Notes under the pieces: model-generated
Databases searched by the model: none
Told to the model about the DNA's origin: nothing
What the model saw: only the letters and a program-made list of their open reading frames with translations
Assembly (NCBI GenBank): GCA_035382085.1
Contig: DAOSZO010000004.1
Coordinates: 9,268-73,267 of the forward strand
Direction of reading: 5' to 3'
DNA length: 64,000 nucleotides
Source: Smithella sp.
Lineage (GTDB): Bacteria > Desulfobacterota > Syntrophia > Syntrophales > Smithellaceae
Made by a program: the position numbers and the translations under genes
Shown: in pieces, positions 1 to 64,000 of the stretch
Layout: each line of letters begins with the position of its first letter
How positions within the stretch are numbered: position 1 is the stretch's first letter

Positions 1-1522
1 AAATCGCCAGGGCGTTCGCCCCGAGTTTGACATGTCCGTCATCCAGCGCCACCAGCACCTCCTGCTCGCCGATCCGCCCGGGTTTCAGGGTTCCAAGCAG
101 AAACAAAACGGCCTTTTGAATCCCGGCCAGCAGGCTTTTGTCCCCCGTCAGCTCGTAGATTTCCGCCATGGCGCAAAGCGTTCCGGCATGGCGAAGCATG
201 TTGTACTGCGAATTGACCTGATTCGTCCGGGGAAAGTACTCATACACAAAAGATCCGTCTTCCTTCACGGCGTTTTTCAAATATTCGCCGGCCAGAAGGA
301 TCGCCCGCTCCACATCGCGGGCGGAGACATCTCCCGCTTCAGCCTTTGAAGGTTTCGCTCCGGAGGACAGGGAATACAGATGCCGCCGGGCAAGCATCAT
401 CGCGTGAAGCTGGTGCTGGGTGACATCAACGCGCAGGACGGGATCCCGTCCGCCGTTCATCACCCCGCCCCGGGCGCGGGGATCGGATGCCTGTTTCAGA
501 AAATCAACCTCCAGCGGGCTTCCTATCTGCCAGGAAAGAAGCCGGAGCAACCCCTCATCAACGACCCGGGCGATTTTTTCAGCGGCCTCGTCGTTTTTTT
601 CCCGGCGCGCCACGGCGTAGGCGCAGCTCAGCCCCTCATAGGCGTAAGCGGTGTTTTTCGGACGCCGCAGAATCTGATGAACGTCCATCATCCAGTCGGC
701 CAGCTCAAGAATATACCGGCCGTACCGCCGGTAGTCCCCCCAGCGCGCCTCATAAATTTCAAAAAACGCCATGGAACCCCACTGATAAAATCCCTTCGTG
801 ACGGGACTGTCGGCTTCCCGTTCGAGCGCTTCGCGGACATACGTCCGATACATGGCGTCAGCCGACTCCAGAACCAGCGGCTTCCATGAAACAAATTTCG
901 GCTGCCGGGCGGCCTTTGCCAGCGCCAGCAGCGCTTCTCCGTCAAAATAGGGCGAGGGCTCGCCGGAGGGTTTTCCCGTTTCCAGATCATAACCGGAAAG
1001 AAACCGTCCGTCCGTCCGGCGGGCGGAAAGGAGGAAATTCAAATACTGCTTCAAATCATTGGCGTAGCGACTTTTGATTTTTTCATCGCGGATGGACGGA
1101 ATGAAATCCAGAAGCGTCAGCGCGACGAGCGCGACGGCTCCCAGGGGACCTTTCTTCTCCCCCGGATAGACAAGGTAGCGCGCCTCCCCCGTCACGCGGG
1201 AGTGTCGTTTGAAAAAGCCGAGACCTTTTTCCAGCGCGGCAAAGGTTCGCGCGGAGGCCCGTTTCTTGTGGAGCAAAGCCAGACCCCACAGGGCGCCCGC
1301 CTGCCGCACCGGATTGTCCTCCGCGGTGGGACGGCGCGAAAGAAAATCGTATTCATAGACGAAATTGCCCTCGTCTTTCTGACTGGCCAGCAGGTATTCT
1401 CCCGCCAGTTTGACGCAGCCATCCAGCATCGCCCCATCCAGCCGCAGAGGCGGAGAAAAAGCCGCCGGCCCCGCCGTCGCGGATACGGCGCCAAGGACCA
1501 TCATCAGGACGGCCAAAAACAT
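1..1522 (-). CDS. Exported hypothetical protein, C-terminal end off-window (first ~507 codons present), with two homologous tandem halves
   Basis: Missing from the ORF track because it runs off the left edge. Manual reverse-strand translation from ATG at 1522 stays open to position 1. It begins MFLAVLMMVLGAVSATAGPAAFSPP (signal-peptide-like). Internal repeat AGEYLLASQKDEGNFVYEYDF / AGEYLKNAVKEDGSFVYEYFP. The plus-strand ORFs listed here look like antisense shadows. Confidence 0.6.
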   Translation of the reverse strand, partial: MFLAVLMMVLGAVSATAGPAAFSPPLRLDGAMLDGCVKLAGEYLLASQKDEGNFVYEYDFLSRRPTAEDNPVRQAGALWGLALLHKKRASARTFAALEKGLGFFKRHSRVTGEARYLVYPGEKKGPLGAVALVALTLLDFIPSIRDEKIKSRYANDLKQYLNFLLSARRTDGRFLSGYDLETGKPSGEPSPYFDGEALLALAKAARQPKFVSWKPLVLESADAMYRTYVREALEREADSPVTKGFYQWGSMAFFEIYEARWGDYRRYGRYILELADWMMDVHQILRRPKNTAYAYEGLSCAYAVARREKNDEAAEKIARVVDEGLLRLLSWQIGSPLEVDFLKQASDPRARGGVMNGGRDPVLRVDVTQHQLHAMMLARRHLYSLSSGAKPSKAEAGDVSARDVERAILLAGEYLKNAVKEDGSFVYEYFPRTNQVNSQYNMLRHAGTLCAMAEIYELTGDKSLLAGIQKAVLFLLGTLKPGRIGEQEVLVALDDGHVKLGANALAI

Positions 1523-1577
1523 TTTCAACCGACAGCTCCTCATTTTCACCCGCCTGGATTTCCGGATAAAAAACATT

Positions 1578-2768
1578 TCACAAAACGTCTCCCTCGAGAT
1601 AGAATCCCATCTCGTCTTTTCCCGTGGTCAGACTCCGCTGCGGCGCCGGGGCGCGCGCGCTTTTCTCCCGAAGGACTTCAACCACCGTGTTGAACTCGTT
1701 TTCCTCCACCGCGCGGGGCTGATACCCGGTCGCGAGATTGTCGGTGACAATGGGATAAAGACGGACGCGCACGCTGCGGCCGTCCTGATTCGCCGCAAAG
1801 ATCAGAAAGGCAACGGCGCTGTAAGGCCACGCGTTGTTCTTTGCGTAACGCCCCGGAGTATTGAAAACAAAATTGCCCAGAGAATAAATAATCCACCTGC
1901 CCTGATAGTTTTCAATCTCCTGCAGCATGTGGGCGCCGTGGCCGATGACGATGTCGGCGCCCGCATCGATGAGCTGTCGTGCCCGTTCGGTCTGCGCCGG
2001 CGACTTCCAGGAATAATTCGCGCCCCAATGCGGAAAAACCACCGCGAGGCCTTTTGGGTTTTTCTCCTTGAACGCCTTGATGCCTTGGAAGACGCTCTCC
2101 GAAGCCAGAAGGTTCACGCCCGGCTTTTCTTCTGAGGCGAAAGGCCAGTCGGGCTCCGCGCCGATGATTCGGTCGTCTTCATACGCGGCAAACACCGCGA
2201 GCCGAATCAGATCATTCCCCACGGCAATCTCCCGGATGAGGGGACGGGCGGCTTCGCGGGCGTCGCCCCCGGCACCCGTCCGCAGCACGGAAGCCTTATC
2301 GAGAACACGTATCGTTTCCAGAAGACCTTCCGTGCCGCAATCCGTCGCGTGATTGTTGGCCAGCGCCACCGCGTGAATGCGGTATTCCTTGAGCAATCGG
2401 GCATAGGTGTCGGGGTGTCCGCGATGAACCCATTTTTTCAAAGCCCGATAAGGCCGGATATCAACGGACGTCAGCGGTGTCTCCAGATTCACCATCGAAA
2501 AGTCAGACCGATTCAGCAGCGGCGCCAGATTTTTCATACCGTGCCCATGGCCGTAGCGCTCGATTATCTTTCTTCCTTCCTCATACGTGTCGCCGAAGGC
2601 GAAATCTCCGCCGAAAAGCACCCTGACGTTCGTCCCCGTCAAATCCCCGGCATCCAAGCGGTGCTTATTCAACCCCGGACCGCAGGCGGTCAGCGTCAAC
2701 AAAAAAACCGCCGCCGCCAAAGCCATGAGTCCGGTCACCCCAGCAGGCGGATGAAAATGATCAGTCAA
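1578..2768 (-). CDS. CapA-family metallophosphoesterase-like lipoprotein (CapA/PgsA poly-gamma-glutamate synthesis family)
   Basis: 396-aa ORF with lipobox LLTLTAC. Family blocks FGGDFAFGD, NLETPLT, ANNHATD, FPHWGANY, GADIVIGHGAHMLQ, YSLGNFVFN. Confidence 0.8.
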   Translation of the reverse strand: MTDHFHPPAGVTGLMALAAAVFLLTLTACGPGLNKHRLDAGDLTGTNVRVLFGGDFAFGDTYEEGRKIIERYGHGHGMKNLAPLLNRSDFSMVNLETPLTSVDIRPYRALKKWVHRGHPDTYARLLKEYRIHAVALANNHATDCGTEGLLETIRVLDKASVLRTGAGGDAREAARPLIREIAVGNDLIRLAVFAAYEDDRIIGAEPDWPFASEEKPGVNLLASESVFQGIKAFKEKNPKGLAVVFPHWGANYSWKSPAQTERARQLIDAGADIVIGHGAHMLQEIENYQGRWIIYSLGNFVFNTPGRYAKNNAWPYSAVAFLIFAANQDGRSVRVRLYPIVTDNLATGYQPRAVEENEFNTVVEVLREKSARAPAPQRSLTTGKDEMGFYLEGDVL

Positions 2769-2931
2769 AGGTTGTCCCTCCAGAAAATATCAATGATTTT
2801 GGCATCTATACATGAACCGGACGGCAATTTCCATGATTCTCTTTTTTGGATCAACATTTCATTGACATACAAAATTGTTCTATTTATACAACATAAATGA
2901 ACCATTCCATATGCCGCAAGGAGAAACGCAG

Positions 2932-4461
2932 ATGATCCAGCAACAGGGCTTTGACAATGAAAAATACATCCGGGAACAGACGGCTGAAATCCTCAAGAGA
3001 GTTGACCGCTTCAACAACAAACTCTATCTCGAATTCGGGGGCAAACTGCTGTATGACTATCATGCCGCACGCGTTCTTCCCGGCTACGACCCGAATGTCA
3101 AAATGCGGCTGCTGCAGGAACTCAAGGATAAGGCGGACGTGGTTTTGTGTATTTACGCGGGAGACATCGAACGCAAAAAAATCCGCGCCGATTTCGGCAT
3201 CACCTATGACGCCGATGCCTTGAAGCTGATTGACAACCTGCGGGCATGGGGCATCCATGTGCTGGGCGTCGTCATCACGCGTTTTGAGGAACAACCCGCC
3301 GCGATGATCTTCAAAAACAAACTGGAGCGGCGCGGCATCGCGGTTTACACGCACCGGTTCACCAAAGGCTACCCGACGGACGTGGAAACGATCGTCAGCG
3401 ACGAGGGCTACGGCGTCAATGATTACATCGAAACCAACAAACCTCTGGTCATCGTGACCGGCCCGGGACCGGGAAGCGGCAAAATGGCCACGTGCCTTTC
3501 GCAGCTTTACCACGACTACAAACGCGGAATAAAATCCGGCTACGCGAAGTTTGAAACCTTCCCCATCTGGAATATTCCGCTCAAGCATCCGGTCAATGTG
3601 GCCTATGAAGCGGCCACGGCCGACATCCGCGATTTCAATCTGATTGACCCTTTCCATCTGGACGCTTACGGCGAGAAGGCCGTCAACTACAACCGCGACG
3701 TGGAAGTCTTTCCGGTCCTGAAAAGAATCCTGGAAAAAATCACGGGAAGGCCTTCCTTTTACAAATCGCCGACGGATATGGGCGTCAACCGCGCGGGATT
3801 TGCCATTGTCAATGACGACGTCACGCAGAAAGCGGCCAAGATGGAAATTATCCGGCGTTATTTCCGCTACCGCTGTGAGTACGCGATGGGGTTTGCCGAC
3901 AGGGAAACCGTTCAGCGAGTCGAGCTTTTTCTGAAGGATTTCAACCTCCAGCCGGAAGAACGTTCGGTGGTCATCCCGGCGCGCGAAGCGGCCGGCACCG
4001 CTCCCGCGGGAGAAAGAGATTACGAAAGAGGCAACGAAGGCATTTTCTGCGGCGCCGCCATTGAACTCAAGGACGGCGCCATCATCACCGGCAGCAATTC
4101 CTCCCTGATGCACGCCGCAACCAGCATGGTCATCCACGCCATCAAACATCTGGCGGAAATTCCCGACAAAATCAAACTTCTGCCGCCGCAAATCACCGAC
4201 GCCGTAAAAAATCTCAAAACCGAGATTCTGGGTGAAAAATCGGTGAGCCTTGATCTGGAAGAGGCCCTCATCGCCATCAGCATCAGCGCCACAAGCAATC
4301 CCGCCGCCCAGCTGGCGCTGGAGAAACTGCAGGAGTTGAGGGATTGCGAAGCGCACATGACGCATATGCCCACGCCCGGCGATGAAGCGGGCCTGAGAAG
4401 GCTGGGCATTAATCTAACGACCGATCCGAATTTCTCGACCAATGACCTGTTTATGACTTGA
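2932..4461 (+). CDS. DUF1846 (UPF0371) family protein
   Basis: Start moved to ATG 2932 (MIQQQGFDNEKYIREQ...), with AAGGAG 9 nt upstream. Characteristic N-terminus NKLYLEFGGKLLYDYHAARVLPGYDPNVK and GPGPGSGK loop. The 493-aa ORF on the opposite strand is an antisense shadow. Confidence 0.8.
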   Translation: MIQQQGFDNEKYIREQTAEILKRVDRFNNKLYLEFGGKLLYDYHAARVLPGYDPNVKMRLLQELKDKADVVLCIYAGDIERKKIRADFGITYDADALKLIDNLRAWGIHVLGVVITRFEEQPAAMIFKNKLERRGIAVYTHRFTKGYPTDVETIVSDEGYGVNDYIETNKPLVIVTGPGPGSGKMATCLSQLYHDYKRGIKSGYAKFETFPIWNIPLKHPVNVAYEAATADIRDFNLIDPFHLDAYGEKAVNYNRDVEVFPVLKRILEKITGRPSFYKSPTDMGVNRAGFAIVNDDVTQKAAKMEIIRRYFRYRCEYAMGFADRETVQRVELFLKDFNLQPEERSVVIPAREAAGTAPAGERDYERGNEGIFCGAAIELKDGAIITGSNSSLMHAATSMVIHAIKHLAEIPDKIKLLPPQITDAVKNLKTEILGEKSVSLDLEEALIAISISATSNPAAQLALEKLQELRDCEAHMTHMPTPGDEAGLRRLGINLTTDPNFSTNDLFMT

Positions 4462-4497
4462 GGGTTGCTTTTAGGCGAATTCCTTCGAAAGAATTCC

Positions 4498-4520
4498 AAA
4501 AAAAGGGGGCTTTCGCCCCC
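4498..4520 (-). terminator. Rho-independent terminator for the 4528..6117 lipoprotein gene
   Basis: GGGGGC-tttc-GCCCCC stem-loop (4505-4520) followed on the minus strand by a 7-T run (4498-4504). It lies between convergent genes. Confidence 0.65.
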
Positions 4521-4527
4521 TCGACGA

Positions 4528-6117
4528 TCAGGAAATCTTGAAGCGGCGGACCGGCCGCACCAATCTTTGCTGCCCTTTTCTCGTTCCGGTTTGTTTGCCT
4601 GAAATGAAGTATTGCGACCAGCTGTCGCTTGCGCCGTATTCCGATGAACTCCAGTACCCTTCATCATCCGCATCATAAAAACCGCCCGACCGTTTCACAT
4701 CCTTATTGGCAAACATCAGCGCCAGTTCTTCCTGAGACGGCAAAAACCAGTCATCAAAACCGCCGCCTCTGTAATCCCGGCACTTCCTGGCCGCGCTGTC
4801 GGTGTGTCCCTCCTGCGCGATGATCGCGTCGGTATTGGTCGGTCCGGTACCGAAGGCCGTTGACGTGTTTCCGTTGAGAATGGTCTGAATGATATAATTA
4901 TCCCACTCATCCTTCTCCGTCCCTTCTATCCATACCATATAAGGATCGGTGGTCTGAGAAGGATTGTCGGGACTCAAATACCAGTCCGGAGGCGCCATTT
5001 CCCAGCCGTAAGTTCCATCGGCAGCCGTCTCAATATAGAAGACCTTCCCGACACAGCTGGGACCGCGGTCGCCTATGGCATACGTGCCGGACACCGGCAG
5101 CGGATCCCACGTCCATTTGGCGTAAATCGTCATATCCTGGCTGACCTCGGTGTCTTTTGTGAATTCCGTCGTTCCCTCCGGCTGCGTAAACCAACCGGCA
5201 AAACTGTAACACGCTTTCTCGGGCGCGGCGGGCAAATCGCCCTCTGTGGTTCCCGTTGCCACGGTATTTCCGGAAGAAAGAATAATATACTGTTTATCCA
5301 CCGGCGTTCCGCCGTAACTGTTATACGTCAAGGTATAACCGGGATCAGCGGTCCATTTCGCGTACACGGTCAAATTGCTTGTCACAATCGTGCTGGCTGT
5401 AAATTGCGTGCCGCCGCCGTTTCTTCCCGTCCACCACCCGCCGAACGAATAAAACAGACGGACGGGATCCGCGGGCAACGCTCCGACGGTCTCCTCCGGT
5501 GAAACGACGTATTGAACGCCCACAGCGCTCCCCTCTTCGCTGTCATAAGTCACCGCATAGACTTCCGCGGTTACCCACCGCGCCGAAACCGTTTTGTCGG
5601 CCGTGACTTCCGTATTGGCTATAAACTCATGTCCCTCTGCATCATACCAGCCGGCAAATTTAAAACCGGTTTTTGTCGGCGGCGTAGGCATGGTTCGGAC
5701 GGTCTTTTCCGGCAACGCAACTCCCCTGCTGGCATACAGCGCGCCGTCATTCAGGAAAGTAACTTTATAATTATACCAGTAAGCAAAAACAGTCGTATCC
5801 TGATATATTTTTGTATTTTCGGTAACATTGACCCCATAGCCGTCCCGCTGCGTATACCAGCCGCCGAATTTATAGCCCTCCATGGCCGGATCAGAAGGCA
5901 GTTCTCCGAGCGCGTCTCCGTAGTTGACTACTTTGCTGGTAAAACTTGGCGGCGTCACCTCCCTTAGGGTATCTTTAAACTGACTGCTGAAAATTACGGT
6001 GGAGGGTCCTTTTTCGTTGACATTGGTGGTTTCCAACAGGCCCTGCCCGCAGGAAGCAACCATCAATGCCGCCGTCAGCAAAAGCACCATCTCCATGATC
6101 TTCCGGAAAAATCCCAT
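4528..6117 (-). CDS. Lipoprotein with four InlB-type B-repeats (Listeria-Bacteroides repeat) and a C-terminal DUF1566-like domain
   Basis: Lipobox LMVASCG. Four repeats end in G(Y/F)xFxGW(Y/W/F)...T(V/I)(F/Y/S)A(Y/K/R)W. C-terminus DDWFLPSQEELALMF...YWSSSEY...VRPVRRF matches the DUF1566 pattern. Confidence 0.75.
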   Translation of the reverse strand: MGFFRKIMEMVLLLTAALMVASCGQGLLETTNVNEKGPSTVIFSSQFKDTLREVTPPSFTSKVVNYGDALGELPSDPAMEGYKFGGWYTQRDGYGVNVTENTKIYQDTTVFAYWYNYKVTFLNDGALYASRGVALPEKTVRTMPTPPTKTGFKFAGWYDAEGHEFIANTEVTADKTVSARWVTAEVYAVTYDSEEGSAVGVQYVVSPEETVGALPADPVRLFYSFGGWWTGRNGGGTQFTASTIVTSNLTVYAKWTADPGYTLTYNSYGGTPVDKQYIILSSGNTVATGTTEGDLPAAPEKACYSFAGWFTQPEGTTEFTKDTEVSQDMTIYAKWTWDPLPVSGTYAIGDRGPSCVGKVFYIETAADGTYGWEMAPPDWYLSPDNPSQTTDPYMVWIEGTEKDEWDNYIIQTILNGNTSTAFGTGPTNTDAIIAQEGHTDSAARKCRDYRGGGFDDWFLPSQEELALMFANKDVKRSGGFYDADDEGYWSSSEYGASDSWSQYFISGKQTGTRKGQQRLVRPVRRFKIS

Positions 6118-6360
6118 CTTTCCTCCATGTCCGTTCTTTTATTTCTAGATTGTTGATGGCCTGAATAAAGTTCATTATATAATAATTGTCAACAAATTTG
6201 TTCTGACGTTTCGAGCTTCCAGTTCGTCGTGTTTCGGCGTGTTTTCCCATCCCTGCACCGTGCGGGCAAAGCCGATTATCCGCGTCATTTCGCAAAGCCA
6301 AAACTGGTTGACAAACGCTTTCTTTTCATGAATAATTTTCCCGCTTTCAAGGAGGTGTTT

Positions 6361-7359
6361 ATGCCCGTAAAAATAGCGATCAACGGCTTTGGCAGAATCG
6401 GCCGGCTGGTTTTCCGGGCCGGATATAAAAACAAGGACGTGGAATTCGTCGCCGTCAATGACCTGGCCGACGCCAAGACGCTCGCCCATCTGCTGAAGTA
6501 TGACTCCACCCACGGAATTCTGGATGCCGAGGTGAAGGTCTCCGGCAATGCCATCCTCGTTGACGGAAAGGAAATCAAAACCTTTTCCGTCAGGGAACCC
6601 CAAACCCTGCCCTGGAAAGACCTGGGTATTGACGTCGTCCTGGAAAGTACCGGAAAATTCACCGACCGGGAAGGCGCCGGCAAACACATCGAGGCCGGCG
6701 CGAAAAAAGTGGTCGTTTCGGCGCCCGCCAAGAATCCGGACGTGACCTTTGTCCTGGGCGTGAATCAGGAAGCCTACGACAAAAACAAGCACCACATCAT
6801 CTCGATGGGCTCCTGCACGACCAACTGCCTCGCGCCGATCGTCAAGATTCTGCATGAAGAATTCGGGATTGAATACGGCCTGATGACGACCATCCATTCC
6901 TACACCAACGATCAGGTGGTCCAGGACGAGCCGCATCGCGACCTCAGGCGCGCCCGCGCGGCGGCGCTTTCGATGATTCCCACGACCACCGGCGCGGCCC
7001 GGGCCATCGCGGAAGTCATTCCGGAAATGAAGGGAAGACTCGACGGGCTGGCCATCCGCGTGCCGACGCCGAATGTTTCGCTGGTTGATTTCGTGGTGAC
7101 GCTTTCCCGAAAAACCGATAAAAACGAAATCAATGACAAGTTCCGGGAATACGCCCGAGGCACCATGAAAGGCATTTTGATGTGTTCCGAGGAAGAACTG
7201 GTTTCCTGTGATTTCAACGGCAACAAACATTCCTCCATTGTGGACATGCTCAACACCGCCGTCATCGGCGGCAGGATGGCCAAAATTCTCTCCTGGTACG
7301 ACAACGAATGGGGCTTCTCCAACCGAATGCTGGAGTTGCTCCAGTTCATCATGAAATAA
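6361..7359 (+). CDS. gap: Glyceraldehyde-3-phosphate dehydrogenase, type I
   Basis: Start at ATG 6361 (MPVKIAINGFGRIGR) with AAGGAGG upstream. Catalytic SCTTNCL and HSYTNDQ, WYDNEWG C-terminal block. The track's upstream extension has no homology-like sequence. Confidence 0.95.
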   Translation: MPVKIAINGFGRIGRLVFRAGYKNKDVEFVAVNDLADAKTLAHLLKYDSTHGILDAEVKVSGNAILVDGKEIKTFSVREPQTLPWKDLGIDVVLESTGKFTDREGAGKHIEAGAKKVVVSAPAKNPDVTFVLGVNQEAYDKNKHHIISMGSCTTNCLAPIVKILHEEFGIEYGLMTTIHSYTNDQVVQDEPHRDLRRARAAALSMIPTTTGAARAIAEVIPEMKGRLDGLAIRVPTPNVSLVDFVVTLSRKTDKNEINDKFREYARGTMKGILMCSEEELVSCDFNGNKHSSIVDMLNTAVIGGRMAKILSWYDNEWGFSNRMLELLQFIMK

Positions 7360-7379
7360 GCAAAGCGAGGATGAGGCAC

Positions 7380-8558
7380 ATGAAGTACATTGATCAGATT
7401 GACATGACAGGCAAGAAGGTTTTTCTGCGCGTGGATTTTAACGTTCCACTGGACAAGGAGGGGCGCGTGACGAGCGACCGGCGCGTGCGGGCGCACCTTC
7501 CCACCATCCAATACGCCCTGGAACGGGGAGCCAAACTCATTGTGGCTTCCCATCTGGGCAGACCCAAGGGCAAACGCGTCGAGGAAATGTCGCTCAAGCC
7601 CGTCGCCGGCGTGCTGTCCGATCTTTTGAAAAGGGATGTCCCTTTTATGGACGATTGCATCGGAGAAAAAGTCGAACGGGCCGTCGCCGGCATGAAAGAC
7701 GGCGACATCATTCTTTTGGAAAATCTGCGCTTTCATCCCGGCGAGGACAAAAACGATCCCGAGTTCGCCAAACAGCTCGCCGCGCTGTGCGACATCTACA
7801 TTGACGACGCTTTCGCCGTGGCACACCGCGCGGCCGCTTCCAACGCGGCGATCACCGATTTCGTGAAGACCTGCGCCGCGGGATTCCTGCTGAAAAACGA
7901 GGTCGAATATTTCAACAAAGCCATGGTTCACCCGGCCCGTCCGCTGGCCGCGCTGATCGGCGGTGCGAAGGTTTCCGACAAAATCGGCGTCCTGGAAAAC
8001 CTGATAGCGAAGGTGGACAAAATCCTCGTCGGCGGCGGTATGGCTTTCACCTTCTTGAAGGCCCAGGGCGTCGAAATTGGCAAGTCGCTTTGCGAAGATG
8101 AAATGCTTGAAACCGCGCGCAACATTCTGGAAAAAGCCAAAGCCAAAAAGGTTGATTTTCTGCTGCCGGTGGATGCCGTGATCGCGCAAACCGCTGCCGC
8201 GGACGCCGAAGCGAAAATCTGCGGCATAAGGGACATTCCGCCCGATTGGATCGGACTGGACATCGGTCCGAAAACGGTTGAACTTTTCAGGGAAGCTCTC
8301 AAGGGCATCAAGACCATCATCTGGAACGGTCCGCTGGGCATGTTCGAGCTGGCACCTTTCAGCAAGGGAACGTTTGACATGGCCGCGGCGGTCGGCGATT
8401 CCGGCGCCATCTCCATCATCGGCGGCGGCGACACAGAAACGGCCATCAAAAAAGCCGGGCAGAACGCGAAAATGACTTATATCTCAACGGGCGGCGGCGC
8501 TTTTCTGGAATGGCTGGAAGGAAAAACCCTGCCGGGCATCGCCGCGCTGGAAAAATGA
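7380..8558 (+). CDS. pgk: Phosphoglycerate kinase
   Basis: MKYIDQIDMTGKKVFLRVDFNVPL, ASHLGRPKG, GGGDT motifs. The start could also be ATG 7371. Confidence 0.95.
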   Translation: MKYIDQIDMTGKKVFLRVDFNVPLDKEGRVTSDRRVRAHLPTIQYALERGAKLIVASHLGRPKGKRVEEMSLKPVAGVLSDLLKRDVPFMDDCIGEKVERAVAGMKDGDIILLENLRFHPGEDKNDPEFAKQLAALCDIYIDDAFAVAHRAAASNAAITDFVKTCAAGFLLKNEVEYFNKAMVHPARPLAALIGGAKVSDKIGVLENLIAKVDKILVGGGMAFTFLKAQGVEIGKSLCEDEMLETARNILEKAKAKKVDFLLPVDAVIAQTAAADAEAKICGIRDIPPDWIGLDIGPKTVELFREALKGIKTIIWNGPLGMFELAPFSKGTFDMAAAVGDSGAISIIGGGDTETAIKKAGQNAKMTYISTGGGAFLEWLEGKTLPGIAALEK

Positions 8559-8568
8559 GGAAAATTCA

Positions 8569-9327
8569 ATGAGACAATGGATCGTCGCCGGCAACTGGAA
8601 GATGCACAACACCGTTGCCGAATCCATCGCTCTGGCAAAAGCCATCAAGGAGGGGGCAGCCGGTTTGCAAGGCGGAACAGTGGTTCTGGCTCCGCCTTTC
8701 ACCGCGCTGGCTTCCGTGCATCAAGTCATCCAGGGATCACCTGTCTGCCTGGCCGCCCAGAACATGTATCCTGAAGACAAGGGCGCTTTCACGGGCGAGG
8801 TCTCTCCGCTGATGCTGAAGGACGTCGGTTGTTCCTACGTCATCATCGGCCACTCCGAGCGCCGCAAATACTTTCTCGAACAGGACACGGACGTCAACCG
8901 GAAGGTCAAAAAAGCGACGGCCTGCGAACTGATCGCGGTGATGTGCGTCGGGGAAACGGATGAGGAAAGAGACCGGGGCATCACCCAGGACATTGTCGGC
9001 AGGCAGGTGCAAACGGGGTTGAGCGGCATGGAGAATCTGGAAAACGTCGTCATCGCCTATGAGCCGGTGTGGGCGATCGGCACGGGCAAGGTGGCCACGC
9101 CCGCGCAGGCGCAGGAGGTTCACGGCTTCATCCGCGGTCTCCTGAGGCGTCTCTACGGCGGGCCGGCGGCAGAGCAAACCCGTATTATCTACGGCGGCAG
9201 CGTCACCCGGGACAACATCGGCGATCTCATCGCCATGGAAGACATTGACGGCGCGCTGGTCGGCGGGGCCTCGCTGAAGGCGGATCAATTTCTGGGCATT
9301 ATTGAAAAGACATCATCAGCAAAATAA
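8569..9327 (+). CDS. tpiA: Triosephosphate isomerase
   Basis: AGNWKMH, IIGHSERR, AYEPVWAIGTG, GGASL motifs. 10 nt after pgk. Confidence 0.95.
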   Translation: MRQWIVAGNWKMHNTVAESIALAKAIKEGAAGLQGGTVVLAPPFTALASVHQVIQGSPVCLAAQNMYPEDKGAFTGEVSPLMLKDVGCSYVIIGHSERRKYFLEQDTDVNRKVKKATACELIAVMCVGETDEERDRGITQDIVGRQVQTGLSGMENLENVVIAYEPVWAIGTGKVATPAQAQEVHGFIRGLLRRLYGGPAAEQTRIIYGGSVTRDNIGDLIAMEDIDGALVGGASLKADQFLGIIEKTSSAK

Positions 9328-9370
9328 ATTTTTTTCATCAGGCAAAATTTAAAAAATCGGAGGCCCGTGT

Positions 9371-9901
9371 ATGCGCAAACTCATTCTGCCGGTATTTCTC
9401 GCTCTGGCATTGATCTGTTCCTGTTCTACCGACAAAAAAGAAAAAGCGGCGGATCTCATTCAGAAAGCCGAGGCGCTTTGGAAAGACGGCCGATATACCG
9501 ATCCCCAGAAAGCCGTCGAATATCTTGATCAGCTTATCGAACTGATCCCCCGGAATCCCCGGCTCTTTATCAAAAGAGGCACGGCTTACTACAATATGGG
9601 TCAGTTTCAGAAGGCCATTGAAAACTACTCGGAGGCCATCAAACTTTCCCCGACTTTTCCCGTACCCTACTACAACAGGGGCAATGCTTACGCCAACCTG
9701 CGTCAGTTTCCGCAGGCCATCGAGGATTACAATCAGGTCATCCGTTTGACGCCGAAATTTGCTGAAGTTTATAAAAACAGGGGCGTTGTGTATCTGCACC
9801 AGGGCAATAACAAAGCGGGATGCGGTGATTTGCAGCAGGCCTGCTCCATGGGGGATTGCCAATTGCTCAATGCCGCAAAAGGACAAAAACTTTGCCCTTA
9901 A
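9371..9901 (+). CDS. TPR-repeat lipoprotein
   Basis: Lipobox LALICSC. Three to four TPR units (AYYNMGQFQKAIENYSEAIKLSP, YYNRGNAYANLRQFPQAIEDYNQVIRLTP, YKNRGVVYLHQGN). Confidence 0.75.
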   Translation: MRKLILPVFLALALICSCSTDKKEKAADLIQKAEALWKDGRYTDPQKAVEYLDQLIELIPRNPRLFIKRGTAYYNMGQFQKAIENYSEAIKLSPTFPVPYYNRGNAYANLRQFPQAIEDYNQVIRLTPKFAEVYKNRGVVYLHQGNNKAGCGDLQQACSMGDCQLLNAAKGQKLCP

Positions 9902-9935
9902 ATCGAGTCGGATTCTTTCATCAAAGGAACCAATC

Positions 9936-10421
9936 CTAAGGTTTGTCGGTCGGCAATTCGCTGTTGACGCCTATGTCCTCCCAGCGCGCCGAGGTGACCT
10001 TCCAGTCGCCGGATTCCTTTTTCAGCTCGACATCAAAGGCATAAATTCCGAGAGCCTGCGGGATAATGTCTTTGAGGGAACCGGTTTTTTCTTTACTGGT
10101 CAGGACAGTTTCAAAGGAGGCTTTGGCGGAAGATCCGTCAACGGTGATTTGCAAATTATTGATGTAGACCGATATTTTGGGATACCGAAAAAAATAGCCC
10201 AGCAGCAGCGCTTTGACGGCCTCCCGATTGTATCCCTGCGGGTCGAGATAGGATTCGGAAAGATGACGGATGACATTTTTCACATCCTTTTGTTCGGCGG
10301 CATCCTGGATGCTGACGATGACTTTCTTAATCCTGCTTTCATCGCCTTCTCTGCGGCATGCGCCGATGCCGGCCACAACGGCGAAAAGGATTAAAACAAG
10401 AACCGAGCGCTTGATGAGCAT
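9936..10421 (-). CDS. Hypothetical lipoprotein (NTF2/SnoaL-like size and pattern)
   Basis: 161-aa ORF, signal plus lipobox AGIGAC, coding-like composition. No catalytic motif recognised. Confidence 0.55.
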   Translation of the reverse strand: MLIKRSVLVLILFAVVAGIGACRREGDESRIKKVIVSIQDAAEQKDVKNVIRHLSESYLDPQGYNREAVKALLLGYFFRYPKISVYINNLQITVDGSSAKASFETVLTSKEKTGSLKDIIPQALGIYAFDVELKKESGDWKVTSARWEDIGVNSELPTDKP

Positions 10422-10610
10422 TTTTTACCTCGCTTAAGCATCTTATTTATATTTTACCCCACAATAAAACTCCCCGCAAGAAATTCCCCTCCAGAGAGGC
10501 AAACTTTGCACCAATGGTCATTCGGAGCAAAGCTTTTCCTCAAATAATCTGACGGCTTATAAAAAAATACGTTGGGCGTTTAAGAAAGCAATATTTTACT
10601 CTCGCAGCCC

Positions 10611-10639
10611 TTGACTTTGAGCTGGTTTTGATGTATTTA
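10611..10639 (+). promoter_or_regulatory. Candidate sigma70-type promoter for the GAPDH paralog
   Basis: TTGACT (10611-10616), 17-nt spacer, TATTTA (10634-10639). This would give a roughly 290-nt leader. Confidence 0.3.
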
Positions 10640-10931
10640 AACATCGACCTTTTAAGGGAGATGTTGTATGGTCCCGGTCACCCCAAAACCTTATTTTAAT
10701 TGTACTTTTCTGCGCCCAGAGGCAGGGGCGTTTTTCCATTTTTTTTCAACGATTCAAAGTTATTTCAGACAGTTTCTTCCCCAAAACAAACATTCCGAAA
10801 ACCCCGCAGGACCGGTTTTTGCTTTCGGTCATTTCTCGGATAAAATAATTCAACCGCGGATATTACGTCGGCGCATCGTAGTTTCCGGGTTTAATTATAA
10901 TTTTATTTCAACAATGAAGGAGGTCTAAAAA

Positions 10932-12194
10932 ATGGTCGCAGAAGCTTTCGAAAACAAAAAGCCTGTTTTAGGCATCAATTCGCTGGGCAGAATCGGCAAA
11001 CTGACGCTGTGGCACCACATCAACAGAAAATATTTCAAGGAAATCGTTGTCAATCTGGGACGGGAAGCAGGCACCGGCATGGATGCCATTGCTCAGGCGA
11101 TTGAAAAAGACACCACCTACGGGCTGATGCATAAATTTCTTTACGGCGTCAAGGCGGAAAGAATCATCCAAATCGTGGATGAAAAGCAGGGCAAACTTTT
11201 AGTGGATGGAATTCCGGTTACGGTTCTGCGCGAAGCAAGAAATCCTGCTGATATTCCCTGGAAGCTCTACGGCGTCGATATGGTGGTGGAATGCACCGGG
11301 AAATTCAAGGACCCGACCGTGTCGTCGGACCACAAAAACGGCTCCATCAGAGGTCACCTGCACGGGGGCGTGAAAGTCGTCATCAATTCTTCCCCTTTCA
11401 AAATCAAAAACAAGGCGCTTTCCACGCCCGATGACGCGGTCACGCTGATCTACGGCATCAATCACACGGCCTTCGATCCCAAAAAACATCAGGTCGTTTC
11501 GGCCGCCTCCTGCACCACCACGGGACTGGCGCACATGATCAAGCCGCTTCTGGAAAATGAAGCCACCAGCAATATTCTAACGGCTTCCATGTCCACCATT
11601 CACGCCGTCACCAATTCCCAGAGCGTTCTGGACAGCACCCCCAAAGCCGGCGAGAAGGATTTGAGAAAAAACCGCAGCATTCTGGACAGCATCATCCTGA
11701 CCTCCACCAACGCCGCCAAGGCGCTGGCGGAAGTCATTCCGGAAGTCAAAAACATCGGCTTCATGGCAGATTCCATCCGAATCCCCACCAGCACCATGTC
11801 CTTAATCGTGCTCAACGCCACCTTCCAGGCGAAAGGAAACGAAACCGTCCTCAACACAAAAATGCTCAATGACCTTTACCAGAAAGCGGCCGACAACAAC
11901 CCGGAACGCCTGATCCGATTCACGATGGAACAGAATGTCCCCGCCGATTTGATCGGCGTTGACGCGGCGGTGATCATCGAAGGCCAGTTCAACCACACCC
12001 GGACGGCCTTCATCAACCTTGACCTCTCGCATGTTCCCGGTCTTCCCGCGCAGGTCATCCAGGCATTCCCGGAAAAGCTGATGAAGGTTCCCGTCGTGCA
12101 TGCCAAGGTTTTCGGCTGGTATGACAATGAATTCGGCAGTTACACGAACCGGCTGGGAGACTTGACGGTTTATATTCACAAAAACATCTTATAA
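10932..12194 (+). CDS. Divergent long GAPDH-family dehydrogenase (420 aa)
   Basis: AAGGAGG 7 nt upstream. GINSLGRIGK NAD loop, catalytic Cys block SAASCTTTGL, His block STIHAVT, WYDNEFG near the C-terminus. Insertions relative to the canonical gap at 6361. Confidence 0.8.
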   Translation: MVAEAFENKKPVLGINSLGRIGKLTLWHHINRKYFKEIVVNLGREAGTGMDAIAQAIEKDTTYGLMHKFLYGVKAERIIQIVDEKQGKLLVDGIPVTVLREARNPADIPWKLYGVDMVVECTGKFKDPTVSSDHKNGSIRGHLHGGVKVVINSSPFKIKNKALSTPDDAVTLIYGINHTAFDPKKHQVVSAASCTTTGLAHMIKPLLENEATSNILTASMSTIHAVTNSQSVLDSTPKAGEKDLRKNRSILDSIILTSTNAAKALAEVIPEVKNIGFMADSIRIPTSTMSLIVLNATFQAKGNETVLNTKMLNDLYQKAADNNPERLIRFTMEQNVPADLIGVDAAVIIEGQFNHTRTAFINLDLSHVPGLPAQVIQAFPEKLMKVPVVHAKVFGWYDNEFGSYTNRLGDLTVYIHKNIL

Positions 12195-12216
12195 AAAGCG
12201 ATTTGGGGATGTCCCC

Positions 12217-12250
12217 CCGCGGAAGGCCACGCCTTCCGCGGCTTTTTTTT
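12217..12250 (+). terminator. Rho-independent terminator after the GAPDH paralog
   Basis: CCGCGGAAGG-ccacg-CCTTCCGCGG stem followed by a T8 run (12243-12250). It overlaps the stop of the convergent gene. Confidence 0.7.
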
Positions 12251-15200
12251 ATTCGCTTTCTATTTCGTGCTTTCCTTGATAAACGGTGCCGCTCCACCCG
12301 TCTATGCTGATAAAATCACCGCTGCGGATGACGCGGTCTTCGATTTTAGCGTAGCCTTCGGTTTCGTAAACTTTCAGTTTGTTGAAACCCACCACGCCCA
12401 CTTTGTTGAGCTGCGGAATCGTCACCGCCGCGTGCGACGTGCTGCCTCCCTTGGCGGTCAGCAGTCCTTCCACCTGCAGCAAGACGCCCACGTCGTCAGG
12501 AACAGTATCCGGGCGCACTAGAATCAGCGGGGTGTCCGGTTCCGCGCCGCGGAAACGCCGGATCTCCTCCTCGGAAAAAACCGCCCGTCCGCAAAGCGCT
12601 CCGCCGTTGACGCCGATGCCCGTTCCCAAGACGCTCGCCTGCAGCGTGCTGCTGTCCTCAAAGCGCCGCCATTTCTGCGCCTGGATCTGATTCATGTCCC
12701 GGGTCTGCAGGATATACAATTTGTCCCGGGTCGGTCCTTCAAAGGTAAACTCGATTTCCTGATGATTGAAACCCTTTTCATAAATAAGCATCTCGGCGAT
12801 TCTGACCAGTTCGGCGTAAATTTCCGGAAATTTTTCCTGCAGGGATATTTCGGAATGCCGGTATTCGGCAATCCTTTGTCTTTCGGAAATCGGATAGGTC
12901 TCCACCAGTCCCGACACGATGTCATCTCCCTGCACGCCGAAAATGAAATCGCCGTAAAGCGTCACGTCGTTGGACGTGCTTTTGGGCTCGCGGGTAAAAA
13001 TGACCCCGGAGCCGGAGTGTTCATTGAGATTGCCGAAAACCATGGTCTGCACGATCACCGCCGTGCCCCATTTGTCGGACAGGTGCATCTGACGGCGGTA
13101 AATTTCCGCCTGTTCCGAATACCAGGAATCAAACACCTGCAGAATCGCATGCCGCAGCTGCTCAAGGGGGTCTTCTTTCAAGTCAATGCCGTGATCCAGA
13201 ATCGCGCGTTTATAGGAAAGGGCGATCTGTTTCATCTGTTCGGGGGGAAACATGATTTTTCTTTCCACGCCGAATTGCTGCTTGAAAGAATTGATGATGG
13301 CGTCAAACAAATCCCTGTTCATTCCATGGAACATGCCCCAGGTCTGCAGAAAGCGCCTGTAAGAATCCCACGCAGCCCATTGGAAGTTTTCTTTTTTGCC
13401 CAGGCTCTCGGCGATGGCCTCGTTGATGCCCACGTTTAAAAAAGATTTCATCATGCCGGGCAGGGAAACCGTCGCCCCGCTTCTGACGGACAAAAGCAGC
13501 GGATTTTCAAGGTCGCCGAACTTGTGGCCGGTTATTTTCTCCAGTTTTTTTATTTCCCGATTCACGCGGACGGCCAGATCGTTAAAAATGTACTTATAGC
13601 CACACACCGCTTCGTATCCTCTGAACACTTCCGTGGTGATGATAAATCCGGGAGGAACATTAAAGCCGAAAGAAACCAGCTGCTTGAGAAAATATCCCTT
13701 GTTGCCCAGAAGAATCTGATTGTCCAGCTTCTTGTCTTTTTTATAGAATGACGCGATGGTCAAATCCGGATTGTATGCCATCACAATTTTTAGAATCTGC
13801 TTGTTGTCTTGGAACTTTTCCGACTCGGCGTGAAGGGTTTTAATTACCTCGTTGACAAAATTATCCAGAACCTGAATGCCGAAGGCCGACGATATCAGAC
13901 TCCGGATAAAATTTTCCGATTGCTGATAAATCAGCTCCTGATCGGCCTTGTGATCCGATGTTCCGGCTTCATCCATGCCCTGCTTGAAGATCTGTCTGAC
14001 GATGATCGGGAGATTGGCATGGTGCACGTCAATGTAGTAGTTGCGGATGATGTCCTGAATATCCTTGGAAATAAAACGGAAGATATCAATGTACTGGTCA
14101 ATGGAAAACTGCTTAACCTGCAGGGCGTTGGTCACGTATTGAATTTTGGCCGCCAGTCCTTCCGTGGCGATGCCCTCGATTTCCAGAGCCTTTACATAAA
14201 GCCACAGATAGGCATGAATTTTTTTAATCGTATGCTTGGTAATGAATTTGAGATTGAAAGATCGCGCCATTTCCTCAAAAAGCATGGTGGCCAGGCTCTC
14301 CAGGCGCAGCGATAGCCCAACGGCTTCGAATTTTTTCTCATAGTAGGTTCCATACATGGACGGGATCCCCGCCGCAATGTGTCTTTTGTAATAGATGTTT
14401 TCATAAATCTGCGACTTCTTCGGCGACAGAATTCTTTCTTTCAACGCGGCCAGAAAATCCAGGATGACGGAAATGCTCCGGTAGTAATTCCTGGCGTTGA
14501 GAGATCTTTTCAAGGAAGTAATGCTGTTTTTGGAAAAGGCATTGGTCGCTTCCAGATCCTTGAGGAGGTCGATAAACTGCGGAAAATATTTCTTGTAAAT
14601 GAGCTGATAGATCCGAATCATGATCTTGATCCGTTCCTGGTCGCGACCATTGATTCCCTTGAGATGACCAAGTTCCCGGCAAACTTTATCCCGATCCCAT
14701 TCAAGGAATTTTCTCGGATCGCCATGGACCCTGCTGAAAAAATACTTGAAGGCCTTGTGCATGCCGTCGAAATACTCGCCGGAATTGACCACTGTGTCGA
14801 ATACCTCCTCCGGCAGATGCGGACGAAGATATTCCTTGTCGCCGCTGTGCCAGTACCGGAAAATATCCTCTATAAATTTGAACAGCAGGCTGTTGCTTTC
14901 CACATGGGACTGCTTGCGTAAAAAATAAATCAGCTTGTCGTGACGCGCGGAGAGCTCATCTACCTTTGTGGAAATGTCCCTCAGTTCGCCTTCGGCTCCG
15001 ATTTCGCTGAAGTAAACGGGGAAAATCCTTAAGAGCTGTTTGATCAGATTATAGGCAGGAAGAATATCAGAATTCAGCAGGTTGGAGATGTTTTTCTGCA
15101 CAAGGTCGGTGTCACGGATAAAGATGCCTCCGATTTTCAGATTGATGATCAGCGCCGAAATCAGTCTTTTGGTCCAGCGGGGTTTCAGCCCGATGATTTC

Positions 15201-16472
15201 CAGCCAGGAACGAATGTTCATAATATGGGCGGGATTGGCCACAACCTGCCATTCTTCTGTGGATCCCTTGATTTCGGGATGCTGAAAACCGTAGGCGATC
15301 AGTTCGTCAATAAACGTATCCGCCAGCGTGTGGCTTTCCTGAGCGAAAACTTCCCTGGCCGTCGTCGTAATACAGTCAAAAACGGCGGCGCTGAATTCAT
15401 TTTGTTCCTTGTTTTTATTCAGAAAACTGAAAATTTTCCGGACGAAATCGTTTAAATTTTCTTTTTTTTCTTCCTGAAAAACGAGCTTCAGCGAATGATT
15501 GATTTCCCGCAACGCGCGCGCGTGAAGATCTTTCAGGTTGGCGCTGTCCATCACATGGAATAAAAAGCGCAATTTCACAACGTGTTGCCTGCCTTGATAA
15601 TGGGGGGATTTCTCCAGCTGATCCGCAGCCAGCATATACCCGTCAACGATCTGGTAGTAATCAGGCATCTCCAGGTAGTTCTCCAGAAAATCAGTTGCCC
15701 CTTGAGCATTCTCCTGATGAATGGAATCAAGTTTCTTTAACAACGCCTCCCAACGGCTGTGACTTAAAGGTTCGATGATTTGCCGGTAGGCGCTGACTGA
15801 CTCGTCCGTTTCGCCTTCTTCCCGGGAAAACCAAAGACAGGGATCGGGCTGGGCAAGCCAGAATTGATACGTGATGCTGAATATTTTATGGCATAAATCA
15901 TTCAAAGGTTTTGTTTCGATCGCGATCTTGTTTTCAGCAATGCTCCTGACGATTCTTTTGATGTAGGAGGAAGATTTCCTGAAAATCATCTCGTTATCTT
16001 CCACCGCTTTTTGAAGATCCGAAATCAGTGACGGCAAAAGCGCCAAATTCTCCTGCAGAAATTCATTGCTTTGGTTGAGCACCGTATCGGCATAATCGAA
16101 CAAATAATGAATTGCGCTGTCTTTGACGTCAGAACTGGCGGCGGATTTAATAACCTCAAAATAAATGTCCAGCAACAGGGACAGGGCGGACATTCTGCCT
16201 TGGTGAGTGTTGAAAATGTGAAAATCACCGATGGAAACCGATTTGAGCTCCTTGAGGACGTATTCCCAATTTACGTAAGGATGATTCAGCTCGGTGAGAA
16301 GCTCCCTGGTTTTTTTTTGAAGCCCGTAATGGTTTTCCGCGACTTTCAGTAGAGGCGCGTATCTATCCGGAATTTCAATGGTTGCCGCTGTTCGTTCCAG
16401 GTTAACTTTGAGGGCGAATGAACTTAAATCATCGCTTTTTGCTTTGGTTGTTTTTTTAATGGTCATACCCAA
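12249..16472 (-). CDS. 1407-aa protein with a roughly 920-aa uncharacterised N-terminal region, then a PPDK/PEP-synthase-type ATP-grasp domain and phosphohistidine swivel domain, and no PEP/pyruvate TIM-barrel domain
   Basis: The C-terminal ~490 aa carry LLLSVRSGATVSLPGMMKSFLNVG, GTAVIVQTMVFGN, GSGVIFTREP, EIEFTFEG...LYILQTRD and the catalytic-His motif LTAKGGSTSHAAV. The protein ends about 60 aa after that His. Confidence 0.8.
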   Translation of the reverse strand: MGMTIKKTTKAKSDDLSSFALKVNLERTAATIEIPDRYAPLLKVAENHYGLQKKTRELLTELNHPYVNWEYVLKELKSVSIGDFHIFNTHQGRMSALSLLLDIYFEVIKSAASSDVKDSAIHYLFDYADTVLNQSNEFLQENLALLPSLISDLQKAVEDNEMIFRKSSSYIKRIVRSIAENKIAIETKPLNDLCHKIFSITYQFWLAQPDPCLWFSREEGETDESVSAYRQIIEPLSHSRWEALLKKLDSIHQENAQGATDFLENYLEMPDYYQIVDGYMLAADQLEKSPHYQGRQHVVKLRFLFHVMDSANLKDLHARALREINHSLKLVFQEEKKENLNDFVRKIFSFLNKNKEQNEFSAAVFDCITTTAREVFAQESHTLADTFIDELIAYGFQHPEIKGSTEEWQVVANPAHIMNIRSWLEIIGLKPRWTKRLISALIINLKIGGIFIRDTDLVQKNISNLLNSDILPAYNLIKQLLRIFPVYFSEIGAEGELRDISTKVDELSARHDKLIYFLRKQSHVESNSLLFKFIEDIFRYWHSGDKEYLRPHLPEEVFDTVVNSGEYFDGMHKAFKYFFSRVHGDPRKFLEWDRDKVCRELGHLKGINGRDQERIKIMIRIYQLIYKKYFPQFIDLLKDLEATNAFSKNSITSLKRSLNARNYYRSISVILDFLAALKERILSPKKSQIYENIYYKRHIAAGIPSMYGTYYEKKFEAVGLSLRLESLATMLFEEMARSFNLKFITKHTIKKIHAYLWLYVKALEIEGIATEGLAAKIQYVTNALQVKQFSIDQYIDIFRFISKDIQDIIRNYYIDVHHANLPIIVRQIFKQGMDEAGTSDHKADQELIYQQSENFIRSLISSAFGIQVLDNFVNEVIKTLHAESEKFQDNKQILKIVMAYNPDLTIASFYKKDKKLDNQILLGNKGYFLKQLVSFGFNVPPGFIITTEVFRGYEAVCGYKYIFNDLAVRVNREIKKLEKITGHKFGDLENPLLLSVRSGATVSLPGMMKSFLNVGINEAIAESLGKKENFQWAAWDSYRRFLQTWGMFHGMNRDLFDAIINSFKQQFGVERKIMFPPEQMKQIALSYKRAILDHGIDLKEDPLEQLRHAILQVFDSWYSEQAEIYRRQMHLSDKWGTAVIVQTMVFGNLNEHSGSGVIFTREPKSTSNDVTLYGDFIFGVQGDDIVSGLVETYPISERQRIAEYRHSEISLQEKFPEIYAELVRIAEMLIYEKGFNHQEIEFTFEGPTRDKLYILQTRDMNQIQAQKWRRFEDSSTLQASVLGTGIGVNGGALCGRAVFSEEEIRRFRGAEPDTPLILVRPDTVPDDVGVLLQVEGLLTAKGGSTSHAAVTIPQLNKVGVVGFNKLKVYETEGYAKIEDRVIRSGDFISIDGWSGTVYQGKHEIESE

Positions 16473-16668
16473 AACCTTTGTTTGAGTGATTAATCAGAAA
16501 TCATATAATTTTTCAAGCACAGAGCTCCAAGAGCACGGAATAAAAATTTTTTTTAAATTTTTTTTGAAGATAAACACAAAAAAGGGAGGATTCAGGATAA
16601 AAACAACCCGACAATCACCATAAAAGACTCATGATTTGTCGGGCAAGCTTTTATTCTCAAAAATTTTT

Positions 16669-17001
16669 TTATTTCTTTCTAGCCTTCTTCGCAACAGTTT
16701 TTCGGGAAACCTTCTGGGGTGCTTTCTTGGCGATTTTTTTTGCTGCTTTTTTCACCGGTTTCTTCACGATTTTCTTTTTACTTGCCGGTTTCTTTTTGGG
16801 TGTTGTCGCCTTTTTGACCGTCTGATTCTTTTTCGGGGCCGCTATCATTTGAACTTTTTTGGGTTTCGCCGGTCCCAAGTTCACCATCGGTTCTTCACAG
16901 CAAATGATATCTATTGTTGCGCAACCGCATTCTTCATCCACAATGACCTTGAGCCCGCAAACTTCACAACCTAAAACGTCTCCCACTCTCGCTCGTGACA
17001 T
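16669..17001 (-). CDS. Desulforedoxin-type Fe(Cys)4 domain fused to a lysine/alanine/proline-rich histone-H1-like tail
   Basis: Start set to ATG 17001, with GGAGGG 5-10 nt upstream. MSRARVGDVLGCEVCGLKVIVDEECGCATIDIICCEEPM matches the desulforedoxin pattern GDVYKCELCG...VCCGEDM (CxxC plus adjacent CC). The tail is PKKVQMIAAPKKNQTVKKATTPKKKPASKKKIVKKPVKKAAKKIAKKAPQK. Confidence 0.75.
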   Translation of the reverse strand: MSRARVGDVLGCEVCGLKVIVDEECGCATIDIICCEEPMVNLGPAKPKKVQMIAAPKKNQTVKKATTPKKKPASKKKIVKKPVKKAAKKIAKKAPQKVSRKTVAKKARKK

Positions 17002-17117
17002 TTTTCCCTCCTCGTTGTGAGGGGCCAAGCACTCACCCTCGGGATTTTTTTTCATTCTAATAAAAAAAATTTTTTTTTCAAGCATAAATTGTCAATTTTT
17101 TTAAAAACATAGACAAC

Positions 17118-17145
17118 TTGACTTTCATCAATGATTTGATATTAT
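17118..17145 (+). promoter_or_regulatory. Candidate sigma70-type promoter for alr
   Basis: TTGACT (17118-17123), 16-nt spacer, TATTAT (17140-17145), in an AT-rich divergent intergenic region. Confidence 0.35.
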
Positions 17146-17219
17146 CCGCAAAAACAACTTCTTTTTTGGACAACATTGCCCGCAGCTTAAAAGAAAAACC
17201 AATGTTTTTGGAATAGTAA

Positions 17220-19172
17220 ATGACCTTAAAAAATGAACAGAAATACCGCAGTTGGGTCGAAATTGACCTCGACAACTTCACTCATAATCTCAAAGAAATC
17301 AAAAGAATCATCGGCCCGAACACCGATTTCATGCCCGCGATCAAGGCCGACGCCTACGGGCACGGCGCCATAGAAATCTCGCGCGCCGCCCTGCAAAACG
17401 GCGCAAAAATGCTGGGGGTGGCCAATGCCGACGAAGGCGTTCAGCTGAAAATCAGCGGCATCGAAGCGCCGATCGTGATCCTGGGGCCTTCCACGGACGC
17501 TGAAATCGATCAAATCATCAAATACCATCTGACTCCATCCATCTCGGACGTGACCTTTGCCCTCAAGCTCAACAGGGCGCTGTCCAAGTCTGGCCGGAAG
17601 CTGCCCGTTCACGTTGAAGTGGATACTGGAATGGGACGCGGCGGCGTCCGGTATGACGAGGCGTTTGACTTGATTCAAAAAATTTCAAAAATGCCCTGTC
17701 TCGAGCTCGAAGGAATCTTCAGTCACTTCGCTTCCAGCGAAAAAAAAATATCCGACAACGACAAGCAATGGTCTTTATTCAGACAACTTCTGGACCGGAT
17801 AAAACGGGCGGGCATGGAAATCCCGTATCGGCACATGGACAACAGCGGCGCCATTTTGAACTACCCGGAATCCAGGCTGAACATGGTGCGGCCGGGTTTG
17901 ATGATTTATGGCATCTATCCTTCCGCAGAAAACCGGGGCATGGCCAGACTACGGCCGGTCATGTCGTTCAAGACCACCGTTGTTTTGCTCAAAAGCTTCC
18001 CCGCCGGATGCGGCATCGGATACAACAGCACGTTTGTAACATCGAAGCCGACACGTATCGCAACCATCCCCGTCGGCTACGGCGACGGTTATTCCTTTTT
18101 GCTTTCCAATCAAGGGGAAGCCCTTATCCGCGGGAAAAGGGCGCCGATTGTGGGACGGGTTTCGATGGATCTGTGCACCATTGACGTGACGCATATTCCC
18201 GATTGCCGGGTGGGCGACGAGGTCGTTTTGCTGGGCAGGCAGGGCAAGGAGGTTATCAGCGCCGATGAAATCGCCGCCAGGGCCCGGACCATCAGCTACG
18301 AAGTGCTCTGCGCGCTGGGCAAACGCGCGCCGCGCGTCTTTCTGCAAAAAGGAAAACGGGAAGCCATCGAGCCGCGGCTCAGAAGAATCTTTGTTCCGGA
18401 CGAGGAAAAATCCCTCTCCCGCATCGATAACATCATCCGCCACTGCCTTCAGGCGCGCGCGCGGGACGAGGAACTGGGCAACGCCATTTACTACGAAATG
18501 TTCGAAACCCTGTTCGGCAAGGAAGACCGCCGGCTGGAGTTGCGCTCGGGGTTTCGCTATGATATCCGCATCGCAAAAGCGCCCCGCACGAAAAAGGACG
18601 CGGCAATGAAGGCATCGCTCCGCGTCAGCACGCACATCGAATACAGAAAGACGCTTCGCGACCATATTTTTATGATTGGCTGCGCCTCCAGCCACGCGCA
18701 ACTGGCCGCTCTGTTCGAAGACCCGCGCTGCGAATACCGGTGGCTTTTGACGGACGGCCGGAATCTGGTTCCCGAAGAAGATTTCGTTGTCGAGGAAGTG
18801 CGCGTTGACGGGGAAAAGATTCCCCTGATCGAAAAGAAAACCACCCGGCGCGGTTATGAACTCTGGTGCGGCTCGGAATCGCTCAAGCAGAAAATCAATT
18901 CGGAAATCAAACTGGAAATCGACATTTCAACCAAGCAGGCCCAAAACAACAAAATTTTTCCCATTTATCTCATTTATCCCGTCCGGGGGCTGGAAATCAA
19001 CTTCCATTACGAGAAGGCGCAGATTAAAAATGTCCGGTCGGAGAGCTTCTTTGCGGGACGGCACCCTCAGCCGACCCTTTCCATCAAGCGGGGCAAGTCC
19101 ATTGGCGTCAAAATATCCGACAGGGAATGGATCTTCCCGACAAGCGGCGTGATATTCATCTGGGACAACTAA
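17220..19172 (+). CDS. alr: Alanine racemase fused to a roughly 275-aa C-terminal domain of unknown function
   Basis: Residues 1-375 are a complete Alr (PLP-Lys block AIKADAYGHG, GMGRGG, PVGYGDGY, ISYEVLCALGKRAPRVF). Residues 376-650 (nt ~18345-19172) continue in frame with no recognisable motif. Confidence 0.85.
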   Translation: MTLKNEQKYRSWVEIDLDNFTHNLKEIKRIIGPNTDFMPAIKADAYGHGAIEISRAALQNGAKMLGVANADEGVQLKISGIEAPIVILGPSTDAEIDQIIKYHLTPSISDVTFALKLNRALSKSGRKLPVHVEVDTGMGRGGVRYDEAFDLIQKISKMPCLELEGIFSHFASSEKKISDNDKQWSLFRQLLDRIKRAGMEIPYRHMDNSGAILNYPESRLNMVRPGLMIYGIYPSAENRGMARLRPVMSFKTTVVLLKSFPAGCGIGYNSTFVTSKPTRIATIPVGYGDGYSFLLSNQGEALIRGKRAPIVGRVSMDLCTIDVTHIPDCRVGDEVVLLGRQGKEVISADEIAARARTISYEVLCALGKRAPRVFLQKGKREAIEPRLRRIFVPDEEKSLSRIDNIIRHCLQARARDEELGNAIYYEMFETLFGKEDRRLELRSGFRYDIRIAKAPRTKKDAAMKASLRVSTHIEYRKTLRDHIFMIGCASSHAQLAALFEDPRCEYRWLLTDGRNLVPEEDFVVEEVRVDGEKIPLIEKKTTRRGYELWCGSESLKQKINSEIKLEIDISTKQAQNNKIFPIYLIYPVRGLEINFHYEKAQIKNVRSESFFAGRHPQPTLSIKRGKSIGVKISDREWIFPTSGVIFIWDN

Positions 19173-19217
19173 AAAAAATAATACGGATAACCAAGCTCGA
19201 GACTGCTGCAAAATTCA

Positions 19218-19406
19218 TCATTGGTTTCTCTCTTTTAAAAGCCAGACCGCCAGTGCCGCCAACGCCACGGCGGCTGCCGCGCTGATCCAGACGGGTATTT
19301 CAATCCCCGCCGCAACGACACGGATGCCCAGAATAAAGCGGCCCGCCTGCGCCGCCGCCATCAGCAGAAGCAGAATCCCAACTACCAAAGACGCCGGACG
19401 TTTCAT
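19218..19406 (-). CDS. Small two-helix membrane protein, hypothetical
   Basis: 62-aa ORF with two hydrophobic spans (LVVGILLLLMAAA, VWISAAAAVALAALAVWLL). Confidence 0.4.
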   Translation of the reverse strand: MKRPASLVVGILLLLMAAAQAGRFILGIRVVAAGIEIPVWISAAAAVALAALAVWLLKERNQ

Positions 19407-19623
19407 AACAAGACTCCTTGAAAAACGGCTTTATTCTATTTTGTCTGATTTCTGTAAATTATGCCTGGCGCATAATATTCGGACATTGTCTGGATTAATG
19501 CTAATGCATTCTTTGGAATAGGGAATGGCTGGCATTGAGACGATAATTCATGCCCCGTTGAAGTGTCTGAACCTTCTCTGCATCACACATTTGCCTGTAA
19601 GAGATGATCTGATCTTTCATCAT

Positions 19624-20760
19624 TTACATGGTCGTCTTGATCTCCAGCCTCTTTCTGTGCCGCTTGAGCGCCAGGGCAATCAGCTTATCCAGCAGTCTGC
19701 CGTAGGAAAGGCCCGTCGCAGCCCAGAGCTTGGGATACATGCTGATGCTGGTGAAGCCGGGAATCGTGTTGATTTCGTTGAGGTAGAATTTGCCGGTTTT
19801 TTTATCGAGGAAGAAATCCACCCTCGCCATGGACGTGCAGCCCAGCGCCCGGTATCCGGCAACGGCGGTTTTTCTGATTTTTTCCGCAAGCATTTCAGGG
19901 ACGTCCGCCGGAATTTTCAAAGCGGCGCCGTCGGGGTCGATGTATTTGGCTTCATAGGAATAAAATTCATGACGGGGAATGATTTCGCCCAAGACGGAGG
20001 CGGCCGGTTTCTCATTGCCCAAAACGGCGCATTCAATCTCGCGGCAGTCGATGGCTTTTTCAATCAAAACTTTCTGGTCGTACTGAAATGCGAAAGCTAT
20101 CGCCTCCGCCAGATTTTCTTTTTTCCTGACTTTCCTTACGCCCACGGATGAACCGGCGCATGCGGGTTTGACAAAAAGCGGCAGGCCGATTTTTTCCAGA
20201 GTTTCCCCGACAAGGGCTTTTTTGTTTTCACGCCAGAGCGTCTTGCCGACGGTTATGGACGGAACCACAGGAATGCCCGCTTCCCTGAGAAGCCGCTTGG
20301 CGACATCCTTGTCCATTCCCACCGCCGATCCGATGACATCCGCGCCCACGTAGGGCACCATCGACAGCTCCAGCAGGCCCTGAAGCGTGCCGTCCTCGCA
20401 GAACGTCCCGTGAATCACGGGGAAAATAACATCCACCGCCAAGGTTTTATTTTTATTTTTGATGTCGTAGAGATAGAGTTTGTTTTTGCGCTCGAAATGG
20501 TTGACCAGCCACAGGCCGTTTTTTTTCAGCGCAAGTTTTCTGCCAAAGTCCTTGTCAGGGACAATGTGTGGTTTTTCCTGCACATACCAGCGGCCGTCGC
20601 GGTCGATGCCGATGGCGATGACCTGATATTTTTTCCGGTCCAGCGCCGAGAAAACGGACGCGGCCGAACAGAGTGAAACATCATGCTCGCCTGAACGCCC
20701 CCCGTACAAAACACCGATTTTCATTTTCGCCGCTTTCGCGGATGCTCTTTTCCGATTCAT
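19624..20760 (-). CDS. ddl: D-alanine--D-alanine ligase
   Basis: [65 protein letters not shown]. The start may instead be ATG 20724 (MKIGVLYGG). Confidence 0.9.
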
Positions 20761-20957
20761 GGCTGCCCTTTCCGATGCATCTGCCTGTATTTTTTTTGAT
20801 TTCTATACGCTTTGAAAACCTAAATTGTCAATTTAATTTTGGTATTTGTGATTTTACGCCCTTTTTTTGGACACTGCCGCCGGGCAGAAAGACACCCCTT
20901 GACAACCCTCTTTTTCATCCATATATTAGCGCCGGACAAAATATCGGCGGTATTTCT

Positions 20958-21485
20958 ATGCCCCTTTATTTTAACGCGGAACAGATGCCCGCAACAAAAA
21001 AAGCATTCAGCGATGCCGAAGCGCTCGTTTCGCGCCAGTTCAGGATGAACAATGAACAGTTCAAAAAAAATAAATACGAAGTAAAAACGCTGGCTTATTT
21101 AAAGGAACATGAAATTAAGGACGGAACTTTTGCCCATCTTTGCAAATATTCTTTCAGCAAACCCTCCGAGCCGTTTACCGGGCAGGAGGGCGGATTCGAT
21201 TTTTACAGGGTTTGCCTGCAGGACAATGCCATCCTCAACGCCGTGGAAAGGGCAAACCCTTTCATCAAGCTCAGTCCGCTGATGCTCTACATCGCGGTTC
21301 ATGAGCTGATTCACATTTTGCGCTTCAACAGCGGCGAGGCGGATTTTTTCGCCGGCAACGAAGAAAAGGAACAAGAGGAAATCATCGTGCATAACATGAC
21401 CAGAACAGCGCTTCAGCCGGTTAAAAGTTCTGATTTGGACATTGTGCTGGATTGCTTCAGCAGCAATTTTAAAAATATTTTATAA
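20958..21485 (+). CDS. Hypothetical protein with an HExxH metalloprotease-like motif
   Basis: Start moved to ATG 20958 (MPLYFNAEQ...). The upstream part of the track ORF overlaps ddl and is low-quality. Contains the motif AVHELIHILRF. Confidence 0.5.
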   Translation: MPLYFNAEQMPATKKAFSDAEALVSRQFRMNNEQFKKNKYEVKTLAYLKEHEIKDGTFAHLCKYSFSKPSEPFTGQEGGFDFYRVCLQDNAILNAVERANPFIKLSPLMLYIAVHELIHILRFNSGEADFFAGNEEKEQEEIIVHNMTRTALQPVKSSDLDIVLDCFSSNFKNIL

Positions 21486-21498
21486 GGAGGGTTTTTTC

Positions 21499-21777
21499 AT
21501 GCCTATCTACGAATATAAATGCCAGAAATGCGGAAAACAATTTGAAGCTTTTCAGGGAATAACCGACCCGGAGATCAAAACTTGCAAATTCTGCAAAGGC
21601 AAGGTGCAGAAACTGATGTCACTGTCTTCTTTCAGTCTGAAGGGAACAGGTTGGTATGCTACAGATTACAAAGGAAAAACGCCGTCGCCATCCCCCAAAA
21701 AGGGAAAAGCTGAAAAGTGCGAAAGCTGCGCTGAAACCTGCAAGTCCAATACCGCATCCTCCAGCACGGAAGAATAA
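21499..21777 (+). CDS. FmdB-family zinc-ribbon regulatory protein
   Basis: AAGGAGG 8 nt upstream. MPIYEYKCQKCGKQFE...CKFCKG is the CxxC...CxxC signature of the FmdB family. Confidence 0.8.
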   Translation: MPIYEYKCQKCGKQFEAFQGITDPEIKTCKFCKGKVQKLMSLSSFSLKGTGWYATDYKGKTPSPSPKKGKAEKCESCAETCKSNTASSSTEE

Positions 21778-21800
21778 AGTTTCCTAAAATCTACACTTAA

Positions 21801-21829
21801 AAAAGCGCTCATCTCCGGAGCGCTTTTTT
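21801..21829. terminator. Bidirectional Rho-independent terminator between convergent genes
   Basis: GCGCTC (21805-21810) / GAGCGC (21818-21823) stem, flanked by an A-run on the left and a T-run on the right. Confidence 0.65.
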
Positions 21830-21861
21830 CTTGTCCGCGTTGCCACTGTTTTATGACCGGC

Positions 21862-22905
21862 TCATGAAAAATTCTTGAAATACGCCTGCAACTCCCGGCA
21901 CAGCTCCTCCGGAACAACCGGACAGATGATTTCGTTGTGCAGTTTTTCAAAATAATTGATATCGCTGGTCCCCAGCGGATTAATCACAAAACGCGGGGCG
22001 ATTTTCCCCTGCACCCAGAAATAATTATTGTGGGTCAGCGCCGCGTAAAGCGACAGATTGAAACTCATGTAATTATTGACGTACAGGTAACTGAAAACTC
22101 TGGAGAGTCCGTCGAGAAACTCCTTGAAATTGGACTCCGTCAAGTCAAAGAAGGATGTTTTGTCCCGGAATATAAAATTAATTTCGCCGGCCATGTTCTT
22201 GGGAGCGAAACTGGTCATCCAGCAGACGGCGCCGGTGTCGGCGATGAATCTTTTATCGGCTTTTTTCTCCAGCGCAACTAGATTGCTCCACAAATTGTCG
22301 CCGTTGGAGGACGCCGCGTAATTCTGCGCGCTGGTCAAAAGCCGCTGCATAAAACTCGTCGGTTTGTGCCCGACAATCGTCTGCAGGTGGGGATGAATCA
22401 GCCCCCCGCCTGCCGGCGGCATGTAATTCCAGTTGATGGAACAGAATTTATACCCCAGATTCAGTTCCGCGATGCGGTGAAAGTAATCGCGGCAGACGGC
22501 AAACCCGTCGCGCATAAACTCCGGCGTCAATTCATTGAGGGCGACAAGGTGGCGCGAGGAAAAAATCGCCACATTGTTGTTGGGATCATAGGGAAAGGCG
22601 TTGGGGAAAAGCCGGGCTTCCCCCCGCTTGAAATTCCCCTCTTCGCAAAGACTGGACATGAAGCGCGGCGTGGTTTTCTCAAAAAGATCCGGACAAAAGG
22701 GACAGAGCGATTCGGGGGATTTTTCCAGATACTCATCAAGCTCCGGTTTTTGCGCGGGGCGGAACCGGTAGGGCAAGATGCGGCAGGCCACGCCGGTGAT
22801 TTCGTCGTAGCGCCATTCAATGGTGATTTTCTTTTCTCGGTAATTGTCAAAAGGATCCAGATAATAACCGGTGGCGATTTCTTTCTTGAAACCTAAATCT
22901 CTCAT
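21862..22905 (-). CDS. GalT-family (HIT superfamily) nucleotidyltransferase / sugar-nucleotide phosphorylase-like protein
   Basis: Zn-site CPFCP and active-site GGLIHPHLQ (the H-P-H-x-Q motif of galactose-1-phosphate uridylyltransferase-type enzymes). 347 aa. Confidence 0.7.
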   Translation of the reverse strand: MRDLGFKKEIATGYYLDPFDNYREKKITIEWRYDEITGVACRILPYRFRPAQKPELDEYLEKSPESLCPFCPDLFEKTTPRFMSSLCEEGNFKRGEARLFPNAFPYDPNNNVAIFSSRHLVALNELTPEFMRDGFAVCRDYFHRIAELNLGYKFCSINWNYMPPAGGGLIHPHLQTIVGHKPTSFMQRLLTSAQNYAASSNGDNLWSNLVALEKKADKRFIADTGAVCWMTSFAPKNMAGEINFIFRDKTSFFDLTESNFKEFLDGLSRVFSYLYVNNYMSFNLSLYAALTHNNYFWVQGKIAPRFVINPLGTSDINYFEKLHNEIICPVVPEELCRELQAYFKNFS

Positions 22906-22920
22906 GAATTTTCCTTTCTT

Positions 22921-23970
22921 CTATTTTTTCCGCAAAAGAGGCCTGGTTTCCCTTTTCCCCGTCAAGCTGCGGCAAAGAAACGCTTCGACCTTCTGCTGTG
23001 ACAAATCGCCGTTCAGACGTTCTTTCAAAAGGTCCAGAGGAATTTCAACACGCGCGGCGCTTCGGTGTCCTCCCCCCCTGCCCAGAGAACCGAAGGCCCG
23101 CTGGGCGATTGCGCCGCAATCCTGACGGTACCCGTCGCCCCGAAGAACAATAATCAGCCGGTCGCCGACGACTCCGGCCACCACCACATAATACGTGCCG
23201 ATGAGACGCAGGTAAAAATCGGCGATTTGCACGCAGACATCCGCGTTTTCAACGCTTCCGAGAAAACAAACCCGCCGCCCGCGGACACTCTTCATGTGAT
23301 GATAGGCATAATCAAAATACTTCAGGAAACGATCCGGCGTCTGATTGAGCTCTATCCGCCGGATCAGGGGCATGTTGGCGAATTTCGTGTGAAACGTGTA
23401 GGCGCTGATGTCCTCGATGCCAGCGGCGCGGTCGAAGTTGTCCGTATCCGTCTTGATGCCGTAGAGCAACGCCGTGTGCAATTTGCGCGGAATCTTGATC
23501 CGGGCGCACAGAAGATATTCCGTCAGAACCGTCGAGAGAGCGCCGTATTGGGGACGGATATCCTCGATCGGGGCGTGCCAGGTTCCCTCGCGGGGGTGAT
23601 GATCGAAAACAATCTGCGGCCGGATGGCGCTTGATTTTCCGCTGAAAAACGACGGCTGGGCGTCCATCAGCGCGATGTGTCGGTAACGACCGACAGGCGC
23701 CTTGTCCAGCGGAAAAATCGTCAAATTCAATGCCGAAAGAAACTCCGCGTTCTGCTGCCGGTTCACCGGCTCGGTCGCGGCAAAAGCGGTCTGGAGAAAA
23801 CCCTTTTTCTTCAGAAGAATTTCACGCAGCGCCATCGCGGACGCCGCCGCATCCGGATCAGGACTGCCGTAAATCAAAAAAAGCACGGAATCTCCCGGCT
23901 GGACGAGGTCCATCAGTTTTCTGAAATTCTGTTCCGTCTCTTTCTTGATCGCAATCGATTCCAATTTCAT
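22921..23970 (-). CDS. DHH/DHHA1-family phosphoesterase (NrnA-like)
   Basis: DPDAAASA, FDHHP (DHH motif), GIKTDT, and the C-terminal GGGH motif (DHHA1). Confidence 0.75.
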   Translation of the reverse strand: MKLESIAIKKETEQNFRKLMDLVQPGDSVLFLIYGSPDPDAAASAMALREILLKKKGFLQTAFAATEPVNRQQNAEFLSALNLTIFPLDKAPVGRYRHIALMDAQPSFFSGKSSAIRPQIVFDHHPREGTWHAPIEDIRPQYGALSTVLTEYLLCARIKIPRKLHTALLYGIKTDTDNFDRAAGIEDISAYTFHTKFANMPLIRRIELNQTPDRFLKYFDYAYHHMKSVRGRRVCFLGSVENADVCVQIADFYLRLIGTYYVVVAGVVGDRLIIVLRGDGYRQDCGAIAQRAFGSLGRGGGHRSAARVEIPLDLLKERLNGDLSQQKVEAFLCRSLTGKRETRPLLRKK

Positions 23971-24006
23971 TCCGATTCCGGAGGCGTCATCTCAATTGAT
24001 GACTTT

Positions 24007-25059
24007 TCAGTAAACCGAGATTTTCCCTGGATGCTCATCCACCACGTCTCCGATCACCGCCGCCTCGGCAATGCCGGCCTGACGCATTCTGTCCGCGACG
24101 GCTTGCGCCTTGTCGGCGGGCAGGCTGAAAAACAATCCTCCCGCCGTCTGCGGATCGAAAAAGAGATCGAAAAGCCAATCCGGACATGTGGCTTCCCGGA
24201 TTATCTGATGGATGCGGAAATTTTTGTTCCGGTAAAGGCCGCCGGGAATCCAGCCGGTTTCCATCAGTTCACGCACGCCGTCCAAAACGGGAACCGCTGC
24301 GGCTTTGATGTTGATGCCGACGCTGCAGCCGTCTATCATCTCGCAGGCGTGTCCCAGCAAACCAAAGCCGGTGATGTCCGTGCAGGAATGAACATCGCCT
24401 TCTTCCGCCAGGATCTCCGACGCTCGCTTATTGAGGGCGGTCATGCAGGCGATGACCCGCGCGATCTGCCCGGCCGAGGCCTCTTGAGCCTTAATGGCCG
24501 TGCTGATAATGCCGGTCCCGAGCGGCTTGGTCAGGATCAGTTTGTCGCCGGCCCGCGCCCCGCGGTTGTAAAGAACTTTTTCCGGATGAACGACCCCGGT
24601 CACGGCAAGGCCGTACTTGATTTCGTTGTCTTCCACGCTGTGGCCGCCGACGAGCAAAACGCCGGCTTCGCGCATTTTATCCAGTCCGCCGCGCAAAACG
24701 CCCCGCAGAACGGCAACATCCATGGTCTTGATGGGGAAACAGACGATGTTCATCGCCGTCAGCGGTCTGGCGCCCATCGCGTAAATGTCGTTGATGGCGT
24801 TGACGGCGGCAATCTGACCGAAAACAAACGGGTCGTCCACGGTGGGCGTGAAGAAATCAACGGTCTGCACCAGGGCGAGGTCGTCGGAAATTTTATACAC
24901 CCCCGCATCCTCCGCGTGTTCGAATCCGCTTAGAAGATTCGGATCCCGAATCAGCGGCAAATCGCGCATAATCTCCGCCAGGTCGCCCGGACCTATCTTA
25001 CAGGCTCAACCCGAACTCTGTACGGTTTCCGTCAGGCGAATGATTTTTTTCTCTTCCAT
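24007..25059 (-). CDS. selD: Selenide, water dikinase with in-frame UGA selenocysteine (codon 18, nt 25006-25008)
   Basis: The track ORF starts at an internal Met (24969). The same frame continues upstream as MEEKKIIRLTETVQSSG-TGA-ACKIGPGDLAEI. This reproduces the SelD N-terminal loop G-(C/U)-x-C-K (E. coli GAGCGCK). The body has DAGVY, DFFTP, AVNAINDIYAMGA. Confidence 0.85.
24980..25008 (-). promoter_or_regulatory. UGA(Sec) codon plus candidate minimal SECIS hairpin
   Basis: On the mRNA, AGGUC-CGGGC-GACCU (24994-24980) begins 12 nt after the UGA and has a G-rich apical loop. The stem is only 5 bp, so this is weak. Confidence 0.3.
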
Positions 25060-25252
25060 CGTCGCCCCTGATTTTTTTCGCAAAAGCCCCTCCTCACGAA
25101 GCGGAGGTTGTCGCCAGTATAAGGAGAACCTCGGGCGCTGTCAATTAAATCTTGACCTCTCTGAATGCGCAACGCCCGCCTGGCGCTCTTTTGAATTGAT
25201 TTTTCCCGCAAATGAGACTAAAGGAGGGCTAACATCATCAGGACGGACAGTT

Positions 25253-26638
25253 ATGCCCATTTGCTACTACAGCACAAACCGCCATTTAAGCGAGGCCGCC
25301 GGCATTAAGCCTTTTACCGGCAAGGTATCCTTTAAGGAAGCCCTGCTGGCCGGACAGGCGCCGGACGAAGGTCTGTTCATGCCGGAGGTTATCCCTTCGC
25401 TTTCCCTGAAAGACATTCTGGATCTCAAAGGCCGGCCGTACCCGGAGGCGGCATGGCTTGTCGCCTCGGCTTTTCTGGCCGATGAGTTTCCGCCGGAGGT
25501 TCTGCGGCAGGTCGTGACGGATGCCTACAATTATCCGGTGCCGCTGGAAGAAGTCCGGCCAAAACATTTCCTGATGCGTCTGGATCGGGGACCGACGGCG
25601 TCCTTCAAGGATTTTGCCGCGCGCATGATGGCGAGACTGATGAGCCACTGCCGCCCCCGGGGCGAGCGGCTCAACGTCTTGGTCGCCACGTCCGGCGACA
25701 CCGGCAGCGCCGTCGGCGAGGCTTTCAAGGGCGTGGCGGGCATCGACGTCACCATTTTGTATCCCGAAAAAGAAGTCAGCGGCATGCAGAAAAAACAGCT
25801 CGACACCATCGGCGGAAACGTACGGGCGCTGTGCGTCGCCGGCAAATTCGACGACTGCCAGAATCTGGTCAAGCAGGCTTTTTCCGATAGGGATCTGAAT
25901 CCCTACAATCTGACGTCCGCCAACTCCATTAATTTCGGCCGAATTCTTCCGCAGATTGTCTATTATATTTACGCTTACGCCCAACTGGCGGAAAACGCGG
26001 AGGAAGCGGTCTTTTCCGTTCCCTCGGGAAATTTCGGCAACGCCCTAGGCTGTGAATACGCTCGGCGGATGGGCCTTCCCGTAGCCACGCTGGTCATGCC
26101 CACCAATGAAAACGACGAGTTTCCGGTCTATCTGGCGACCGGAAAATATCATAAGGTTTCGCCCTCTCGCGCGTGCATCTCCAACGCGATGAATGTGGGG
26201 CACCCGAGCAATCTCGCGCGTTTTTTTGATTTGTACGGCGGCACGGTGGACCGCCTCGGGCAGGTGCACAAATATCCCGACCTCGACGAAATGCGCAAAC
26301 ATATCTTTTCCGTGAGCATCACCGACGCAAAAACCCGCGAAACCATCCGAAGCGTCTACGAACGCTACGGCGTGATTCTGGAACAGCACGGCGCCGTCGG
26401 ATGGGCGGGGCTCGAAGAATATCTGAAAGGCGCGCCTTCCACCGGATTGGCTATCTGTCTGGAAACCGCACATCCTGCGAAATTTCCCGAAGAGATTCAA
26501 GCCCTGCTGGGCCTCTCTCCCGAGCCGCCGGAGAGCATGAAAAATCTTGAACAAAGAACCGGAAGCGCCTCTCCCATGAGCAGCGACTACGAGGATTTCA
26601 AAAAATATCTGCAGAAGCATTTGAAGATTAAAGAATAA
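25253..26638 (+). CDS. thrC: Threonine synthase
   Basis: Start moved to ATG 25253 (MPICYYSTNRH). PLP-Lys block GPTASFKDFAARMM, and ATSGDTGSAVGEAF. The track's 137-aa N-terminal extension overlaps selD in antisense. Confidence 0.9.
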   Translation: MPICYYSTNRHLSEAAGIKPFTGKVSFKEALLAGQAPDEGLFMPEVIPSLSLKDILDLKGRPYPEAAWLVASAFLADEFPPEVLRQVVTDAYNYPVPLEEVRPKHFLMRLDRGPTASFKDFAARMMARLMSHCRPRGERLNVLVATSGDTGSAVGEAFKGVAGIDVTILYPEKEVSGMQKKQLDTIGGNVRALCVAGKFDDCQNLVKQAFSDRDLNPYNLTSANSINFGRILPQIVYYIYAYAQLAENAEEAVFSVPSGNFGNALGCEYARRMGLPVATLVMPTNENDEFPVYLATGKYHKVSPSRACISNAMNVGHPSNLARFFDLYGGTVDRLGQVHKYPDLDEMRKHIFSVSITDAKTRETIRSVYERYGVILEQHGAVGWAGLEEYLKGAPSTGLAICLETAHPAKFPEEIQALLGLSPEPPESMKNLEQRTGSASPMSSDYEDFKKYLQKHLKIKE

Positions 26639-26733
26639 GCATCCGGGGTCGTCTTTCATCGAAAAATCGCGCTTGGAGAACGGAGAAAATTGTTCGGTTC
26701 AACGCTTTCATTGGATTTGAAGGAGAAAATATC

Positions 26734-26847
26734 GTGAGTCACAAGAAAATCGAACGCAGAAAGGAATTAGACCGCAGAAGAAGACGGCGGAAAAAAAGCT
26801 TGAAGCGCCGCGCCAAAGAACAGAGGGCTTCACAGAAGAAAGCCTAG
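26734..26847 (+). CDS. Candidate 37-aa highly basic small protein
   Basis: GTG start with GAAGGAG 8 nt upstream. VSHKKIERRKELDRRRRRRKKSLKRRAKEQRASQKKA. Below the track's size cutoff. Confidence 0.35.
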   Translation: MSHKKIERRKELDRRRRRRKKSLKRRAKEQRASQKKA

Positions 26848-26877
26848 CGGAGAGCCTGACAGCTTCGAAGCGGCGTA

Positions 26878-27375
26878 TCAAGATTTGAGAATTTTATTCT
26901 CAATCAGATCGGCAAGGCGCCTCACATCGTTGATATCGAAACAGGGCGCGCCGAGAGCCAGATGGGTGTCGGAAGCGACGGCCAGCAGGTTGTCGTTTTC
27001 ACCGCAGAGCAATTCGCGTTTGAGTTCTTCCCGGTAAACCTCGATTTTCGGAAAGGGATTCCCCTTGTAACCCTCGGCGAGAATGATATCCGCGTCCCGG
27101 ACGTACCTCTCCCGAATATCTTCCAGGGCGTAGTCCCGGTCAGCGTCTTCAAGGACGGCCACCTGCGCGGGGGAGGCCACCACCGTGATTCTGGCACCCG
27201 CTTTTTTGTGACGCCAGCTGTCCTTGCCTTCCCTGTCGATGTCAAAGCCGTGCCTGGCGTGCTTGACGGTGGCGACACGGTAGCCCCGCCGCGTCAGTTC
27301 GGCAATCAATTTTTCGATAAGTGTCGTTTTGCCGGCATCGGATTTTCCGACAATGGAGACGATGGGAATGTGCAT
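26878..27375 (-). CDS. mobB: Molybdopterin-guanine dinucleotide biosynthesis adapter protein MobB
   Basis: Start at ATG 27375 with AAAGGAG upstream. P-loop VGKSDAGKTTL, then VATVKHARHGFDIDREGKDSWRH. Confidence 0.85.
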   Translation of the reverse strand: MHIPIVSIVGKSDAGKTTLIEKLIAELTRRGYRVATVKHARHGFDIDREGKDSWRHKKAGARITVVASPAQVAVLEDADRDYALEDIRERYVRDADIILAEGYKGNPFPKIEVYREELKRELLCGENDNLLAVASDTHLALGAPCFDINDVRRLADLIENKILKS

Positions 27376-27394
27376 GGGGTTGGGCTCCTTTCTG

Positions 27395-28186
27395 TCAACG
27401 CATGGCCCGGTTGACGATGTCCTGATCGAAGTAATTGCAGGACATGCCCGCATCCACGACGATGCCCGCGGCGTTGATGCCGCTGGACGCGGGAGAAAGC
27501 AGAAACAGCACCGCATTTGCGACTTCTTCCGTCTTGAGCGCGGCTTTGCGCAGTGTCAGCTGTTCGGCGAACAGGTAATTGTTGACGTAGCCCGGAATGC
27601 CCGCGGAGGCGGAGGTTTTCAGGGGTCCCGAGCAAACTGCGTTGACCCTGATTTTCGAAAATTCCGAGAGGGATTTTGCCAGAAAGGCCACCGTCGCATC
27701 CAGCGCGGCCTTGATGGGGCCCATGTAACCGTAGGCGGTCGCCCGGGTGTTGCTGATGGAAAGGGTGACGATGGAGGCGTCTTCCTCAAGGGAATTCTTC
27801 AGCGCGTTGGCCAGCGCGACCAGCGAAAAACACGAGACGTTGACCGCCTGAAGAAAATCCTCCACCCGGGTTTCATGAAACGGCTTGAGGCCTTCGCTGT
27901 AGTTGGCAAAGGCGATGGAGTGGACGAAGCCGGCCAGGCGGATGTTGTTCTTCTCGAAATAGTCTCCGAGTTCGCGGATGCTTTCCGCTTTTTCCACATC
28001 GCAGATCAGAACAGTCCTGCCCGGGAAAAGCGCCTGCACCCGTTCCCGATGTTCGGCGGACTGCACGGAGAAAAAAACCTGCGAGCCGCTTTCGAAAAGG
28101 CCTCTGGCCACGAAAAACGCCACGCTTTTCTTGTTGGCGACGCCCGTTACCAAAAAATTTTTCCCGTTGATGTTGAGAAAGTCCAT
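27395..28186 (-). CDS. fabI: Enoyl-ACP reductase, FabI-type SDR
   Basis: GKNFLVTGVANKKSVAF, HSIAFAN, YGYMGPIKAALDA (Y-x6-K), RVNAVCSGPLKT. Confidence 0.8.
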   Translation of the reverse strand: MDFLNINGKNFLVTGVANKKSVAFFVARGLFESGSQVFFSVQSAEHRERVQALFPGRTVLICDVEKAESIRELGDYFEKNNIRLAGFVHSIAFANYSEGLKPFHETRVEDFLQAVNVSCFSLVALANALKNSLEEDASIVTLSISNTRATAYGYMGPIKAALDATVAFLAKSLSEFSKIRVNAVCSGPLKTSASAGIPGYVNNYLFAEQLTLRKAALKTEEVANAVLFLLSPASSGINAAGIVVDAGMSCNYFDQDIVNRAMR

Positions 28187-28195
28187 TCTCGGTCC

Positions 28196-28615
28196 TCACT
28201 TTTCCTGCTGAATCAATGCGGCCTGAAAGACAATTTTCAAGATGAGCTTGTCTCCGACATGAATGCTTCCATGCATGTAATAACCATTGGCCAGTTTTTC
28301 ATCGAGCGTAACCGTAATGGTCAGCGTGTCACCGGGGAAGGCAAAGTGTTTGAACTTGGCCTCCTTGATTCTAGTGACGACGCCCAGCCCCTTTTGATTG
28401 TCGGCGCCCATGAGAATCGCCCCGGTTTGAAAACAGGCCTCGCACAGCAAAACACCGGGCATGATCGGATAGCCGGGAAAATGCCCCTGAAAAAAATATT
28501 CATCCTCCCTCAACGTCCTTTGCGCCGTAATCGTATTGTCTTCCCGCCGAATAATTTTGTCCACAAAGAGAAACGGCGGACGCTGGGGAATCGTGTCGAG
28601 AATCTCTTTCATCAA
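28196..28615 (-). CDS. fabZ: 3-hydroxyacyl-ACP dehydratase (FabZ/FabA hot-dog fold)
   Basis: PQRPPFLFVDKI, FFQGHFPGYPIMPGVLLCEA. Confidence 0.8.
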   Translation of the reverse strand: MMKEILDTIPQRPPFLFVDKIIRREDNTITAQRTLREDEYFFQGHFPGYPIMPGVLLCEACFQTGAILMGADNQKGLGVVTRIKEAKFKHFAFPGDTLTITVTLDEKLANGYYMHGSIHVGDKLILKIVFQAALIQQEK

Positions 28616-29352
28616 AGCCCCCCCGCAACAATCAGGTTTGTTCCGGTAATATAAGAGGCCTCGCGGCTGGCCAGAAACATCACGGCATGGGCGACTTCCC
28701 GGACCTTGCCGAAGCGCCTCAGCGGAATCATCTTGAGATATTCTTTTCGCTGTTCCTCCGGCAAATCCTCGATCAGTTCGGTGTCAATGAAGCCGGGGGA
28801 AACACAGTTCACCGTGATGCCCTTTTTGGCCACCTCTTTGGCAAGCGACCGGGTCATGGCCATCTGACCGGCCTTGGAGGCCGCGTAGTTGGCCTGTCCC
28901 GGAAAGCCCAGATCCGCGCCCAGCGAGCTGATGTTGATGATCCGGCCGAAACGGTTGCCCATCAGGCGCGGGATGATTTCTCGCGACATGTAGAAGGTTC
29001 CGGTGAGATTGACTTCCAGGACTTTTTTCCACTGTTCATCCGTCATCAGGGCGGCCACCGCATCCTGACGGATGCCCGAATTGTTTACCAGCACTTCCAG
29101 CGAGGGATATTCTTCATCCAGAGAGCGAAACAGTTCCCGAACCGCCTGCGAAGACGAAACGTCGCACCTCCGCACATCGAGCCGTTCCGCGCAGGCTTCG
29201 TTTTTCTTTTGAAACTCGGCGGCGGCGGCATCATTGGAGGAATACACGGCAATGACCGTGGCGCCGGCGGCCAGAAAAGCCTCCGCAATTCCCGCGCCGA
29301 TTCCCCGCGTGCCGCCCGTCACAATCACCCGCTGGTTGCTGAAATCAAACAT
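28612..29352 (-). CDS. fabG: 3-oxoacyl-ACP reductase
   Basis: Start at ATG 29352 (MFDFSNQRVIVTGGTRGIG) with GAGGTG upstream. NNSGI, and YAASKAG (YxxxK). 4-nt overlap with fabZ. Confidence 0.85.
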   Translation of the reverse strand: MFDFSNQRVIVTGGTRGIGAGIAEAFLAAGATVIAVYSSNDAAAAEFQKKNEACAERLDVRRCDVSSSQAVRELFRSLDEEYPSLEVLVNNSGIRQDAVAALMTDEQWKKVLEVNLTGTFYMSREIIPRLMGNRFGRIINISSLGADLGFPGQANYAASKAGQMAMTRSLAKEVAKKGITVNCVSPGFIDTELIEDLPEEQRKEYLKMIPLRRFGKVREVAHAVMFLASREASYITGTNLIVAGGL

Positions 29353-29360
29353 GATGCACC

Positions 29361-30779
29361 TCAATTCAACGTTTCCAGATAATTTTCCACCTCATAGGAT
29401 TGAATCACGCCGTAGTTGGCGGCGCCCAGCCAGCCCGACATGATGATGCCCACGGAACCGGTGTGAAACAGGCCTTGAATTTCCTTGTGGAGGTTCATCG
29501 AAATCTCCAGCCCCTCATGCTTGGTGCCGAACGAGGATCCCTTTTCATGATGCGTGTACCGCTGAATGGTCAGCGGTGTCGCCGCCTCCAAGTAGTCAAT
29601 CTTTTTCGTCACCCCCGGAATAATCTTGTCCAGGCTGATCAGCGTCTCCGCGATCAATGCCTGCTTTTGTGCCTTGTACGCTTCCCGGGACAAATTCGCC
29701 CAATCCTCATACCGGGCGTTGGTGGAAACGACGATGGTATAGCCGGCATCGGGCAGATGCGGCCGCAGTTTCGGATAGTAGAGCGAAAAGGTCCGGCTGG
29801 TCGTTTTCATGGAGAGCAGTTCATCCGTGGCGAATTCCGGAGCCTCCGAATAGAAAATCAAATCGCCGACATCCTCCAGGGTCTCTCCCCTGCGAATGCC
29901 CATGTAAACCTGACAGGAGCTGGTGTTGAGCCGGACTTTTCTGACCTTTTCAATAAATTCGGCACTGAATTGGTCTTCCCCCGCGAGGTGAAAAATCGTG
30001 CCGATGAGGTTGCCGTTGGAGAGCACCGCCCTGGCCGAAATCGTCTGGCCGCCAACCATGACACCGCGGCAGACCTTGCCCTCCACAACAATTTTTTCCA
30101 CTTTCGATTTCAGGCGGATGTCCACGTCATTTTTCAAAAGCTCATCCTGCATCATGCCGATGACGAGATCGGTGCCGCCCTGAAAGGTGTAGACGCCCTT
30201 GCTCATGAAATTCGAAAAGACAATGCCGTAAGTGATGGCGGGATCCTCCAGCGTCGAGCCGTTGGCGTAAACAATGGGCTCGATCAGAAACCGGTGCACA
30301 TCCTTCCTGCCGGGGAAAAATCCCTCCAGCAACTCGCCGTTGGTCATCCGGTTGTCGTCGTAATAGTTCATATTCATGATGAGATTGAAAAAATTGTCGA
30401 CCTGCTGGCGCGGCACCTTGAAATCTTCGATGAGTTTGCGGGTGAAATCTTCCACCGTAAAGTCCGTTTCGATGGTGTAAAGCGGGTTGATGAAGCGGAC
30501 CCGCTTGAGCTGAACGATCCGGTCGGCAATTTGCCGGCTCCAGTATTTCCGGCAGGTTTTCACCATGCCGACCGGAAAGCCGTGCAGGGAAACATCAAAA
30601 ATATGATTCTTGCGGTAAAACCAGGTCGCAAAGCCGCCCAGCTTGTCGTGGGATTCCAGCAGCAGGACCTTCCAGCCGCTTTTGGCGAGCTTGTTGGCGG
30701 CGGTGAGCCCCCCCAGGCCGCCGCCGATCACAATCACATCGTATTTTTTTTCAATCCTGTCGTTTTTATCGAGAAGCAT
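29361..30779 (-). CDS. FAD-dependent oxidoreductase, phytoene-desaturase (CrtI)/amine-oxidase family, copy 1
   Basis: DVIVIGGGLGGLTAANKLAKSGWKVLLLESHDKLGG dinucleotide fold. 472 aa. The 477-aa plus-strand ORF is an antisense shadow. Confidence 0.8.
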   Translation of the reverse strand: MLLDKNDRIEKKYDVIVIGGGLGGLTAANKLAKSGWKVLLLESHDKLGGFATWFYRKNHIFDVSLHGFPVGMVKTCRKYWSRQIADRIVQLKRVRFINPLYTIETDFTVEDFTRKLIEDFKVPRQQVDNFFNLIMNMNYYDDNRMTNGELLEGFFPGRKDVHRFLIEPIVYANGSTLEDPAITYGIVFSNFMSKGVYTFQGGTDLVIGMMQDELLKNDVDIRLKSKVEKIVVEGKVCRGVMVGGQTISARAVLSNGNLIGTIFHLAGEDQFSAEFIEKVRKVRLNTSSCQVYMGIRRGETLEDVGDLIFYSEAPEFATDELLSMKTTSRTFSLYYPKLRPHLPDAGYTIVVSTNARYEDWANLSREAYKAQKQALIAETLISLDKIIPGVTKKIDYLEAATPLTIQRYTHHEKGSSFGTKHEGLEISMNLHKEIQGLFHTGSVGIIMSGWLGAANYGVIQSYEVENYLETLN

Positions 30780-30781
30780 GC

Positions 30782-31756
30782 CTACCTCACCAGCAAATCC
30801 AGGGCCTGTTCAATCGAAACTCGCGGTTCGTAACCGAAATCTCTTTTCGCCTTTTCATGCGAAAAATAATGACAGCGGGAAAACTGCAGCGCCACAAATC
30901 GGGTCATCGGCGGCTCCCCCTTGATGTTTAAAAATTTATAGCAGGATTCAAAAAATAGTCCAATGTTAAATACAACCCCTTCGGGCACCTTCCGGGTGAT
31001 CGGCGGCAGGTGATGGCGTTTGAGAATTTCGTTGATGAACTCCCAAAGCACCACCGGCCGTTCCTGGCCGATGAAGTACGCCTGTCCAGCGACCGACGCC
31101 CCCGGGCACAATTTTTCGAAAGCCAGAAGATGGGCGTCCACCGCGTTTTGAATGTAGGTGACATCCACCAGATTTTTGCCGGAGCCGACAATTTTCAGCC
31201 GCCCTTTTTTCGCCGCGTCAACCAGTCTCGGCACGAGATGCGGATCGTCCGGCCCGATAATCTGATGCGGCCGGAGGGCGACGGTGCAAAGTGTCTTATC
31301 GTTGGCCCGCAAAACCATCTGTTCGGCCGCGGCTTTGGTCTCGGAATAAGCATTGTAAAATTTCCGCGAATACGGTTGGGTTTCGTCGGCTCCGCAAATG
31401 TCGCTGCCGTCGAAAACGACGCTGGGCGTGCTGGTGTAGATTAATCGGGGGATGTTATGGACGCGGCAGGCCTTGATGACGTTTTGCGTGCCGATGACGT
31501 TTGTCCGGTAATACTCTTTGGGATCACCCCAGATGCCGACCCGCGAGGCCGCATGAAAAACCGCCTCCATGCCTTTGAAGGCCGACACAACATCGGCTTC
31601 AGTCTGGAGATCCCCGCAGAGCGTCTCGATCCCCGCCTTTCCCAGGGACGGATACCGCCTGCGGCTGAAGTTCCAGACCCTGTGCCCGCGTGAAATCAAG
31701 GCCAGGGCAAGGTTCCTTCCCAGAAATCCCCCGGCGCCGGTGACCAAAACATTCAT
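30782..31756 (-). CDS. oleD: OleD: NAD(P)H-dependent 2-alkyl-3-ketoalkanoate reductase (3-beta-HSD/epimerase-type SDR)
   Basis: Start at ATG 31756, in an ATGA overlap with the oleC stop. MNVLVTGAGGFLG, YSETK (YxxxK). Fourth position in an A-B-C-D gene order. Confidence 0.75.
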   Translation of the reverse strand: MNVLVTGAGGFLGRNLALALISRGHRVWNFSRRRYPSLGKAGIETLCGDLQTEADVVSAFKGMEAVFHAASRVGIWGDPKEYYRTNVIGTQNVIKACRVHNIPRLIYTSTPSVVFDGSDICGADETQPYSRKFYNAYSETKAAAEQMVLRANDKTLCTVALRPHQIIGPDDPHLVPRLVDAAKKGRLKIVGSGKNLVDVTYIQNAVDAHLLAFEKLCPGASVAGQAYFIGQERPVVLWEFINEILKRHHLPPITRKVPEGVVFNIGLFFESCYKFLNIKGEPPMTRFVALQFSRCHYFSHEKAKRDFGYEPRVSIEQALDLLVR

Positions 31757-33378
31757 ATCTTCCCCCTCATGACCTCCTGCGCCAGTTTCAGGCGGTCGAT
31801 TTTGATGTTGTGCCGAACGTCCACGGGAAAACGATCGCAGAAATGCACGGACCCGATCTGCGCCGTCAGGGGATTGCCGCGGGCCATCTCCAGCAGTTGC
31901 CCGGCCAGAACCTGCCGGTTCATTTTTCTGCCCTTCGCGTTGCGTTCGATGACCACCGCGACGGACTGCTTTCCCCGCTTCCCCCACGCGACCAGCGCCG
32001 ACCGGGCAACGGCCTCATGCGCGTTGAACACCGCTTCGCACGGCACCGGACACAAAAGCCCCGCCGGCGTTTCGGCGCGATGCGCTTTCCTACCGCAAAA
32101 CCAGAGCCTTCCCCGATCATCCAGGTATCCCAGATCGCCCATTCTGTGCCACAGGGAGGGGCCGTCGGCAATCTTGGCCAGCGCCGTTTCTTCCGGCGAC
32201 TGGTAATAGCGGGGCGTCACCACATTGCCCCTGACAATAATCTCGCCGATTTCATAAGGCTTCAATAATTTCGCGTCCCGAATTTCGGCGACCGCGTCGT
32301 CGCGGATTTCCAGAATCGCCACGTCCAAGCCCGCCACCGGCCGGCCCACGCATGTTCCCCTGCCCTGACGCGTCAGTGCCGCCGTTTGCGCAAGAATCTC
32401 TTCCCCTGAGATATTGGAGATGGGAAGGCACTCGGTTGCACCGTAAGGCGTGTAGGTTGTTCCGTTGGGCAGGATGCGCCTGAATTGCTCATGGAGTTCA
32501 ACACGCACCGGCGCCCCGAACATCACCAGGTATTTGACGGACGGAAGCGTGACGCCGTTTTTCAGACAGTAGTCGGCGACTCCCTGCCAGATGGCGGGAG
32601 AACCGGCCAGAAACGTGGCCTGGTTGTCGGTGATGTTCTGAACCAGCCTTTGGGGATCCGCCTGCGCGGGCCTGGAAGGATTCATGTCGGGAATGCAGCT
32701 TGTCATCCCCATGCAAAGCGTGAAAAGAGAAAAAAGCGGAAAACCGGGCAAATCAATTTCCCGGTCGTTGAGCGCAAACAGCTCCCGCAGAAGCCTGGTC
32801 TGCTCGTAATAAATCCGGTGGGTGTAGACGACGCCCTTGGGCCGACCCGTTCCGCCGGAAGTAAACAGAATGGCCGCCATGTCATCCGGCTGAAGCTGGG
32901 CGGTCTCGAAAGGGGGTTCGGATTTTTCCAGTTCGGCCAAAGCGGCGCAATTCCCGAACGGGAGCCGTTTCGTCGTCACTCTCAACTTCACGGATTTGAA
33001 GGCCCTGCCGAAAAGCAGGCTCAAAAAATGAACTTCCGGTTCAGCGATCAAGCCCTCGGGCGACACTTCCTCTATCGCGGCAAGAAGATTTTTTCTGCCC
33101 ATGCCCGGATCAATCAGGACCGGAACGACACCCAGTCTGAAAAGGGCAAACACCAGAGCGGGAAATCGCAACGACGGCCGGACAAACAAAAGGGTTTTGC
33201 CGCCGCGCCGAAAACCGAGGCGGTGAAGACCGCCGGCATATCGGTCGGCCAGCCGATTGAGCTCCCCGAACGTGATGGCGTCATAGACATACCGGCCTTT
33301 CTTCCGGCGCGGATATTTCACCGCCGTCTTGTCGCGGTGCGAGGCCGCTATGTCTGCAAAAAGATCGGCAATGTTCAT
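31753..33378 (-). CDS. oleC: OleC: AMP-dependent synthetase/ligase family (beta-lactone synthetase)
   Basis: ILFTSGGTGRPKGVVYTH AMP-binding motif. 541 aa. Sits between the OleB-like and OleD-like genes. Confidence 0.75.
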   Translation of the reverse strand: MNIADLFADIAASHRDKTAVKYPRRKKGRYVYDAITFGELNRLADRYAGGLHRLGFRRGGKTLLFVRPSLRFPALVFALFRLGVVPVLIDPGMGRKNLLAAIEEVSPEGLIAEPEVHFLSLLFGRAFKSVKLRVTTKRLPFGNCAALAELEKSEPPFETAQLQPDDMAAILFTSGGTGRPKGVVYTHRIYYEQTRLLRELFALNDREIDLPGFPLFSLFTLCMGMTSCIPDMNPSRPAQADPQRLVQNITDNQATFLAGSPAIWQGVADYCLKNGVTLPSVKYLVMFGAPVRVELHEQFRRILPNGTTYTPYGATECLPISNISGEEILAQTAALTRQGRGTCVGRPVAGLDVAILEIRDDAVAEIRDAKLLKPYEIGEIIVRGNVVTPRYYQSPEETALAKIADGPSLWHRMGDLGYLDDRGRLWFCGRKAHRAETPAGLLCPVPCEAVFNAHEAVARSALVAWGKRGKQSVAVVIERNAKGRKMNRQVLAGQLLEMARGNPLTAQIGSVHFCDRFPVDVRHNIKIDRLKLAQEVMRGKI

Positions 33379-33411
33379 AAAAAACGCGATGCGTGACCTT
33401 CCCGGCGGGTT

Positions 33412-34272
33412 TTAAATAAAACGCTTGAGTTCATTCAGTACTTCATCGGCGGCGTCTTCCAGGACGTAATGGCCGGCGCCGGGAAAAGTTTTGACTGTTG
33501 CCTGAGGGTAAATTTCCTGCCAGCGTTTGAGGAAATAATCGTGAAAGCAGAAATCCTTTTCCCCCCAGAGAATCAGAATCGGACAGCAATGCCGCGAGAG
33601 GGATTCCCCGATCTCCTTCAGCGTTTGGTAACTGCGGTGGTTCGGCTTCATGGGAATATCGGATACAAACCGGGCAGTCGCAATCCGGTTTTCATAACTG
33701 TCATAGGGGAAAAGATAGCCCCGTCTGATGTCCGGCGGCATTTTTTTTGCCACCGCCATGTAGGTGGCGACCCACGCGAAGGCGTTGAAGCGCCGGATGA
33801 TCTGCTCGGCCAAGACGGGGATCCGGCACATATTGATTCTCAAGGCGATCACCTCGGACGGATAGGCGGCGGTATTGAGAATGACGATTTTTTTGACCAG
33901 TTCCGGATGCCGCGCGATCAGCCCGAAGCCGATGGGCCCGCCCCAGTCGTGGACGATCAGGACAAAAGACTTGAGCTGCAGATGCCCGACGAGTTTTTCC
34001 AGATTCTGGATGTGACGCTCCAGCGTGTAGTCGTAATCCTGCGGCTTGTCCGAAAGTCCGCATCCGATATGGTCGGGAACCACGACCCGGTGGGTTTTGG
34101 AAAACGCGGCTGCCAGATTCCGGTAATAAAAGGACCAGGTGGGATTGCCGTGCAGCATCAGAATCGGCTCGCCGCTTCCTTCATCGAGATAGTGCATGGA
34201 CAGCTTCCCGTCCACTTCGAAAAAACGGGATGGAAAAGGATAAAGCCGGTCGAGCCACTGGGGTCTTACCAT
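33412..34272 (-). CDS. oleB: OleB: haloalkane-dehalogenase-like alpha/beta hydrolase (beta-lactone decarboxylase)
   Basis: LMLHGNPTWSFYYRNL, VHDWGGPIG nucleophile elbow. 7-nt overlap with oleA. Confidence 0.75.
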   Translation of the reverse strand: MVRPQWLDRLYPFPSRFFEVDGKLSMHYLDEGSGEPILMLHGNPTWSFYYRNLAAAFSKTHRVVVPDHIGCGLSDKPQDYDYTLERHIQNLEKLVGHLQLKSFVLIVHDWGGPIGFGLIARHPELVKKIVILNTAAYPSEVIALRINMCRIPVLAEQIIRRFNAFAWVATYMAVAKKMPPDIRRGYLFPYDSYENRIATARFVSDIPMKPNHRSYQTLKEIGESLSRHCCPILILWGEKDFCFHDYFLKRWQEIYPQATVKTFPGAGHYVLEDAADEVLNELKRFI

Positions 34273-35297
34273 TTCACCCCCAGCATGATGGAATTGAGTC
34301 CCGATCCGATTCCCAGCAGAGCGACGCGGCTGCCGACGGGAATCTTTTTCTGCTCGTCATAGAGGCACAGCGTGACGGGCAGCGCCGAAGCGCCGGTGTT
34401 TCCCAAAAACGGATACGTCGCGAAGGTGGGGCGGTTTTCCAGCTTCAGGGTCTGCTTGAGCAGGTTTTCATGCGCCACGCCCACCTGATGCCCCACAAAG
34501 CAATCCACATCCTCGTTGGTCCATCCCAGTTCCATTTTGGTGGCTTCCCAGGTTTTTTCCGCCAGCGCGACTCCCGCCAGCATCAGTTCTTCGGAGTCGG
34601 TCTCCATCATCAACGAAGTGGTGTTGCCGTTGCCGCGGCACAGCACGTTGGCCGAAGAATCGGCAAGCGCAACGCCGCCCAGCAGCGAGTGGCCGCCTTC
34701 CACCTCATCCCGGTGAGACACGGTCAGAGCGACGGCGGCCGAGCCGATCGTCAGATTGGCAATGTACTTTTTAATGCTTTTCCGGGTAACGGAAAGATCT
34801 TTCAGCAGCAGATCAAGGGTTTCGAACAGCAAAGGGCCTCCATTCTCTCCTGAAACGATCAACGCGTGCCGGATCTGTCCGTTTTCAATCATGTTGGCGG
34901 CGATGACCATCGAACTCATCACGCCCAGACAGGCGTTGGACAAATCGAAAAACATCGTCCGCGGCGGCAATCCCAGATGGTGGTGCACGATGGAGGACGT
35001 CGAAGGTTCCAGGAAGTCACGGCAGACGGACGCGTGGATGAGCAAATCAATCTGCTCGGGCTGGATGATATTTTTCGCAAAGAGATTTCTGGCCGCCTGC
35101 GCGGACAGGTCGCTGGGCATCGTGCCGGGGGGCCAGATGCGCCTTTCGCGGATTCCCGTCATCAATTCGATGCGGCCGCGCGGAAGTTTGAGCCGCTCAT
35201 AGAGGGGAGCCAGTCTGTTCTCGATCTCGTCGGAGGGGATGATCTGTTCGGGCAGATGATAGGCCAGCGAGGAAATCACCGCGTGGTTGAACTTCAT
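34266..35297 (-). CDS. oleA: OleA: FabH-like thiolase (non-decarboxylative Claisen condensation of two acyl chains)
   Basis: Start at ATG 35297, in an ATGA overlap with the upstream flavoprotein stop. FDLSNACLG active-site Cys, and GHQVG / GNTGASALP (His/Asn). Confidence 0.7.
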   Translation of the reverse strand: MKFNHAVISSLAYHLPEQIIPSDEIENRLAPLYERLKLPRGRIELMTGIRERRIWPPGTMPSDLSAQAARNLFAKNIIQPEQIDLLIHASVCRDFLEPSTSSIVHHHLGLPPRTMFFDLSNACLGVMSSMVIAANMIENGQIRHALIVSGENGGPLLFETLDLLLKDLSVTRKSIKKYIANLTIGSAAVALTVSHRDEVEGGHSLLGGVALADSSANVLCRGNGNTTSLMMETDSEELMLAGVALAEKTWEATKMELGWTNEDVDCFVGHQVGVAHENLLKQTLKLENRPTFATYPFLGNTGASALPVTLCLYDEQKKIPVGSRVALLGIGSGLNSIMLGVKW

Positions 35298-36679
35298 GCC
35301 TTGTCTCCGTTCATCAGGCAATGAAGATTGGCCATCGAGATGCCGCTGAGCATGGCGCCGACAATCCCCAGAAATCCCTGATCCGTCCCGCAGATAAAAA
35401 GATTCTTGATCGCGGTGCGTCCGTCCCGGACTTTTTGCGTCGTGCCGTAAACGGCTCCGCGGAGGTGACCGGTATAGCGCATGATCGTCCGCGGCGTAAA
35501 GACGTCCCAGTAATTCAGTTTGGCGTCAAATCGAGGAAACAACTGCTTAATTAAGGCCAGGGATTGATCGCGCACCTCTTTTTTCTTCAAAAGATAGACC
35601 GGCCTGTCCAGTTCATTCCATTTCTCAAAATTGGCAATAAAGGTCACTCGAATGACGCCTTCGTCATAATCATCATGCGCGAAATTGTTCGGAAAACAAA
35701 CCACGGCGCTGTCATAGTCGCAAAGCTCATCCGGCTTACGGTAGAGATATTGTTCCCGGTTGTTATAGAAAATGATCGTCTCCAGAATGCCCTGTTCGGC
35801 CGGCTTTTTGTCGAAGAATAAAATCGTTTCCGTAAAACTCATCGCCCCGGCCGCCGGACATTCCTGCGGTTCCGAAACCATGTTCATCGTTTCCGGCAGA
35901 CCGATGGAAGACATGACCCTGCCTGCCTGAAGGATTTCGCCGTTCTCAAGAATCACCTGCCGGACGACGCCGTTTTCCACATCTATTTTCCGGATGCCGG
36001 CTCCCAGGCGTAGTTCCCCGCCGAGCTGCAGATATTTTTCGATGAGCAGGTGAATGATGGAGCGCACGCCGTTCTTCGGCCGGCTGAAGCCCTCCAGAAA
36101 AATGCTTTTGAACATGATCACGAACTGCGAGAAATCCATGTCGTTTTCCCAGGCGCTGCCGTAAATCAGCAGAGGGCAAAAAATCATTTCCAGCAGGTTC
36201 TCGTCGGTGATGAACTCGCGGACCTTCTCCTTGGCGCTCTGGTAACGGTTCTGCAGATTGACGTCGTCAAAACGCAGGACAACCTCAAGAAGGCGGGAAA
36301 AATTTTCCTTCTGACGGGGAAAACACCGAGCGATTTCACTGATCAGCAGCTGCTGATCATTGGAAAAGGACAACTGCCGCCGGGGAAAAACAATGCGTGA
36401 AAAATGCTGCGGATACAGCTCAAGCTGTTCGTAGGGAATTCTCAACTGTTTGAGCAGTTTCGTCAACGGCCGGCCCTTCTCGCCTTTGCGGCAGAAGTTG
36501 GTCATGGCGTGAAGTCCGACATCGAGTCTTCTTCCGAAGCGCTCGTAATAGGAGTTCAAGCCGCCGGGCACCTTGTGCTTCTCCAGAATACAAACCTTCT
36601 GGTCAAACATCGCCAGCCGGATTCCGGCCGCGAGCCCCGACATGCCCGCGCCGATGATGATGGTGTCATAATGTGCCAT
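35294..36679 (-). CDS. FAD-dependent oxidoreductase, phytoene-desaturase (CrtI)/amine-oxidase family, copy 2
   Basis: YDTIIIGAGMSGLAAGIRLAMFDQKVCILEKHKVPGG. 461 aa. Confidence 0.8.
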   Translation of the reverse strand: MAHYDTIIIGAGMSGLAAGIRLAMFDQKVCILEKHKVPGGLNSYYERFGRRLDVGLHAMTNFCRKGEKGRPLTKLLKQLRIPYEQLELYPQHFSRIVFPRRQLSFSNDQQLLISEIARCFPRQKENFSRLLEVVLRFDDVNLQNRYQSAKEKVREFITDENLLEMIFCPLLIYGSAWENDMDFSQFVIMFKSIFLEGFSRPKNGVRSIIHLLIEKYLQLGGELRLGAGIRKIDVENGVVRQVILENGEILQAGRVMSSIGLPETMNMVSEPQECPAAGAMSFTETILFFDKKPAEQGILETIIFYNNREQYLYRKPDELCDYDSAVVCFPNNFAHDDYDEGVIRVTFIANFEKWNELDRPVYLLKKKEVRDQSLALIKQLFPRFDAKLNYWDVFTPRTIMRYTGHLRGAVYGTTQKVRDGRTAIKNLFICGTDQGFLGIVGAMLSGISMANLHCLMNGDKA

Positions 36680-36687
36680 ATAAAATT

Positions 36688-36933
36688 TCAGGAAAACTTG
36701 GGTCCCAAATATTCAATGCAGCTTTTCATGGTGGCCAGCTTCGGATAATCTTCCTGCGGCACTTCGATTTTGTATCTTTTCTTCAGTTCCATCACGATAT
36801 CCAGAAAATCCATGGAATCCAGATCCAGCTGATCGCGGAGCCTCACTTCATCATCAATGTTGGACAAATCCTCATCGACGGCGATTTCCGCGATGATATC
36901 GATAATTTTCTGTCTTACGGCGTTATAATCCAC
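36688..36933 (-). CDS. Acyl carrier protein
   Basis: GTG start at 36933, 6 nt after GGAGG. 81 aa. Phosphopantetheine site LDLDSMDFLDIV. Confidence 0.8.
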   Translation of the reverse strand: MDYNAVRQKIIDIIAEIAVDEDLSNIDDEVRLRDQLDLDSMDFLDIVMELKKRYKIEVPQEDYPKLATMKSCIEYLGPKFS

Positions 36934-36956
36934 TTGCTTCCTCCTTCTGTTTCTTC

Positions 36957-38204
36957 TTACTGAATATATTTTTTGACGATTAAAACGGAATTGATGCCGA
37001 GCATGCCGAAAGAATTGTTTAAAATGACGTTGACTTCTTTCTCGACGGGATCCCCATTGACCAAGTTCTTCAGGGCGCATTTCGGATCGATATTTTCGAT
37101 ATGCTTGCAGGAATGGATTTTGTTATCGGTGAAACTGGGCAGATTGCCGGCCAGTTCCAGCGCTCCGGCCGCACCCATCGCGTGGCCGATAAAACCTTTG
37201 GTGCAGTTGATGTATGTCCTGTCGGATTCGGCAAAAACCGTCCGGACGGCCTCGCATTCGTTTTCATCTCCGGACACGGTGCCGGTGGCGTGAAGATTGA
37301 CGATATCAACATCTCGAGGCGAGATCTGCGCCTTTTTCAAGGCTGCGGTCATGCACTGAATTTGTCTTTGCGTATCCGGCAGAACGAAATCCACCGCGTC
37401 GGAGTTGACATAATAACCGGCAATTTCGCCGTATATCTTCGCACCCCGTTTTTCCGCGTCTTGGAGTCTCTCCAGCACAAAAATCGCGCCGCCTTCCGCA
37501 ACGACAATGCCGTTGCGGCTGATGTCCAGCGGCCGGCAGGCCTTGGTCGGATCTTCGTGAGAGCCCAGGGCACCCTGGCTTTTGAAGCCGGCGAAAATGC
37601 CGAAGGTGCCCGTGCATTCGGAGACGCCTCCCGCCAGCACCAGGTCCACCTCTCCCAGCTGCAGCATCTGCATGCCGTGAATGATCCCGATATTGCCGGC
37701 GGCGCAGGCGGCGCCGATCGTGTAGGCGGGTCCGGTGATGCCCAGGTTCAGGCTGACCTCGCCGGCTGGCGTGTTGGCCACCGTTCTGGGGTTATGGTGA
37801 TGCGACCACAGGCTGACATCCAGATTGTTCTGGTGAAGTTCGTAAATTTCATTTTCGGTTTCCACGTTGCCGTGTTCGGTAATTCCCAGATAAATGCCGG
37901 TTCTTTCCCGATCAATGGATTCCAAAGATAATCCGCTATCTTTGAGCGCCTCGTGGGCGCAGTAAATCGAAATCGAGCCGGCTCTCGTTCCCCTCCGGCG
38001 CATCTTTTTCTTCTGATAGAGTTCTTCGTTGAAGTTGCAATTGCCGACGGCGAGCCGTCCCATATAGCGGACTTCCATTTCGGTAATGCCTGATTTCTGT
38101 CCCAAAAGCGCTTCACGGAATTCTTTCAAATTGTTGCCGTTGGGAGCGGTCAAACCGACTCCGGTAATAACGACTCTGGTATGTTTGTTAAGGGTCATGG
38201 TCAA
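36957..38204 (-). CDS. Beta-ketoacyl-ACP synthase I/II family (catalytically complete)
   Basis: VVITGVGLTAP, IGAACAAGN (Cys), LHATGT (His), GHAMGAAG (His). Confidence 0.85.
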   Translation of the reverse strand: MTMTLNKHTRVVITGVGLTAPNGNNLKEFREALLGQKSGITEMEVRYMGRLAVGNCNFNEELYQKKKMRRRGTRAGSISIYCAHEALKDSGLSLESIDRERTGIYLGITEHGNVETENEIYELHQNNLDVSLWSHHHNPRTVANTPAGEVSLNLGITGPAYTIGAACAAGNIGIIHGMQMLQLGEVDLVLAGGVSECTGTFGIFAGFKSQGALGSHEDPTKACRPLDISRNGIVVAEGGAIFVLERLQDAEKRGAKIYGEIAGYYVNSDAVDFVLPDTQRQIQCMTAALKKAQISPRDVDIVNLHATGTVSGDENECEAVRTVFAESDRTYINCTKGFIGHAMGAAGALELAGNLPSFTDNKIHSCKHIENIDPKCALKNLVNGDPVEKEVNVILNNSFGMLGINSVLIVKKYIQ

Positions 38205-38246
38205 TTTTTCTTAAAATTTTCCTTTGAATCCAATAATATAAATTCG

Positions 38247-38310
38247 GGGCAGGATGATTATTGTCTTGTCGCCCCCATTACAAAACAAAATTTTTGCAAT
38301 CATCCTGCCC
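38247..38310. repeat. 13-bp perfect inverted repeat with a 38-nt spacer, upstream of the KS-ACP-ole operon
   Basis: GGGCAGGATGATT (38247-38259) and AATCATCCTGCCC (38298-38310), 43-106 nt upstream of the KS start codon. Confidence 0.5.
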
Positions 38311-38426
38311 GTTAATATCAGAGCAATAATCTGAAAGTATAGTTTTGCTAACAGTTTTACCCGAACATGTCAACAAGAAATTGAGGAAATACTCACTTTA
38401 TTTTGAGACAATCCTCAAATTTTTGA

Positions 38427-38918
38427 TTATCCTGTCTTTTTTATGATTTCGATCATTATTTTGGCGCAGGCGAGGGTATCGGACAGAGCATCATGATGGC
38501 GCAAGTCAATTTTAAAATTCCGGCACACGGCGGGCAGGTTTGTGGGATAGAGGCCGAAAATCTGCCGGCAAAGTCTCATGGTGCATTTGAAATCAACTTC
38601 CGGCGGAACAATGCCGTATCTGGCGCAACAAGCCCTCAAGACATTGTGGTCAAAGCTAGCATTATGCGCAACCGCGAAATCGATATTTTTGAAGAAGGGC
38701 TTGATATTTTCCCACTGTTGTCTGAAATCAGGCTGATCGGCGACATCTTCCCAGGAAAACCCATGAAGATAACTGAAAACAAAATCCCTATAAGGCGGGC
38801 GGATAAGAAACGAGGCCTGCTCGACGATGGCGTTATGCTCCACCCGAACCAGCCCCAGCGCGCAGGCGCTGTCCCGATAATAATTTGCGGTTTCAAAATC
38901 AAGTGCCAGAAAATTCAT
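38427..38918 (-). CDS. DEDD-family 3'-5' exonuclease (DnaQ/epsilon-like domain)
   Basis: ALDFETAN (ExoI), AHNASFDHNVL (ExoII), HHDALSDTLACA (ExoIII, DEDDh). Confidence 0.8.
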   Translation of the reverse strand: MNFLALDFETANYYRDSACALGLVRVEHNAIVEQASFLIRPPYRDFVFSYLHGFSWEDVADQPDFRQQWENIKPFFKNIDFAVAHNASFDHNVLRACCARYGIVPPEVDFKCTMRLCRQIFGLYPTNLPAVCRNFKIDLRHHDALSDTLACAKIMIEIIKKTG

Positions 38919-38965
38919 GACAAAATTTTGTTATTGTTACAATTTATCCCGAAATTAATCAATGA

Positions 38966-39931
38966 TCACGTTTCCAAGGCAACTTTGTTCCGCCCAGACA
39001 TTTTTGCCCGGTAGAGAGCAGCGTCCGCTTTTTTGAGGAAACTGGAATCTGTCTCTTCCGGTAAGAAAAGGGCCACGCCGAAACTCGCCGTTACGGCTTG
39101 ATTGATTTCCGGCCACTGGAGATTTTCCACGGCTTTGCGCATTCTTTCGGCGCATTCCATGGCTGCCTCCATCGTGGTATTGGGAAGAATCAGCAAAAAT
39201 TCTTCACCGCCATACCGCGCCAGGATGTCTTCCTGTCTGGACATTTGCCTCAAAACGCGCGCAATAGAAACAAGCACTTTGTCACCAATATCGTGCCCAT
39301 AAGTATCATTGACGGACTTAAAATGATCGATGTCCGCCATAATCGCGGACAACGGCAAACCGTGACGTCTTGAGGCGGACATTTCCCTTTCAAGAAGTTC
39401 CTGAAATTGTCTTCGGTTGGTCAGACCGGTTAACGGATCGGTATTCATTAATTTCGTAATCGTTTCGTTCGCGAGTTCCAATTCTCTGTTTTTCTTGTTC
39501 AGTTCCCTGGTCATATCCGTCAGCTCATCGTTGAGTTTTGATATCGCGGCAACAAGCTCATGATCCGTCAGATGCAACGAGCAACCAAGCACGACATAAT
39601 AATCGTCCACCCTGACGATGTGGCCGGAAAGAGTCTGTTCCCGGCATTGATTCAAAGAAAACGAAAGCCTGATGCTTTGAAAATCAGGAGCTGAATTTTC
39701 ATGATTTATCAAAAGACCTTCATCGAGGAAACCATTGAGTAATTGACCGGTGGGTTTCTCTTCCAGTAAAAGATTATCCATGAAAAACCGGTTACAGTCC
39801 AGAATTTTACCCTCTTTATCGATCAGGATTACGGCTATCCTGCCGATGGACAGAAGATAGTGATAAAAAACTTCCGGATGACTGAAAAACACCTGATGAA
39901 GATTATCGACCGGATCGTTTTGCTTTACCAT
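38966..39931 (-). CDS. Diguanylate cyclase (PAS-like N-terminus, coiled coil, GGDEF domain with I-site)
   Basis: Start at ATG 39931, overlapping the upstream stop by 7 nt. DPLTGLTNRR, RQED I-site 5 aa before GGEEF. Confidence 0.85.
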   Translation of the reverse strand: MVKQNDPVDNLHQVFFSHPEVFYHYLLSIGRIAVILIDKEGKILDCNRFFMDNLLLEEKPTGQLLNGFLDEGLLINHENSAPDFQSIRLSFSLNQCREQTLSGHIVRVDDYYVVLGCSLHLTDHELVAAISKLNDELTDMTRELNKKNRELELANETITKLMNTDPLTGLTNRRQFQELLEREMSASRRHGLPLSAIMADIDHFKSVNDTYGHDIGDKVLVSIARVLRQMSRQEDILARYGGEEFLLILPNTTMEAAMECAERMRKAVENLQWPEINQAVTASFGVALFLPEETDSSFLKKADAALYRAKMSGRNKVALET

Positions 39932-41022
39932 TGATTCACCTGTTTGAGAGCGGCGTGCGGATCCTCCGCCCAAGCGTCAGCGTCGATGCGCCGCCACAAG
40001 TCGGCATCCCAATGAAAGGCCGGTCCGCCGACAATGATTTTTGTTTGGGACAAATCCGCTGATTCTTTCACTGTCGCAATAATCGCCGCCACCTTATCGA
40101 CATTAAACGGCATGGTAAGCGATATCGCGAGGAAACGCGGTTTGGTTTTCCGTAGAATCTTCATCAGTTCCACCGCCGGCGTGTTGGCGCCAAGAAAAAG
40201 AACATCCCATCCGTCAGCCTCCAGGATATCCGACAGCATTCTCCCGCCCAACTCATGAAATTCATTCGGCGCGGAAGTAACGACCGCTTTGCCCCTCGAT
40301 GGTTGTTTCGGCATGGGCCATTGATTATAGACGCCTGCAAGAATTCTTCCCACGACGGATGTCGCCAGATGTTCTTCGGCAACACTGATTTCGTCTTGCT
40401 CCCAGAGACGGCCGATTTCAGCCATTACAGGTTGTATCAGCCCCAGATAAAGCAATTCCTGTCCGTTTTCCTGCTGAAGTATTTCGTTCGCCATCGAAAG
40501 ACATTTCCTGAAATCGGCGGCCAGCAAATGTGAGAGAAAAACTTTCCGATCTTTTGCCAAGCGGGGATAGCGGTCCGTGGCATCAGACGGCGCTTCAGAA
40601 AGCGAAATCATCTTTCCATGATTCCTCAACATCCAGTCATAAACGGTAATGATTTCATCGGCAGAGGAAGCATCGAGAAATTTGCCGACGGCTTGCTTCC
40701 ATGTTTCGAGCTCCAGGGGAAAATAATCAAAAGAAAAACCGTGCGCGCGATAGGTGCGATAAACCCAGGGGACCATCCTCACCAGCATCTCATAGCTGTT
40801 AAATTGAAATACATTCGCCATAAAACCCCAATGATTGCTGTGATTATCGCGCACCATAGAAAAAGTATTTCCACCAATCAGATGAACGATCTGCGGATGC
40901 GACAGAACGGTAGTGTTGACATATTCCATGAGGGATTCTTTTTTGAGAATATACTGGGAAGCCGAACGTGGCGAAACAAACAAAGACTTCTGAACGTCCT
41001 TGATTAATTCATCCAACATCAT
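39925..41022 (-). CDS. Cobalamin-binding sensor-like protein (unknown N-domain, CarH-type four-helix cap, Rossmann B12-binding domain)
   Basis: W-x9-EH motif (RLWEQDEISVAEEHLA) followed by the ExHxxG lower-ligand motif (APNEFHELGG) and FLGANTP...RFLAISLT. No MerR/HTH domain. Confidence 0.75.
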   Translation of the reverse strand: MMLDELIKDVQKSLFVSPRSASQYILKKESLMEYVNTTVLSHPQIVHLIGGNTFSMVRDNHSNHWGFMANVFQFNSYEMLVRMVPWVYRTYRAHGFSFDYFPLELETWKQAVGKFLDASSADEIITVYDWMLRNHGKMISLSEAPSDATDRYPRLAKDRKVFLSHLLAADFRKCLSMANEILQQENGQELLYLGLIQPVMAEIGRLWEQDEISVAEEHLATSVVGRILAGVYNQWPMPKQPSRGKAVVTSAPNEFHELGGRMLSDILEADGWDVLFLGANTPAVELMKILRKTKPRFLAISLTMPFNVDKVAAIIATVKESADLSQTKIIVGGPAFHWDADLWRRIDADAWAEDPHAALKQVNQW

Positions 41023-41140
41023 AAAGCCCTCCTTGATGAATAATGGATTCAGTAACGAAAATGACCTGCTTAACGGGTGCTGGTTTCAGGAATCTTGATC
41101 ACGCAAAAAAGTATAAAATCGACGATGATTCATGTCAACC

Positions 41141-41178
41141 AAATAAAAGCCCCCTTGAGGCCTTCACCTCAAGGGGGC
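41141..41178 (-). terminator. Rho-independent terminator of the 41252..41527 gene
   Basis: 12-bp stem GCCCCCTTGAGG / CCTCAAGGGGGC with a 6-nt loop, followed on the minus strand by TTTTATTT. Confidence 0.7.
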
Positions 41179-41251
41179 AACCGCCACATAACAGATCATG
41201 ATTTTACGGACAGCGGTTATTTGTATTTTTTTCGAACCTTAAATCCTTATT

Positions 41252-41527
41252 TTACGCCACGATGTTTCTGACCGCTTCAATGACCGGATTGGTGAACAGG
41301 GCCATGAGCATGGTGTAAAGGGCAAAAGCGCCAACCATTTCCGTTACATACATTTTTTCATATTTTCTTTTCAGAGCCATCAGAATCAATCCGCCGAGAA
41401 TCAGCCCGCCCAACTGAAAATACGGAAAATTCGCCGCACCCGCAGCCGCGTATTCAGCGAATCCGAAAGTCGCCGTGAAGAGAACCACCGCCGCCGCCAC
41501 TGTCATTGTTCCTATTGTTTTTTTCAT
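41252..41527 (-). CDS. Small hypothetical membrane protein
   Basis: 91 aa, with an N-terminal signal-like segment plus two hydrophobic spans. GGAGG-type RBS upstream (aaaggaggtaacagatc ATG). Confidence 0.5.
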   Translation of the reverse strand: MKKTIGTMTVAAAVVLFTATFGFAEYAAAGAANFPYFQLGGLILGGLILMALKRKYEKMYVTEMVGAFALYTMLMALFTNPVIEAVRNIVA

Positions 41528-41797
41528 GATCTGTTACCTCCTTTCGGGGTATTGTTTTATTTGACTTTATGTAAATGAAATTATCGTGCCAGATTCACGG
41601 CAAAGATTAACTATTCTTCAACTGCCCGGAATGAAATGAGTTTTCCAAGACAAGGCGTGGCCAAAAAAAGATTTTTTCTTTTCTGACCGCAAAATTTTTT
41701 AAAGAAACGTTCAACAAACTAAATAAAAAATCAAAAGCTCTTTCCCTGCGGGCGGGCATGGGTTTGTCCGAAATTTCCGACCCAGGACTTTTCGAAC

Positions 41798-42277
41798 TTA
41801 TTTGGTTTTATTGAATTTCGCGAAAACCCAAAAGGGCATACCGATGGGGTTGAGGCTTTTGTACTGCTGTTTCCATGAAATGTAGTCTTCTATTTTTCGA
41901 ATGGTTTCCTCGGATGTGTCAACAAATTCCACCCCGGCCTCATAAGATACATCTTCCACGATCGTTTTAATCCACTTTACCCTGCCCAACGCAATGATCT
42001 TTTGATGAAGATTTTCCAGTTTCAATTCCATTTTCACCGTCGTGTCCACAGGCAAAAACATATCCCCGGAAAGCTTCACGCCAGAGCCGGAAAGATCCTT
42101 GCTCAAATGGTAGAATTTTTTCATTTTGGACAATTTTTCATTGTCGGAAACAATGGTAATCGTTACATCATGCTGCTCTTTGAGCCTTTCGTTTTTTCTT
42201 TTCTCTTCAGGAATGTTTCGTTCTGCATTTTTCTGTCCCTTATCTTTAATTGTTTTCTTCTTCGCATCTTCTTTCAT
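41798..42277 (-). CDS. PilZ-domain protein (c-di-GMP receptor candidate) with a lysine-rich N-terminus
   Basis: Start set at ATG 42277. DLSGSGVKL (D-x-S-x-x-G) block and a beta-barrel-like C-terminal pattern. The upstream RxxxR element is not clean (ERLKEQH). Confidence 0.55.
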   Translation of the reverse strand: MKEDAKKKTIKDKGQKNAERNIPEEKRKNERLKEQHDVTITIVSDNEKLSKMKKFYHLSKDLSGSGVKLSGDMFLPVDTTVKMELKLENLHQKIIALGRVKWIKTIVEDVSYEAGVEFVDTSEETIRKIEDYISWKQQYKSLNPIGMPFWVFAKFNKTK

Positions 42278-42465
42278 TTTCCTCGTCCCCCCCCCGTTAC
42301 AGAACGATTCTTCCTTTGGGATGAAAGTACTATAAATCTCAAAGAATCTCAATGGGATTAGTAAAAAATTTAGCCGGAACCCGACGAAGTCTTCTTGTTG
42401 GGAGATGACATCCGTCGTCAGAAATGTTGCTTTGGATAACCAACCGATTCTTCAGAAGCTTTTCG

Positions 42466-43476
42466 TCAGGAAAAACGATATCCTCGGACTTCAAACAATT
42501 GCAGACATGCGTCGACAACCACGGCGTCATAGAGGATTCCCTTGTTGTTCCTGATTTCTTCAAGAGCGGCTCCAATGCCGGGTGCCGGGCGGTAAGAACG
42601 GTTGGACGTCATGGATTCGACAACATCGGAAACAGCCAGAATGCGCGCTTCCAAAAGAATTTCTTCCCCCCGCAGGTTTTCGGGATATCCGGACCCGTTG
42701 ACGCGCTCATGATGCTGATGAATAATTTCGGCCAGCGGCCACGGAGAATCAACGGCCTTGAGAATTTTAAAGCCGTTCGAGGCATGTTCCTTAATCAGCG
42801 AAAATTCGATATCCGTAAGTTTCGACGGCTTGGCCAACACTTCCAGGGGGGCTGTCATTTTCCCAATATCATGAAGAGACGCCGCCAGCTTCAAAGTCTC
42901 CATCTTTTCCTGCGCCAATCCCATCTCGGAGGCAATGGCAAAGGCCAGGTCGGCGGCGCGAAGTTGATGCCCGACGGTAAAAGGATCTCTTGCCTCCACG
43001 GCAGCCACCATAATCTGCAAAATGGAATGAAAAGTGCCTTGAACGTTTTCGATGGTTTGTTGCAGCTCATGTTCCAGCCAGACACATTTTTTCCTGATTT
43101 CCATTACTTCCCGTTCCCTGAGCATGGCCGGATAAAGACGCTCCAGATGACTTTTCTCAATGAAGTCCCTGGCGCCCCAGCGCATGCATTGCGCGATCAC
43201 GTCTTCACCGGACGTGCCGGTTACAACGATCAGCGGCACATCCACCTTCTCCTGTTGCAAAACAGAAATGGCCGCCTGGACGCTGAAACGCGGCATGTTA
43301 TAATCACAAAGGATGATATCCCAGGATTTTTCCTGAATGGCTTTTTTCATGGAAAGGGCGTCGTCCACTCTCTCATAGCTCAGGTCGCACTCTTCGCTTT
43401 TGAGCTTGCGGACAATGATCAACACGTCATCCTCCGAATCGTCAATCATGAGTACACGCAGAACCTGATTCATCAT
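42466..43476 (-). CDS. Response-regulator receiver plus HD-GYP c-di-GMP phosphodiesterase
   Basis: Start at ATG 43476 with AAAGGTG upstream (track start is 43542). VLMIDDSEDD...ILCDYNMP (REC), HDIGK and HHERVNGSGYP (HD-GYP). Confidence 0.85.
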   Translation of the reverse strand: MMNQVLRVLMIDDSEDDVLIIVRKLKSEECDLSYERVDDALSMKKAIQEKSWDIILCDYNMPRFSVQAAISVLQQEKVDVPLIVVTGTSGEDVIAQCMRWGARDFIEKSHLERLYPAMLREREVMEIRKKCVWLEHELQQTIENVQGTFHSILQIMVAAVEARDPFTVGHQLRAADLAFAIASEMGLAQEKMETLKLAASLHDIGKMTAPLEVLAKPSKLTDIEFSLIKEHASNGFKILKAVDSPWPLAEIIHQHHERVNGSGYPENLRGEEILLEARILAVSDVVESMTSNRSYRPAPGIGAALEEIRNNKGILYDAVVVDACLQLFEVRGYRFS

Positions 43477-43647
43477 GACGGCACCTTTATTGGCATGGGT
43501 TTTGGGTTCGCGAATGATGAAACTGTTTTCATATTTTGTCAAGAAAATATTTACCCGACGGTGCCGGTTTCAATGTTTGCCGGTCCGACAGAAGGCTCAC
43601 CCGTCACACGGTTACCGCGGGCAAACAAAAAAGGCGGGGAACCAGCT

Positions 43648-44466
43648 TCAGATCCGTTTTTCCAGCCACCGGCGAATGTCTTCCATCACGGTATCTTTTT
43701 CCGGCTCATTGAGGATTTCGTGGTAAAGACCGTCGTAAATTTTCAATTCCTTGTCCGCCGACGCAATGTTTTCGTAAAAAGTTCTGGACGTCTCCGGCGT
43801 GACAATTTGATCCGCCCCGCCGTGAAGAATCAGGCAAGGACAGGTGTAGGCGGCATAATGGTTCATCAGCCAGCGCGCGCCGCGGATCAGCACCTCGCTC
43901 ATCAGCTGTGTGGAAAATTCTTTGAGATTGAGCGGGTCATCCCTATAGGCCGAAACAACCTGGGGATCCCGGGACACCATCTCCACCAGGGCATTCGCAA
44001 TGGGTTCCCGGGCCTTGGCGCTGAAATCAACGCCTTCCAATCCCGCCAGCATGGGCTGGATGCCGGAGGCGGCCCCCGACAAAACCTGGCCGGACAAACG
44101 GCCGGGATATTTCACGGCGTGGGCAGCCGCGATGAAGCCGCCCATGCTGTGCCCCAGCATAAAAACCGGCAAGCCGGGGTTTTCCTTTTTCACCCAAGCA
44201 ACGACTTTTTCGGCATCGTCAATAAACTCGTTGAAATCGTTGACGTGACCTCTTTCCCCGACGGAGCGTCCGTGTCCGCGATTGTCGAAGCGGTACACCG
44301 CATAGCCGAACGCGTTGAATCCTGCCGCAACAGCAAGATAACGCCCGGAATGCTCGCAAAGGCCGTGAACAATGACAACAACGCATCGGGGATGATCAAC
44401 GACATGCTTCGCTACAAAAAGCTCAACGCCGCCCCCCACCTCCAGCTTGCTTTCCTGAATCGCCAT
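43648..44466 (-). CDS. Alpha/beta hydrolase, lysophospholipase/monoacylglycerol-lipase family
   Basis: Start at ATG 44466 with AGGAGG upstream. HGLCEHSGRY, and GHSMGG nucleophile elbow. Confidence 0.8.
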   Translation of the reverse strand: MAIQESKLEVGGGVELFVAKHVVDHPRCVVVIVHGLCEHSGRYLAVAAGFNAFGYAVYRFDNRGHGRSVGERGHVNDFNEFIDDAEKVVAWVKKENPGLPVFMLGHSMGGFIAAAHAVKYPGRLSGQVLSGAASGIQPMLAGLEGVDFSAKAREPIANALVEMVSRDPQVVSAYRDDPLNLKEFSTQLMSEVLIRGARWLMNHYAAYTCPCLILHGGADQIVTPETSRTFYENIASADKELKIYDGLYHEILNEPEKDTVMEDIRRWLEKRI

Positions 44467-44608
44467 GACCCCCTCCTGTTTGGTTGATGATTGCAAACAA
44501 GCACTCATGCGGAAATTGATTCGATATAGGGAAATTATAGAAAGCCCACCGCGTCCTGTCAATAAAAATGGCCCGGCGGGCGAAGTATTTTTCGGATGGA
44601 ATATTTGT

Positions 44609-44637
44609 TTGACTTTTCCCCGACGCCCATTTAAATT
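44609..44637 (+). promoter_or_regulatory. Candidate sigma70-type promoter for the KS/CLF operon
   Basis: TTGACT (44609-44614), 17-nt spacer, TAAATT (44632-44637). Confidence 0.3.
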
Positions 44638-44692
44638 TCTGCAACCTGATGGAAAACCTTCATCGGCGCATTACACGAATTAAGGGAGGGAA

Positions 44693-45934
44693 GTGAAAAA
44701 ACGGATTGTTATCACCGGACTGGGAACGATCAACGCAATGGCCGACAATGTTCCGGACTTTGCTCGGGCATTGCGGGAAGGGCGGTGCGGCATCAGCAGG
44801 ATTGATCTTTTCGACACCACCGGATTCCGTTCGCACACCGGCGGACAGATAAAGCATGTCAGCGCCCGTGGTTACATCCCGCGCGAATTCTCCGTCAAAA
44901 GAATGTCGCGGGCGGACATGCTTTCGTTCGCCGCGGCTCTGGAGGCTTTGCGCGACGCCGGACTTTACCCGCCGCCCGAGGAAGCAAAAGATGAAATCGG
45001 CGTGGTGATCGGCGGAGGTGCCGGCGGCCTTTTGGAAGCGGAGGATTTTTACGGCAGACTGCTGACAACGGGCAGGGGAGTCAAATTTTCAACGCTTTCC
45101 TCTCTCTTTTGCGCTTCTTCCGCCGATCGCATTGCCTCGGCTTTTCATTTCGGGGGTCCCAAAGCGACGTTCATGACCGCCTGCTCCGGCGGCGGTACGG
45201 CGCTGGGCTACGCCCGGGATCTGATTTTGAACGGTCACACATCCCTGGTTCTTGCCGGTGGCGTGGAACCCATGTGCCGGACCACCTTCGCCGCCTTCAA
45301 CGCCCTGAAGTCCGTCGCGGCCGATTTCTGTCGTCCGTTCGACAAAAACCGGGACGGTCTTTCGCTCGGCGAAGCGGCCGCCGTAATGGTGTTGGAGGAA
45401 CTTCAACATGCCCTTGCCCGCGGCGCGAAAATCCACGGAGAGATTCTCGGCTACGGCATCACCTGTGATTCGTATCACATGACCGCCCCCGATGAACAGG
45501 CGTCCGGTGCTGTCCGTTCCATGCAGGCGGCACTGAAGGACAGCGGTCTTTCTCCCGACGACATTGATTACATCAACGCGCACGGCACGGCCACGCCGGT
45601 CAACGACCCGATGGAAACGAAAGCCATCAAGGCAGTGTTCGGGCGGCGCGCCTACACCATTCCGGTGAGTTCCACCAAGTCCATGCACGCGCACACGCTC
45701 GGCGCCGCGGGAGCGCTGGAAGGCATCGTTTCGGTGCTGGCCCTGCGCGACGGCTTGGTCCCGCCGACCATCAACTATCAGGAACCCGACCCCGCCTGCG
45801 ATCTGGATTACGTCACCACCGGCGCGAGACGGGCGACTTTGCGTGCCGTTCTTTCCAATTCGTTCGCCTTCGGCGGCAACAACACGACGGTCATCTTCGG
45901 CAAATATTCCGAAAGGGGTGCGGCCAATGCATGA
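44693..45934 (+). CDS. Beta-ketoacyl synthase (KS-alpha-like, catalytic triad intact)
   Basis: GTG start after GGGAGGG. MTACSGGGTA (Cys), AHGTATPVND (His), HAHTLGAAG (His). Confidence 0.85.
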   Translation: MKKRIVITGLGTINAMADNVPDFARALREGRCGISRIDLFDTTGFRSHTGGQIKHVSARGYIPREFSVKRMSRADMLSFAAALEALRDAGLYPPPEEAKDEIGVVIGGGAGGLLEAEDFYGRLLTTGRGVKFSTLSSLFCASSADRIASAFHFGGPKATFMTACSGGGTALGYARDLILNGHTSLVLAGGVEPMCRTTFAAFNALKSVAADFCRPFDKNRDGLSLGEAAAVMVLEELQHALARGAKIHGEILGYGITCDSYHMTAPDEQASGAVRSMQAALKDSGLSPDDIDYINAHGTATPVNDPMETKAIKAVFGRRAYTIPVSSTKSMHAHTLGAAGALEGIVSVLALRDGLVPPTINYQEPDPACDLDYVTTGARRATLRAVLSNSFAFGGNNTTVIFGKYSERGAANA

Positions 45935-47171
45935 AAATCGCCACAGAGACCCCGCCAGACGCGTCGTGGTGACCGGCATCGGCATGGTCACGCCGCTGGG
46001 AGTGGGCAAGGAGGAATTCGCGGCGAATCTTTTTTCCGGCAAAACCGGCATCGCACCCGTCCGGTCTTTTGACACGACGTCCTTTTCCTCTCATCTGGGC
46101 GCGGAAGTGACCGATTTCCATCCCCGCGACTTTGTCTCCGTCAAGAATCTGCGCCGCATGGACAAAACATCTCTTTTCACGGCCGCCGCCGCACGGCTCG
46201 CGCTGCAGGACGCAGGGCTGGAAATCACGCCGGACAACCGCGACCGCGTCGGCATTGTCCTGGGAACGGCATTCGGCGCGACCGATGTGACCGCCCAGTT
46301 TTCGGGGACCTTGTTGACTCAGGGCCCCGCTTCGGTCAATCCCATCCTGGTGCCCAACATCGTCATGAACGCTCCGGCCGGACACGCCTCCATTGAACTG
46401 GGATTCCGCGGCGTCAACACCACCGTGACGCATTTTGCCGTTTCCGCGGAAACGGCCATCGCCTACGCGGCGGCGGAAATACGGCGCGGCACGGCCGATT
46501 ATCTGCTGGCAGGCGGCGCGGATATCCTGTCGAAATTCTACTATGAGTCGCTGACCAAATTCCGGGCGCTGTCGCCTCAAAACGGTGAAGAAGAGTCGTG
46601 CCGGCCCTTCGATGAGAGGCGCAACGGCACCATCGCCGGAGAAGGCAGCGGTCTTGTGCTGCTGGAGAGCCTCCAATCGGCCCTGGCCAGAGGACGCGCT
46701 CCCTATTGCGAAGTCAAAGGTGCGGGCATGGGTTCGTCGCCCACCCCGCCGACCGCCTGGCCGGCCGAGCCGTCAGGCATCAAAAAAACGCTGCAGCGAG
46801 CGCTGGACAACGCCTCCTTGTCCGCCGGCGACATTCAGGCAATCTTTGCCGTTGCCAACGGCGACAAAATTTTGGATGCAACCGAAGCCCGGGCCTATGA
46901 AGATTTATTTGCCGGCACAAGCCCGGCGCCCTGGATCACGGCCGTCAAAGGCGCCACAGGGGAAAGTTTTTCATCCGGAGGCATCAGAGCCTGCGCGCTG
47001 GCGCTGGCCATGGAAAAAAACAGCCTGCCGCCGTCAGCGGGACTGGCCACTCCCCTTTCGGGACTTTCTTTTGTCCAGGAGCGCAAAGAGATAGACGTCG
47101 CGATGACCCATGCCGCGCTGGCCGGAATTTCCTTCGGCGGAACCTACTGCTACCTGATTTTCGGCAGATAG
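45927..47171 (+). CDS. KS-like chain-length-factor-type partner (active-site Cys and His residues replaced)
   Basis: 8-nt overlap (ATGCATGA) with the KS. The aligned Cys position reads HFAVSAETA (Cys to Ala), and the HGTGT position reads VANGDK. Confidence 0.75.
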   Translation: MHENRHRDPARRVVVTGIGMVTPLGVGKEEFAANLFSGKTGIAPVRSFDTTSFSSHLGAEVTDFHPRDFVSVKNLRRMDKTSLFTAAAARLALQDAGLEITPDNRDRVGIVLGTAFGATDVTAQFSGTLLTQGPASVNPILVPNIVMNAPAGHASIELGFRGVNTTVTHFAVSAETAIAYAAAEIRRGTADYLLAGGADILSKFYYESLTKFRALSPQNGEEESCRPFDERRNGTIAGEGSGLVLLESLQSALARGRAPYCEVKGAGMGSSPTPPTAWPAEPSGIKKTLQRALDNASLSAGDIQAIFAVANGDKILDATEARAYEDLFAGTSPAPWITAVKGATGESFSSGGIRACALALAMEKNSLPPSAGLATPLSGLSFVQERKEIDVAMTHAALAGISFGGTYCYLIFGR

Positions 47172-47430
47172 GTTATTTGCCGTTTGAGCGCGCGGAGGTG
47201 AAAGGCTTCTCCGAAGCGTCCCGGCCGCCTTCCAAAAATTCTTTGTGATTTAAAAAGCCATCCGAGCTTGCGCGGAAATTCAGTTTCCAGCGGATTTCGG
47301 ATGCGAAACGTCCCTGTTCTCCGCTCGTTTCAAATGAAAAGCCAGCAAAAATTTTTTATTGGCGACAGGCGGAAAATGGTGTAAACAACGCCTGTTCTGT
47401 AAACCAGCAAATCGTTGAAAGACTATATCT

Positions 47431-48690
47431 ATGAAATTCAAACTGATTTACCCGAAATGGGAAAAGCTCGACCGTCAGACACCCTTTATCCTGCCGCCGC
47501 ACGGGCCGGTTGTTTTTGCTGCCACGTTGCCCGGCGACGTGCAGGTGCAGTTTACCGATGAAAACATTGAGGACATCGATTTTAACGAGCCTGTGGATTT
47601 TGTCGGTATTTCCGTCATGCTGACCGCGCAGGTCAAACGTGCCTGGGAAATCGCCGACATCTTTCGGGAAAAAGGCGTACAAGTCATCTGCGGCGGCATT
47701 GCCACCATGCTTCACGCCGAAGAGATGCAAAAGCACGCTGACAGTGTTTTTCTCGGCGAAACCGAAGGCCGGATGGAACAGGTCTTCGAGGATTTCAAAA
47801 ACGGCAGGCTCCGGAAAGTTTACGACTACATGCAGAATTTCCCGCCGATTGACAGCGTCGGTTCGGCGCGGCGGTCCATTCTGAACCGCGACGCCTACAA
47901 TTACCGAGGCATTCAGATGGTCGACCTGGTGCACGCCTCCCGCGGCTGCCGCTTCAATTGTTATCCCTGCGCCGTGAGATTTTTGGGCGGGAAAAATTTC
48001 CGTCCCCGGCCCTTCGACAAGGTCATCGAGGAAATGGCCGGCATCGACAACACCCGGCTCTTTTTGGTGGACAATTCGCTGGCGCAGGACAAGCAATGGG
48101 AACTACAGCTTTTCAAAGAAATGATTCCGCTGAAGAAAAACTGGTGCTGCCATCCCATCGAAAAGGACGACGAGGTCCTCGATTTGGCGGCGCGGGCCGG
48201 CGCCTGGTTTGTTTACCAGACCATTTTCGACACGTCCGATTACATCCGCAACCGCGTCAAACGGTATCACGATTTCGGTATCGCCGTGGAAGGCAGCATT
48301 CTCCTGGGTCTGGACTATCACGACGAAAATTACATCAAGAAACTGGTCGATTTTTTGCTGGAGATTGAACTGGATATGGCGGAATTCACGATTTTGACGC
48401 CGTTTCCACACACCAAAACGTTTGATGATCTGCACAGTGCCGGGAGAATCTTTTCCTACGACTGGAATGACTATACCTGCGGAAAGGTCGTTTTCCGGCC
48501 GAAATTGATGACACCGGAAAAATTGCAGGAAATGTATTATTACTGCTGGGATAAATTTTACGAGGAAGAACCTCAAAATTACAAAATGTTCAAACTGCTC
48601 AAAAAAGTCATGGACAAGGAAAAAGCGGACGGCACCTACAGGCCGCGCGTCCGCAAACCGGTACCCCAGGAAAGGACATTCAGGCCATGA
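47431..48690 (+). CDS. B12-binding-domain radical SAM enzyme (class B), copy 1
   Basis: N-terminal Rossmann-like B12 domain (FVGISVMLTAQ...VICGGIATM), CxxxCxxC cluster motif SRGCRFNCYPC. 419 aa. Confidence 0.8.
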   Translation: MKFKLIYPKWEKLDRQTPFILPPHGPVVFAATLPGDVQVQFTDENIEDIDFNEPVDFVGISVMLTAQVKRAWEIADIFREKGVQVICGGIATMLHAEEMQKHADSVFLGETEGRMEQVFEDFKNGRLRKVYDYMQNFPPIDSVGSARRSILNRDAYNYRGIQMVDLVHASRGCRFNCYPCAVRFLGGKNFRPRPFDKVIEEMAGIDNTRLFLVDNSLAQDKQWELQLFKEMIPLKKNWCCHPIEKDDEVLDLAARAGAWFVYQTIFDTSDYIRNRVKRYHDFGIAVEGSILLGLDYHDENYIKKLVDFLLEIELDMAEFTILTPFPHTKTFDDLHSAGRIFSYDWNDYTCGKVVFRPKLMTPEKLQEMYYYCWDKFYEEEPQNYKMFKLLKKVMDKEKADGTYRPRVRKPVPQERTFRP

Positions 48691-50234
48691 GGAAAAACAA
48701 GTCGGCCGTTGTGATTGACGGCAGTCCTGTCTGTTTCGATGATATCATCGCCGCGGCCCGCTATGGCGTTCCCGTGCGCATCAGTGCGACGCACAAATTC
48801 ATCCGGCACATGCACAAGACGCAGAATCACCTGATGAACGCCCTGCGCAAGGGCGTTCCGGTCTACGGCGTGACCACCGGCTACGGAAAATCCTGCGGCA
48901 AACGCATGCCGATGGAGGTGGCGCTCAAAAACGGCGTCAACATTCTGCGCTTCCACGGCTGCGGCACCGGAGAACCCATCGGCATCGAAGAAACTCGGGC
49001 GGCCATGCTCTGCCGCATCATCTGCCTGGCGCGGGGTTACTCCGGCGTCTCCGTTGCGCTGCTTGAAAAACTGGCGGAGTTCCTGAACCACGGCATCACA
49101 CCCGTGGTGCCCGCCGAGGGTTCCGTGGGCGCCTCCGGCGACCTGACGCCCATGTCCTACATCGGCGCCTGCCTGATGGGTGAACGCGAGGTTTTCTACC
49201 AGGGCAAAATCATGCCTGCCGCCGGGGCTTTGAAAAAAGCGGGCGTCAAGCCCTACAGATTTCTTCCGAAAGAACCGCTGGCCATGGTCAACGGCACGTC
49301 CACCATGACAGGCATCGCCGTGCTGGCCGTCGAAAGGGCCTGGCGGATTCTCTCCGCCGCGACTTCCGCCACGGCGCTTTCCATTCACGCCCTGAAAGGC
49401 AACGCAAGACACTACCATCCAGTCATTTCGGAAGCCAAACCTTTTCCCGGCCAGGTCTTTGTCGCCAATCGTCTCTCCCGCCTCCTGAAAGCGAACGTCC
49501 CGGCAAGGCAGCTGGAAGACGACCATCTTGAATCCCTGCAGGATCCTTATTCGCTGCGTTGCGCGCCTCAGGTCGCCGGTGTTTTGTACGATAGCCTGCA
49601 GTGGATAAAAAATTGGGTGGAGACGGAAGCCAACAGCTCCAACGACAATCCCATTTTCGATCCCGCAACCGGCGAAGTGCTGATGGGCGGTAATTTCTAC
49701 GGCGGTCACATCGCCTTCGCCATGGACGGACTCAAGGCGGCGCTGGCCTCATTAGCCGACATGTGCGACCGTCAGATCATGCTCCTGGTCACGCCGAATC
49801 TGAACAGGGGATTGCCCGGCGATCTGGTGCGCAAACCCGGCACGGAAAAAGGCCTCCGCCACGGATTCAAGGCAATGTCCATTGCCTCCTCCGCGCTGGC
49901 CGCGGAAGCGCTCAAGGCCACGATGCCCGCAGCGTCCTTTTCGCGCTCGACGGAATCGCACAATCAGGACAAGGTCAGCATGGGCACCATCGCGGCGCGC
50001 GACGCCGAACGCGTCTGCACCCTGACGGAAAGAGTTGTCGCCATTCATCTTCTGGCGGCGGCCCAGGCGTGCGATATCCGCGGCAACATTGAAGCGCGGC
50101 CCGCCCTCGCGGGGATGATGAAAAAAATCAGGCTGGTTTCAGCGCCCGTGCTGGATGACCGCCCGATGGACGCCGATATTGAGAAACTCCGTGAAGCCAT
50201 CAAATATTCCGATTTTTTTGAGATGAAACCATGA
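48687..50234 (+). CDS. Aromatic amino acid ammonia-lyase (HAL/PAL/TAL family, MIO cofactor)
   Basis: GVTTGYGK and the MIO-forming GSVGASGDLTP (Ala-Ser-Gly). 4-nt overlap with the upstream radical SAM gene. Confidence 0.85.
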   Translation: MRKNKSAVVIDGSPVCFDDIIAAARYGVPVRISATHKFIRHMHKTQNHLMNALRKGVPVYGVTTGYGKSCGKRMPMEVALKNGVNILRFHGCGTGEPIGIEETRAAMLCRIICLARGYSGVSVALLEKLAEFLNHGITPVVPAEGSVGASGDLTPMSYIGACLMGEREVFYQGKIMPAAGALKKAGVKPYRFLPKEPLAMVNGTSTMTGIAVLAVERAWRILSAATSATALSIHALKGNARHYHPVISEAKPFPGQVFVANRLSRLLKANVPARQLEDDHLESLQDPYSLRCAPQVAGVLYDSLQWIKNWVETEANSSNDNPIFDPATGEVLMGGNFYGGHIAFAMDGLKAALASLADMCDRQIMLLVTPNLNRGLPGDLVRKPGTEKGLRHGFKAMSIASSALAAEALKATMPAASFSRSTESHNQDKVSMGTIAARDAERVCTLTERVVAIHLLAAAQACDIRGNIEARPALAGMMKKIRLVSAPVLDDRPMDADIEKLREAIKYSDFFEMKP

Positions 50235-50647
50235 ACGAAAACGCCAGAAGCCACGAAGTGAAAATCCGCGTGCCCTTCTTCGACCTGGACCCGATGCAGA
50301 TTGTCTGGCACGCCAATTACCTGAACTATTTTGAAATCGCGCGCGCGGCGCTTTTCGAAAGCAACGGCATCGACCTCCATACGTTCTTTGAAAAGCAGCA
50401 GCTGATTTTCCCCATCATCAAAACAACCACCAAACACATCCTGCCGCTGCGCCACCGCGATGAAATCGTCTGCAAGGCGACGATTGTGGATGCGCGCGTC
50501 AAGATCGTCGTTGACTTCGAAATCCGCCGCACCGATGACGGCCGAGTATGCACCCGCGGCCGGACCGAACAGGTTACGGTGAAGGTGCCCGAAATGGAAA
50601 CCCTCTTCAGCGTCCCCGAAGAAATCCGCCGCGCCTTTGGTTTTTAA
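50231..50647 (+). CDS. 4-hydroxybenzoyl-CoA-thioesterase-family (hot-dog) acyl-CoA/ACP thioesterase
   Basis: VPFFDLDPMQIVWHANYLNYFE. 138 aa. 4-nt overlap upstream. Confidence 0.75.
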   Translation: MNENARSHEVKIRVPFFDLDPMQIVWHANYLNYFEIARAALFESNGIDLHTFFEKQQLIFPIIKTTTKHILPLRHRDEIVCKATIVDARVKIVVDFEIRRTDDGRVCTRGRTEQVTVKVPEMETLFSVPEEIRRAFGF

Positions 50648-52381
50648 ATGGAAGACGTCCTGAAAAAATCCTTCATCGCCGGCCTCGAAAGGCTCACGGC
50701 CAGGGCGGAGCTGCTGGATTCCATCAATGTCTTTCCCGTCGCCGACGGCGACACGGGAAGGAATCTCTCCGTCAGTCTCTTCCCTCTGCGCAACGTCGGC
50801 CAACCCCGCGAGACGCTCATCCGCCAGCTGCTGATGTCGGCGCGCGGCAACTCGGGCAACATCGCCTCGCAGTTTTTCTCGGCCTTCTGCGCGGTGGAAA
50901 ACGCCGTTGACCTGTCCCGCTGCGCCGCCGCGGGAAAAGAAAAAGCCTGGAAATCGCTCAATAACCCGCGTCCGGGCACCATGTTGAGCGTCTTCGACGC
51001 GCTGGCCGAGGCGCTGCCGCAAACCGAGATCCCGGACCGGCAGGTTATCCGCACCGTCATCGCTTCATTGCAAAAGGCCGTTTATGACACCTACGACCAG
51101 TTGCCGCGCCTGCGGGACGCCGGAGTTGTGGATGCCGGCGCTCTGGGCATGTACATTTTCTTCGAAGGTTTTTTTTACACCTTTGCAGGCATGCCCGACG
51201 CCTGCCGCCCGGTCACGGAGACATTCCGGGATCGTCTGACCATTGCTCCCGCCTTTCGGGAAATCTCGGAATCCGGTTATTGCGTCGATCTGGTGGTCAG
51301 GGCTTCCGGCGATTCAACCGAGAAACTGAAAGCCATCACGTCCGCCCAGGAAGAAGTCATCATCCTGCCCGAAGGCGATCTCTACAAAATTCATCTGCAT
51401 ACCCGCAACAAGGAACAGGTACTGTCGCAAATCGCCGGCGTGGGCAGGGTGCTCCAATGGGAGGATGACAATCTCGCCGCTCAAATCGAGGATTTTCGCA
51501 AAAGCGGAACCGGCTCCCTGCATATCATGACGGACGCGGCCGGATCGCTGACGCTTCAGGACGCCAAACATTACGGCTTTACGCTGCTGAACAGTTATCT
51601 GACGATCGGCGAGAAGTGTCTGCCGGAAACTTTTTTCCGGGCGGAGGAACTCTATCCGGCGATGCATGAAGGAGTCAGGGTGTCGACATCGCAGGCCTCC
51701 GTCTATGAACGGCATCAGTTTTACGAAAGCTCTCTGGAGCGCTTTGAAAAAGTTCTTTATCTTTGCGTGGGTTCGGTTTTCACCGGAAATTACGAAACCG
51801 TCATGCAGTGGAAAAAACAACACGATCCCGAAAACCGCCTGATCGTGCTGGACACCGGCGCGGCCTCCGGCAGACTGGGGCTCATCGTACTGGCCGCGGC
51901 GCGTTGCCTGGCCGAAACAAATGACATGCAAAAGACCGTGATTTATGCTCAAAAGGCCATCAAAACCTGCGAGGAATACGTGTTCCTCGATAAATTACAG
52001 TTTCTGGCGGCAGGCGGCAGACTTTCCAAAACCAGTGCTTTTTTCGGAGACATGCTGCATATGAAACCCGTCATCTCCCCCCAGCCGGAAGGCGCAAAAA
52101 AAGTCGGCGTGGTCAGAAATCAGAAAGATCAGATCAAAATGGCCCTGGAGAAACTCGCCGCCGGCCTGCGAAATAGTTCCCGCGCCCTGATCATGTTGGA
52201 GTACTCCGACAACCGCCAATGGGTGGAGAAAACCGTCCGGCCGATGGTCGTCGAACGCTACCCCGATGCGGAGTTGATCATTCAGCCGCTTTCGCTGACC
52301 TCCGGCGCGCACATGGGTCCGGGAACATGGGCGGTGGCGTTTTTGCCCGACATCACTGCAAATGGTGGGAAAGACCCGTGA
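50648..52381 (+). CDS. Fusion of a Dak2 (DhaL/FakA-N) domain plus FakA-like middle segment with a complete DegV (FakB-type fatty-acid-binding) domain
   Basis: N-terminus: FPVADGDTGRNL, ARGNSGNI, PGTMLSV (Dak2). Middle: GYCVDLVV...YKIHLHT. C-terminus from about aa 290: LHIMTDAAGSL, VSTSQAS, LCVGSVFTGNY, VLDTGAASGRLG, LAAGGRLSK, HMGPGTW (DegV). Confidence 0.75.
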   Translation: MEDVLKKSFIAGLERLTARAELLDSINVFPVADGDTGRNLSVSLFPLRNVGQPRETLIRQLLMSARGNSGNIASQFFSAFCAVENAVDLSRCAAAGKEKAWKSLNNPRPGTMLSVFDALAEALPQTEIPDRQVIRTVIASLQKAVYDTYDQLPRLRDAGVVDAGALGMYIFFEGFFYTFAGMPDACRPVTETFRDRLTIAPAFREISESGYCVDLVVRASGDSTEKLKAITSAQEEVIILPEGDLYKIHLHTRNKEQVLSQIAGVGRVLQWEDDNLAAQIEDFRKSGTGSLHIMTDAAGSLTLQDAKHYGFTLLNSYLTIGEKCLPETFFRAEELYPAMHEGVRVSTSQASVYERHQFYESSLERFEKVLYLCVGSVFTGNYETVMQWKKQHDPENRLIVLDTGAASGRLGLIVLAAARCLAETNDMQKTVIYAQKAIKTCEEYVFLDKLQFLAAGGRLSKTSAFFGDMLHMKPVISPQPEGAKKVGVVRNQKDQIKMALEKLAAGLRNSSRALIMLEYSDNRQWVEKTVRPMVVERYPDAELIIQPLSLTSGAHMGPGTWAVAFLPDITANGGKDP

Positions 52382-53100
52382 CCGCTCCACGCGAGAAAAA
52401 ACGATTCGCTTTCGTGATTCCGCTCTACAATCACGCGGGAACCGTCGCAGGAGTTGTCCGAAAAGCCCAAGCGGCGGGCTATCCGGTTTTTGTGGTGGAC
52501 GACGGCTCCACCGACGGCTCTTGTGACAGAATCAAAGATCTTCAAGGCGTTCAAATCCTGCGACATGAAAAGAACCGGGGAAAGGGCGCGGCCCTGCTCA
52601 CCGGTTTTGCCGCCACCACGGCTGTGGCCGACTGGGCGATCACCCTGGACGCCGACGGACAGCACGACCCCCGCGACGCCGGAAATCTTATCGCCGCCAT
52701 TCCGCAAAACGCACGGCCGATTGTCGTGGGCACGAGAATCTACAGGGCAGGCGAGCGGATTCCCTGGACCAGCAGATTCGGCAGAAAATTTTCCAACTTC
52801 TGGGTGCGCGCCTCCGGAGGTCCCGCTGTTTCCGATTCGCAAAGCGGTTTTCGGATCTATCCCCTGCCCGAGGTTCTGAATCTGAAAACCCGGGCCCGGC
52901 GCTTCGAATTTGAAGTCGAAGTCCTGGTACAGGCCAAAAGAAGCGGCATGCCGGTTACGGAAGCCCCCGTGCGTGTCCATTACAATCCGGAGGGGGGAAG
53001 AATTTCCCACTTCCGTCCTTGTGTGGATTTCCTGCGCAACTCCCTCACCTTCACCCGGCTGATCTTCACGCGCATCTTTCCAACAAAGAAACGTCTATAA
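52378..53100 (+). CDS. Family 2 glycosyltransferase
   Basis: GTG start in a GTGA overlap with the upstream stop. FAFVIPLYNH, VVDDGSTDGS, LDADGQHDP. Confidence 0.8.
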   Translation: MTAPREKKRFAFVIPLYNHAGTVAGVVRKAQAAGYPVFVVDDGSTDGSCDRIKDLQGVQILRHEKNRGKGAALLTGFAATTAVADWAITLDADGQHDPRDAGNLIAAIPQNARPIVVGTRIYRAGERIPWTSRFGRKFSNFWVRASGGPAVSDSQSGFRIYPLPEVLNLKTRARRFEFEVEVLVQAKRSGMPVTEAPVRVHYNPEGGRISHFRPCVDFLRNSLTFTRLIFTRIFPTKKRL

Positions 53101-53210
53101 AAAAATCTTCAGCCCCTCAATCCTCTAATCTTCTATTTTCCACGCGGCTTTTTATCTTGCCACTGCCCGGAAAATGTGGTTTAGAAAATCAGCGATCTTC
53201 ATATAAATTC

Positions 53211-56200
53211 ATGATTTCACGGGTCTTCATATCTTTGCGCAAATATCCGATAAGATGGCCGATTGTTCTGGCGGTCCTCCTGATTATGTCGGCGCTTTTT
53301 ATCTGGGAATCCAGGAATCTGAAAATCGAAACGGATATTCTGGAGTCGCTGCCCCACGACGACCCGGTGCTGGCCGACGCCCGCAAGATTATCAAGCGCC
53401 TGCCGACGCAGGACAAGGTATTCATCAACCTTGAACAGTCCTCACCCGACCGCGACCGACTCATCGCCGCGGCGGAAAGACTCTCTGAAAAGCTCGGCAA
53501 AAGCGGCTTGTTTGCCAAAGTCGGCATCAGCGATGACGCGCAGAGCTTTCCCGAACTCGTCGAGCATGTTCAAGATCATCTGCCGTCGCTGCTTTCCGCC
53601 GACGATCTGGAACACAAGATCGCCCCGCTTTTGACACCGGAAAACATCCGAGAAGCTCTGCGGCAATATCGCCGCTCGCTCGAACAACTCGAAGGAATCG
53701 GCCGCAGCGAAATGACGGCCAAAGACCCTCTGGGTTTTTCCGGCGTCATCTTGAGCCGAATGGCCGCCCTGCTGCCCGCCGGCAAGGCGCAATTTTACAG
53801 GGGACATCTGATTTCCGAAGACGGCAGAAATCTTTTAATCATTGCAACCATCAGGGGTTCGGGAACCGACACGAAAACGGCGGCGCAAATCAACCGGCTT
53901 TTGGAGGATCTGCAGAATCAGCTCGACGCGGAAACCGGTTCCGACTACTGTTTCAGGCTGAGTTCCGCCGGTGCCTACCGGGTCGCCCTGGATAACGAAA
54001 CCATCGCCAAAAAAGACATCCGCCTGGCTATTACGCTGACCACGCTTGGCATCGCTTTGCTGCTCATTGTCGTTTTTCCGCGTCCGCTGGTCGGTCTTGC
54101 GTCGCTTCTGCCTTCCATGGCCGGCGCGATTGCCGCGCTGTTTGTCTGCTCTTTGCTTTTCGACGCCCTGTCGCTTCTGGCCATCGGTTTCGGAGGCGCG
54201 ATCATGGCGTTTACGGTTGACCTCGGCATAACCTACCTGCTCTTTCTCGATCAGCCTCATGCCACCGACGGCCAAAAAGTATCGCGGGAAATCTGGTCGG
54301 CTGAACTGCTCGCCGCCCTGACCACCATCGGCGCTTTTCTCCTTTTACTGGTCAGCGATTTTAAGATCCTTGCGGAAATCGGCGTTTTTTCCGCACTGGG
54401 CGCCCTTTTCGTTCTGCTTTTCGTCCACTGGCTTCTGCCAAGAGCCGTCCCTTCGATGCCGCCGGCAACGCGAGAAACCAACCGCCATCTGAAAAACGCC
54501 GTCAATAAAATCGCCGCGCCGGCGACCTGGAAATGGACGGCCGCTCTGGCCTTCGGCGTTGTGATGCTTTTTTTCGCCAAACCGATTTACAATGTAGATC
54601 TCAACGCCATGAATTCCATGAGCGAAGAAACCATCCGTTTCGGCGAAAAGATGAAAAGCGTGTGGGGGGATTTCTCCGGACAGAGCTATGTTTTTCTGGA
54701 AGCGCAAAATTTGCCCCAGCTGCAGAAGAAAAATGACGCGCTGATGAGCCTCTTGGACGAGGAGGCGCGGCAGGGGAAATTATCCTCCGTCTTTCTGCCT
54801 GCCGTTCTGTTCCCGTCGCCGGAGACGGCCCGCAGTCATTTTGCCGCTTGGCGCGCTTTCTGGAACAGGGAACGCATCGCCACGCTGAAGCGCGACCTCG
54901 ATGCCGCGTCGCGGGAATACGGCTTCAGACCGGAGGCCTTCGCCGCTTTCTGGCAGATCATTCATCAGAAGCAGCCCGCCGTATTCGACATCCCGGAAAA
55001 ATATTTCGAAATGCTGGGCATCGCCAAAGGCCCCTCAGGTTTCACACAGCTGAGCCTCATGTCGCCGGGCCGGTATTACAACGCCGTAGATTTTTTCAAA
55101 AAAATTTCGCAAAGCGGCCTGGCCCGCGCTTTCGACGGGCATTTGTTCAACCGGCGGCTGGGCGATTTTCTCAAATCTCTTTTTCTGGAAATCGCGCTCA
55201 TCACCAGCGTCGGCCTGGCGCTGGTCATCTTGTTGTATTTTCTGGACTGGCAGCTCACGCTGGCCGCGGCCGCGCCGATTGCTTTCGCTCTTGTCGCCAC
55301 GCTCGGCACGCTGAAGCTCATCGGTCATCCGGTGGACATCCCCGGCATCATGCTCTGGGTGGTCATCATGGGCATGGGCATTGATTACGCCATTTACTAC
55401 ATCTGCACCTACCAGCGCCATCCCGACAACCAATCCCCCGCCATGCAGAACATCCGGCTGGCGATTTTTCTGGCGGCCTTTACCACGCTCATTGGTTTCG
55501 GCGTCCTGACCCTGGCCGGCCATGCGCTTCTGCGCAGCATCGGAATGGTATCGCTTCTGGGCATCTTCTATTCGTTCATTGGAAGTTTTCTCATCCTGCC
55601 CGCGCTGATGGAAAAAATATTCGCGCCGGTTCCATTTCCGGCGGAACCACCAACAGCCGGCTCGCGCGAACATTTGCGCCGGACGGCTTTGCGCTACCGG
55701 CATCTGCCCGCCTACCCGCGCATCTTCGCGCGGATGAAAATGATGATTGATCCGATGTTCAGAGAACTGCACCGGTATGTCAAAAATCCACGCCGGATTC
55801 TGGATATCGGCGGCGGCTACGGCGTGCCCGCCGCATGGCTGCTGCAAATTTATCCGCAGGCTTACGTGTTCGGCATTGAACCCGATGAGGAGCGCGTGCT
55901 GATCGCTTCCCGCGTCATCGGCAGTCGCGGCGCCGTCATCGTCGGGCGCGCCCCTGATCTGCCGCAAGTTGAAGGAGACGTTGATTACGTTCTCATGCTG
56001 GACATGCTGCATTTTCTCGACGATCCACAGGCCCGGACAACCCTGCGTCGGATTTACGACAGACTGACCGCCGGCGGAACGCTGGTTTTGCGAACAACGA
56101 TCCCATCGGGCAAACCCAACCCTTGGAGACGCTGGATCGAAGTGATCCGACTGGCCGTCACCCGCACTCCCCATTGTTTCCGATCCGAACGGGACGTTGT

Positions 56201-56297
56201 AGATCTGATGCAAAGGGCCGGCTATGCCGTCGATGTCTTTGCATCGGACTGCCGGGGAATCGAAGAAAAGTGGTTTGTGGGGAAAAAAGCTGATTAG
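53211..56297 (+). CDS. MMPL/RND-superfamily exporter fused to a C-terminal class I SAM-dependent methyltransferase
   Basis: Start moved to ATG 53211 (MISRVFISLRKYP...). Two blocks of multi-helix membrane segments with large loops, typical of MMPL 'predicted exporter' proteins. The last ~215 aa contain ILDIGGGYGVPAAW and LVLRT (methyltransferase motifs I and post-I). Confidence 0.75.
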   Translation: MISRVFISLRKYPIRWPIVLAVLLIMSALFIWESRNLKIETDILESLPHDDPVLADARKIIKRLPTQDKVFINLEQSSPDRDRLIAAAERLSEKLGKSGLFAKVGISDDAQSFPELVEHVQDHLPSLLSADDLEHKIAPLLTPENIREALRQYRRSLEQLEGIGRSEMTAKDPLGFSGVILSRMAALLPAGKAQFYRGHLISEDGRNLLIIATIRGSGTDTKTAAQINRLLEDLQNQLDAETGSDYCFRLSSAGAYRVALDNETIAKKDIRLAITLTTLGIALLLIVVFPRPLVGLASLLPSMAGAIAALFVCSLLFDALSLLAIGFGGAIMAFTVDLGITYLLFLDQPHATDGQKVSREIWSAELLAALTTIGAFLLLLVSDFKILAEIGVFSALGALFVLLFVHWLLPRAVPSMPPATRETNRHLKNAVNKIAAPATWKWTAALAFGVVMLFFAKPIYNVDLNAMNSMSEETIRFGEKMKSVWGDFSGQSYVFLEAQNLPQLQKKNDALMSLLDEEARQGKLSSVFLPAVLFPSPETARSHFAAWRAFWNRERIATLKRDLDAASREYGFRPEAFAAFWQIIHQKQPAVFDIPEKYFEMLGIAKGPSGFTQLSLMSPGRYYNAVDFFKKISQSGLARAFDGHLFNRRLGDFLKSLFLEIALITSVGLALVILLYFLDWQLTLAAAAPIAFALVATLGTLKLIGHPVDIPGIMLWVVIMGMGIDYAIYYICTYQRHPDNQSPAMQNIRLAIFLAAFTTLIGFGVLTLAGHALLRSIGMVSLLGIFYSFIGSFLILPALMEKIFAPVPFPAEPPTAGSREHLRRTALRYRHLPAYPRIFARMKMMIDPMFRELHRYVKNPRRILDIGGGYGVPAAWLLQIYPQAYVFGIEPDEERVLIASRVIGSRGAVIVGRAPDLPQVEGDVDYVLMLDMLHFLDDPQARTTLRRIYDRLTAGGTLVLRTTIPSGKPNPWRRWIEVIRLAVTRTPHCFRSERDVVDLMQRAGYAVDVFASDCRGIEEKWFVGKKAD

Positions 56298-56523
56298 ACT
56301 TGGCGTGCTCCCGTCCCCGCATCAAAACATTTGAAGAAAGATTTCCCGGAAAATCATCTTGGGCGGGAAGCCAAGCAACAAGAAAAACAGAAGTCTCTTT
56401 GTCGACGGAAGCCCCTCTGTTTGAACATAATTATCTCGAAAAACACGCTGGTTTGAAATATGAAACACGATTTGATAAGCTCCAAAGAGTCACTGAACCA
56501 GCAGGCGTGAATAACCGTTTTTT

Positions 56524-57420
56524 TTGAATATGAAAAAACTGCCTTACAAAATATTGCTCTTTCTGTCCCGACGGCTGGGGCTTTGGTTTTTTCGGGTTTT
56601 TGCATGGATTGTCGCCACCGCTTATTTTTTTCTCTTTCCCCTGCGCGTGGCCGACAGCTTCAGGTTTTACCGCGCTTTGTTTCCGGACCGCGGCTTTCTT
56701 TATCATCTGCGGTGCGTCTGGAAGCAGTATCACAAGTTTACCGATGTCTATATTCACCGCTTCATCCGCTTCGATGAAGAAGCCATTGAGTATGTCAGAG
56801 AGGGCTGGGAATATCTGGAAGAGGCGGTAAAAAACAAGACCGGCGCTGTCTTACTGATGTCGCACATCGGCAACTGGGAGCTGGCCGCGCGGACGCTCAA
56901 CAAACAGGGTCTGCCGATCATGCTTTACCTGGGCGCAAAACGCAAAGAACAGATCGAGCGCATCCCCAAGGAGTCGCTGGCCCGCAGGGGCGTCCGTGTG
57001 GTCGTGACGCCGGAAGATGATCAATCGCCCTTCGCCTTGATTGAGGGAATCCATTTCCTGCGCGAGGGCGGCATTGTCTCGATGACCGGCGACCGTCTTT
57101 GGGGCAAGCAAAGTTTTGTTACCGTAAATTTTCTCGGCCATGAAGTAAAACTGCCGGATACGCCGCATCTGTTCGCGCTGATGACCGGCGCGCCGCTGAT
57201 GACTTTTTTTGTCTATCAGGAAAAAATCGGCAAGTATCATATTAAGGTTTCGCCGGGACGAAAAGTGGTTGCCGCCTCCCGCGCCGATAGAAAACGAGCG
57301 CTACAGGAATCCGCTCAGGCCTACGCGAATGACCTCGCGCAGTTTGTGCGCGAGCATCCCCTCGAGTGGCATCACTTCGAACCGTTTCTCGGCAAGAAAC
57401 TCCCCAAAGCGGTTTTGTAA
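56524..57420 (+). CDS. Lysophospholipid acyltransferase, LpxL/HtrB (LPLAT) family
   Basis: N-terminal membrane anchor, LLMSHIGNWELAA (H-x4-E/D motif). 298 aa. Confidence 0.75.
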   Translation: MNMKKLPYKILLFLSRRLGLWFFRVFAWIVATAYFFLFPLRVADSFRFYRALFPDRGFLYHLRCVWKQYHKFTDVYIHRFIRFDEEAIEYVREGWEYLEEAVKNKTGAVLLMSHIGNWELAARTLNKQGLPIMLYLGAKRKEQIERIPKESLARRGVRVVVTPEDDQSPFALIEGIHFLREGGIVSMTGDRLWGKQSFVTVNFLGHEVKLPDTPHLFALMTGAPLMTFFVYQEKIGKYHIKVSPGRKVVAASRADRKRALQESAQAYANDLAQFVREHPLEWHHFEPFLGKKLPKAVL

Positions 57421-57496
57421 ATTTTTCTTTGAGCTTTCGGGGTTTTGTTATATTAAAATGTTCGAAACCGAAGCCTTGGCAAAGAGAAGCTGTCCA

Positions 57497-57967
57497 TGAA
57501 AGTGCATCAGGTCCCGCAGGACGACGTTCCTGATTTTTCGGAAGGAATCAAAAAGGGGCAATCCGATTTTCGGCGTCAAGGGCATGCGTTATCTGGCCAA
57601 TAGAATCATCCGGTGGCCCGACGAGCTGGGCTACACGGAGGCCTGCCGGCAGCAGGCGCACGTCGTGCGCCTGCAGGAGGAAATGGGCTCGGGCGGGGCG
57701 GGCTTCCGCTTCCTCTTCGCGGCTTTTCTCCAGGAAGCCTCGGAATGGTTCGGCTCCCCCGATTTGCACAAGCTCTCGATGGACATGACGGCCATCGGCG
57801 ACAGGTGGCGGGAATTCGCCGTGGTTTCCGTGCGCATCATCAAGCAGAGAAAAACCCGGCGCGAAGACACGTTCGACCGGGTGGGCGGGATGATGCTGGA
57901 CTGCGCGACAAGGGAGGAAGAGCTTTTCAAAAATCTGCGGGATGTCGTCTCTGTGATCAAGACATGA
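57497..57967 (+). pseudogene. Internally deleted remnant copy of the 61275..62739 two-gene module
   Basis: MKVHQVPQDDVPDFSEG (57497-) parallels MKVNDVPQDNTVDYYEG at 61275. From about 57545, in another frame, NPIFGVKGMRYLANRII...EEELFKNLRDVVSVIKT parallels APFLGIRGIRYLAKRII...[17 protein letters not shown], the C-terminal third of the 61700-62739 gene. Confidence 0.7.
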
Positions 57968-58176
57968 AAGGACCTCACGTCCACTGCGGAATCCGCGGCC
58001 TCATTTGAAAACTGGGCAACAAAAAAAGCTCGGACAGGTTTTGCGCCCCGGTCATGACCGGTCATCGGAAAATATCATGGCCAGCCGCACATTCTTCCCC
58101 CTGAAACAGGAGCGTTCAGCCTCAAGGAAACCTCAATGCTCCGGACTTGTCGGGTTCGAAAAATACGGGCGCGTCG

Positions 58177-59319
58177 TCACACAACCGTCAGCAGAACATA
58201 ACCGACAGAAAAACGGCCGCTCTCCGGAATGAAGCAAAGAATCTTCTGGCCTTCCCTTAATTTGTTAGAATGAAAAAGTTCTTCCAGAATCACGTAAATG
58301 GACGCGGAGCCCGTATTGCCCTTGTAAGTCAGATTGGTAAACCACCGGTCGTAAGGAATTTCAAAGCCTATGCCCTTCATCGCCTGATAGATCTTGTCCC
58401 TGAAAAATTCTGATGAATAATGAGGAAGGTACCAGCTGACTTCCTCGGGCTTCAACTTTCTGCGCTCCGCCGTCCTCGCAAGCCCCAGGGTCACCGTGCA
58501 GCGGACAACCTCCCTGTTGAGGAGTTCCGTATCCTGCTTCAGGGCGAAATAATTTTTGGCTAGCGCCTCTTCCAGCGATTTCAGCTGACGCCAGCCGATG
58601 ATTGTTCCGTCGTCCTGCTTATGCGCGCCGGCATACATGCAGGTTTCCATTTGCCCGGCGTACGACACGATTTCGACCCATTCCACTTTCAGCGATCGGC
58701 CGTTTTCATTTTTCCGGCCGGACATGAAAACGGCGCCTGCGGCATCGGAAAGCATCCAGCGCAGAAAATCCGATTCAAAATTCAGCACCGGGCTGTTCTT
58801 GAAATCGGGGTCACCCTTGAGATGCTCGAAAAAATTCGACCGGATCAGAGAGGAAGCCAGTTCGGAACCCGTGGCGACGGCATTGTCACTCAAGCCCAGG
58901 GCAACATTGGAATAGGCGGCCTTGAAGGCGGTGATGCCGCAAAGGCAAATGCCCGCCGTGGTGATCGCTTCGCAGGCCGGAAGGCCGAGCTCCCCCTGAA
59001 CCATCAGGCCATGCCCCGGCAACAGGACATCCGGCATGGACGTCCCGCAGCAAAGACATTGAATGTCGTTTACCGAAAACCCTTTATGGGGTTTGAGCCT
59101 GCGGATGGCTTCGGCGGCAAGCTGCGCGTTGGTGTAGTTGAGTTCCCCGGTTTGACGATCGATGGCGTAGTAGCGTTTTTGAATGCCGTTGTTTTTGAGA
59201 ATCCTGTTCTTGACGCGCGAAGGAATGTTGTGAATGGTGCCGAGGACCTGTTCGATTTCGTCATTGGTCACCGGCTCGTTCGGCAAGAAAGCGGCGATAT
59301 CGTTGATGTAAACTTCCAT
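58177..59319 (-). CDS. KAS III (FabH)-family condensing enzyme, long form (380 aa)
   Basis: TTAGICLCGITAF (Cys), LPHYSS (His), GNTGSAS (Asn). 13 nt downstream of the radical SAM gene. Confidence 0.75.
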   Translation of the reverse strand: MEVYINDIAAFLPNEPVTNDEIEQVLGTIHNIPSRVKNRILKNNGIQKRYYAIDRQTGELNYTNAQLAAEAIRRLKPHKGFSVNDIQCLCCGTSMPDVLLPGHGLMVQGELGLPACEAITTAGICLCGITAFKAAYSNVALGLSDNAVATGSELASSLIRSNFFEHLKGDPDFKNSPVLNFESDFLRWMLSDAAGAVFMSGRKNENGRSLKVEWVEIVSYAGQMETCMYAGAHKQDDGTIIGWRQLKSLEEALAKNYFALKQDTELLNREVVRCTVTLGLARTAERRKLKPEEVSWYLPHYSSEFFRDKIYQAMKGIGFEIPYDRWFTNLTYKGNTGSASIYVILEELFHSNKLREGQKILCFIPESGRFSVGYVLLTVV

Positions 59320-59332
59320 AAATATCTCTACC

Positions 59333-60661
59333 TCAATTGGGATGATACGGCTGACGGTGCAGTCTTCTCACCAGATCGGCATACGCCTGATAGAATTCCG
59401 CCTCCGGCATTTTTGTCCTGGTCACGGCGTTGGTAAAAGTATAGTAATCCAGGTCGCTGACCACAATGTCCTTTTTCATGCGCTCATACAGGGGCGTTCC
59501 CGGTACCGGTGTCAAAACGGATATGACCGGAATTTGAATGCGACGCGCCAGAATAAAGTCTTCCAGTTTCTTGAAGTCCGGCTCCCCGTATTCCGGCGAG
59601 GCGATAAAATCGCCGACAATCACTATGCCCAGATCGTGCAGGATGTCAATGGCTTTGTCGATGACCTTGCCCTGATATTTTTTATTGTAATCCGCAAGAC
59701 GGTCGTCGTGAAAGTCCTCAAAACCGACAACAACCGCGTACAGGCCTGCCTCTTTCCACTGCCGCATCAGCTCGGGATTTTTCGCAATGGTGTCGGCACG
59801 CACATCGGCGAAGAATTTTTTTCGGATGCCGGCGTTCATGATTCTTTCGCAAAGATCGCGGGCGAGGTCCAAGTTGCCGAACGTATTGGCATCCACCATT
59901 CTGACGAAGGGAACATCGCCCAACAACCCGATGTCCCTGATCACGGCTTGAACGGAATGATTCAGATACTTTCCCCCGGTCATTTCCGGAATGGCGCAGA
60001 AAGAACAGCGGTGGGGACAACCGCAGGCGGTTATGACAAATCCCATCGTCATGCCCAAATGCTCCAGAAAATACTGATCCCGGTAACGGGACACCAAATC
60101 ATAGCGGGGCGGTATCTCATCCATTAAATCCGCCTCGCCGTAATCCCTTTTCCGGTATTGCAGAGGCCTGCCCGGAAAGACTTTGGCAATCCCGGCAATG
60201 CCTTGACCGTCTTGTCCGCGGGCGAGACAATCCATCAGCTCAAGGAAGCTTTGCTTGCCCAAACCCATCACGATGTAGTCAAACCCGACACGGTTGAAAT
60301 AGCCGGGATCATATGTGGCGTGGTTGCCGCCGATAACCACGGTAGCAGTGCCGTTTTCCTTGATTTGCTCGGCCATCCGGATAACCGTATTGGCTTCGCA
60401 GGTCAACGCGGTAAAACCTACGACATCTGGCTGAAATTGATGAAAGGCCATCCCCAACGCGTCTCCGGTTTCGCATTTAAGATCCAGAATCATGACCTCA
60501 TGGTCATGCAACGGACCGGCCAGAACTTCCAAATTAAAGGGTTCCCCCTTAAAAATCCGCCTGAGCGAAGTGATGCCGTAGTTTTCTTCAGGAATGCTTC
60601 TGCCGCAGTTGGGAGGATTGACCAGCAGAATCTTCAGCTTTCTTTTTTTTGCCATTGCCAT
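59333..60661 (-). CDS. B12-binding-domain radical SAM enzyme (class B), copy 2
   Basis: Start set to ATG 60661 (MAMAKKRKLKILLVNPP). VVGFTALTCEA...VVIGGNHAT (B12-like domain), ACGCPHRCSFC (CxxxCxxC). The exact start is uncertain because there is no clear RBS. Confidence 0.75.
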   Translation of the reverse strand: MAMAKKRKLKILLVNPPNCGRSIPEENYGITSLRRIFKGEPFNLEVLAGPLHDHEVMILDLKCETGDALGMAFHQFQPDVVGFTALTCEANTVIRMAEQIKENGTATVVIGGNHATYDPGYFNRVGFDYIVMGLGKQSFLELMDCLARGQDGQGIAGIAKVFPGRPLQYRKRDYGEADLMDEIPPRYDLVSRYRDQYFLEHLGMTMGFVITACGCPHRCSFCAIPEMTGGKYLNHSVQAVIRDIGLLGDVPFVRMVDANTFGNLDLARDLCERIMNAGIRKKFFADVRADTIAKNPELMRQWKEAGLYAVVVGFEDFHDDRLADYNKKYQGKVIDKAIDILHDLGIVIVGDFIASPEYGEPDFKKLEDFILARRIQIPVISVLTPVPGTPLYERMKKDIVVSDLDYYTFTNAVTRTKMPEAEFYQAYADLVRRLHRQPYHPN

Positions 60662-61048
60662 CGAAACAGCCACCGGAAATGAAACGCTTTCTTGCCAAAA
60701 AAAAATGGATTGTTGGAAGGGACGCACCCCCGCCGCCGCATTTTCAACGCGCCCAAACGTCGATCCCTGTATCATAATTCCATCACTCTGGCAAACAGGC
60801 ATCATTTAAACCATGGCCGCTTTGGCTAAAATTCGCATAAAAAACCAGATGGGCTACCGTCAGCCATGGCGTGCGGAGTATTACTTCATGAATTTTTCAA
60901 TGGGGGCCGCCGAGTTTTTTCTGCTTCCAGGCCATGACGAATGTTTTGCCGGCAGCGAAAAAACGACGCCGCTCAAGCTGTCTTTCGTTGATTTCCGCGT
61001 CGGCACGCATCCTCCCGCCAATGCCACATCCTTGCAGCCAAAATCTCC

Positions 61049-61077
61049 TTGACACGCCAAAAACCGTTTTCTATACA
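61049..61077 (+). promoter_or_regulatory. Candidate sigma70-type promoter for the 61275 operon
   Basis: TTGACA (61049-61054), 17-nt spacer, TATACA (61072-61077). A perfect TATAAT also occurs at 61228-61233 without a good -35. Confidence 0.3.
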
Positions 61078-61274
61078 GTACAAAATACTGATGAATCAGT
61101 GGCAACGATTTGTCGGCGGGTATATCTTTTCGATGGGAATCTCTTTGAATCGCTTTTCTTTAAGATAATCAAATCAAAGATTTATAACAATCGCGCTCAA
61201 AACTTCTTTGAGCTTTTTAAAATTTAGTATAATAGCGTATAAAAAAAGAAAATTTTTGACAGCACATCCTATTT

Positions 61275-61679
61275 ATGAAAGTAAACGACGTTCCACAGGA
61301 CAACACGGTTGACTATTATGAAGGCGTCAAACGCGCCTGTTACGCAATCAATGAGGAAGGCAAATATGTCATTGTGCCCAGCACCGGGTGGCGCGAGGAG
61401 GAATTGATCAACCGACTGGCCGTCCAGGAACTGGCTGACAATCTGGAAAAAACCAGACAGGCGGTGCGGGCAGGCTGGAAAAGTCCGCTGGCTTATCATA
61501 TGGAGCGCAGGCAGATGAACCCCCAGATCCTGGGAAAAACCGCCGGCATCGCGGTATTTCGGGTCAAGCGTCACCTGCGTCCCGAAATATTCGCCAGGCT
61601 CAGGGACCCGCTGCTCCAGCGTTACGCAAAGGCGCTCGCGATTACGGTAGCGGAATTGAAGACCGTACCCCAAGAGTAA
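61275..61679 (+). CDS. Hypothetical protein (134 aa)
   Basis: Coding-like composition. Its N-terminus is duplicated at 57497. No motif recognised with confidence. Confidence 0.5.
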   Translation: MKVNDVPQDNTVDYYEGVKRACYAINEEGKYVIVPSTGWREEELINRLAVQELADNLEKTRQAVRAGWKSPLAYHMERRQMNPQILGKTAGIAVFRVKRHLRPEIFARLRDPLLQRYAKALAITVAELKTVPQE

Positions 61680-61699
61680 ATCAAAGAAAGGATTTTTCA

Positions 61700-62739
61700 T
61701 TGACGGCAACAGAAATAACATCCGGCGGAAAACCGTTTGTGCATCATCACGCCGCCCATTGCGAAACCGGCGTCACCGCGGCTTTATTCAGGGACAAAGG
61801 ATTGGACATCAGCGAACCGATGGTCTTCGGCATCGGCAGCGGCATTTTCTTCGGTCACCTGCCGTTCGTCAAGTGGGTCGGCCTGCCCATCAGCACGTAT
61901 CGGACACAGCCCGGCGCCGTATTCCGCAAAACCGCCAAAAGATTGGGGGGGGGGCATTTATTACAAAAAAATACCGCAATCCCCGGAAGGGAATGGATGA
62001 GTTGCGCCGGGTGTTGCGTTCCGGCCAAATTGTCGGGCTGACGACCAACATCTACTGGCTGTCTTATTTTCCCAACCGCTTCCGTTTTCAGTTTAACGGG
62101 CATAACATCATTGTGCTTCGGGAAATCGAAAACGGCTTTCGCGTCAGCGACCCGGTTTTGGACAAACCGGTGGATTGTCTGACGGACGACCTGATCCGGG
62201 CGCGTTTCGCACGCGGTCCCCTTGAGCCCCATGGATTCATGTATTACCCGATCTCTATCAACCCCCATCCGGATCTGCGCAGGGCATGCATCAAGGGCGT
62301 GACGGATACCTGCAACATGATGCTCAAGATCCCCGCTCCTTTTCTCGGCATTCGCGGCATCCGCTATCTGGCAAAACGAATCATCAAGTTCGACCGGATG
62401 CTCGGCTTTGAGGAAGCCTGCCGTCAACTGGGCATGATTGTCCGTATGCAGGAAGAGGTCGGCACGGGCGGCGCGGGGTTCCGGTACATGTATGCGGCCT
62501 TTCTGCAGGAAGCGGCCGATTTGTTCGCTTCCGCGGATCTGCGCAGACTCTCAGAAGATATGACAGCCATCGGTGACATCTGGCGGGAATTTGCCGTAAC
62601 GGCCGCCCGCATTATCAAGAAAAGAGGCGGGCGGGAAGAAACCTTCGCCAAAGCGGGAAGCCTGATGCTGGACTGCGCGGGACGGGAAGAAGAACTTTTC
62701 AAAAATCTGCGGGATGTTATTCCGACATTGAAAGCATGA
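61700..62739 (+). pseudogene. BtrH-N (papain-like) / DUF4872 family protein interrupted by a frameshift in a G10 tract
   Basis: Frame 1 (61700-) gives HHAAHCETGVTAALFRDKGLDISEPMVFGIGSGIFFG...KTAKRLGGG. The homologous sequence then continues in the frame of the 61759 ORF as AFITKKYRNPRKGMDELRRVLRSGQIVGLTTNIYWLSYFP... to 62739. Eleven or eight Gs would give one ORF of about 346 aa. Confidence 0.7.
61945..61954 (+). repeat. Homopolymeric G10 tract at the frameshift site
   Basis: Counted directly: gattGGGGGGGGGGcattt. Confidence 0.9.
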
Positions 62740-63479
62740 AAGCGCTTGAAATTTCACACGTCACCTTCTCCTATCATCAAAAGGCCCCCCTGCCGAAAGA
62801 AGGCGCCGATTGGGCCCTGCGCGATTTTTCCATGCAGGTGCAGGCCGGTGAAATGCATGCGCTGGTCGGACCCAACGGCGCGGGAAAAACGACTCTGATG
62901 AAGCTGATTACCGGACAGCTGCGCGGCGGCCGGGGCGACATAAAAATTTACGGACGGAAACCCGATGACCCCGCCGCTTTATCGGCGATCGGCTACGCCC
63001 CGCAGCCCGTTTCGGTTTTTGCCTCGCTTTCGGCCTGGGAAAACCTCCGTGTCTTCGGCGTCATGGCGAATCTGCCGGATGACGTCCTGAAGGAACGCGC
63101 GATGGCAGTTCTGGAAGCGACCGGCCTTTTGCCCTACGCGAAGAAAAGGACGGCGACGTATTCCGGCGGCATGCTGCGCCGTCTGAACCTTGCCGTGGCG
63201 CTGCTGCATTCGCCGCGCCTGCTGCTTCTGGATGAACCGACGGTGGGAGTGGACCCGCAGAGCCGCAACAACATCTATGAGACCCTGAGCAAGCTCAACG
63301 CGCAGGGCGTCGCCGCGGTTTTATGCACGCACATCATGGATGAAGCCCAGCGCATGTGCTCCAGCATCACCCTGCTGGACCGGGGAGAGGTGATTTTTTC
63401 CGGTGCCATGAAAGACATTCCGGACCTGGAAAAATTTTTTCTGGAAAAAACGGGCCGAAGCCTTCGCGACGATTCGTGA
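62736..63479 (+). CDS. ABC transporter ATP-binding protein (ABC-2 type)
   Basis: [10 protein letters not shown] (Walker A), YSGGMLRRL (signature), LLLLDEPT (Walker B). ATGA overlap with the upstream gene. Confidence 0.9.
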
Positions 63480-63516
63480 AGGTCAAACGCCCGATGACGT
63501 TTTTAAGGTTGATCCG

Positions 63517-64000
63517 ATGTTGAAGCAGCTCAAGGAACTCATCAGAAAAGAGATGCTGGTGCTGTTGCGGGAGAAACAGACCGTCCCGCTTTTGTTCCTG
63601 ATGCCGGTCGCCCTGATTTTTTTCCTGTCGCTCGCCCTGCAGGGCGTGTACCTGGACAAATTAACCGGAAGGCAAATTATGCTGGTGCTTGAAAATCAGG
63701 CCCGGGGCCCCAAATCCAACCTCCTGGAACAAAAGCTCAGCGCGCATCGGTCGATCCAGCAGGTCGAACGCCCGCGGGGTTACTCAAACGACCAACTCTT
63801 CGAGTCCGGCAAGGCGCACGCGGTCATCGTTATCCCGCAAGGATTCGATGAGGGACTAAAGCCGGTGGAAGTGGAATTTGATCCGGTGCTGGACGCCGGT
63901 TACAAAGCCGCCACGCGCGCACTGCTGACCAGCCTCACCGCCGAAGTGGTCATGGGGATCGACGACATTGAAGCCATGACGACCCGCTTTATCGTTGAGA
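63517..64000 (+). CDS. ABC-2-type transporter permease, N-terminal part (runs off the window)
   Basis: Not in the track. ATG 63517 opens MLKQLKELIRKEMLVLLREKQTVPLLFLMPVALIFFLSLAL..., the typical ABC-2 permease N-terminus with its first TM helix and large periplasmic loop. Open to position 64000. Confidence 0.7.
   Translation, partial: MLKQLKELIRKEMLVLLREKQTVPLLFLMPVALIFFLSLALQGVYLDKLTGRQIMLVLENQARGPKSNLLEQKLSAHRSIQQVERPRGYSNDQLFESGKAHAVIVIPQGFDEGLKPVEVEFDPVLDAGYKAATRALLTSLTAEVVMGIDDIEAMTTRFIVE

Follow-up and report, generated by a model that had tools for sequence, protein, structure and literature searches.

An eleven-gene cluster in Smithella sp. joins OleABCD-type genes to a dedicated set of fatty-acid-synthase genes and two flavoproteins

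The window analysed here, a 64,000-nucleotide stretch of a Smithella sp. contig, carries eleven intact and tightly spaced open reading frames (ORFs) on its minus strand between positions 27395 and 38198 (Table 1). Their order is beta-ketoacyl-ACP synthase (KS), acyl carrier protein (ACP), flavoprotein 1, OleA, OleB, OleC, OleD, flavoprotein 2, FabG, FabZ and FabI. Intergenic gaps do not exceed 33 nt, the widest lying between the genes for OleB and OleC, and four or five junctions overlap: ATGA overlaps join flavoprotein 1 to OleA (35294-35297) and OleC to OleD (31753-31756), OleA and OleB share 7 nt (34266-34272), and FabG and FabZ share 4 nt (28612-28615) with a TTG start or 1 nt with an ATG start. 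This packing had been described in a first-pass annotation, which also gave each gene a family; the packing was confirmed and the eleven assignments hold at the Pfam level. Its gene junctions were reproduced as well, whereas small start corrections were made for KS, ACP, OleD and FabG. More specifically, ATG at 38198 is the likelier start for KS, with a TTG two codons further out at 38204, OleD starts at 31756, and FabG possibly starts at ATG 29352, the alternative TTG at 29364 giving a 4-nt overlap with flavoprotein 2. A 130-aa ORF considered for the ACP was set aside for an 81-aa ORF with a GTG start behind GGAGGA. Long plus-strand ORFs within the cluster had no Pfam match and are antisense shadows.

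Table 1. Genes and putative control elements of the cluster (positions within the window)
Feature	Coordinates	Strand	Evidence
Candidate promoter and operator	38345..38418	-	TTGACA 38373-38368, 17 nt spacer, TAGCAA 38350-38345
Long hairpin in presumed operon 5' leader	38247..38310	-	RNA folding
KS, elongating beta-ketoacyl-ACP synthase, FabF/B-like, divergent	36957..38198	-	Pfam ketoacyl-synt N and C domains
Dedicated ACP, 81 aa	36688..36933	-	PF00550; GTG start behind GGAGGA ribosome-binding site
Flavoprotein 1, amine-oxidase/carotenoid-desaturase fold, own subfamily	35294..36679	-	PF01593 and NAD_binding_8
OleA-type thiolase (head-to-head Claisen condensation, predicted)	34266..35297	-	NF006720/PRK09258, PDB match, residues
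OleB-type alpha/beta-hydrolase (predicted beta-lactone decarboxylase, haloalkane-dehalogenase-like)	33412..34272	-	Abhydrolase_1, motifs, context
OleC-type AMP-dependent beta-lactone synthetase (predicted)	31753..33378	-	NF006754/PRK09274, TSGGTGRPKG motif
OleD-type NAD(P)H 2-alkyl-3-oxoalkanoate reductase (predicted)	30782..31756	-	3Beta_HSD and Epimerase
Flavoprotein 2, distantly paralogous to flavoprotein 1	29361..30779	-	PF01593
FabG-type 3-oxoacyl-ACP reductase (KR)	28612..29352	-	adh_short_C2 and KR
FabZ-type 3-hydroxyacyl-ACP dehydratase (DH)	28196..28612	-	PF07977
FabI-like enoyl-ACP reductase (ER), divergent	27395..28186	-	adh_short_C2

A putative control region lies ahead of the KS gene. 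Two TTGAG-N6-CTCAA palindromes (38403-38418 and 38381-38396) precede the candidate promoter; the window's single perfect match to the palindrome is found here, and the element is retained in an alignment with the Smithella-like loci L008, L011 and L013. It was passed over by the generic promoter scan, and we infer its role as a candidate promoter and operator from sequence only. In the presumed 5' leader, folding of 38199-38345 gave -40.5 kcal/mol (z = -4.4), a value equalled by none of 200 shuffles; an Rfam search of the leader hairpin returned no family match.

The thiolase had been proposed to be OleA rather than FabH, and three checks agree on this point. It scored 398.5 bits on NF006720/PRK09258 (curated cut-off 285), a model on which the crystallised OleA of X. 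campestris (3ROW) scores 476 bits, while FabH models gave 106-115 bits, under their cut-offs of 249-292. In a PDB search the best match was OleA 3ROW (E 1e-61) and the best FabH-named chain reached 6e-20, so that E-values place OleA structures nearest with a margin of over 30 orders of magnitude. Lastly, alignment to 3ROW showed that the equivalents of Cys143, His285, Asn315 and the OleA-specific base Glu117 are kept, as are the Glu117/Cys/His/Asn positions in 47 cassette-linked homologues; cassette thiolases in which they are conserved number 23 for type-A and 20 for type-B (OleBCD-less) loci. On these grounds the enzyme is OleA-type and not FabH; an ordinary FabH was ruled out by the HMM scores, the nearest solved structure and Glu117.

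The neighbouring three genes complete what had been described as an OleABCD set, a description that agrees with the OleA model being passed, with olefin-pathway equivalog models as the best full-length matches of OleC and OleD, and with the intact Asp/His hydrolase site of OleB. The latter contains the motifs HGNPTW, HDWGG and GAGHY, and in 24 loci its gene is flanked by those of OleA and OleC. Haloalkane dehalogenase models gave it 152-163 bits, under their cut-offs, and no OleB model was among its profile matches, so this call leans on context. OleC passed NF006754/PRK09274 (605 bits, cut-off 478) and matched the olefin beta-lactone synthetase equivalogs NF045786/NF045785 over its full length with 497/458 bits, their cut-offs of 900/850 not being reached; it is OleC-like but diverged. 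For OleD, the full-length matches to the NF042422/NF042423 pair, oxyalk_red_OleD with 383 bits and oxyalk_red_Shew with 387 bits, were far ahead of all others, under a cut-off of 580, and both GAGGFLG (GxxGxxG) and YSETK (YxxxK) were found. The scores of OleB, OleC and OleD all fall under strict equivalog cut-offs, which we count against the explanation favoured below.

The genes on either side resemble those of a type II fatty acid synthase (FAS). KS has FabF as its nearest solved structures (E 1e-62) and contains the catalytic Cys (TIGAACAAG) and both His residues (HATGT, GHAMGAAG); its best NCBIfam match, fabF, gave 299 bits against a cut-off of 494, and orthologues with 59-85% identity were found in 63 related loci. 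The ACP passed PF00550 (28.5 bits, threshold 20.8), carries the serine motif LDLDSMDF and is under every NCBIfam housekeeping ACP cut-off (46 vs 71). FabG passed the subfamily model NF009466 (255 bits, above 222) and fell under TIGR01830 (279 bits, below 298). The dehydratase narrowly missed NF000582 (106.6 bits, cut-off 113), and is assigned as FabZ-type rather than FabA-type because of its His (GHFPG) and Glu (LLCEAC) residues. The FabI-like protein has a Y-x6-K motif (YGYMGPIK) and about 160 bits on the best FabI equivalogs, whose cut-offs are 299-477. The presence of this reductase argues for much of the chain being fully reduced, and is likewise counted against our best explanation.

The two flavoproteins had been labelled CrtI-family. 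The amine-oxidase/carotenoid-desaturase fold part of this label stands, as both pass Pfam Amino_oxidase (60.5 and 47.3, threshold 19.8), but family membership does not, since crtI_fam (TIGR02734; cut-off 238) gave 54.8 bits for flavoprotein 1 and 83.2 bits for flavoprotein 2. The best curated match of both, under cut-off, was carotenoid isomerase (carot_isom, 100 and 109 bits), which we take to belong to the CRTISO/RetSat group; CrtD gave 98 bits for flavoprotein 2. Foldseek searches with AF2 models (pLDDT 85.7 and 82.4) returned 4REP (TM 0.69-0.72), 4DGK, 3KA7 and 5MOG as best matches, with TM 0.53-0.72 overall. Flavoprotein 1 was closest to 4REP, 4DGK and 3KA7, and flavoprotein 2 to 4REP (0.72), the phytoene desaturase (PDS) 5MOG also reaching 0.72. 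Both models point to the three-domain carotenoid-desaturase fold. Aligned with hhalign, the two proteins gave a probability of 99.9 at 26% identity, and relatives of flavoprotein 1 fall into 242 clusters of 50% identity at E<=1e-30. As identity to any solved structure is just 13-18% and the CrtI threshold was failed, desaturase, isomerase and saturase roles are alike compatible with these proteins and cannot be told apart.

The seven-gene cassette made of the FAS genes and the two flavoprotein genes is conserved and was found in 87 related loci. OleABCD lies inside the cassette in the cluster described here and in Smithella-like genomes: all eleven genes occur in identical order, with 50-85% identity, in a Smithella metagenome-assembled genome (MAG; L001) and seven metagenome contigs, making eight collinear loci plus the window. 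In about ten loci of Bacteriovoracales and one Campylobacterota MAG, OleABCD adjoins the cassette in convergent orientation. A third layout, abundant in sediment Dehalococcoidia, has an OleA-like gene alone ahead of the cassette, together with a phosphopantetheinyl transferase (PPTase) gene; the OleA-like gene precedes KS in 17 of the 21 Dehalococcoidia-type loci with enough upstream sequence. OleB, C and D are absent beside the cassette in fifty related loci, and from the 6-10 kb examined where long flanks were available; these type-B loci encode their own PPTase. Overall, KS-ACP-flavoprotein 1 and flavoprotein 2-FabG-FabZ-FabI co-localise with OleA in every architecture, and the seven genes are co-inherited with an OleA-type thiolase in four lineages and three gene orders. 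Given that the same order recurs in Smithella-like loci and the same two modules are rearranged in other phyla, the eleven-gene arrangement is far beyond chance. The earlier suggestion that the private KS, ACP, KR, DH and ER with the flavoenzymes supply a custom substrate is strongly supported by this joint inheritance. The system also occurs in the aerobe Halobacteriovorax and is therefore not confined to anaerobes, a further point against the explanation favoured below; one OleA of Halobacteriovorax marinus was active in a reporter assay, though this may not be the cassette-linked gene (PMC7064751).

Sequence analysis thus establishes the gene content, the intact catalytic motifs, the identity of OleA and the cross-phylum co-inheritance of cassette and OleA. 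As a whole, we give somewhat better than even chances to the eleven genes forming a single biosynthetic operon that makes both a head-to-head hydrocarbon and the building blocks for it. The direct use of acyl-ACP by OleA, the flavoprotein chemistry and the product are inferred as follows. A dedicated type II synthase (Cys-His-His KS, ACP, FabG-like KR, FabZ-like DH and FabI-like ER) would extend a chain on its own ACP, with malonyl transfer and, here, also phosphopantetheinylation supplied by housekeeping enzymes. The two FAD enzymes of carotenoid desaturase/isomerase fold would work on the ACP-bound chain, most likely introducing, keeping or shifting C=C bonds without O2-dependent desaturases. 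Two such acyl-ACPs would be taken directly by OleA for a non-decarboxylative Claisen condensation, after which OleD would reduce the 2-alkyl-3-ketoacid, OleC would form the beta-lactone and OleB would convert this by decarboxylation into a cis-olefin. We expect the operon to yield a membrane hydrocarbon that is long-chain and probably polyunsaturated.

The flavoproteins might instead act after condensation, dehydrogenating the Ole product, or an OleA-derived ketone, on either side of its central cis double bond to give a conjugated polyene, as CrtI does on 15-cis-phytoene, with the fab-like genes only supplying ordinary saturated chains. Such a role would suit the best structural neighbours of the models, carotenoid desaturases acting on long hydrocarbons, and the precedent of UfaD, which widens unsaturation beside an existing double bond; with OleA in every cassette variant, a condensed product would also always be at hand. 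We nevertheless consider it unlikely, because flavoprotein 2 opens the FabG-FabZ-FabI unit in all loci and flavoprotein 1 always stands behind the ACP, even without OleBCD nearby, a fixed placement that ties both to carrier-bound elongation and not to the olefin. We would put no greater trust in their being RetSat-like saturases (reductases) or unrelated redox helpers, in which case the cluster would yield an ordinary olefin of defined chain length, saturated or mono-unsaturated. A second and third reductase would be redundant beside the FabI-like ER, and two different flavoproteins so strongly conserved (57-70% identity between phyla) imply two specific, selected reactions; in favour of this view are the better match of both to carotenoid isomerase than to CrtI and the complete KR-DH-ER set.

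Less probable again is a different head-to-head lipid as end product (for example a long-chain ketone, a mycolic-acid-like 2-alkyl-3-hydroxy acid or a beta-lactone), above all in the OleBCD-less Dehalococcoidia, with OleBCD as a lineage-specific addition. The fifty loci without OleB, C or D and the OleA-like gene ahead of KS would fit this proposal, as would the ketones formed by OleA alone in heterologous hosts (PMC6463001). However, the cluster described here has OleB, OleC and OleD, translationally coupled and with intact catalytic motifs, and type-B genomes could carry OleBCD elsewhere. Finally, KS, ACP, KR, DH and ER are core FAS II activities, and one might regard the fab-like genes as the housekeeping FAS lying by chance beside oleABCD. 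This we hold to be highly improbable: KS, ACP and FabI are well under the housekeeping cut-offs and FabZ narrowly so, fabD, fabH, plsX and acc are all missing from the cassette, and a better, separate FabF (418 bits, above 387) is encoded elsewhere in the window. Together with the co-inheritance with OleA and both flavoproteins in four lineages and the PPTase of type-B loci, these features indicate that the cassette is not the housekeeping FAS. Under the preferred reading of a dedicated operon, a gene kit recurring in several phyla may represent an undescribed anaerobic route to unsaturated lipids.

The four central genes share family, order and catalytic residues with the known oleABCD systems of Xanthomonas campestris, Shewanella oneidensis and Micrococcus luteus. 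Those systems consist of the four genes alone or beside pfa genes, fed by cellular acyl pools, whereas here the ole genes are inserted in a private KS-ACP-flavoprotein/flavoprotein-KR-DH-ER cassette, and OleC and OleD are too diverged for the equivalog cut-offs. In Shewanella and Photobacterium, the Pfa synthase, whose genes are linked to ole genes, passes 16:4n-3 acyl-ACP directly to OleA to give a C31:9 hydrocarbon (Allemann 2019, PMC6463001), which offers by analogy a precedent for OleA fed acyl-ACP by a dedicated synthase. Common to both is a dedicated secondary-lipid synthase gene-linked to ole; the Pfa-Ole supplier, however, is a multidomain megasynthase with FabA-type dehydratase/isomerase domains, in place of discrete type II enzymes and two flavoproteins, and no multidomain Pfa-like PKS/FAS was found among the annotated ORFs of the window.

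The flavoproteins share an FAD-binding amine-oxidase fold with CrtI, CrtD and CRTISO, from which they differ by their low identity, their TIGR02734 scores and a cluster without carotenoid genes. A possible analogue, by description, is UfaD of the furan fatty acid pathway in Rhodobacter sphaeroides, a phytoene-dehydrogenase-like NAD/FAD protein that desaturates an acyl chain beside an existing double bond, its substrate being a phospholipid-bound methyl-branched 18:1 and its activity having been seen only under aerobic conditions (PMC7380195). Unlike the flavoproteins here, UfaD is not encoded beside ACP, KS or OleA. Another parallel is offered by the FASII clusters of Desulfotalea psychrophila and Kuenenia stuttgartiensis, for which a new way of making unsaturated chains anaerobically has been proposed (PMC2649909; PMC4790861). 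Like the cluster here, they hold extra fabF, ACP, fabZ and fabG genes beside amine-oxidase-fold flavoproteins, DP2405/2406 and kuste3336/3607 being likened to ours by description and not by orthology; unlike it, they also encode radical-SAM enzymes, a CoA ligase and a membrane protein, with no ole linkage reported. Anammox phytoene-dehydrogenase-like homologues neither complemented CrtI nor gave new fatty acids in E. coli (Javidpour 2016, PMC4790861), a null result that we count against our best explanation. D. psychrophila produces C31:8 and C31:9 hydrocarbons without pfa (Rattray 2009, PMC2649909), and these products in an anaerobe whose FASII clusters contain such flavoproteins may serve as an analogous precedent; the design of the operon was partly foreshadowed in Desulfotalea by that work.

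Translation of the minus strand gave eleven intact open reading frames (ORFs) forming a predicted operon of 10.8 kb. Pfam and NCBIfam matches established the gene order as a KS, an ACP, an amine-oxidase-fold flavoprotein (F1), a FabH-like thiolase, an alpha/beta-hydrolase, an AMP-ligase, a 3-beta-HSD-type SDR, a second flavoprotein (F2), FabG, FabZ and a FabI-like SDR, and the expected catalytic motifs were all found in the translated proteins. The eleven-gene order proposed in the first-pass annotation was thereby borne out, and its packing (gaps of at most 33 nt) and overlap coordinates were reproduced with four minor corrections to starts or ORFs. Apart from the overlaps, the intergenic gaps are 2–33 nt. 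Plus-strand ORFs of 207–477 aa inside the operon were rejected as shadows, none of them having a Pfam match. The GC content of the operon (0.53–0.57) is not distinct from that of the flank on the low-coordinate side.

Features of the window and of related loci (L handles; each in its own coordinates)
Feature	Sequence	Position	Strand	Remarks
Operon	window	27395-38198	minus	eleven ORFs
KS	window	start 38198	minus	probable ATG start, two codons inside TTG 38204; Cys-His-His
ACP	window	36688-36933	minus	81-aa ORF, GTG start behind GGAGGA; DSM serine
F1	window	35294-36679	minus	
ATGA overlap	window	35294-35297	minus	4 nt
Overlap	window	34266-34272	minus	7 nt
OleB	window		minus	HDWGG, GAGHY
OleC	window		minus	TSGGTGRPKG
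OleD	window	start 31756	minus	GxxGxxG, YxxxK
ATGA overlap	window	31753-31756	minus	4 nt
F2	window	29361-30779	minus	
FabG	window	start 29352	minus	possible start
Overlap	window	28612-28615	minus	4 nt with TTG start, 1 nt with ATG start
FabZ	window		minus	His, Glu
FabI	window		minus	Y-x6-K
Hairpin	window	38247-38310		64 nt, presumed operon leader; -40.5 kcal/mol, z = -4.4
Promoter-like element	window	38373-38345		TTGACA-17 nt-TAGCAA, upstream of KS
Palindromes	window	38403-38418, 38381-38396		TTGAG-N6-CTCAA, preceding the promoter-like element
Upstream genes	window	38427-42352	minus	GC 0.45, under that of the operon
1407-aa ORF	window	12249-16472		PPDK-N and PEP-utiliser mobile domains in C-terminal third
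Second lipid/polyketide cluster	window	44465-57420	plus	
Second lipid/polyketide cluster	window	58177-60805	minus	
Type A, collinear	window, L001, L008, L011-L016			KS-ACP-F1-OleABCD-F2-FabG-FabZ-FabI
Type A, convergent	about 10 loci, e.g. L002, L004-L007, L019, L021-L023			KS-ACP-F1-OleABCD facing F2-FabG-FabZ-FabI
Type B	50 loci, e.g. L030, L031, L037, L040, L042, L050, L084, L086			OleA-like, KS, ACP, F1, F2, FabG, FabZ, FabI, PPTase
Type B	L076	4686-15410		
TrmB-like regulator	L003; L004	7836-8477; 7918-8532		directly upstream of KS
Inter-module region, Bacteriovoracales	L003; L007; L006	16541-19649; 13390-17866; 13407-17087		
Region without OleD	L016	9715-13381		OleD undetected between OleC and F2, gap of ~670 nt instead
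Duplicated OleA-like-KS-ACP	L031; L037; L043	948-6204; 6-4741; 		
GLUG-motif protein	L076	7394-9739		781 aa, between ACP and F1
Activase fusion and neighbouring genes	L076; L040	15491-21327; 13722-19540		fusion of 1412 aa, beside type-B cassette

By sequence, the operon thiolase is OleA-type. It scored 398.5 bits against the NCBIfam model NF006720/PRK09258 (cut-off 285) and 106–115 bits against the FabH models (cut-offs 249–292). When the crystallised X. campestris OleA was run against the same library, with its sequence as given in the 3ROW alignment, it matched NF006720/PRK09258 with 476 bits, and the model therefore describes the OleA-containing family. In a PDB search with the thiolase, the best 12 matches were all X. 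campestris OleA entries (E ~1e-61), followed by an uncharacterised KAS III (6e-27) and the best FabH-named chain (6e-20). Equivalents of Cys143, His285 and Asn315 are kept, together with the OleA-specific base Glu117. Model scores, PDB matches and residues thus agreed on the choice between OleA and FabH that the first-pass annotation had left to be settled. Olefin-pathway equivalogs were the top NCBIfam matches for OleC and OleD by a wide margin: OleC matched two olefin beta-lactone synthetase models over its full length (497 and 458 bits) and OleD two 2-alkyl-3-oxoalkanoate reductase models (383–387 bits), in each case under the strict cut-offs, while OleC passed the broader model PRK09274 (605 bits, cut-off 478). 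The profile matches of OleB included no OleB model; the protein, encoded between OleA and OleC, resembles haloalkane dehalogenase, as OleB is expected to. The Ole half of the operon is known chemistry.

F1 and F2 are homologous to each other (~22–26% identity) and both passed Pfam Amino_oxidase. Their scores of 55 and 83 bits, respectively, fell far under the 238-bit CrtI family cut-off, and their top curated match, a carotenoid isomerase (100 and 109 bits), was also well under its cut-off. Since sequence searches of the PDB matched little outside the N-terminal FAD-binding motif, AF2 models were built from alignments and compared by Foldseek. The models were confident (pLDDT 85.7 for F1 and 82.4 for F2), and their nearest solved folds were carotenoid desaturases, namely 4REP (TM 0.69–0.72), CrtI 4DGK and plant PDS 5MOG, at 13–18% identity. 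The initial description of the pair as CrtI-family flavoproteins therefore holds for the fold and fails for family membership. Among 1.84 billion representatives, the subfamily defined by F1 was bounded and comprised 242 clusters at 50% identity (E<=1e-30).

A genome scan with F2 returned close relatives only, and the sequences listed by the homologue searches were from Smithella, Bacteriovoracales and Dehalococcoidia. One Smithella MAG (L001) carried the eleven genes in identical order at 71–86% identity, which points to a Smithella-like member of the Syntrophales as the most likely origin of the window. The homologue searches gave F1 and F2 homologues of 57–70% identity in Halobacteriovorax, other Bacteriovoracales and a MAG labelled Epsilonproteobacteria. 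Context look-ups and a metagenome scan (80 loci) brought the set to 87 loci, which were annotated by tblastn and fell into three architectures. In collinear type A, the arrangement of the window, OleABCD is inserted between F1 and F2; in convergent type A the two modules face each other, separated by 0–3 unrelated genes. In the 50 type-B loci, OleB, OleC and OleD were not found within the 6–10 kb of flank at hand. Of the type-B loci, 21 extend far enough upstream to show what precedes KS, and in 17 of these an OleA-like gene lies immediately ahead of it; this gene scored 457 bits against the OleA model and retains Glu117. A PPTase follows FabI in 16 type-B loci. From these three architectures it follows that the conserved unit is a seven-gene cassette, KS-ACP-F1-F2-KR-DH-ER (KR, DH and ER being FabG, FabZ and FabI), accompanied by an OleA-type thiolase in every architecture. 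Near relatives of type-B F1 carry Dehalococcoidia or Chloroflexi MAG labels, and more than 120 clusters at >=87% identity indicate that the type-B cassette is very abundant in sediments.

Several of these loci showed additional features. A TrmB-like regulator, frequent in convergent type A, precedes KS in 10 loci, in Bacteriovoracales and Campylobacterota versions; neither the window nor the Smithella-like loci have it. In six Bacteriovoracales loci a conserved ~700-aa protein with no Pfam match lies between the convergent modules, accompanied in L003 and L007 by a peroxiredoxin-glutaredoxin fusion, which could be a hint at protection of an oxidation-prone lipid. OleD went undetected in one collinear type-A locus (L016). 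In three loci the OleA-like-KS-ACP triplet is tandemly duplicated before a single F1-F2-FabG-FabZ-FabI, which suggests that two different chains are built on two carriers and then joined. Some Dehalococcoidia-type loci encode a GLUG-motif protein within the cassette. Beside type-B cassettes lie a BcrAD/BadFG-DUF2229 'CoA enzyme activase' fusion, kept in six loci, as well as an SRPBCC protein and a radical-SAM protein (both Pfam-checked in L076).

Upstream of KS, four Smithella-like loci have a TTGACA-17 nt-TAnnAn element in common, and the palindromes, like this promoter-like element, are conserved among Smithella-like loci. The palindrome at 38403-38418 is the sole perfect TTGAG-N6-CTCAA match in the window. 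The leader hairpin matched no Rfam family, and an Rfam scan of the whole window gave no match at the gathering threshold. In generic scans of the window, promoter-like sites were rarer than in shuffles, and terminator-like sites were slightly commoner (26 versus 16.8 in shuffles) but weak, with none at a gene junction.

The operon is directly preceded, in the same orientation, by genes for an RNase T-type exonuclease, a GGDEF diguanylate cyclase, a protein that carries two B12-binding domains, and a PilZ protein. Downstream, FabI is followed by MobB, a threonine-synthase-like gene and AIR-synthase-related genes. The separate second cluster comprises a small ORF, possibly an ACP, a KS pair made of a FabF-like KS (418 bits, cut-off 387) and a KS/CLF-like gene, two B12-radical-SAM genes, a tyrosine/histidine (TAL/HAL-like) aromatic amino-acid ammonia-lyase, a YbgC-type thioesterase, a Dak2/DegV protein, a GT2 glycosyltransferase, an MMPL-methyltransferase fusion, an LpxL-like acyltransferase and a StlD/DarB-family ketosynthase (533 bits, cut-off 450). 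This second cluster looks like those of the aryl-polyene, flexirubin or dialkylresorcinol type and has a likeness to the Kuenenia 'ladderane-type' clusters as well; the position of its KS pair is kept in the Smithella-like loci L008 and L011-L013. The 1407-aa ORF, whose N-terminal ~960 aa had no Pfam match, was considered as a counterpart of the 1412-aa activase-like gene of type B and rejected, Pfam identifying it as a PPDK/PEP-utiliser protein.

The fab-like genes of the operon might be taken for a housekeeping fatty acid synthase. However, the cassette KS, ACP and FabI scored well under the curated cut-offs for housekeeping enzymes, with FabZ falling just short of its own, the cassette is devoid of fabD, fabH and plsX, type B brings its own PPTase, and a FabF better than the cassette KS, that of the second cluster, is found elsewhere in the window. 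For these reasons, and given the co-inheritance with OleA, the housekeeping reading was rejected, and the earlier proposal of an oleABCD module with its own type II set is supported. The invariable link to OleA also implies that the acyl product of the cassette is destined for head-to-head condensation. One gene separates the ACP gene from oleA, and the cassette contains no thioesterase or CoA ligase for ACP-to-CoA transfer.

As for the flavoproteins, F1 is always the gene that follows ACP, and the KR-DH-ER unit is headed in every case by F2. These positions argue for action on carrier-bound intermediates over the finished olefin, and so tell against the real rival that F1 and F2 act after condensation. 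We favour a role in which they would introduce, retain or isomerise double bonds during chain building, and we hypothesise that the product of the operon is unsaturated. A reductase role is also a real rival. UfaD, a phytoene-dehydrogenase-like flavoprotein, is able to desaturate a fatty acyl chain (PMC7380195), and anammox homologues neither complemented CrtI nor gave new fatty acids in E. coli (PMC4790861), a result that cautions against easy assumptions on the function of F1 and F2.

A more specific reading, which we regard as rather unlikely, is that the cassette constitutes a synthase of discrete type II enzymes that makes polyunsaturated acyl-ACP independently of Pfa and of O2, with F1 and F2 as CRTISO-like isomerases. 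The two flavoproteins would then shift double bonds from trans-2 to cis-3 and from trans-2 to cis-2, two isomerisations that fall to FabA-type domains in Pfa megasynthases. If true, this would provide the 'anaerobic PUFA route' that has long been postulated to account for ladderane precursors, would explain the C31:8 and C31:9 hydrocarbons of pfa-less anaerobes such as Desulfotalea, and would mean that abundant sediment Dehalococcoidia produce an unrecognised class of head-to-head lipids.

The question of where the unsaturated precursors of C31:8 and C31:9 hydrocarbons come from dates from 2009, when these compounds were reported in the strict anaerobe Desulfotalea psychrophila, which has no pfa genes, and it was proposed that polyunsaturated chains arise there by a new anaerobic route (Rattray et al. 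2009, PMC2649909). The operon offers a concrete candidate, being compact and heterologously expressible, with two flavoenzymes and a type II synthase of its own that are physically tied to OleA. Both sediment Dehalococcoidia and predatory Bacteriovoracales carry the cassette very commonly, so that its product could be an overlooked lipid biomarker. Should the flavoenzymes act on acyl-ACP as desaturases or isomerases, they would represent a new class of fatty-acid-modifying enzymes and could serve engineered hydrocarbons.

No description of this oleABCD-type II synthase-flavoprotein architecture was found in the literature searched, and no characterised counterpart is known for a private type II synthase that includes two flavoenzymes with the carotenoid-desaturase fold. 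The arrangement is anticipated only by loosely similar clusters of Desulfotalea and Kuenenia. Among the genes of the D. psychrophila FASII clusters are some of the amine-oxidase fold, two of which, DP2405 and DP2406, lie side by side (PMC2649909); as published, this adjacency is reminiscent of the F1-F2 pair of type B. The closest known system is pfa-ole coupling, in which a megasynthase takes the place held here by a discrete type II set and two flavoproteins.

Follow-up and report, generated by a model that had tools for sequence, protein, structure and literature searches.

The closest described systems are aryl-polyene (APE) and flexirubin-type clusters. A published APE lipid model assigns roles to the acyltransferase, the GT2 glycosyltransferase, the MMPL exporter and the thioesterase (bioRxiv 10.1101/2020.12.19.423268). 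FlxA is the experimentally proven flexirubin tyrosine ammonia-lyase, and a Glu in motif 2 marks histidases (PMC3992019); DarB is a cyclase and DarA an aromatase (PMC3949708). For APE or flexirubin pathways, neither B12 radical enzymes nor a fatty-acid kinase fusion has been described. Here we analysed a 64,000-nt stretch of Smithella sp. DNA, referred to as the window (GCA_035382085.1, contig DAOSZO010000004.1, positions 9,268 to 73,267, forward strand), in which both occur together with APE/flexirubin-type genes, a combination for which we found no description in the searchable literature.

Gene content of the plus-strand core

Gene families were assigned by Pfam and NCBIfam profiles. These indicated that the genes listed by the first-pass annotation are real, with positions, boundaries and overlaps as it gave them, and that the cluster is of the APE/flexirubin kind it had proposed, since a ketosynthase (KS) pair, FlxA-like lyase, thioesterase (TE), GT2, MMPL, methyltransferase and acyltransferase are all present. 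The core genes are:

44693..45934, plus strand: KS, FabF-type beta-ketoacyl synthase (Pfam ketoacyl-synt N and C domains)
45927..47171, plus strand: KS partner, chain-length-factor-like (CLF; full-length FabF fold, Cys to Ala)
47431..48690, plus strand: rSAM1, divergent B12-binding-domain radical SAM enzyme (GCRFNCYPC motif, CxxxCxxC)
48687..50234, plus strand: MIO aromatic amino-acid ammonia-lyase (AL), FlxA-like (Lyase_aromatic 522 bits, ASG motif)
50231..50647, plus strand: 4HBT thioesterase, YbgC/FadM-like (Pfam 4HBT_2 and 4HBT)
50648..52381, plus strand: single-chain fatty-acid-kinase-like Dak2-DegV protein (Pfam Dak2, FakA-like_M, DegV)
52378..53100, plus strand: GT2 glycosyltransferase, polyprenyl-phosphate sugar transferase-like (Pfam Glycos_transf_2)
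53019..56297, plus strand: MMPL::MT, HpnN-like MMPL/RND exporter with class I SAM methyltransferase (Pfam MMPL, Methyltransf_23/25/11)
56524..57420, plus strand: LpxL/HtrB/PatA-type lipid acyltransferase, LPLAT (Pfam Lip_A_acyltrans, 75 bits)

The KS has an intact Cys-His-His triad and exceeds the cut-off of the NCBIfam FabF subfamily PRK07314 (418 bits versus 387), with PDB matches to FabF (337 bits) and 9s5h_B (321 bits). Its partner was rightly described as Cys-less, with the catalytic Cys replaced by Ala and both His lost, and from its start at ATG 45927 it overlaps the KS gene by 8 nt. It is not a PF13723 protein by Pfam, and among solved structures it matches 9s5h_C best (231 bits), a heterodimer subunit in which Cys is replaced by Val; canonical FabFs reach at most 206 bits. 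The pair is FabF-like and nearer to the anammox-type heterodimer 9s5h than to ApeO/ApeC; the residues of 9s5h point to an anammox protein, which the text of the preprint (10.64898/2026.05.19.726425) does not state. The FabF-like character of the pair counts against an APE/flexirubin assignment, as does the fact that the KS, CLF, TE, GT2, MMPL and LPLAT match no flexirubin-specific NCBIfam model.

rSAM1 scores below the Pfam cut-offs for both B12-binding (28.8 bits) and Radical_SAM (20.8 bits) and has no sequence match in the PDB. Across Desulfobacterota and Spirochaetota its orthologs show 66-87% identity; no other protein of the cluster family is as conserved. The predicted fold matches MgmA and CysS, and the assignment as a methylase is weak because the structure model is poor (pLDDT 64).

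The lyase carries the ASG motif expected of an MIO enzyme and is probably a tyrosine ammonia-lyase, judging from its active-site residues. The 'RFH' of motif 1 corresponds in the alignment to 'RSH' of SgTAM, and motif 2 has Gln at the position where HAL carries Glu; the His in motif 1 and the Gln in motif 2 are both shared with FlxA. The motif residues are invariant in 77 orthologs, one of which, in Halofilum, has a canonical DarA-DarB-DarG-DarH set about 4-6 kb away.

The tight coupling from rSAM1 through GT2 was confirmed, with start and stop codons overlapping or abutting throughout: 4-nt overlaps for rSAM1/lyase and lyase/thioesterase, abutting genes for thioesterase/Dak2-DegV, and a GT2 start at GTG 52378 overlapping the Dak2-DegV stop (GTGA). 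The Dak2-DegV fusion is likewise present as one protein, comprising the FakA N-terminal Dak2 kinase domain (DGDTG motif), the middle domain of FakA and a lipid-binding domain of the FakB/DegV type (158.7 bits on the NCBIfam DegV domain model, cut-off 99.7), and it matches FakA N-domains and DegV/FakB structures in the PDB. The exporter and the methyltransferase both exist, not as separate genes but as one ORF of 1092 codons with a C-terminal methyltransferase and a probable start at ATG 53211.

Dialkylresorcinol-type genes at the end of the locus

The first-pass annotation closed the region at 60661. That boundary did not hold, as DarG, a frameshifted DarH and an ABC-2 exporter come after it:

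57563..57967, plus strand: second DarH (BtrH-like acyltransferase), C-terminal remnant (DUF4872 profile positions 60-173 only)
58177..59319, minus strand: DarB/StlD-family ketosynthase, predicted to form 2,5-dialkylcyclohexane-1,3-dione / dialkylresorcinol (NCBIfam NF005293)
59333..60661, minus strand: rSAM2, class B (B12-binding) radical SAM enzyme, HpnR/BchE-like (Pfam B12-binding, Radical_SAM)
61275..61679, plus strand: DarG-family dialkylresorcinol biosynthesis protein (NCBIfam NF053536)
61700..62739, plus strand: DarH, BtrH-related acyltransferase (NF053550)
62736..63479, plus strand: ABC transporter ATPase, DrrA-like (Pfam ABC_tran)
63517..64000, plus strand: ABC-2 permease, interrupted by the window end (tblastn, 71% identity to the ABC2_membrane protein of related locus L016)

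The divergent pair of a second B12-rSAM and a KAS III-like gene is present and forms an operon, with rSAM2 directly 5' of darB, about 13 nt apart, in 33 of 39 loci. The 'extra KAS III', previously counted as non-canonical, is a StlD/DarB-family synthase (NF005293, 533 bits versus a cut-off of 450; DarB exception model, 438 bits versus 550) and as such canonical for flexirubin clusters. The unusual feature is instead the neighbouring gene, a B12-rSAM that takes the place of the aromatase. In aerobic Proteobacteria the slot 5' of darB belongs to DarA, whose name was confirmed, and DarA occupies it in the 4 proteobacterial loci; neither the window nor any of the Desulfobacterota loci retrieved contains a DarA homolog. 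rSAM2 matches B12-binding (57.6 bits) and Radical_SAM (56.3 bits), is far below cut-off on HpnR (150.8 bits) and BchE (98.9 bits), and probably starts at ATG 60661 within an ORF reaching 60805.

DarB, DarG and DarH bring to three the dialkylresorcinol-cluster families passing or nearly passing curated cut-offs at the locus. DarG scores 140.6 bits (cut-off 70) and its orthologs are 62-79% identical; a minus-strand ORF overlapping it was rejected as an artefact. DarH is frameshifted in a G10 tract (61945-61954), and its 3' ORF reaches 294 bits on NF053550 versus a cut-off of 300, with 405.5 bits for the intact ortholog of locus L002. The remnant at 57563-57967 matches residues 213-339 of intact DarH (tblastn), and there are relatives with two to three intact DarG-DarH pairs. 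The ABC ATPase is below cut-off on the NCBIfam drrA subfamily (188.8 bits), and its position after DarH is conserved. Counting against a complete APE/flexirubin-type pathway in the window are the frameshifted DarH, the truncated second DarH and the missing ligase, FabG and LolA.

Conservation and missing functions

The order KS-CLF-rSAM1-AL-TE-Dak2/DegV-GT2-MMPL::MT-LPLAT-DarG-DarH-ABC is kept in about 70 Smithellaceae species-level genomes, and because of this conservation the arrangement is more than chance. Another 80 loci, from Desulfobacterales, Syntrophus and Spirochaetota, share rSAM1, TE, Dak2/DegV, GT2 and LPLAT with it. In these, rSAM1 follows FabG-LolA, and an APE-type KS::PF13723 fusion, ACPs and a TE-Dak2/DegV-GT2-LPLAT block are present too. 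The Syntrophus-type order is KS-CLF-ligase-FabG-LolA-rSAM1-AL-TE-Dak2/DegV-GT2-MMPL::MT-LPLAT. Among relatives, the thioesterase is always immediately 5' of Dak2-DegV, LPLAT accompanies Dak2-DegV in all variants, Spirochaetota included, the MMPL::MT fusion is kept at about 1020 aa, and, at 50% identity, more than 100 clusters contain the full-length Dak2-DegV fusion. rSAM1 and Dak2-DegV, taken for insertions in the first-pass annotation, are instead conserved core genes of the anaerobe cluster family. The lyase occurs in only 5 of the 80 rSAM1 loci and is absent from the Desulfobacterales versions; therefore, an aryl starter is not family-wide.

As had been noted for the surroundings of KS/CLF, the interval from 44.7 to 60.8 kb has no gene for an ACP, ketoreductase (KR), dehydratase (DH) or adenylating enzyme, and its gaps contain no small ORF able to encode an ACP. 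Cluster-encoded ACP, KR and DH are also absent from every Smithellaceae relative, so a polyene rather than a saturated chain is not assured. The nearest ACP, FabG and FabZ belong to an ole-linked set (27.4-38.2 kb), an independent cassette that also stands alone in Planctomycetota, Dehalococcoidia and Bacteriovoracaceae; that it supplies these functions in trans is a guess. Comparison with relatives indicates that the missing adenylating enzyme and KR are a lineage-specific loss, since an acyl-CoA ligase gene is still present between CLF and rSAM1 in more distant Smithellaceae, and clusters of the Syntrophus type retain FabG and LolA as well.

Alternative readings

The locus could instead be a specialised fatty-acid, 'ladderane-like' cluster and not a pigment cluster, which we consider unlikely, though with an appreciable chance of being right. 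A FabF/FabF-mut heterodimer would start a dedicated acyl chain, the B12-rSAM would remodel it by methyl branching, cyclisation or C-C coupling, and the thioesterase, kinase, acyltransferase, GT2 and MMPL would put it into membrane glycerolipids, with the lyase a lineage-specific add-on. The Cys-less 9s5h match of CLF fits the anammox amxFabF2/amxFabFmut pair (10.64898/2026.05.19.726425), and FabF2, FabFmut and a B12-rSAM also occur together in anammox Cluster I, but the anammox identity of 9s5h comes from its residues and rSAM1 reaches just 48.9 bits on the ladderane-type model TIGR04072 (cut-off 360). Desulfobacterales relatives have up to five radical SAM genes, usually without a lyase, and antiSMASH 'ladderane' clusters with unknown function are reported from Desulfobacterota (PMC9902471); yet the Desulfobacterales versions also encode APE-type KS::PF13723 fusions and a LolA2-like protein of the flexirubin type, and in Syntrophales rSAM1 and the lyase show translational coupling, with DarG and DarH after the cluster.

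A mosaic of independent adjoining modules with no single common product, namely a lipid-recycling and glycolipid module (TE, Dak2-DegV, GT2, MMPL::MT and LPLAT) scavenging free fatty acids, KS/CLF-rSAM1-lyase, and separately acquired dar genes, seems to us rather improbable. It draws on rSAM2-DarB being unlinked in other Smithellaceae (in OY820932 at 3.46 Mb, with the cluster at 1.65 Mb), on a Spirochaetota locus with only AL-UPF0158-Dak2/DegV-GT2-LPLAT, and on the different block arrangement in Desulfobacterales. However, the codons coupling rSAM1 through GT2, the clustering of these blocks inside 20 kb in the majority of some 150 loci, from several orders, and the DarG-DarH-ABC genes directly 3' of LPLAT in Smithellaceae argue for a unit. 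We give hardly any credence to the lyase being an ordinary histidase of histidine catabolism amid ordinary fatty-acid metabolism: hutH is near its best NCBIfam match and the first-ranked PDB sequence is labelled 'probable histidine ammonia-lyase', but the hutH score (429 bits) is below the cut-off of 539, the Glu typical of histidases is replaced by Gln (PMC3992019), annotation of 21.9-64 kb revealed no hut genes, and the lyase gene is in conserved synteny with KS/CLF, rSAM1 and TE.

Proposed pathway

For an APE/flexirubin-type pigment-lipid cluster, we infer each chemical step from gene content, family membership and synteny, including the chemistry of rSAM1, rSAM2 and the kinase fusion. The FlxA-like lyase would convert tyrosine to 4-coumarate, which would then be activated, in related genomes by the acyl-CoA ligase encoded between CLF and rSAM1; as the ligase gene is lost here, activation would come from elsewhere, possibly from the kinase. 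The FabF-type KS and its Cys-less partner would elongate the starter on an ACP; the ACP, ketoreduction and dehydration would all be provided in trans, and the product would be an omega-(4-hydroxyphenyl) polyenoic acid or its partly saturated counterpart. rSAM1 may carry out an oxygen-independent radical modification of an aryl or acyl intermediate, most likely cobalamin-dependent C-methylation. The 4HBT thioesterase would release the free acid, and the single-chain FakA-N/FakB kinase would convert it to an acyl-phosphate able to enter glycerolipid assembly. The LpxL-type acyltransferase and GT2 would build a glycolipid anchor, and the MMPL::methyltransferase fusion would methylate and export the glycolipid. 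The C-methylation of a putative scaffold and its joining to a recycled fatty acid, as first proposed, are plausible.

In parallel, DarB would join two fatty-acyl intermediates into a dialkylcyclohexanedione, whose ring rSAM2, in place of the aromatase DarA, may aromatise without oxygen or C-methylate. DarG and DarH (a BtrH-type acyl-ACP acyltransferase) would couple the aryl-acyl chain to the DarB-derived head group, and the ABC-2 pump would handle the coupled product.

Overall, we put at about even the chance that the region is a Smithella-type reduced version of a large, uncharacterised APE/flexirubin-type pigment-lipid cluster family of strictly anaerobic Desulfobacterota. The strictly anaerobic sulfate-reducer relatives appear to use such clusters for a flexirubin-like membrane pigment-lipid.

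Gene content and boundaries of the cluster

Upon combining an open reading frame listing with Pfam and NCBIfam scans, we recovered almost gene for gene the set that the first-pass annotation had assigned to 44693-60661. The end of the region has to be moved, since a DarG-family gene, a darH gene, an ABC ATPase gene and an ABC-2 permease gene come after 60661.

Genes of the cluster, in window coordinates
44693-45934, plus strand: FabF-type ketosynthase (KS), catalytic triad intact
45927-47171, plus strand: KS-like partner (CLF), overlapping KS by 8 nt; catalytic Cys replaced by Ala, both His gone
47431-48690, plus strand: radical SAM enzyme with B12-binding domain (rSAM1), motif GCRFNCYPC
48687-50234, plus strand: MIO ammonia-lyase (AL), ASG motif, overlapping rSAM1 by 4 nt
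50231-50647, plus strand: 4HBT-type thioesterase (TE), overlap 4 nt
50648-52381, plus strand: fused kinase with Dak2, FakA middle and DegV domains (Dak2-DegV), abutting TE
52378-53100, plus strand: family 2 glycosyltransferase (GT2), GTG start within a GTGA overlap
53019-56297, plus strand: MMPL exporter-methyltransferase fusion (MMPL::MT), a single ORF; fusion kept in relatives
56524-57420, plus strand: LpxL/HtrB-type acyltransferase, previously listed as LPLAT
57563-57967: remnant of a second DarH copy
58177-59319, minus strand: DarB, KAS III-like, StlD/DarB family
59333-60661 (or 60805), minus strand: second B12-binding radical SAM enzyme (rSAM2)
61275-61679: DarG-family protein, 140.6 bits (cut-off 70)
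61700-62739: DarH, BtrH-related acyltransferase, frame broken in a G10 run at 61945-61954
3' of DarH: ABC ATPase, then ABC-2 permease

The MMPL/RND exporter, the lipid acyltransferase, GT2 and the 4HBT thioesterase are all identified by Pfam, with their order kept in relatives. The reading of an active KS side by side with an inactive partner holds, as does the lack of any ACP, ketoreductase, dehydratase or adenylating gene with this pair: none lies at 44.7-64 kb, and the gaps between genes hold no ACP-sized ORF. What had been listed as an extra KAS III is DarB, reaching 533 bits on the StlD/DarB family model NF005293 (cut-off 450).

Two further ORFs, both without a family match, were set aside as examples of spurious ORFs in a GC-rich stretch. 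The 687-codon plus-strand ORF 5' of KS (42424-44487) is an antisense artefact of genes on the minus strand, namely those of a response-regulator/HD-GYP protein and an alpha/beta hydrolase, and darG likewise accounts for the spurious minus-strand ORF of 150 codons at 61269-61721, which is antisense to it. An Rfam scan of the entire window returned nothing at threshold, a promoter scan gave one weak promoter-like site 5' of KS, and terminator-like sites occurred at chance level only and were uninformative.

The window holds a reduced member of a large cluster family

The closest relatives are Smithella and other Smithellaceae metagenome-assembled genomes (Syntrophales, Desulfobacterota), with Dak2-DegV identities of at most 76%. 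When the window proteins were compared by tblastn with 80 loci, the order KS-CLF-[acyl-CoA ligase ± acyl-CoA dehydrogenase]-rSAM1-AL-TE-Dak2/DegV-GT2-MMPL::MT-LPLAT-DarG-DarH (1-3 copies)-ABC was found in about 70 species-level genomes, and a fuller Syntrophus-type order runs KS-CLF-ligase-FabG-LolA-rSAM1-AL-TE-Dak2/DegV-GT2-MMPL::MT-LPLAT. With a Desulfobacteraceae ortholog of rSAM1 as the seed, a scan yielded 80 further loci, from Desulfobacterales, Desulfosarcina, Desulfobulbus, Desulfocapsa, Syntrophus, Spirochaetota and Leptospirales, whose rSAM1 proteins share 66-72% identity with that of the window and 72-87% with the seed. In these seeded loci, rSAM1 is flanked by an APE-type (aryl-polyene-type) KS::PF13723 fusion, ACPs and a FabA-like dehydratase, and is found near further radical SAM genes and a block TE-Dak2/DegV-GT2-LPLAT-KS-PlsC; 59 of the 80 loci place it 3' of FabG and a LolA-like gene. 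From this synteny, across the Smithellaceae and the wider loci, we conclude that the cluster in the window is a reduced representative of an extensive family of aryl-polyene-like clusters found in anaerobes. The same synteny rejects the proposal that rSAM1 and Dak2-DegV are local insertions, as both are core genes of the family.

The missing functions can be followed across this family. ACP, ketoreductase and dehydratase genes were not found in the clusters of the Smithellaceae relatives either, and FabG, ACP and a FabA-like dehydratase occur in the Desulfobacterales and Syntrophus versions. Upon searching for a FlxY-type 4-coumarate-CoA ligase, we found no AMP-binding gene in 44.7-64 kb, OleC being the sole one in the window; of the 80 loci fetched with Dak2-DegV, 36 gave acyl-CoA ligase matches, usually between CLF and rSAM1. 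Thus an adenylating enzyme is indeed absent here, but its absence, first read as a departure from the known model, reflects lineage-specific loss in the clade of the window.

Several relatives differ in content. An acyl-CoA dehydrogenase gene, resembling acryloyl-CoA reductase and cyclohexanecarboxyl-CoA dehydrogenase, has matches in 29 loci (L018-L072) among those fetched with Dak2-DegV, sits between acyl-CoA ligase and rSAM1 in one of them (L029, 5462-6604) and is absent from the window; its product could reduce or form a double bond in the starter side chain. Two Desulfobacterales loci (L209, 247-12970; L200, 860-12815) have as many as five genes for radical SAM enzymes, of which three encode B12 domains and two are shorter and weakly matching, alongside two ACPs and a FabA/ApeI-like dehydratase, a radical SAM content denser than that of the window. 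A Spirochaetota locus (L080, 5466-10994) consists of a minimal module AL-UPF0158-Dak2/DegV-GT2-LPLAT, without KS, TE, rSAM1 or exporter, which hints that the AL product itself is possibly a substrate of the kinase/acyltransferase pair.

The ammonia-lyase carries the motif pattern of FlxA

AL scores 429 bits on the hutH model (cut-off 539), and its top NCBIfam match is the BagA/FevW tyrosine ammonia-lyase model. At the position of the histidase motif NQED it reads HNQD, with Gln in place of Glu; Schöner et al. reported that Glu at this motif 2 marks histidases and Gln marks tyrosine and phenylalanine ammonia-lyases, and that FlxA, the proven flexirubin tyrosine ammonia-lyase, has a histidase-like motif 1 together with Gln in motif 2 (PMC3992019). 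The window enzyme, with His at motif 1 and Gln at motif 2, shows the pattern reported for FlxA, and neither motif varies across 77 orthologs, which include a Halofilum gene with a canonical DarA-DarB-DarG-DarH set some 4-6 kb away. The FlxA equivalog model itself gives 301 bits against a cut-off of 700. A histidase was rejected on the hutH score and the Gln for Glu replacement, and no hut genes were seen among the genes annotated at 21.9-64 kb. Judged from these motifs, AL is best read as a probable tyrosine or tyrosine/phenylalanine lyase. Its RFH aligns to the RSH of SgTAM, and an aminomutase is a lesser possibility.

A radical SAM enzyme occupies the place of DarA

DarB makes the dialkylcyclohexanedione/resorcinol half of flexirubins (PMC3949708). 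We found DarB homologs in 39 loci, and in 33 of these, all Desulfobacterota, an rSAM2 ortholog ends about 13 nt before darB, as it does in the window. The slot 5' of darB is filled in four proteobacterial loci by a 306-aa flavodoxin-like protein that public sources name "dialkylresorcinol condensing enzyme", that is, DarA; an NCBIfam search for a DarA model returned nothing, and the identity is taken from these source names. By tblastn, neither the window nor any of the Desulfobacterota loci fetched showed a DarA homolog. The aromatase DarA is thus replaced slot-for-slot by a class B radical SAM enzyme, which is the clearest new observation of this analysis.

The rSAM2-darB pair adjoins DarG, DarH, KS and ABC transporter genes in several Desulfobacteraceae and related loci, and the Desulfosarcina locus L193 has, in addition, genes for an ACP and a CLF-like protein nearby. 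Elsewhere in the Smithellaceae the pair is distant from the main cluster; OY820932, for instance, has the pair at 3.46 Mb and the main cluster at 1.65 Mb. The B12-binding and radical SAM domains of rSAM2 both score above their Pfam cut-offs, and its nearest families, HpnR (150.8 bits) and BchE (98.9 bits), are far under cut-off. Its activity may be anaerobic aromatisation or ring C-methylation.

The window copy of the cluster shows decay: its DarH carries a frameshift, a second DarH survives only in part, and the genes for the ligase, FabG and LolA are gone. We are therefore less confident of function in this genome than in the family at large. The frameshifted DarH scores 294 bits (cut-off 300) and an intact ortholog of 76% identity 405.5 bits. 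A run of ten G in darH shifts the frame, and the ortholog in relative locus L002 is without such a run. This tract could be a homopolymer sequencing error, the mark of a pseudogene, or a slipped-strand phase-variation tract.

rSAM1 and the fused kinase

rSAM1 has more than 6000 homologs, carrying generic names only, and a PDB sequence search with it gave no match. It contains the CxxxCxxC motif and a confident N-terminal Rossmann domain, with both Pfam scores under cut-off, and neither it nor rSAM2 reaches the cut-off of a curated family. An AlphaFold model built from a shallow alignment has a pLDDT of 64 and is confident in the B12 domain only; its fold matches, MgmA, CysS and MiaB (TM about 0.43), give a weak lead, MgmA and CysS being cobalamin methylases.

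Dak2-DegV combines a FakA kinase domain with the DGDTG motif, a FakA middle domain and a genuine FakB/DegV domain, all over their Pfam cut-offs (Dak2 68.9, FakA-like_M 29.9 and DegV 144 bits), and scores 105 bits on the FakA equivalog model (cut-off 975). At E ≤ 1e-30, an exhaustive search returned 348 clusters (50% identity), of which more than 100 match the fusion from end to end; it therefore forms a separate family. Where TE is encoded in the block, it lies directly 5' of the kinase gene, an arrangement which suggests that TE may release a free acid that the kinase would then re-activate as acyl-phosphate.

Comparison with known systems and the ladderane-like alternative

In flexirubin and arcuflavin clusters (Chitinophaga pinensis flx/dar, Flavobacterium johnsoniae, Azoarcus BH72 arc/dar), an aryl-polyene acid is esterified to a dialkylresorcinol (DAR). 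The window shares with them a probable tyrosine ammonia-lyase whose motifs follow the FlxA pattern, chain extension by a type II KS, TE, methyltransferase, lipid acyltransferase, GT2 and RND/MMPL exporter, as well as DarB, DarG, BtrH-like DarH and the ABC transporter. It differs in that DarA is absent and a B12-radical SAM enzyme takes its slot, no ACPs, ketoreductases, dehydratases or LolA lie in the cluster, KS and CLF are FabF-like, an extra, highly conserved B12-radical SAM gene is coupled to AL, a fused FakA-N/DegV kinase follows TE, the methyltransferase is fused to the exporter, and the host is a strict anaerobe.

With the APE clusters of E. coli CFT073 and Xenorhabdus doucetiae (apeA-R), the window has in common a KS with an inactive partner, a 4HBT thioesterase (ApeK), an acyltransferase (ApeD), GT2 (ApeJ), an MMPL exporter (ApeM), a methyltransferase (ApeB) and the general scheme, in which a pigment lipid of the outer membrane is assembled and exported. 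The APE core has been described as KS apeO/R, ACP apeE/F, CLF apeC, dehydratase apeI/P, ketoreductase apeQ and transporter apeM, with the acyltransferase, GT2 and MMPL protein assigned to lipid assembly and export (bioRxiv 10.1101/2020.12.19.423268). Of this the window lacks the core-defining two ACPs, dehydratase pair and ketoreductase, while it adds the radical SAM enzymes and the kinase; its starter would come from an ammonia-lyase, whereas that of APE clusters is 4-hydroxybenzoate activated by an AMP-ligase. Both KS and CLF are FabF-like rather than Ape-like, and the CLF is not of ApeC type, matching PF00109 and PF02801 only and lacking PF13723 (Ketoacyl-synt_2) by Pfam; PF13723 was seen in a Desulfobacteraceae relative (L070).

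A dedicated, ladderane-like fatty-acid cluster is kept alive as an alternative by the CLF, whose best solved-structure match is chain C of 9s5h (231 bits, against at most 206 bits for FabFs), a Cys-less heterodimer partner with Val where the catalytic Cys is expected. Judged from its residues, 9s5h is probably the amxFabF2/amxFabFmut heterodimer of anammox bacteria, which is the subject of a 2026 preprint (10.64898/2026.05.19.726425) whose text does not carry the PDB code. The putative ladderane "Cluster I" of anammox bacteria comprises amxACP, amxFabZ, this heterodimer, a phytoene-desaturase homolog and a B12-radical SAM enzyme, and it resembles the window in its FabF-derived KS, catalytically dead FabF-like partner and adjoining cobalamin radical SAM gene; in Smithella a CrtI-like/ACP/FabZ cassette also lies next door, though as an independent unit. 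On the other side, rSAM1 falls outside the ladderane-type radical SAM family TIGR04072 (48.9 bits against a cut-off of 360; rSAM2, 57.2 bits), and the AL, TE, kinase, GT2, MMPL and dar genes are without counterpart in Cluster I. Genome mining has reported "ladderane" clusters of undefined function from Desulfobacterota (PMC9902471).

The remaining likenesses concern single enzymes. Firmicutes FakA/FakB share with the window kinase the Dak2 ATP-binding domain with DGDTG, the FakA middle domain and the DegV/FakB fatty-acid-binding domain; in the window these subunits are fused in one chain, with DegV in place of the FakA C-terminal domain, and the gene follows TE in a pigment-lipid cluster of a diderm anaerobe. 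The two radical SAM enzymes have the N-terminal B12-binding Rossmann domain and CxxxCxxC core of class B members such as HpnR, BchE, MgmA and CysS, in a context, DAR and aryl-acyl lipid synthesis, from which no such enzymes are reported. In the literature library searched, no paper connects aryl polyenes or dialkylresorcinols to radical SAM enzymes or DegV.

Neighbouring regions

On the minus strand at 27395-38204 lies a self-contained cassette, FabF-ACP-CrtI-like oxidoreductase-OleA-OleB-OleC-OleD-CrtI-like oxidoreductase-FabG-FabZ-FabI, similar in type to the "anaerobic PUFA / polyunsaturated hydrocarbon" clusters considered for Desulfotalea psychrophila (PMC2649909). It is also present in Bacteriovoracaceae, Dehalococcoidia, Planctomycetota and Nitrospinota, there with no KS/CLF cluster and with FabF 62-70% identical. 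A role of its FabF-ACP-FabG-FabZ genes as dedicated supplier of ACP, ketoreductase and dehydratase is unsupported, as the cassette stands alone in other phyla and adjoins KS only in a Smithella subclade.

Between this cassette and the KS/CLF cluster, a c-di-GMP signalling block spans 38966-43542:
38966-39973: GGDEF protein
39925-41022: CarH/MtgC-like B12-binding protein
41798-42352: PilZ protein
42466-43542: response regulator with HD-GYP

PilZ and HD-GYP are kept at the same position in several Smithella relatives. Divergent from KS, an alpha/beta hydrolase gene (43648-44562, minus strand; Hydrolase_4, weakly lysophospholipase L2-like) was rejected as a cluster member, not being conserved beside the cluster in relatives; a sigma-70-like site with perfect consensus lies by it at 44562-44534. 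Further away, 1-21800 contains a 1407-codon minus-strand ORF (12249-16472), and GC content is lower, 0.45-0.53, at 10-22 kb.

Proposed pathway and significance

Overall, the interpretation as an aryl-polyene/flexirubin-like cluster was right in kind, although wrong in several details: the locus is of APE/flexirubin kind with three uncharacterised enzyme types, whose roles we infer. We tentatively propose, as a doubtful but conceivable scheme, that strict anaerobes rebuilt the flexirubin/APE pathway around cobalamin radical SAM chemistry (rSAM2 and rSAM1) and acyl-phosphate activation (TE and kinase). In such a scheme, rSAM2 would be an oxygen-independent stand-in for DarA, catalysing cyclohexanedione-to-resorcinol aromatisation or methylation of a ring carbon, steps for which no class B radical SAM enzyme is known; rSAM1 might introduce a new radical modification on a carrier- or lipid-bound aryl-ketoacyl chain; and TE with the single-chain FakA/FakB kinase could form a new route for a polyketide-type acid, via acyl-phosphate, to phospholipid or glycolipid assembly.

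The cluster family is found in well over 150 species-level Desulfobacterota genomes and some Spirochaetota, and offers three testable enzymes: a B12-radical SAM enzyme in the exact place of the aromatase DarA of aerobes, a second, extremely conserved B12-radical SAM enzyme with about 70% identity across orders, and a fused fatty-acid kinase after TE. The genes of rSAM1, rSAM2 and the kinase would be tractable new cases. The family may explain some of the "ladderane" and "arylpolyene" matches of obscure function that genome mining returns from anoxic habitats, and its products could be lipid biomarkers for syntrophs and sulfate reducers.
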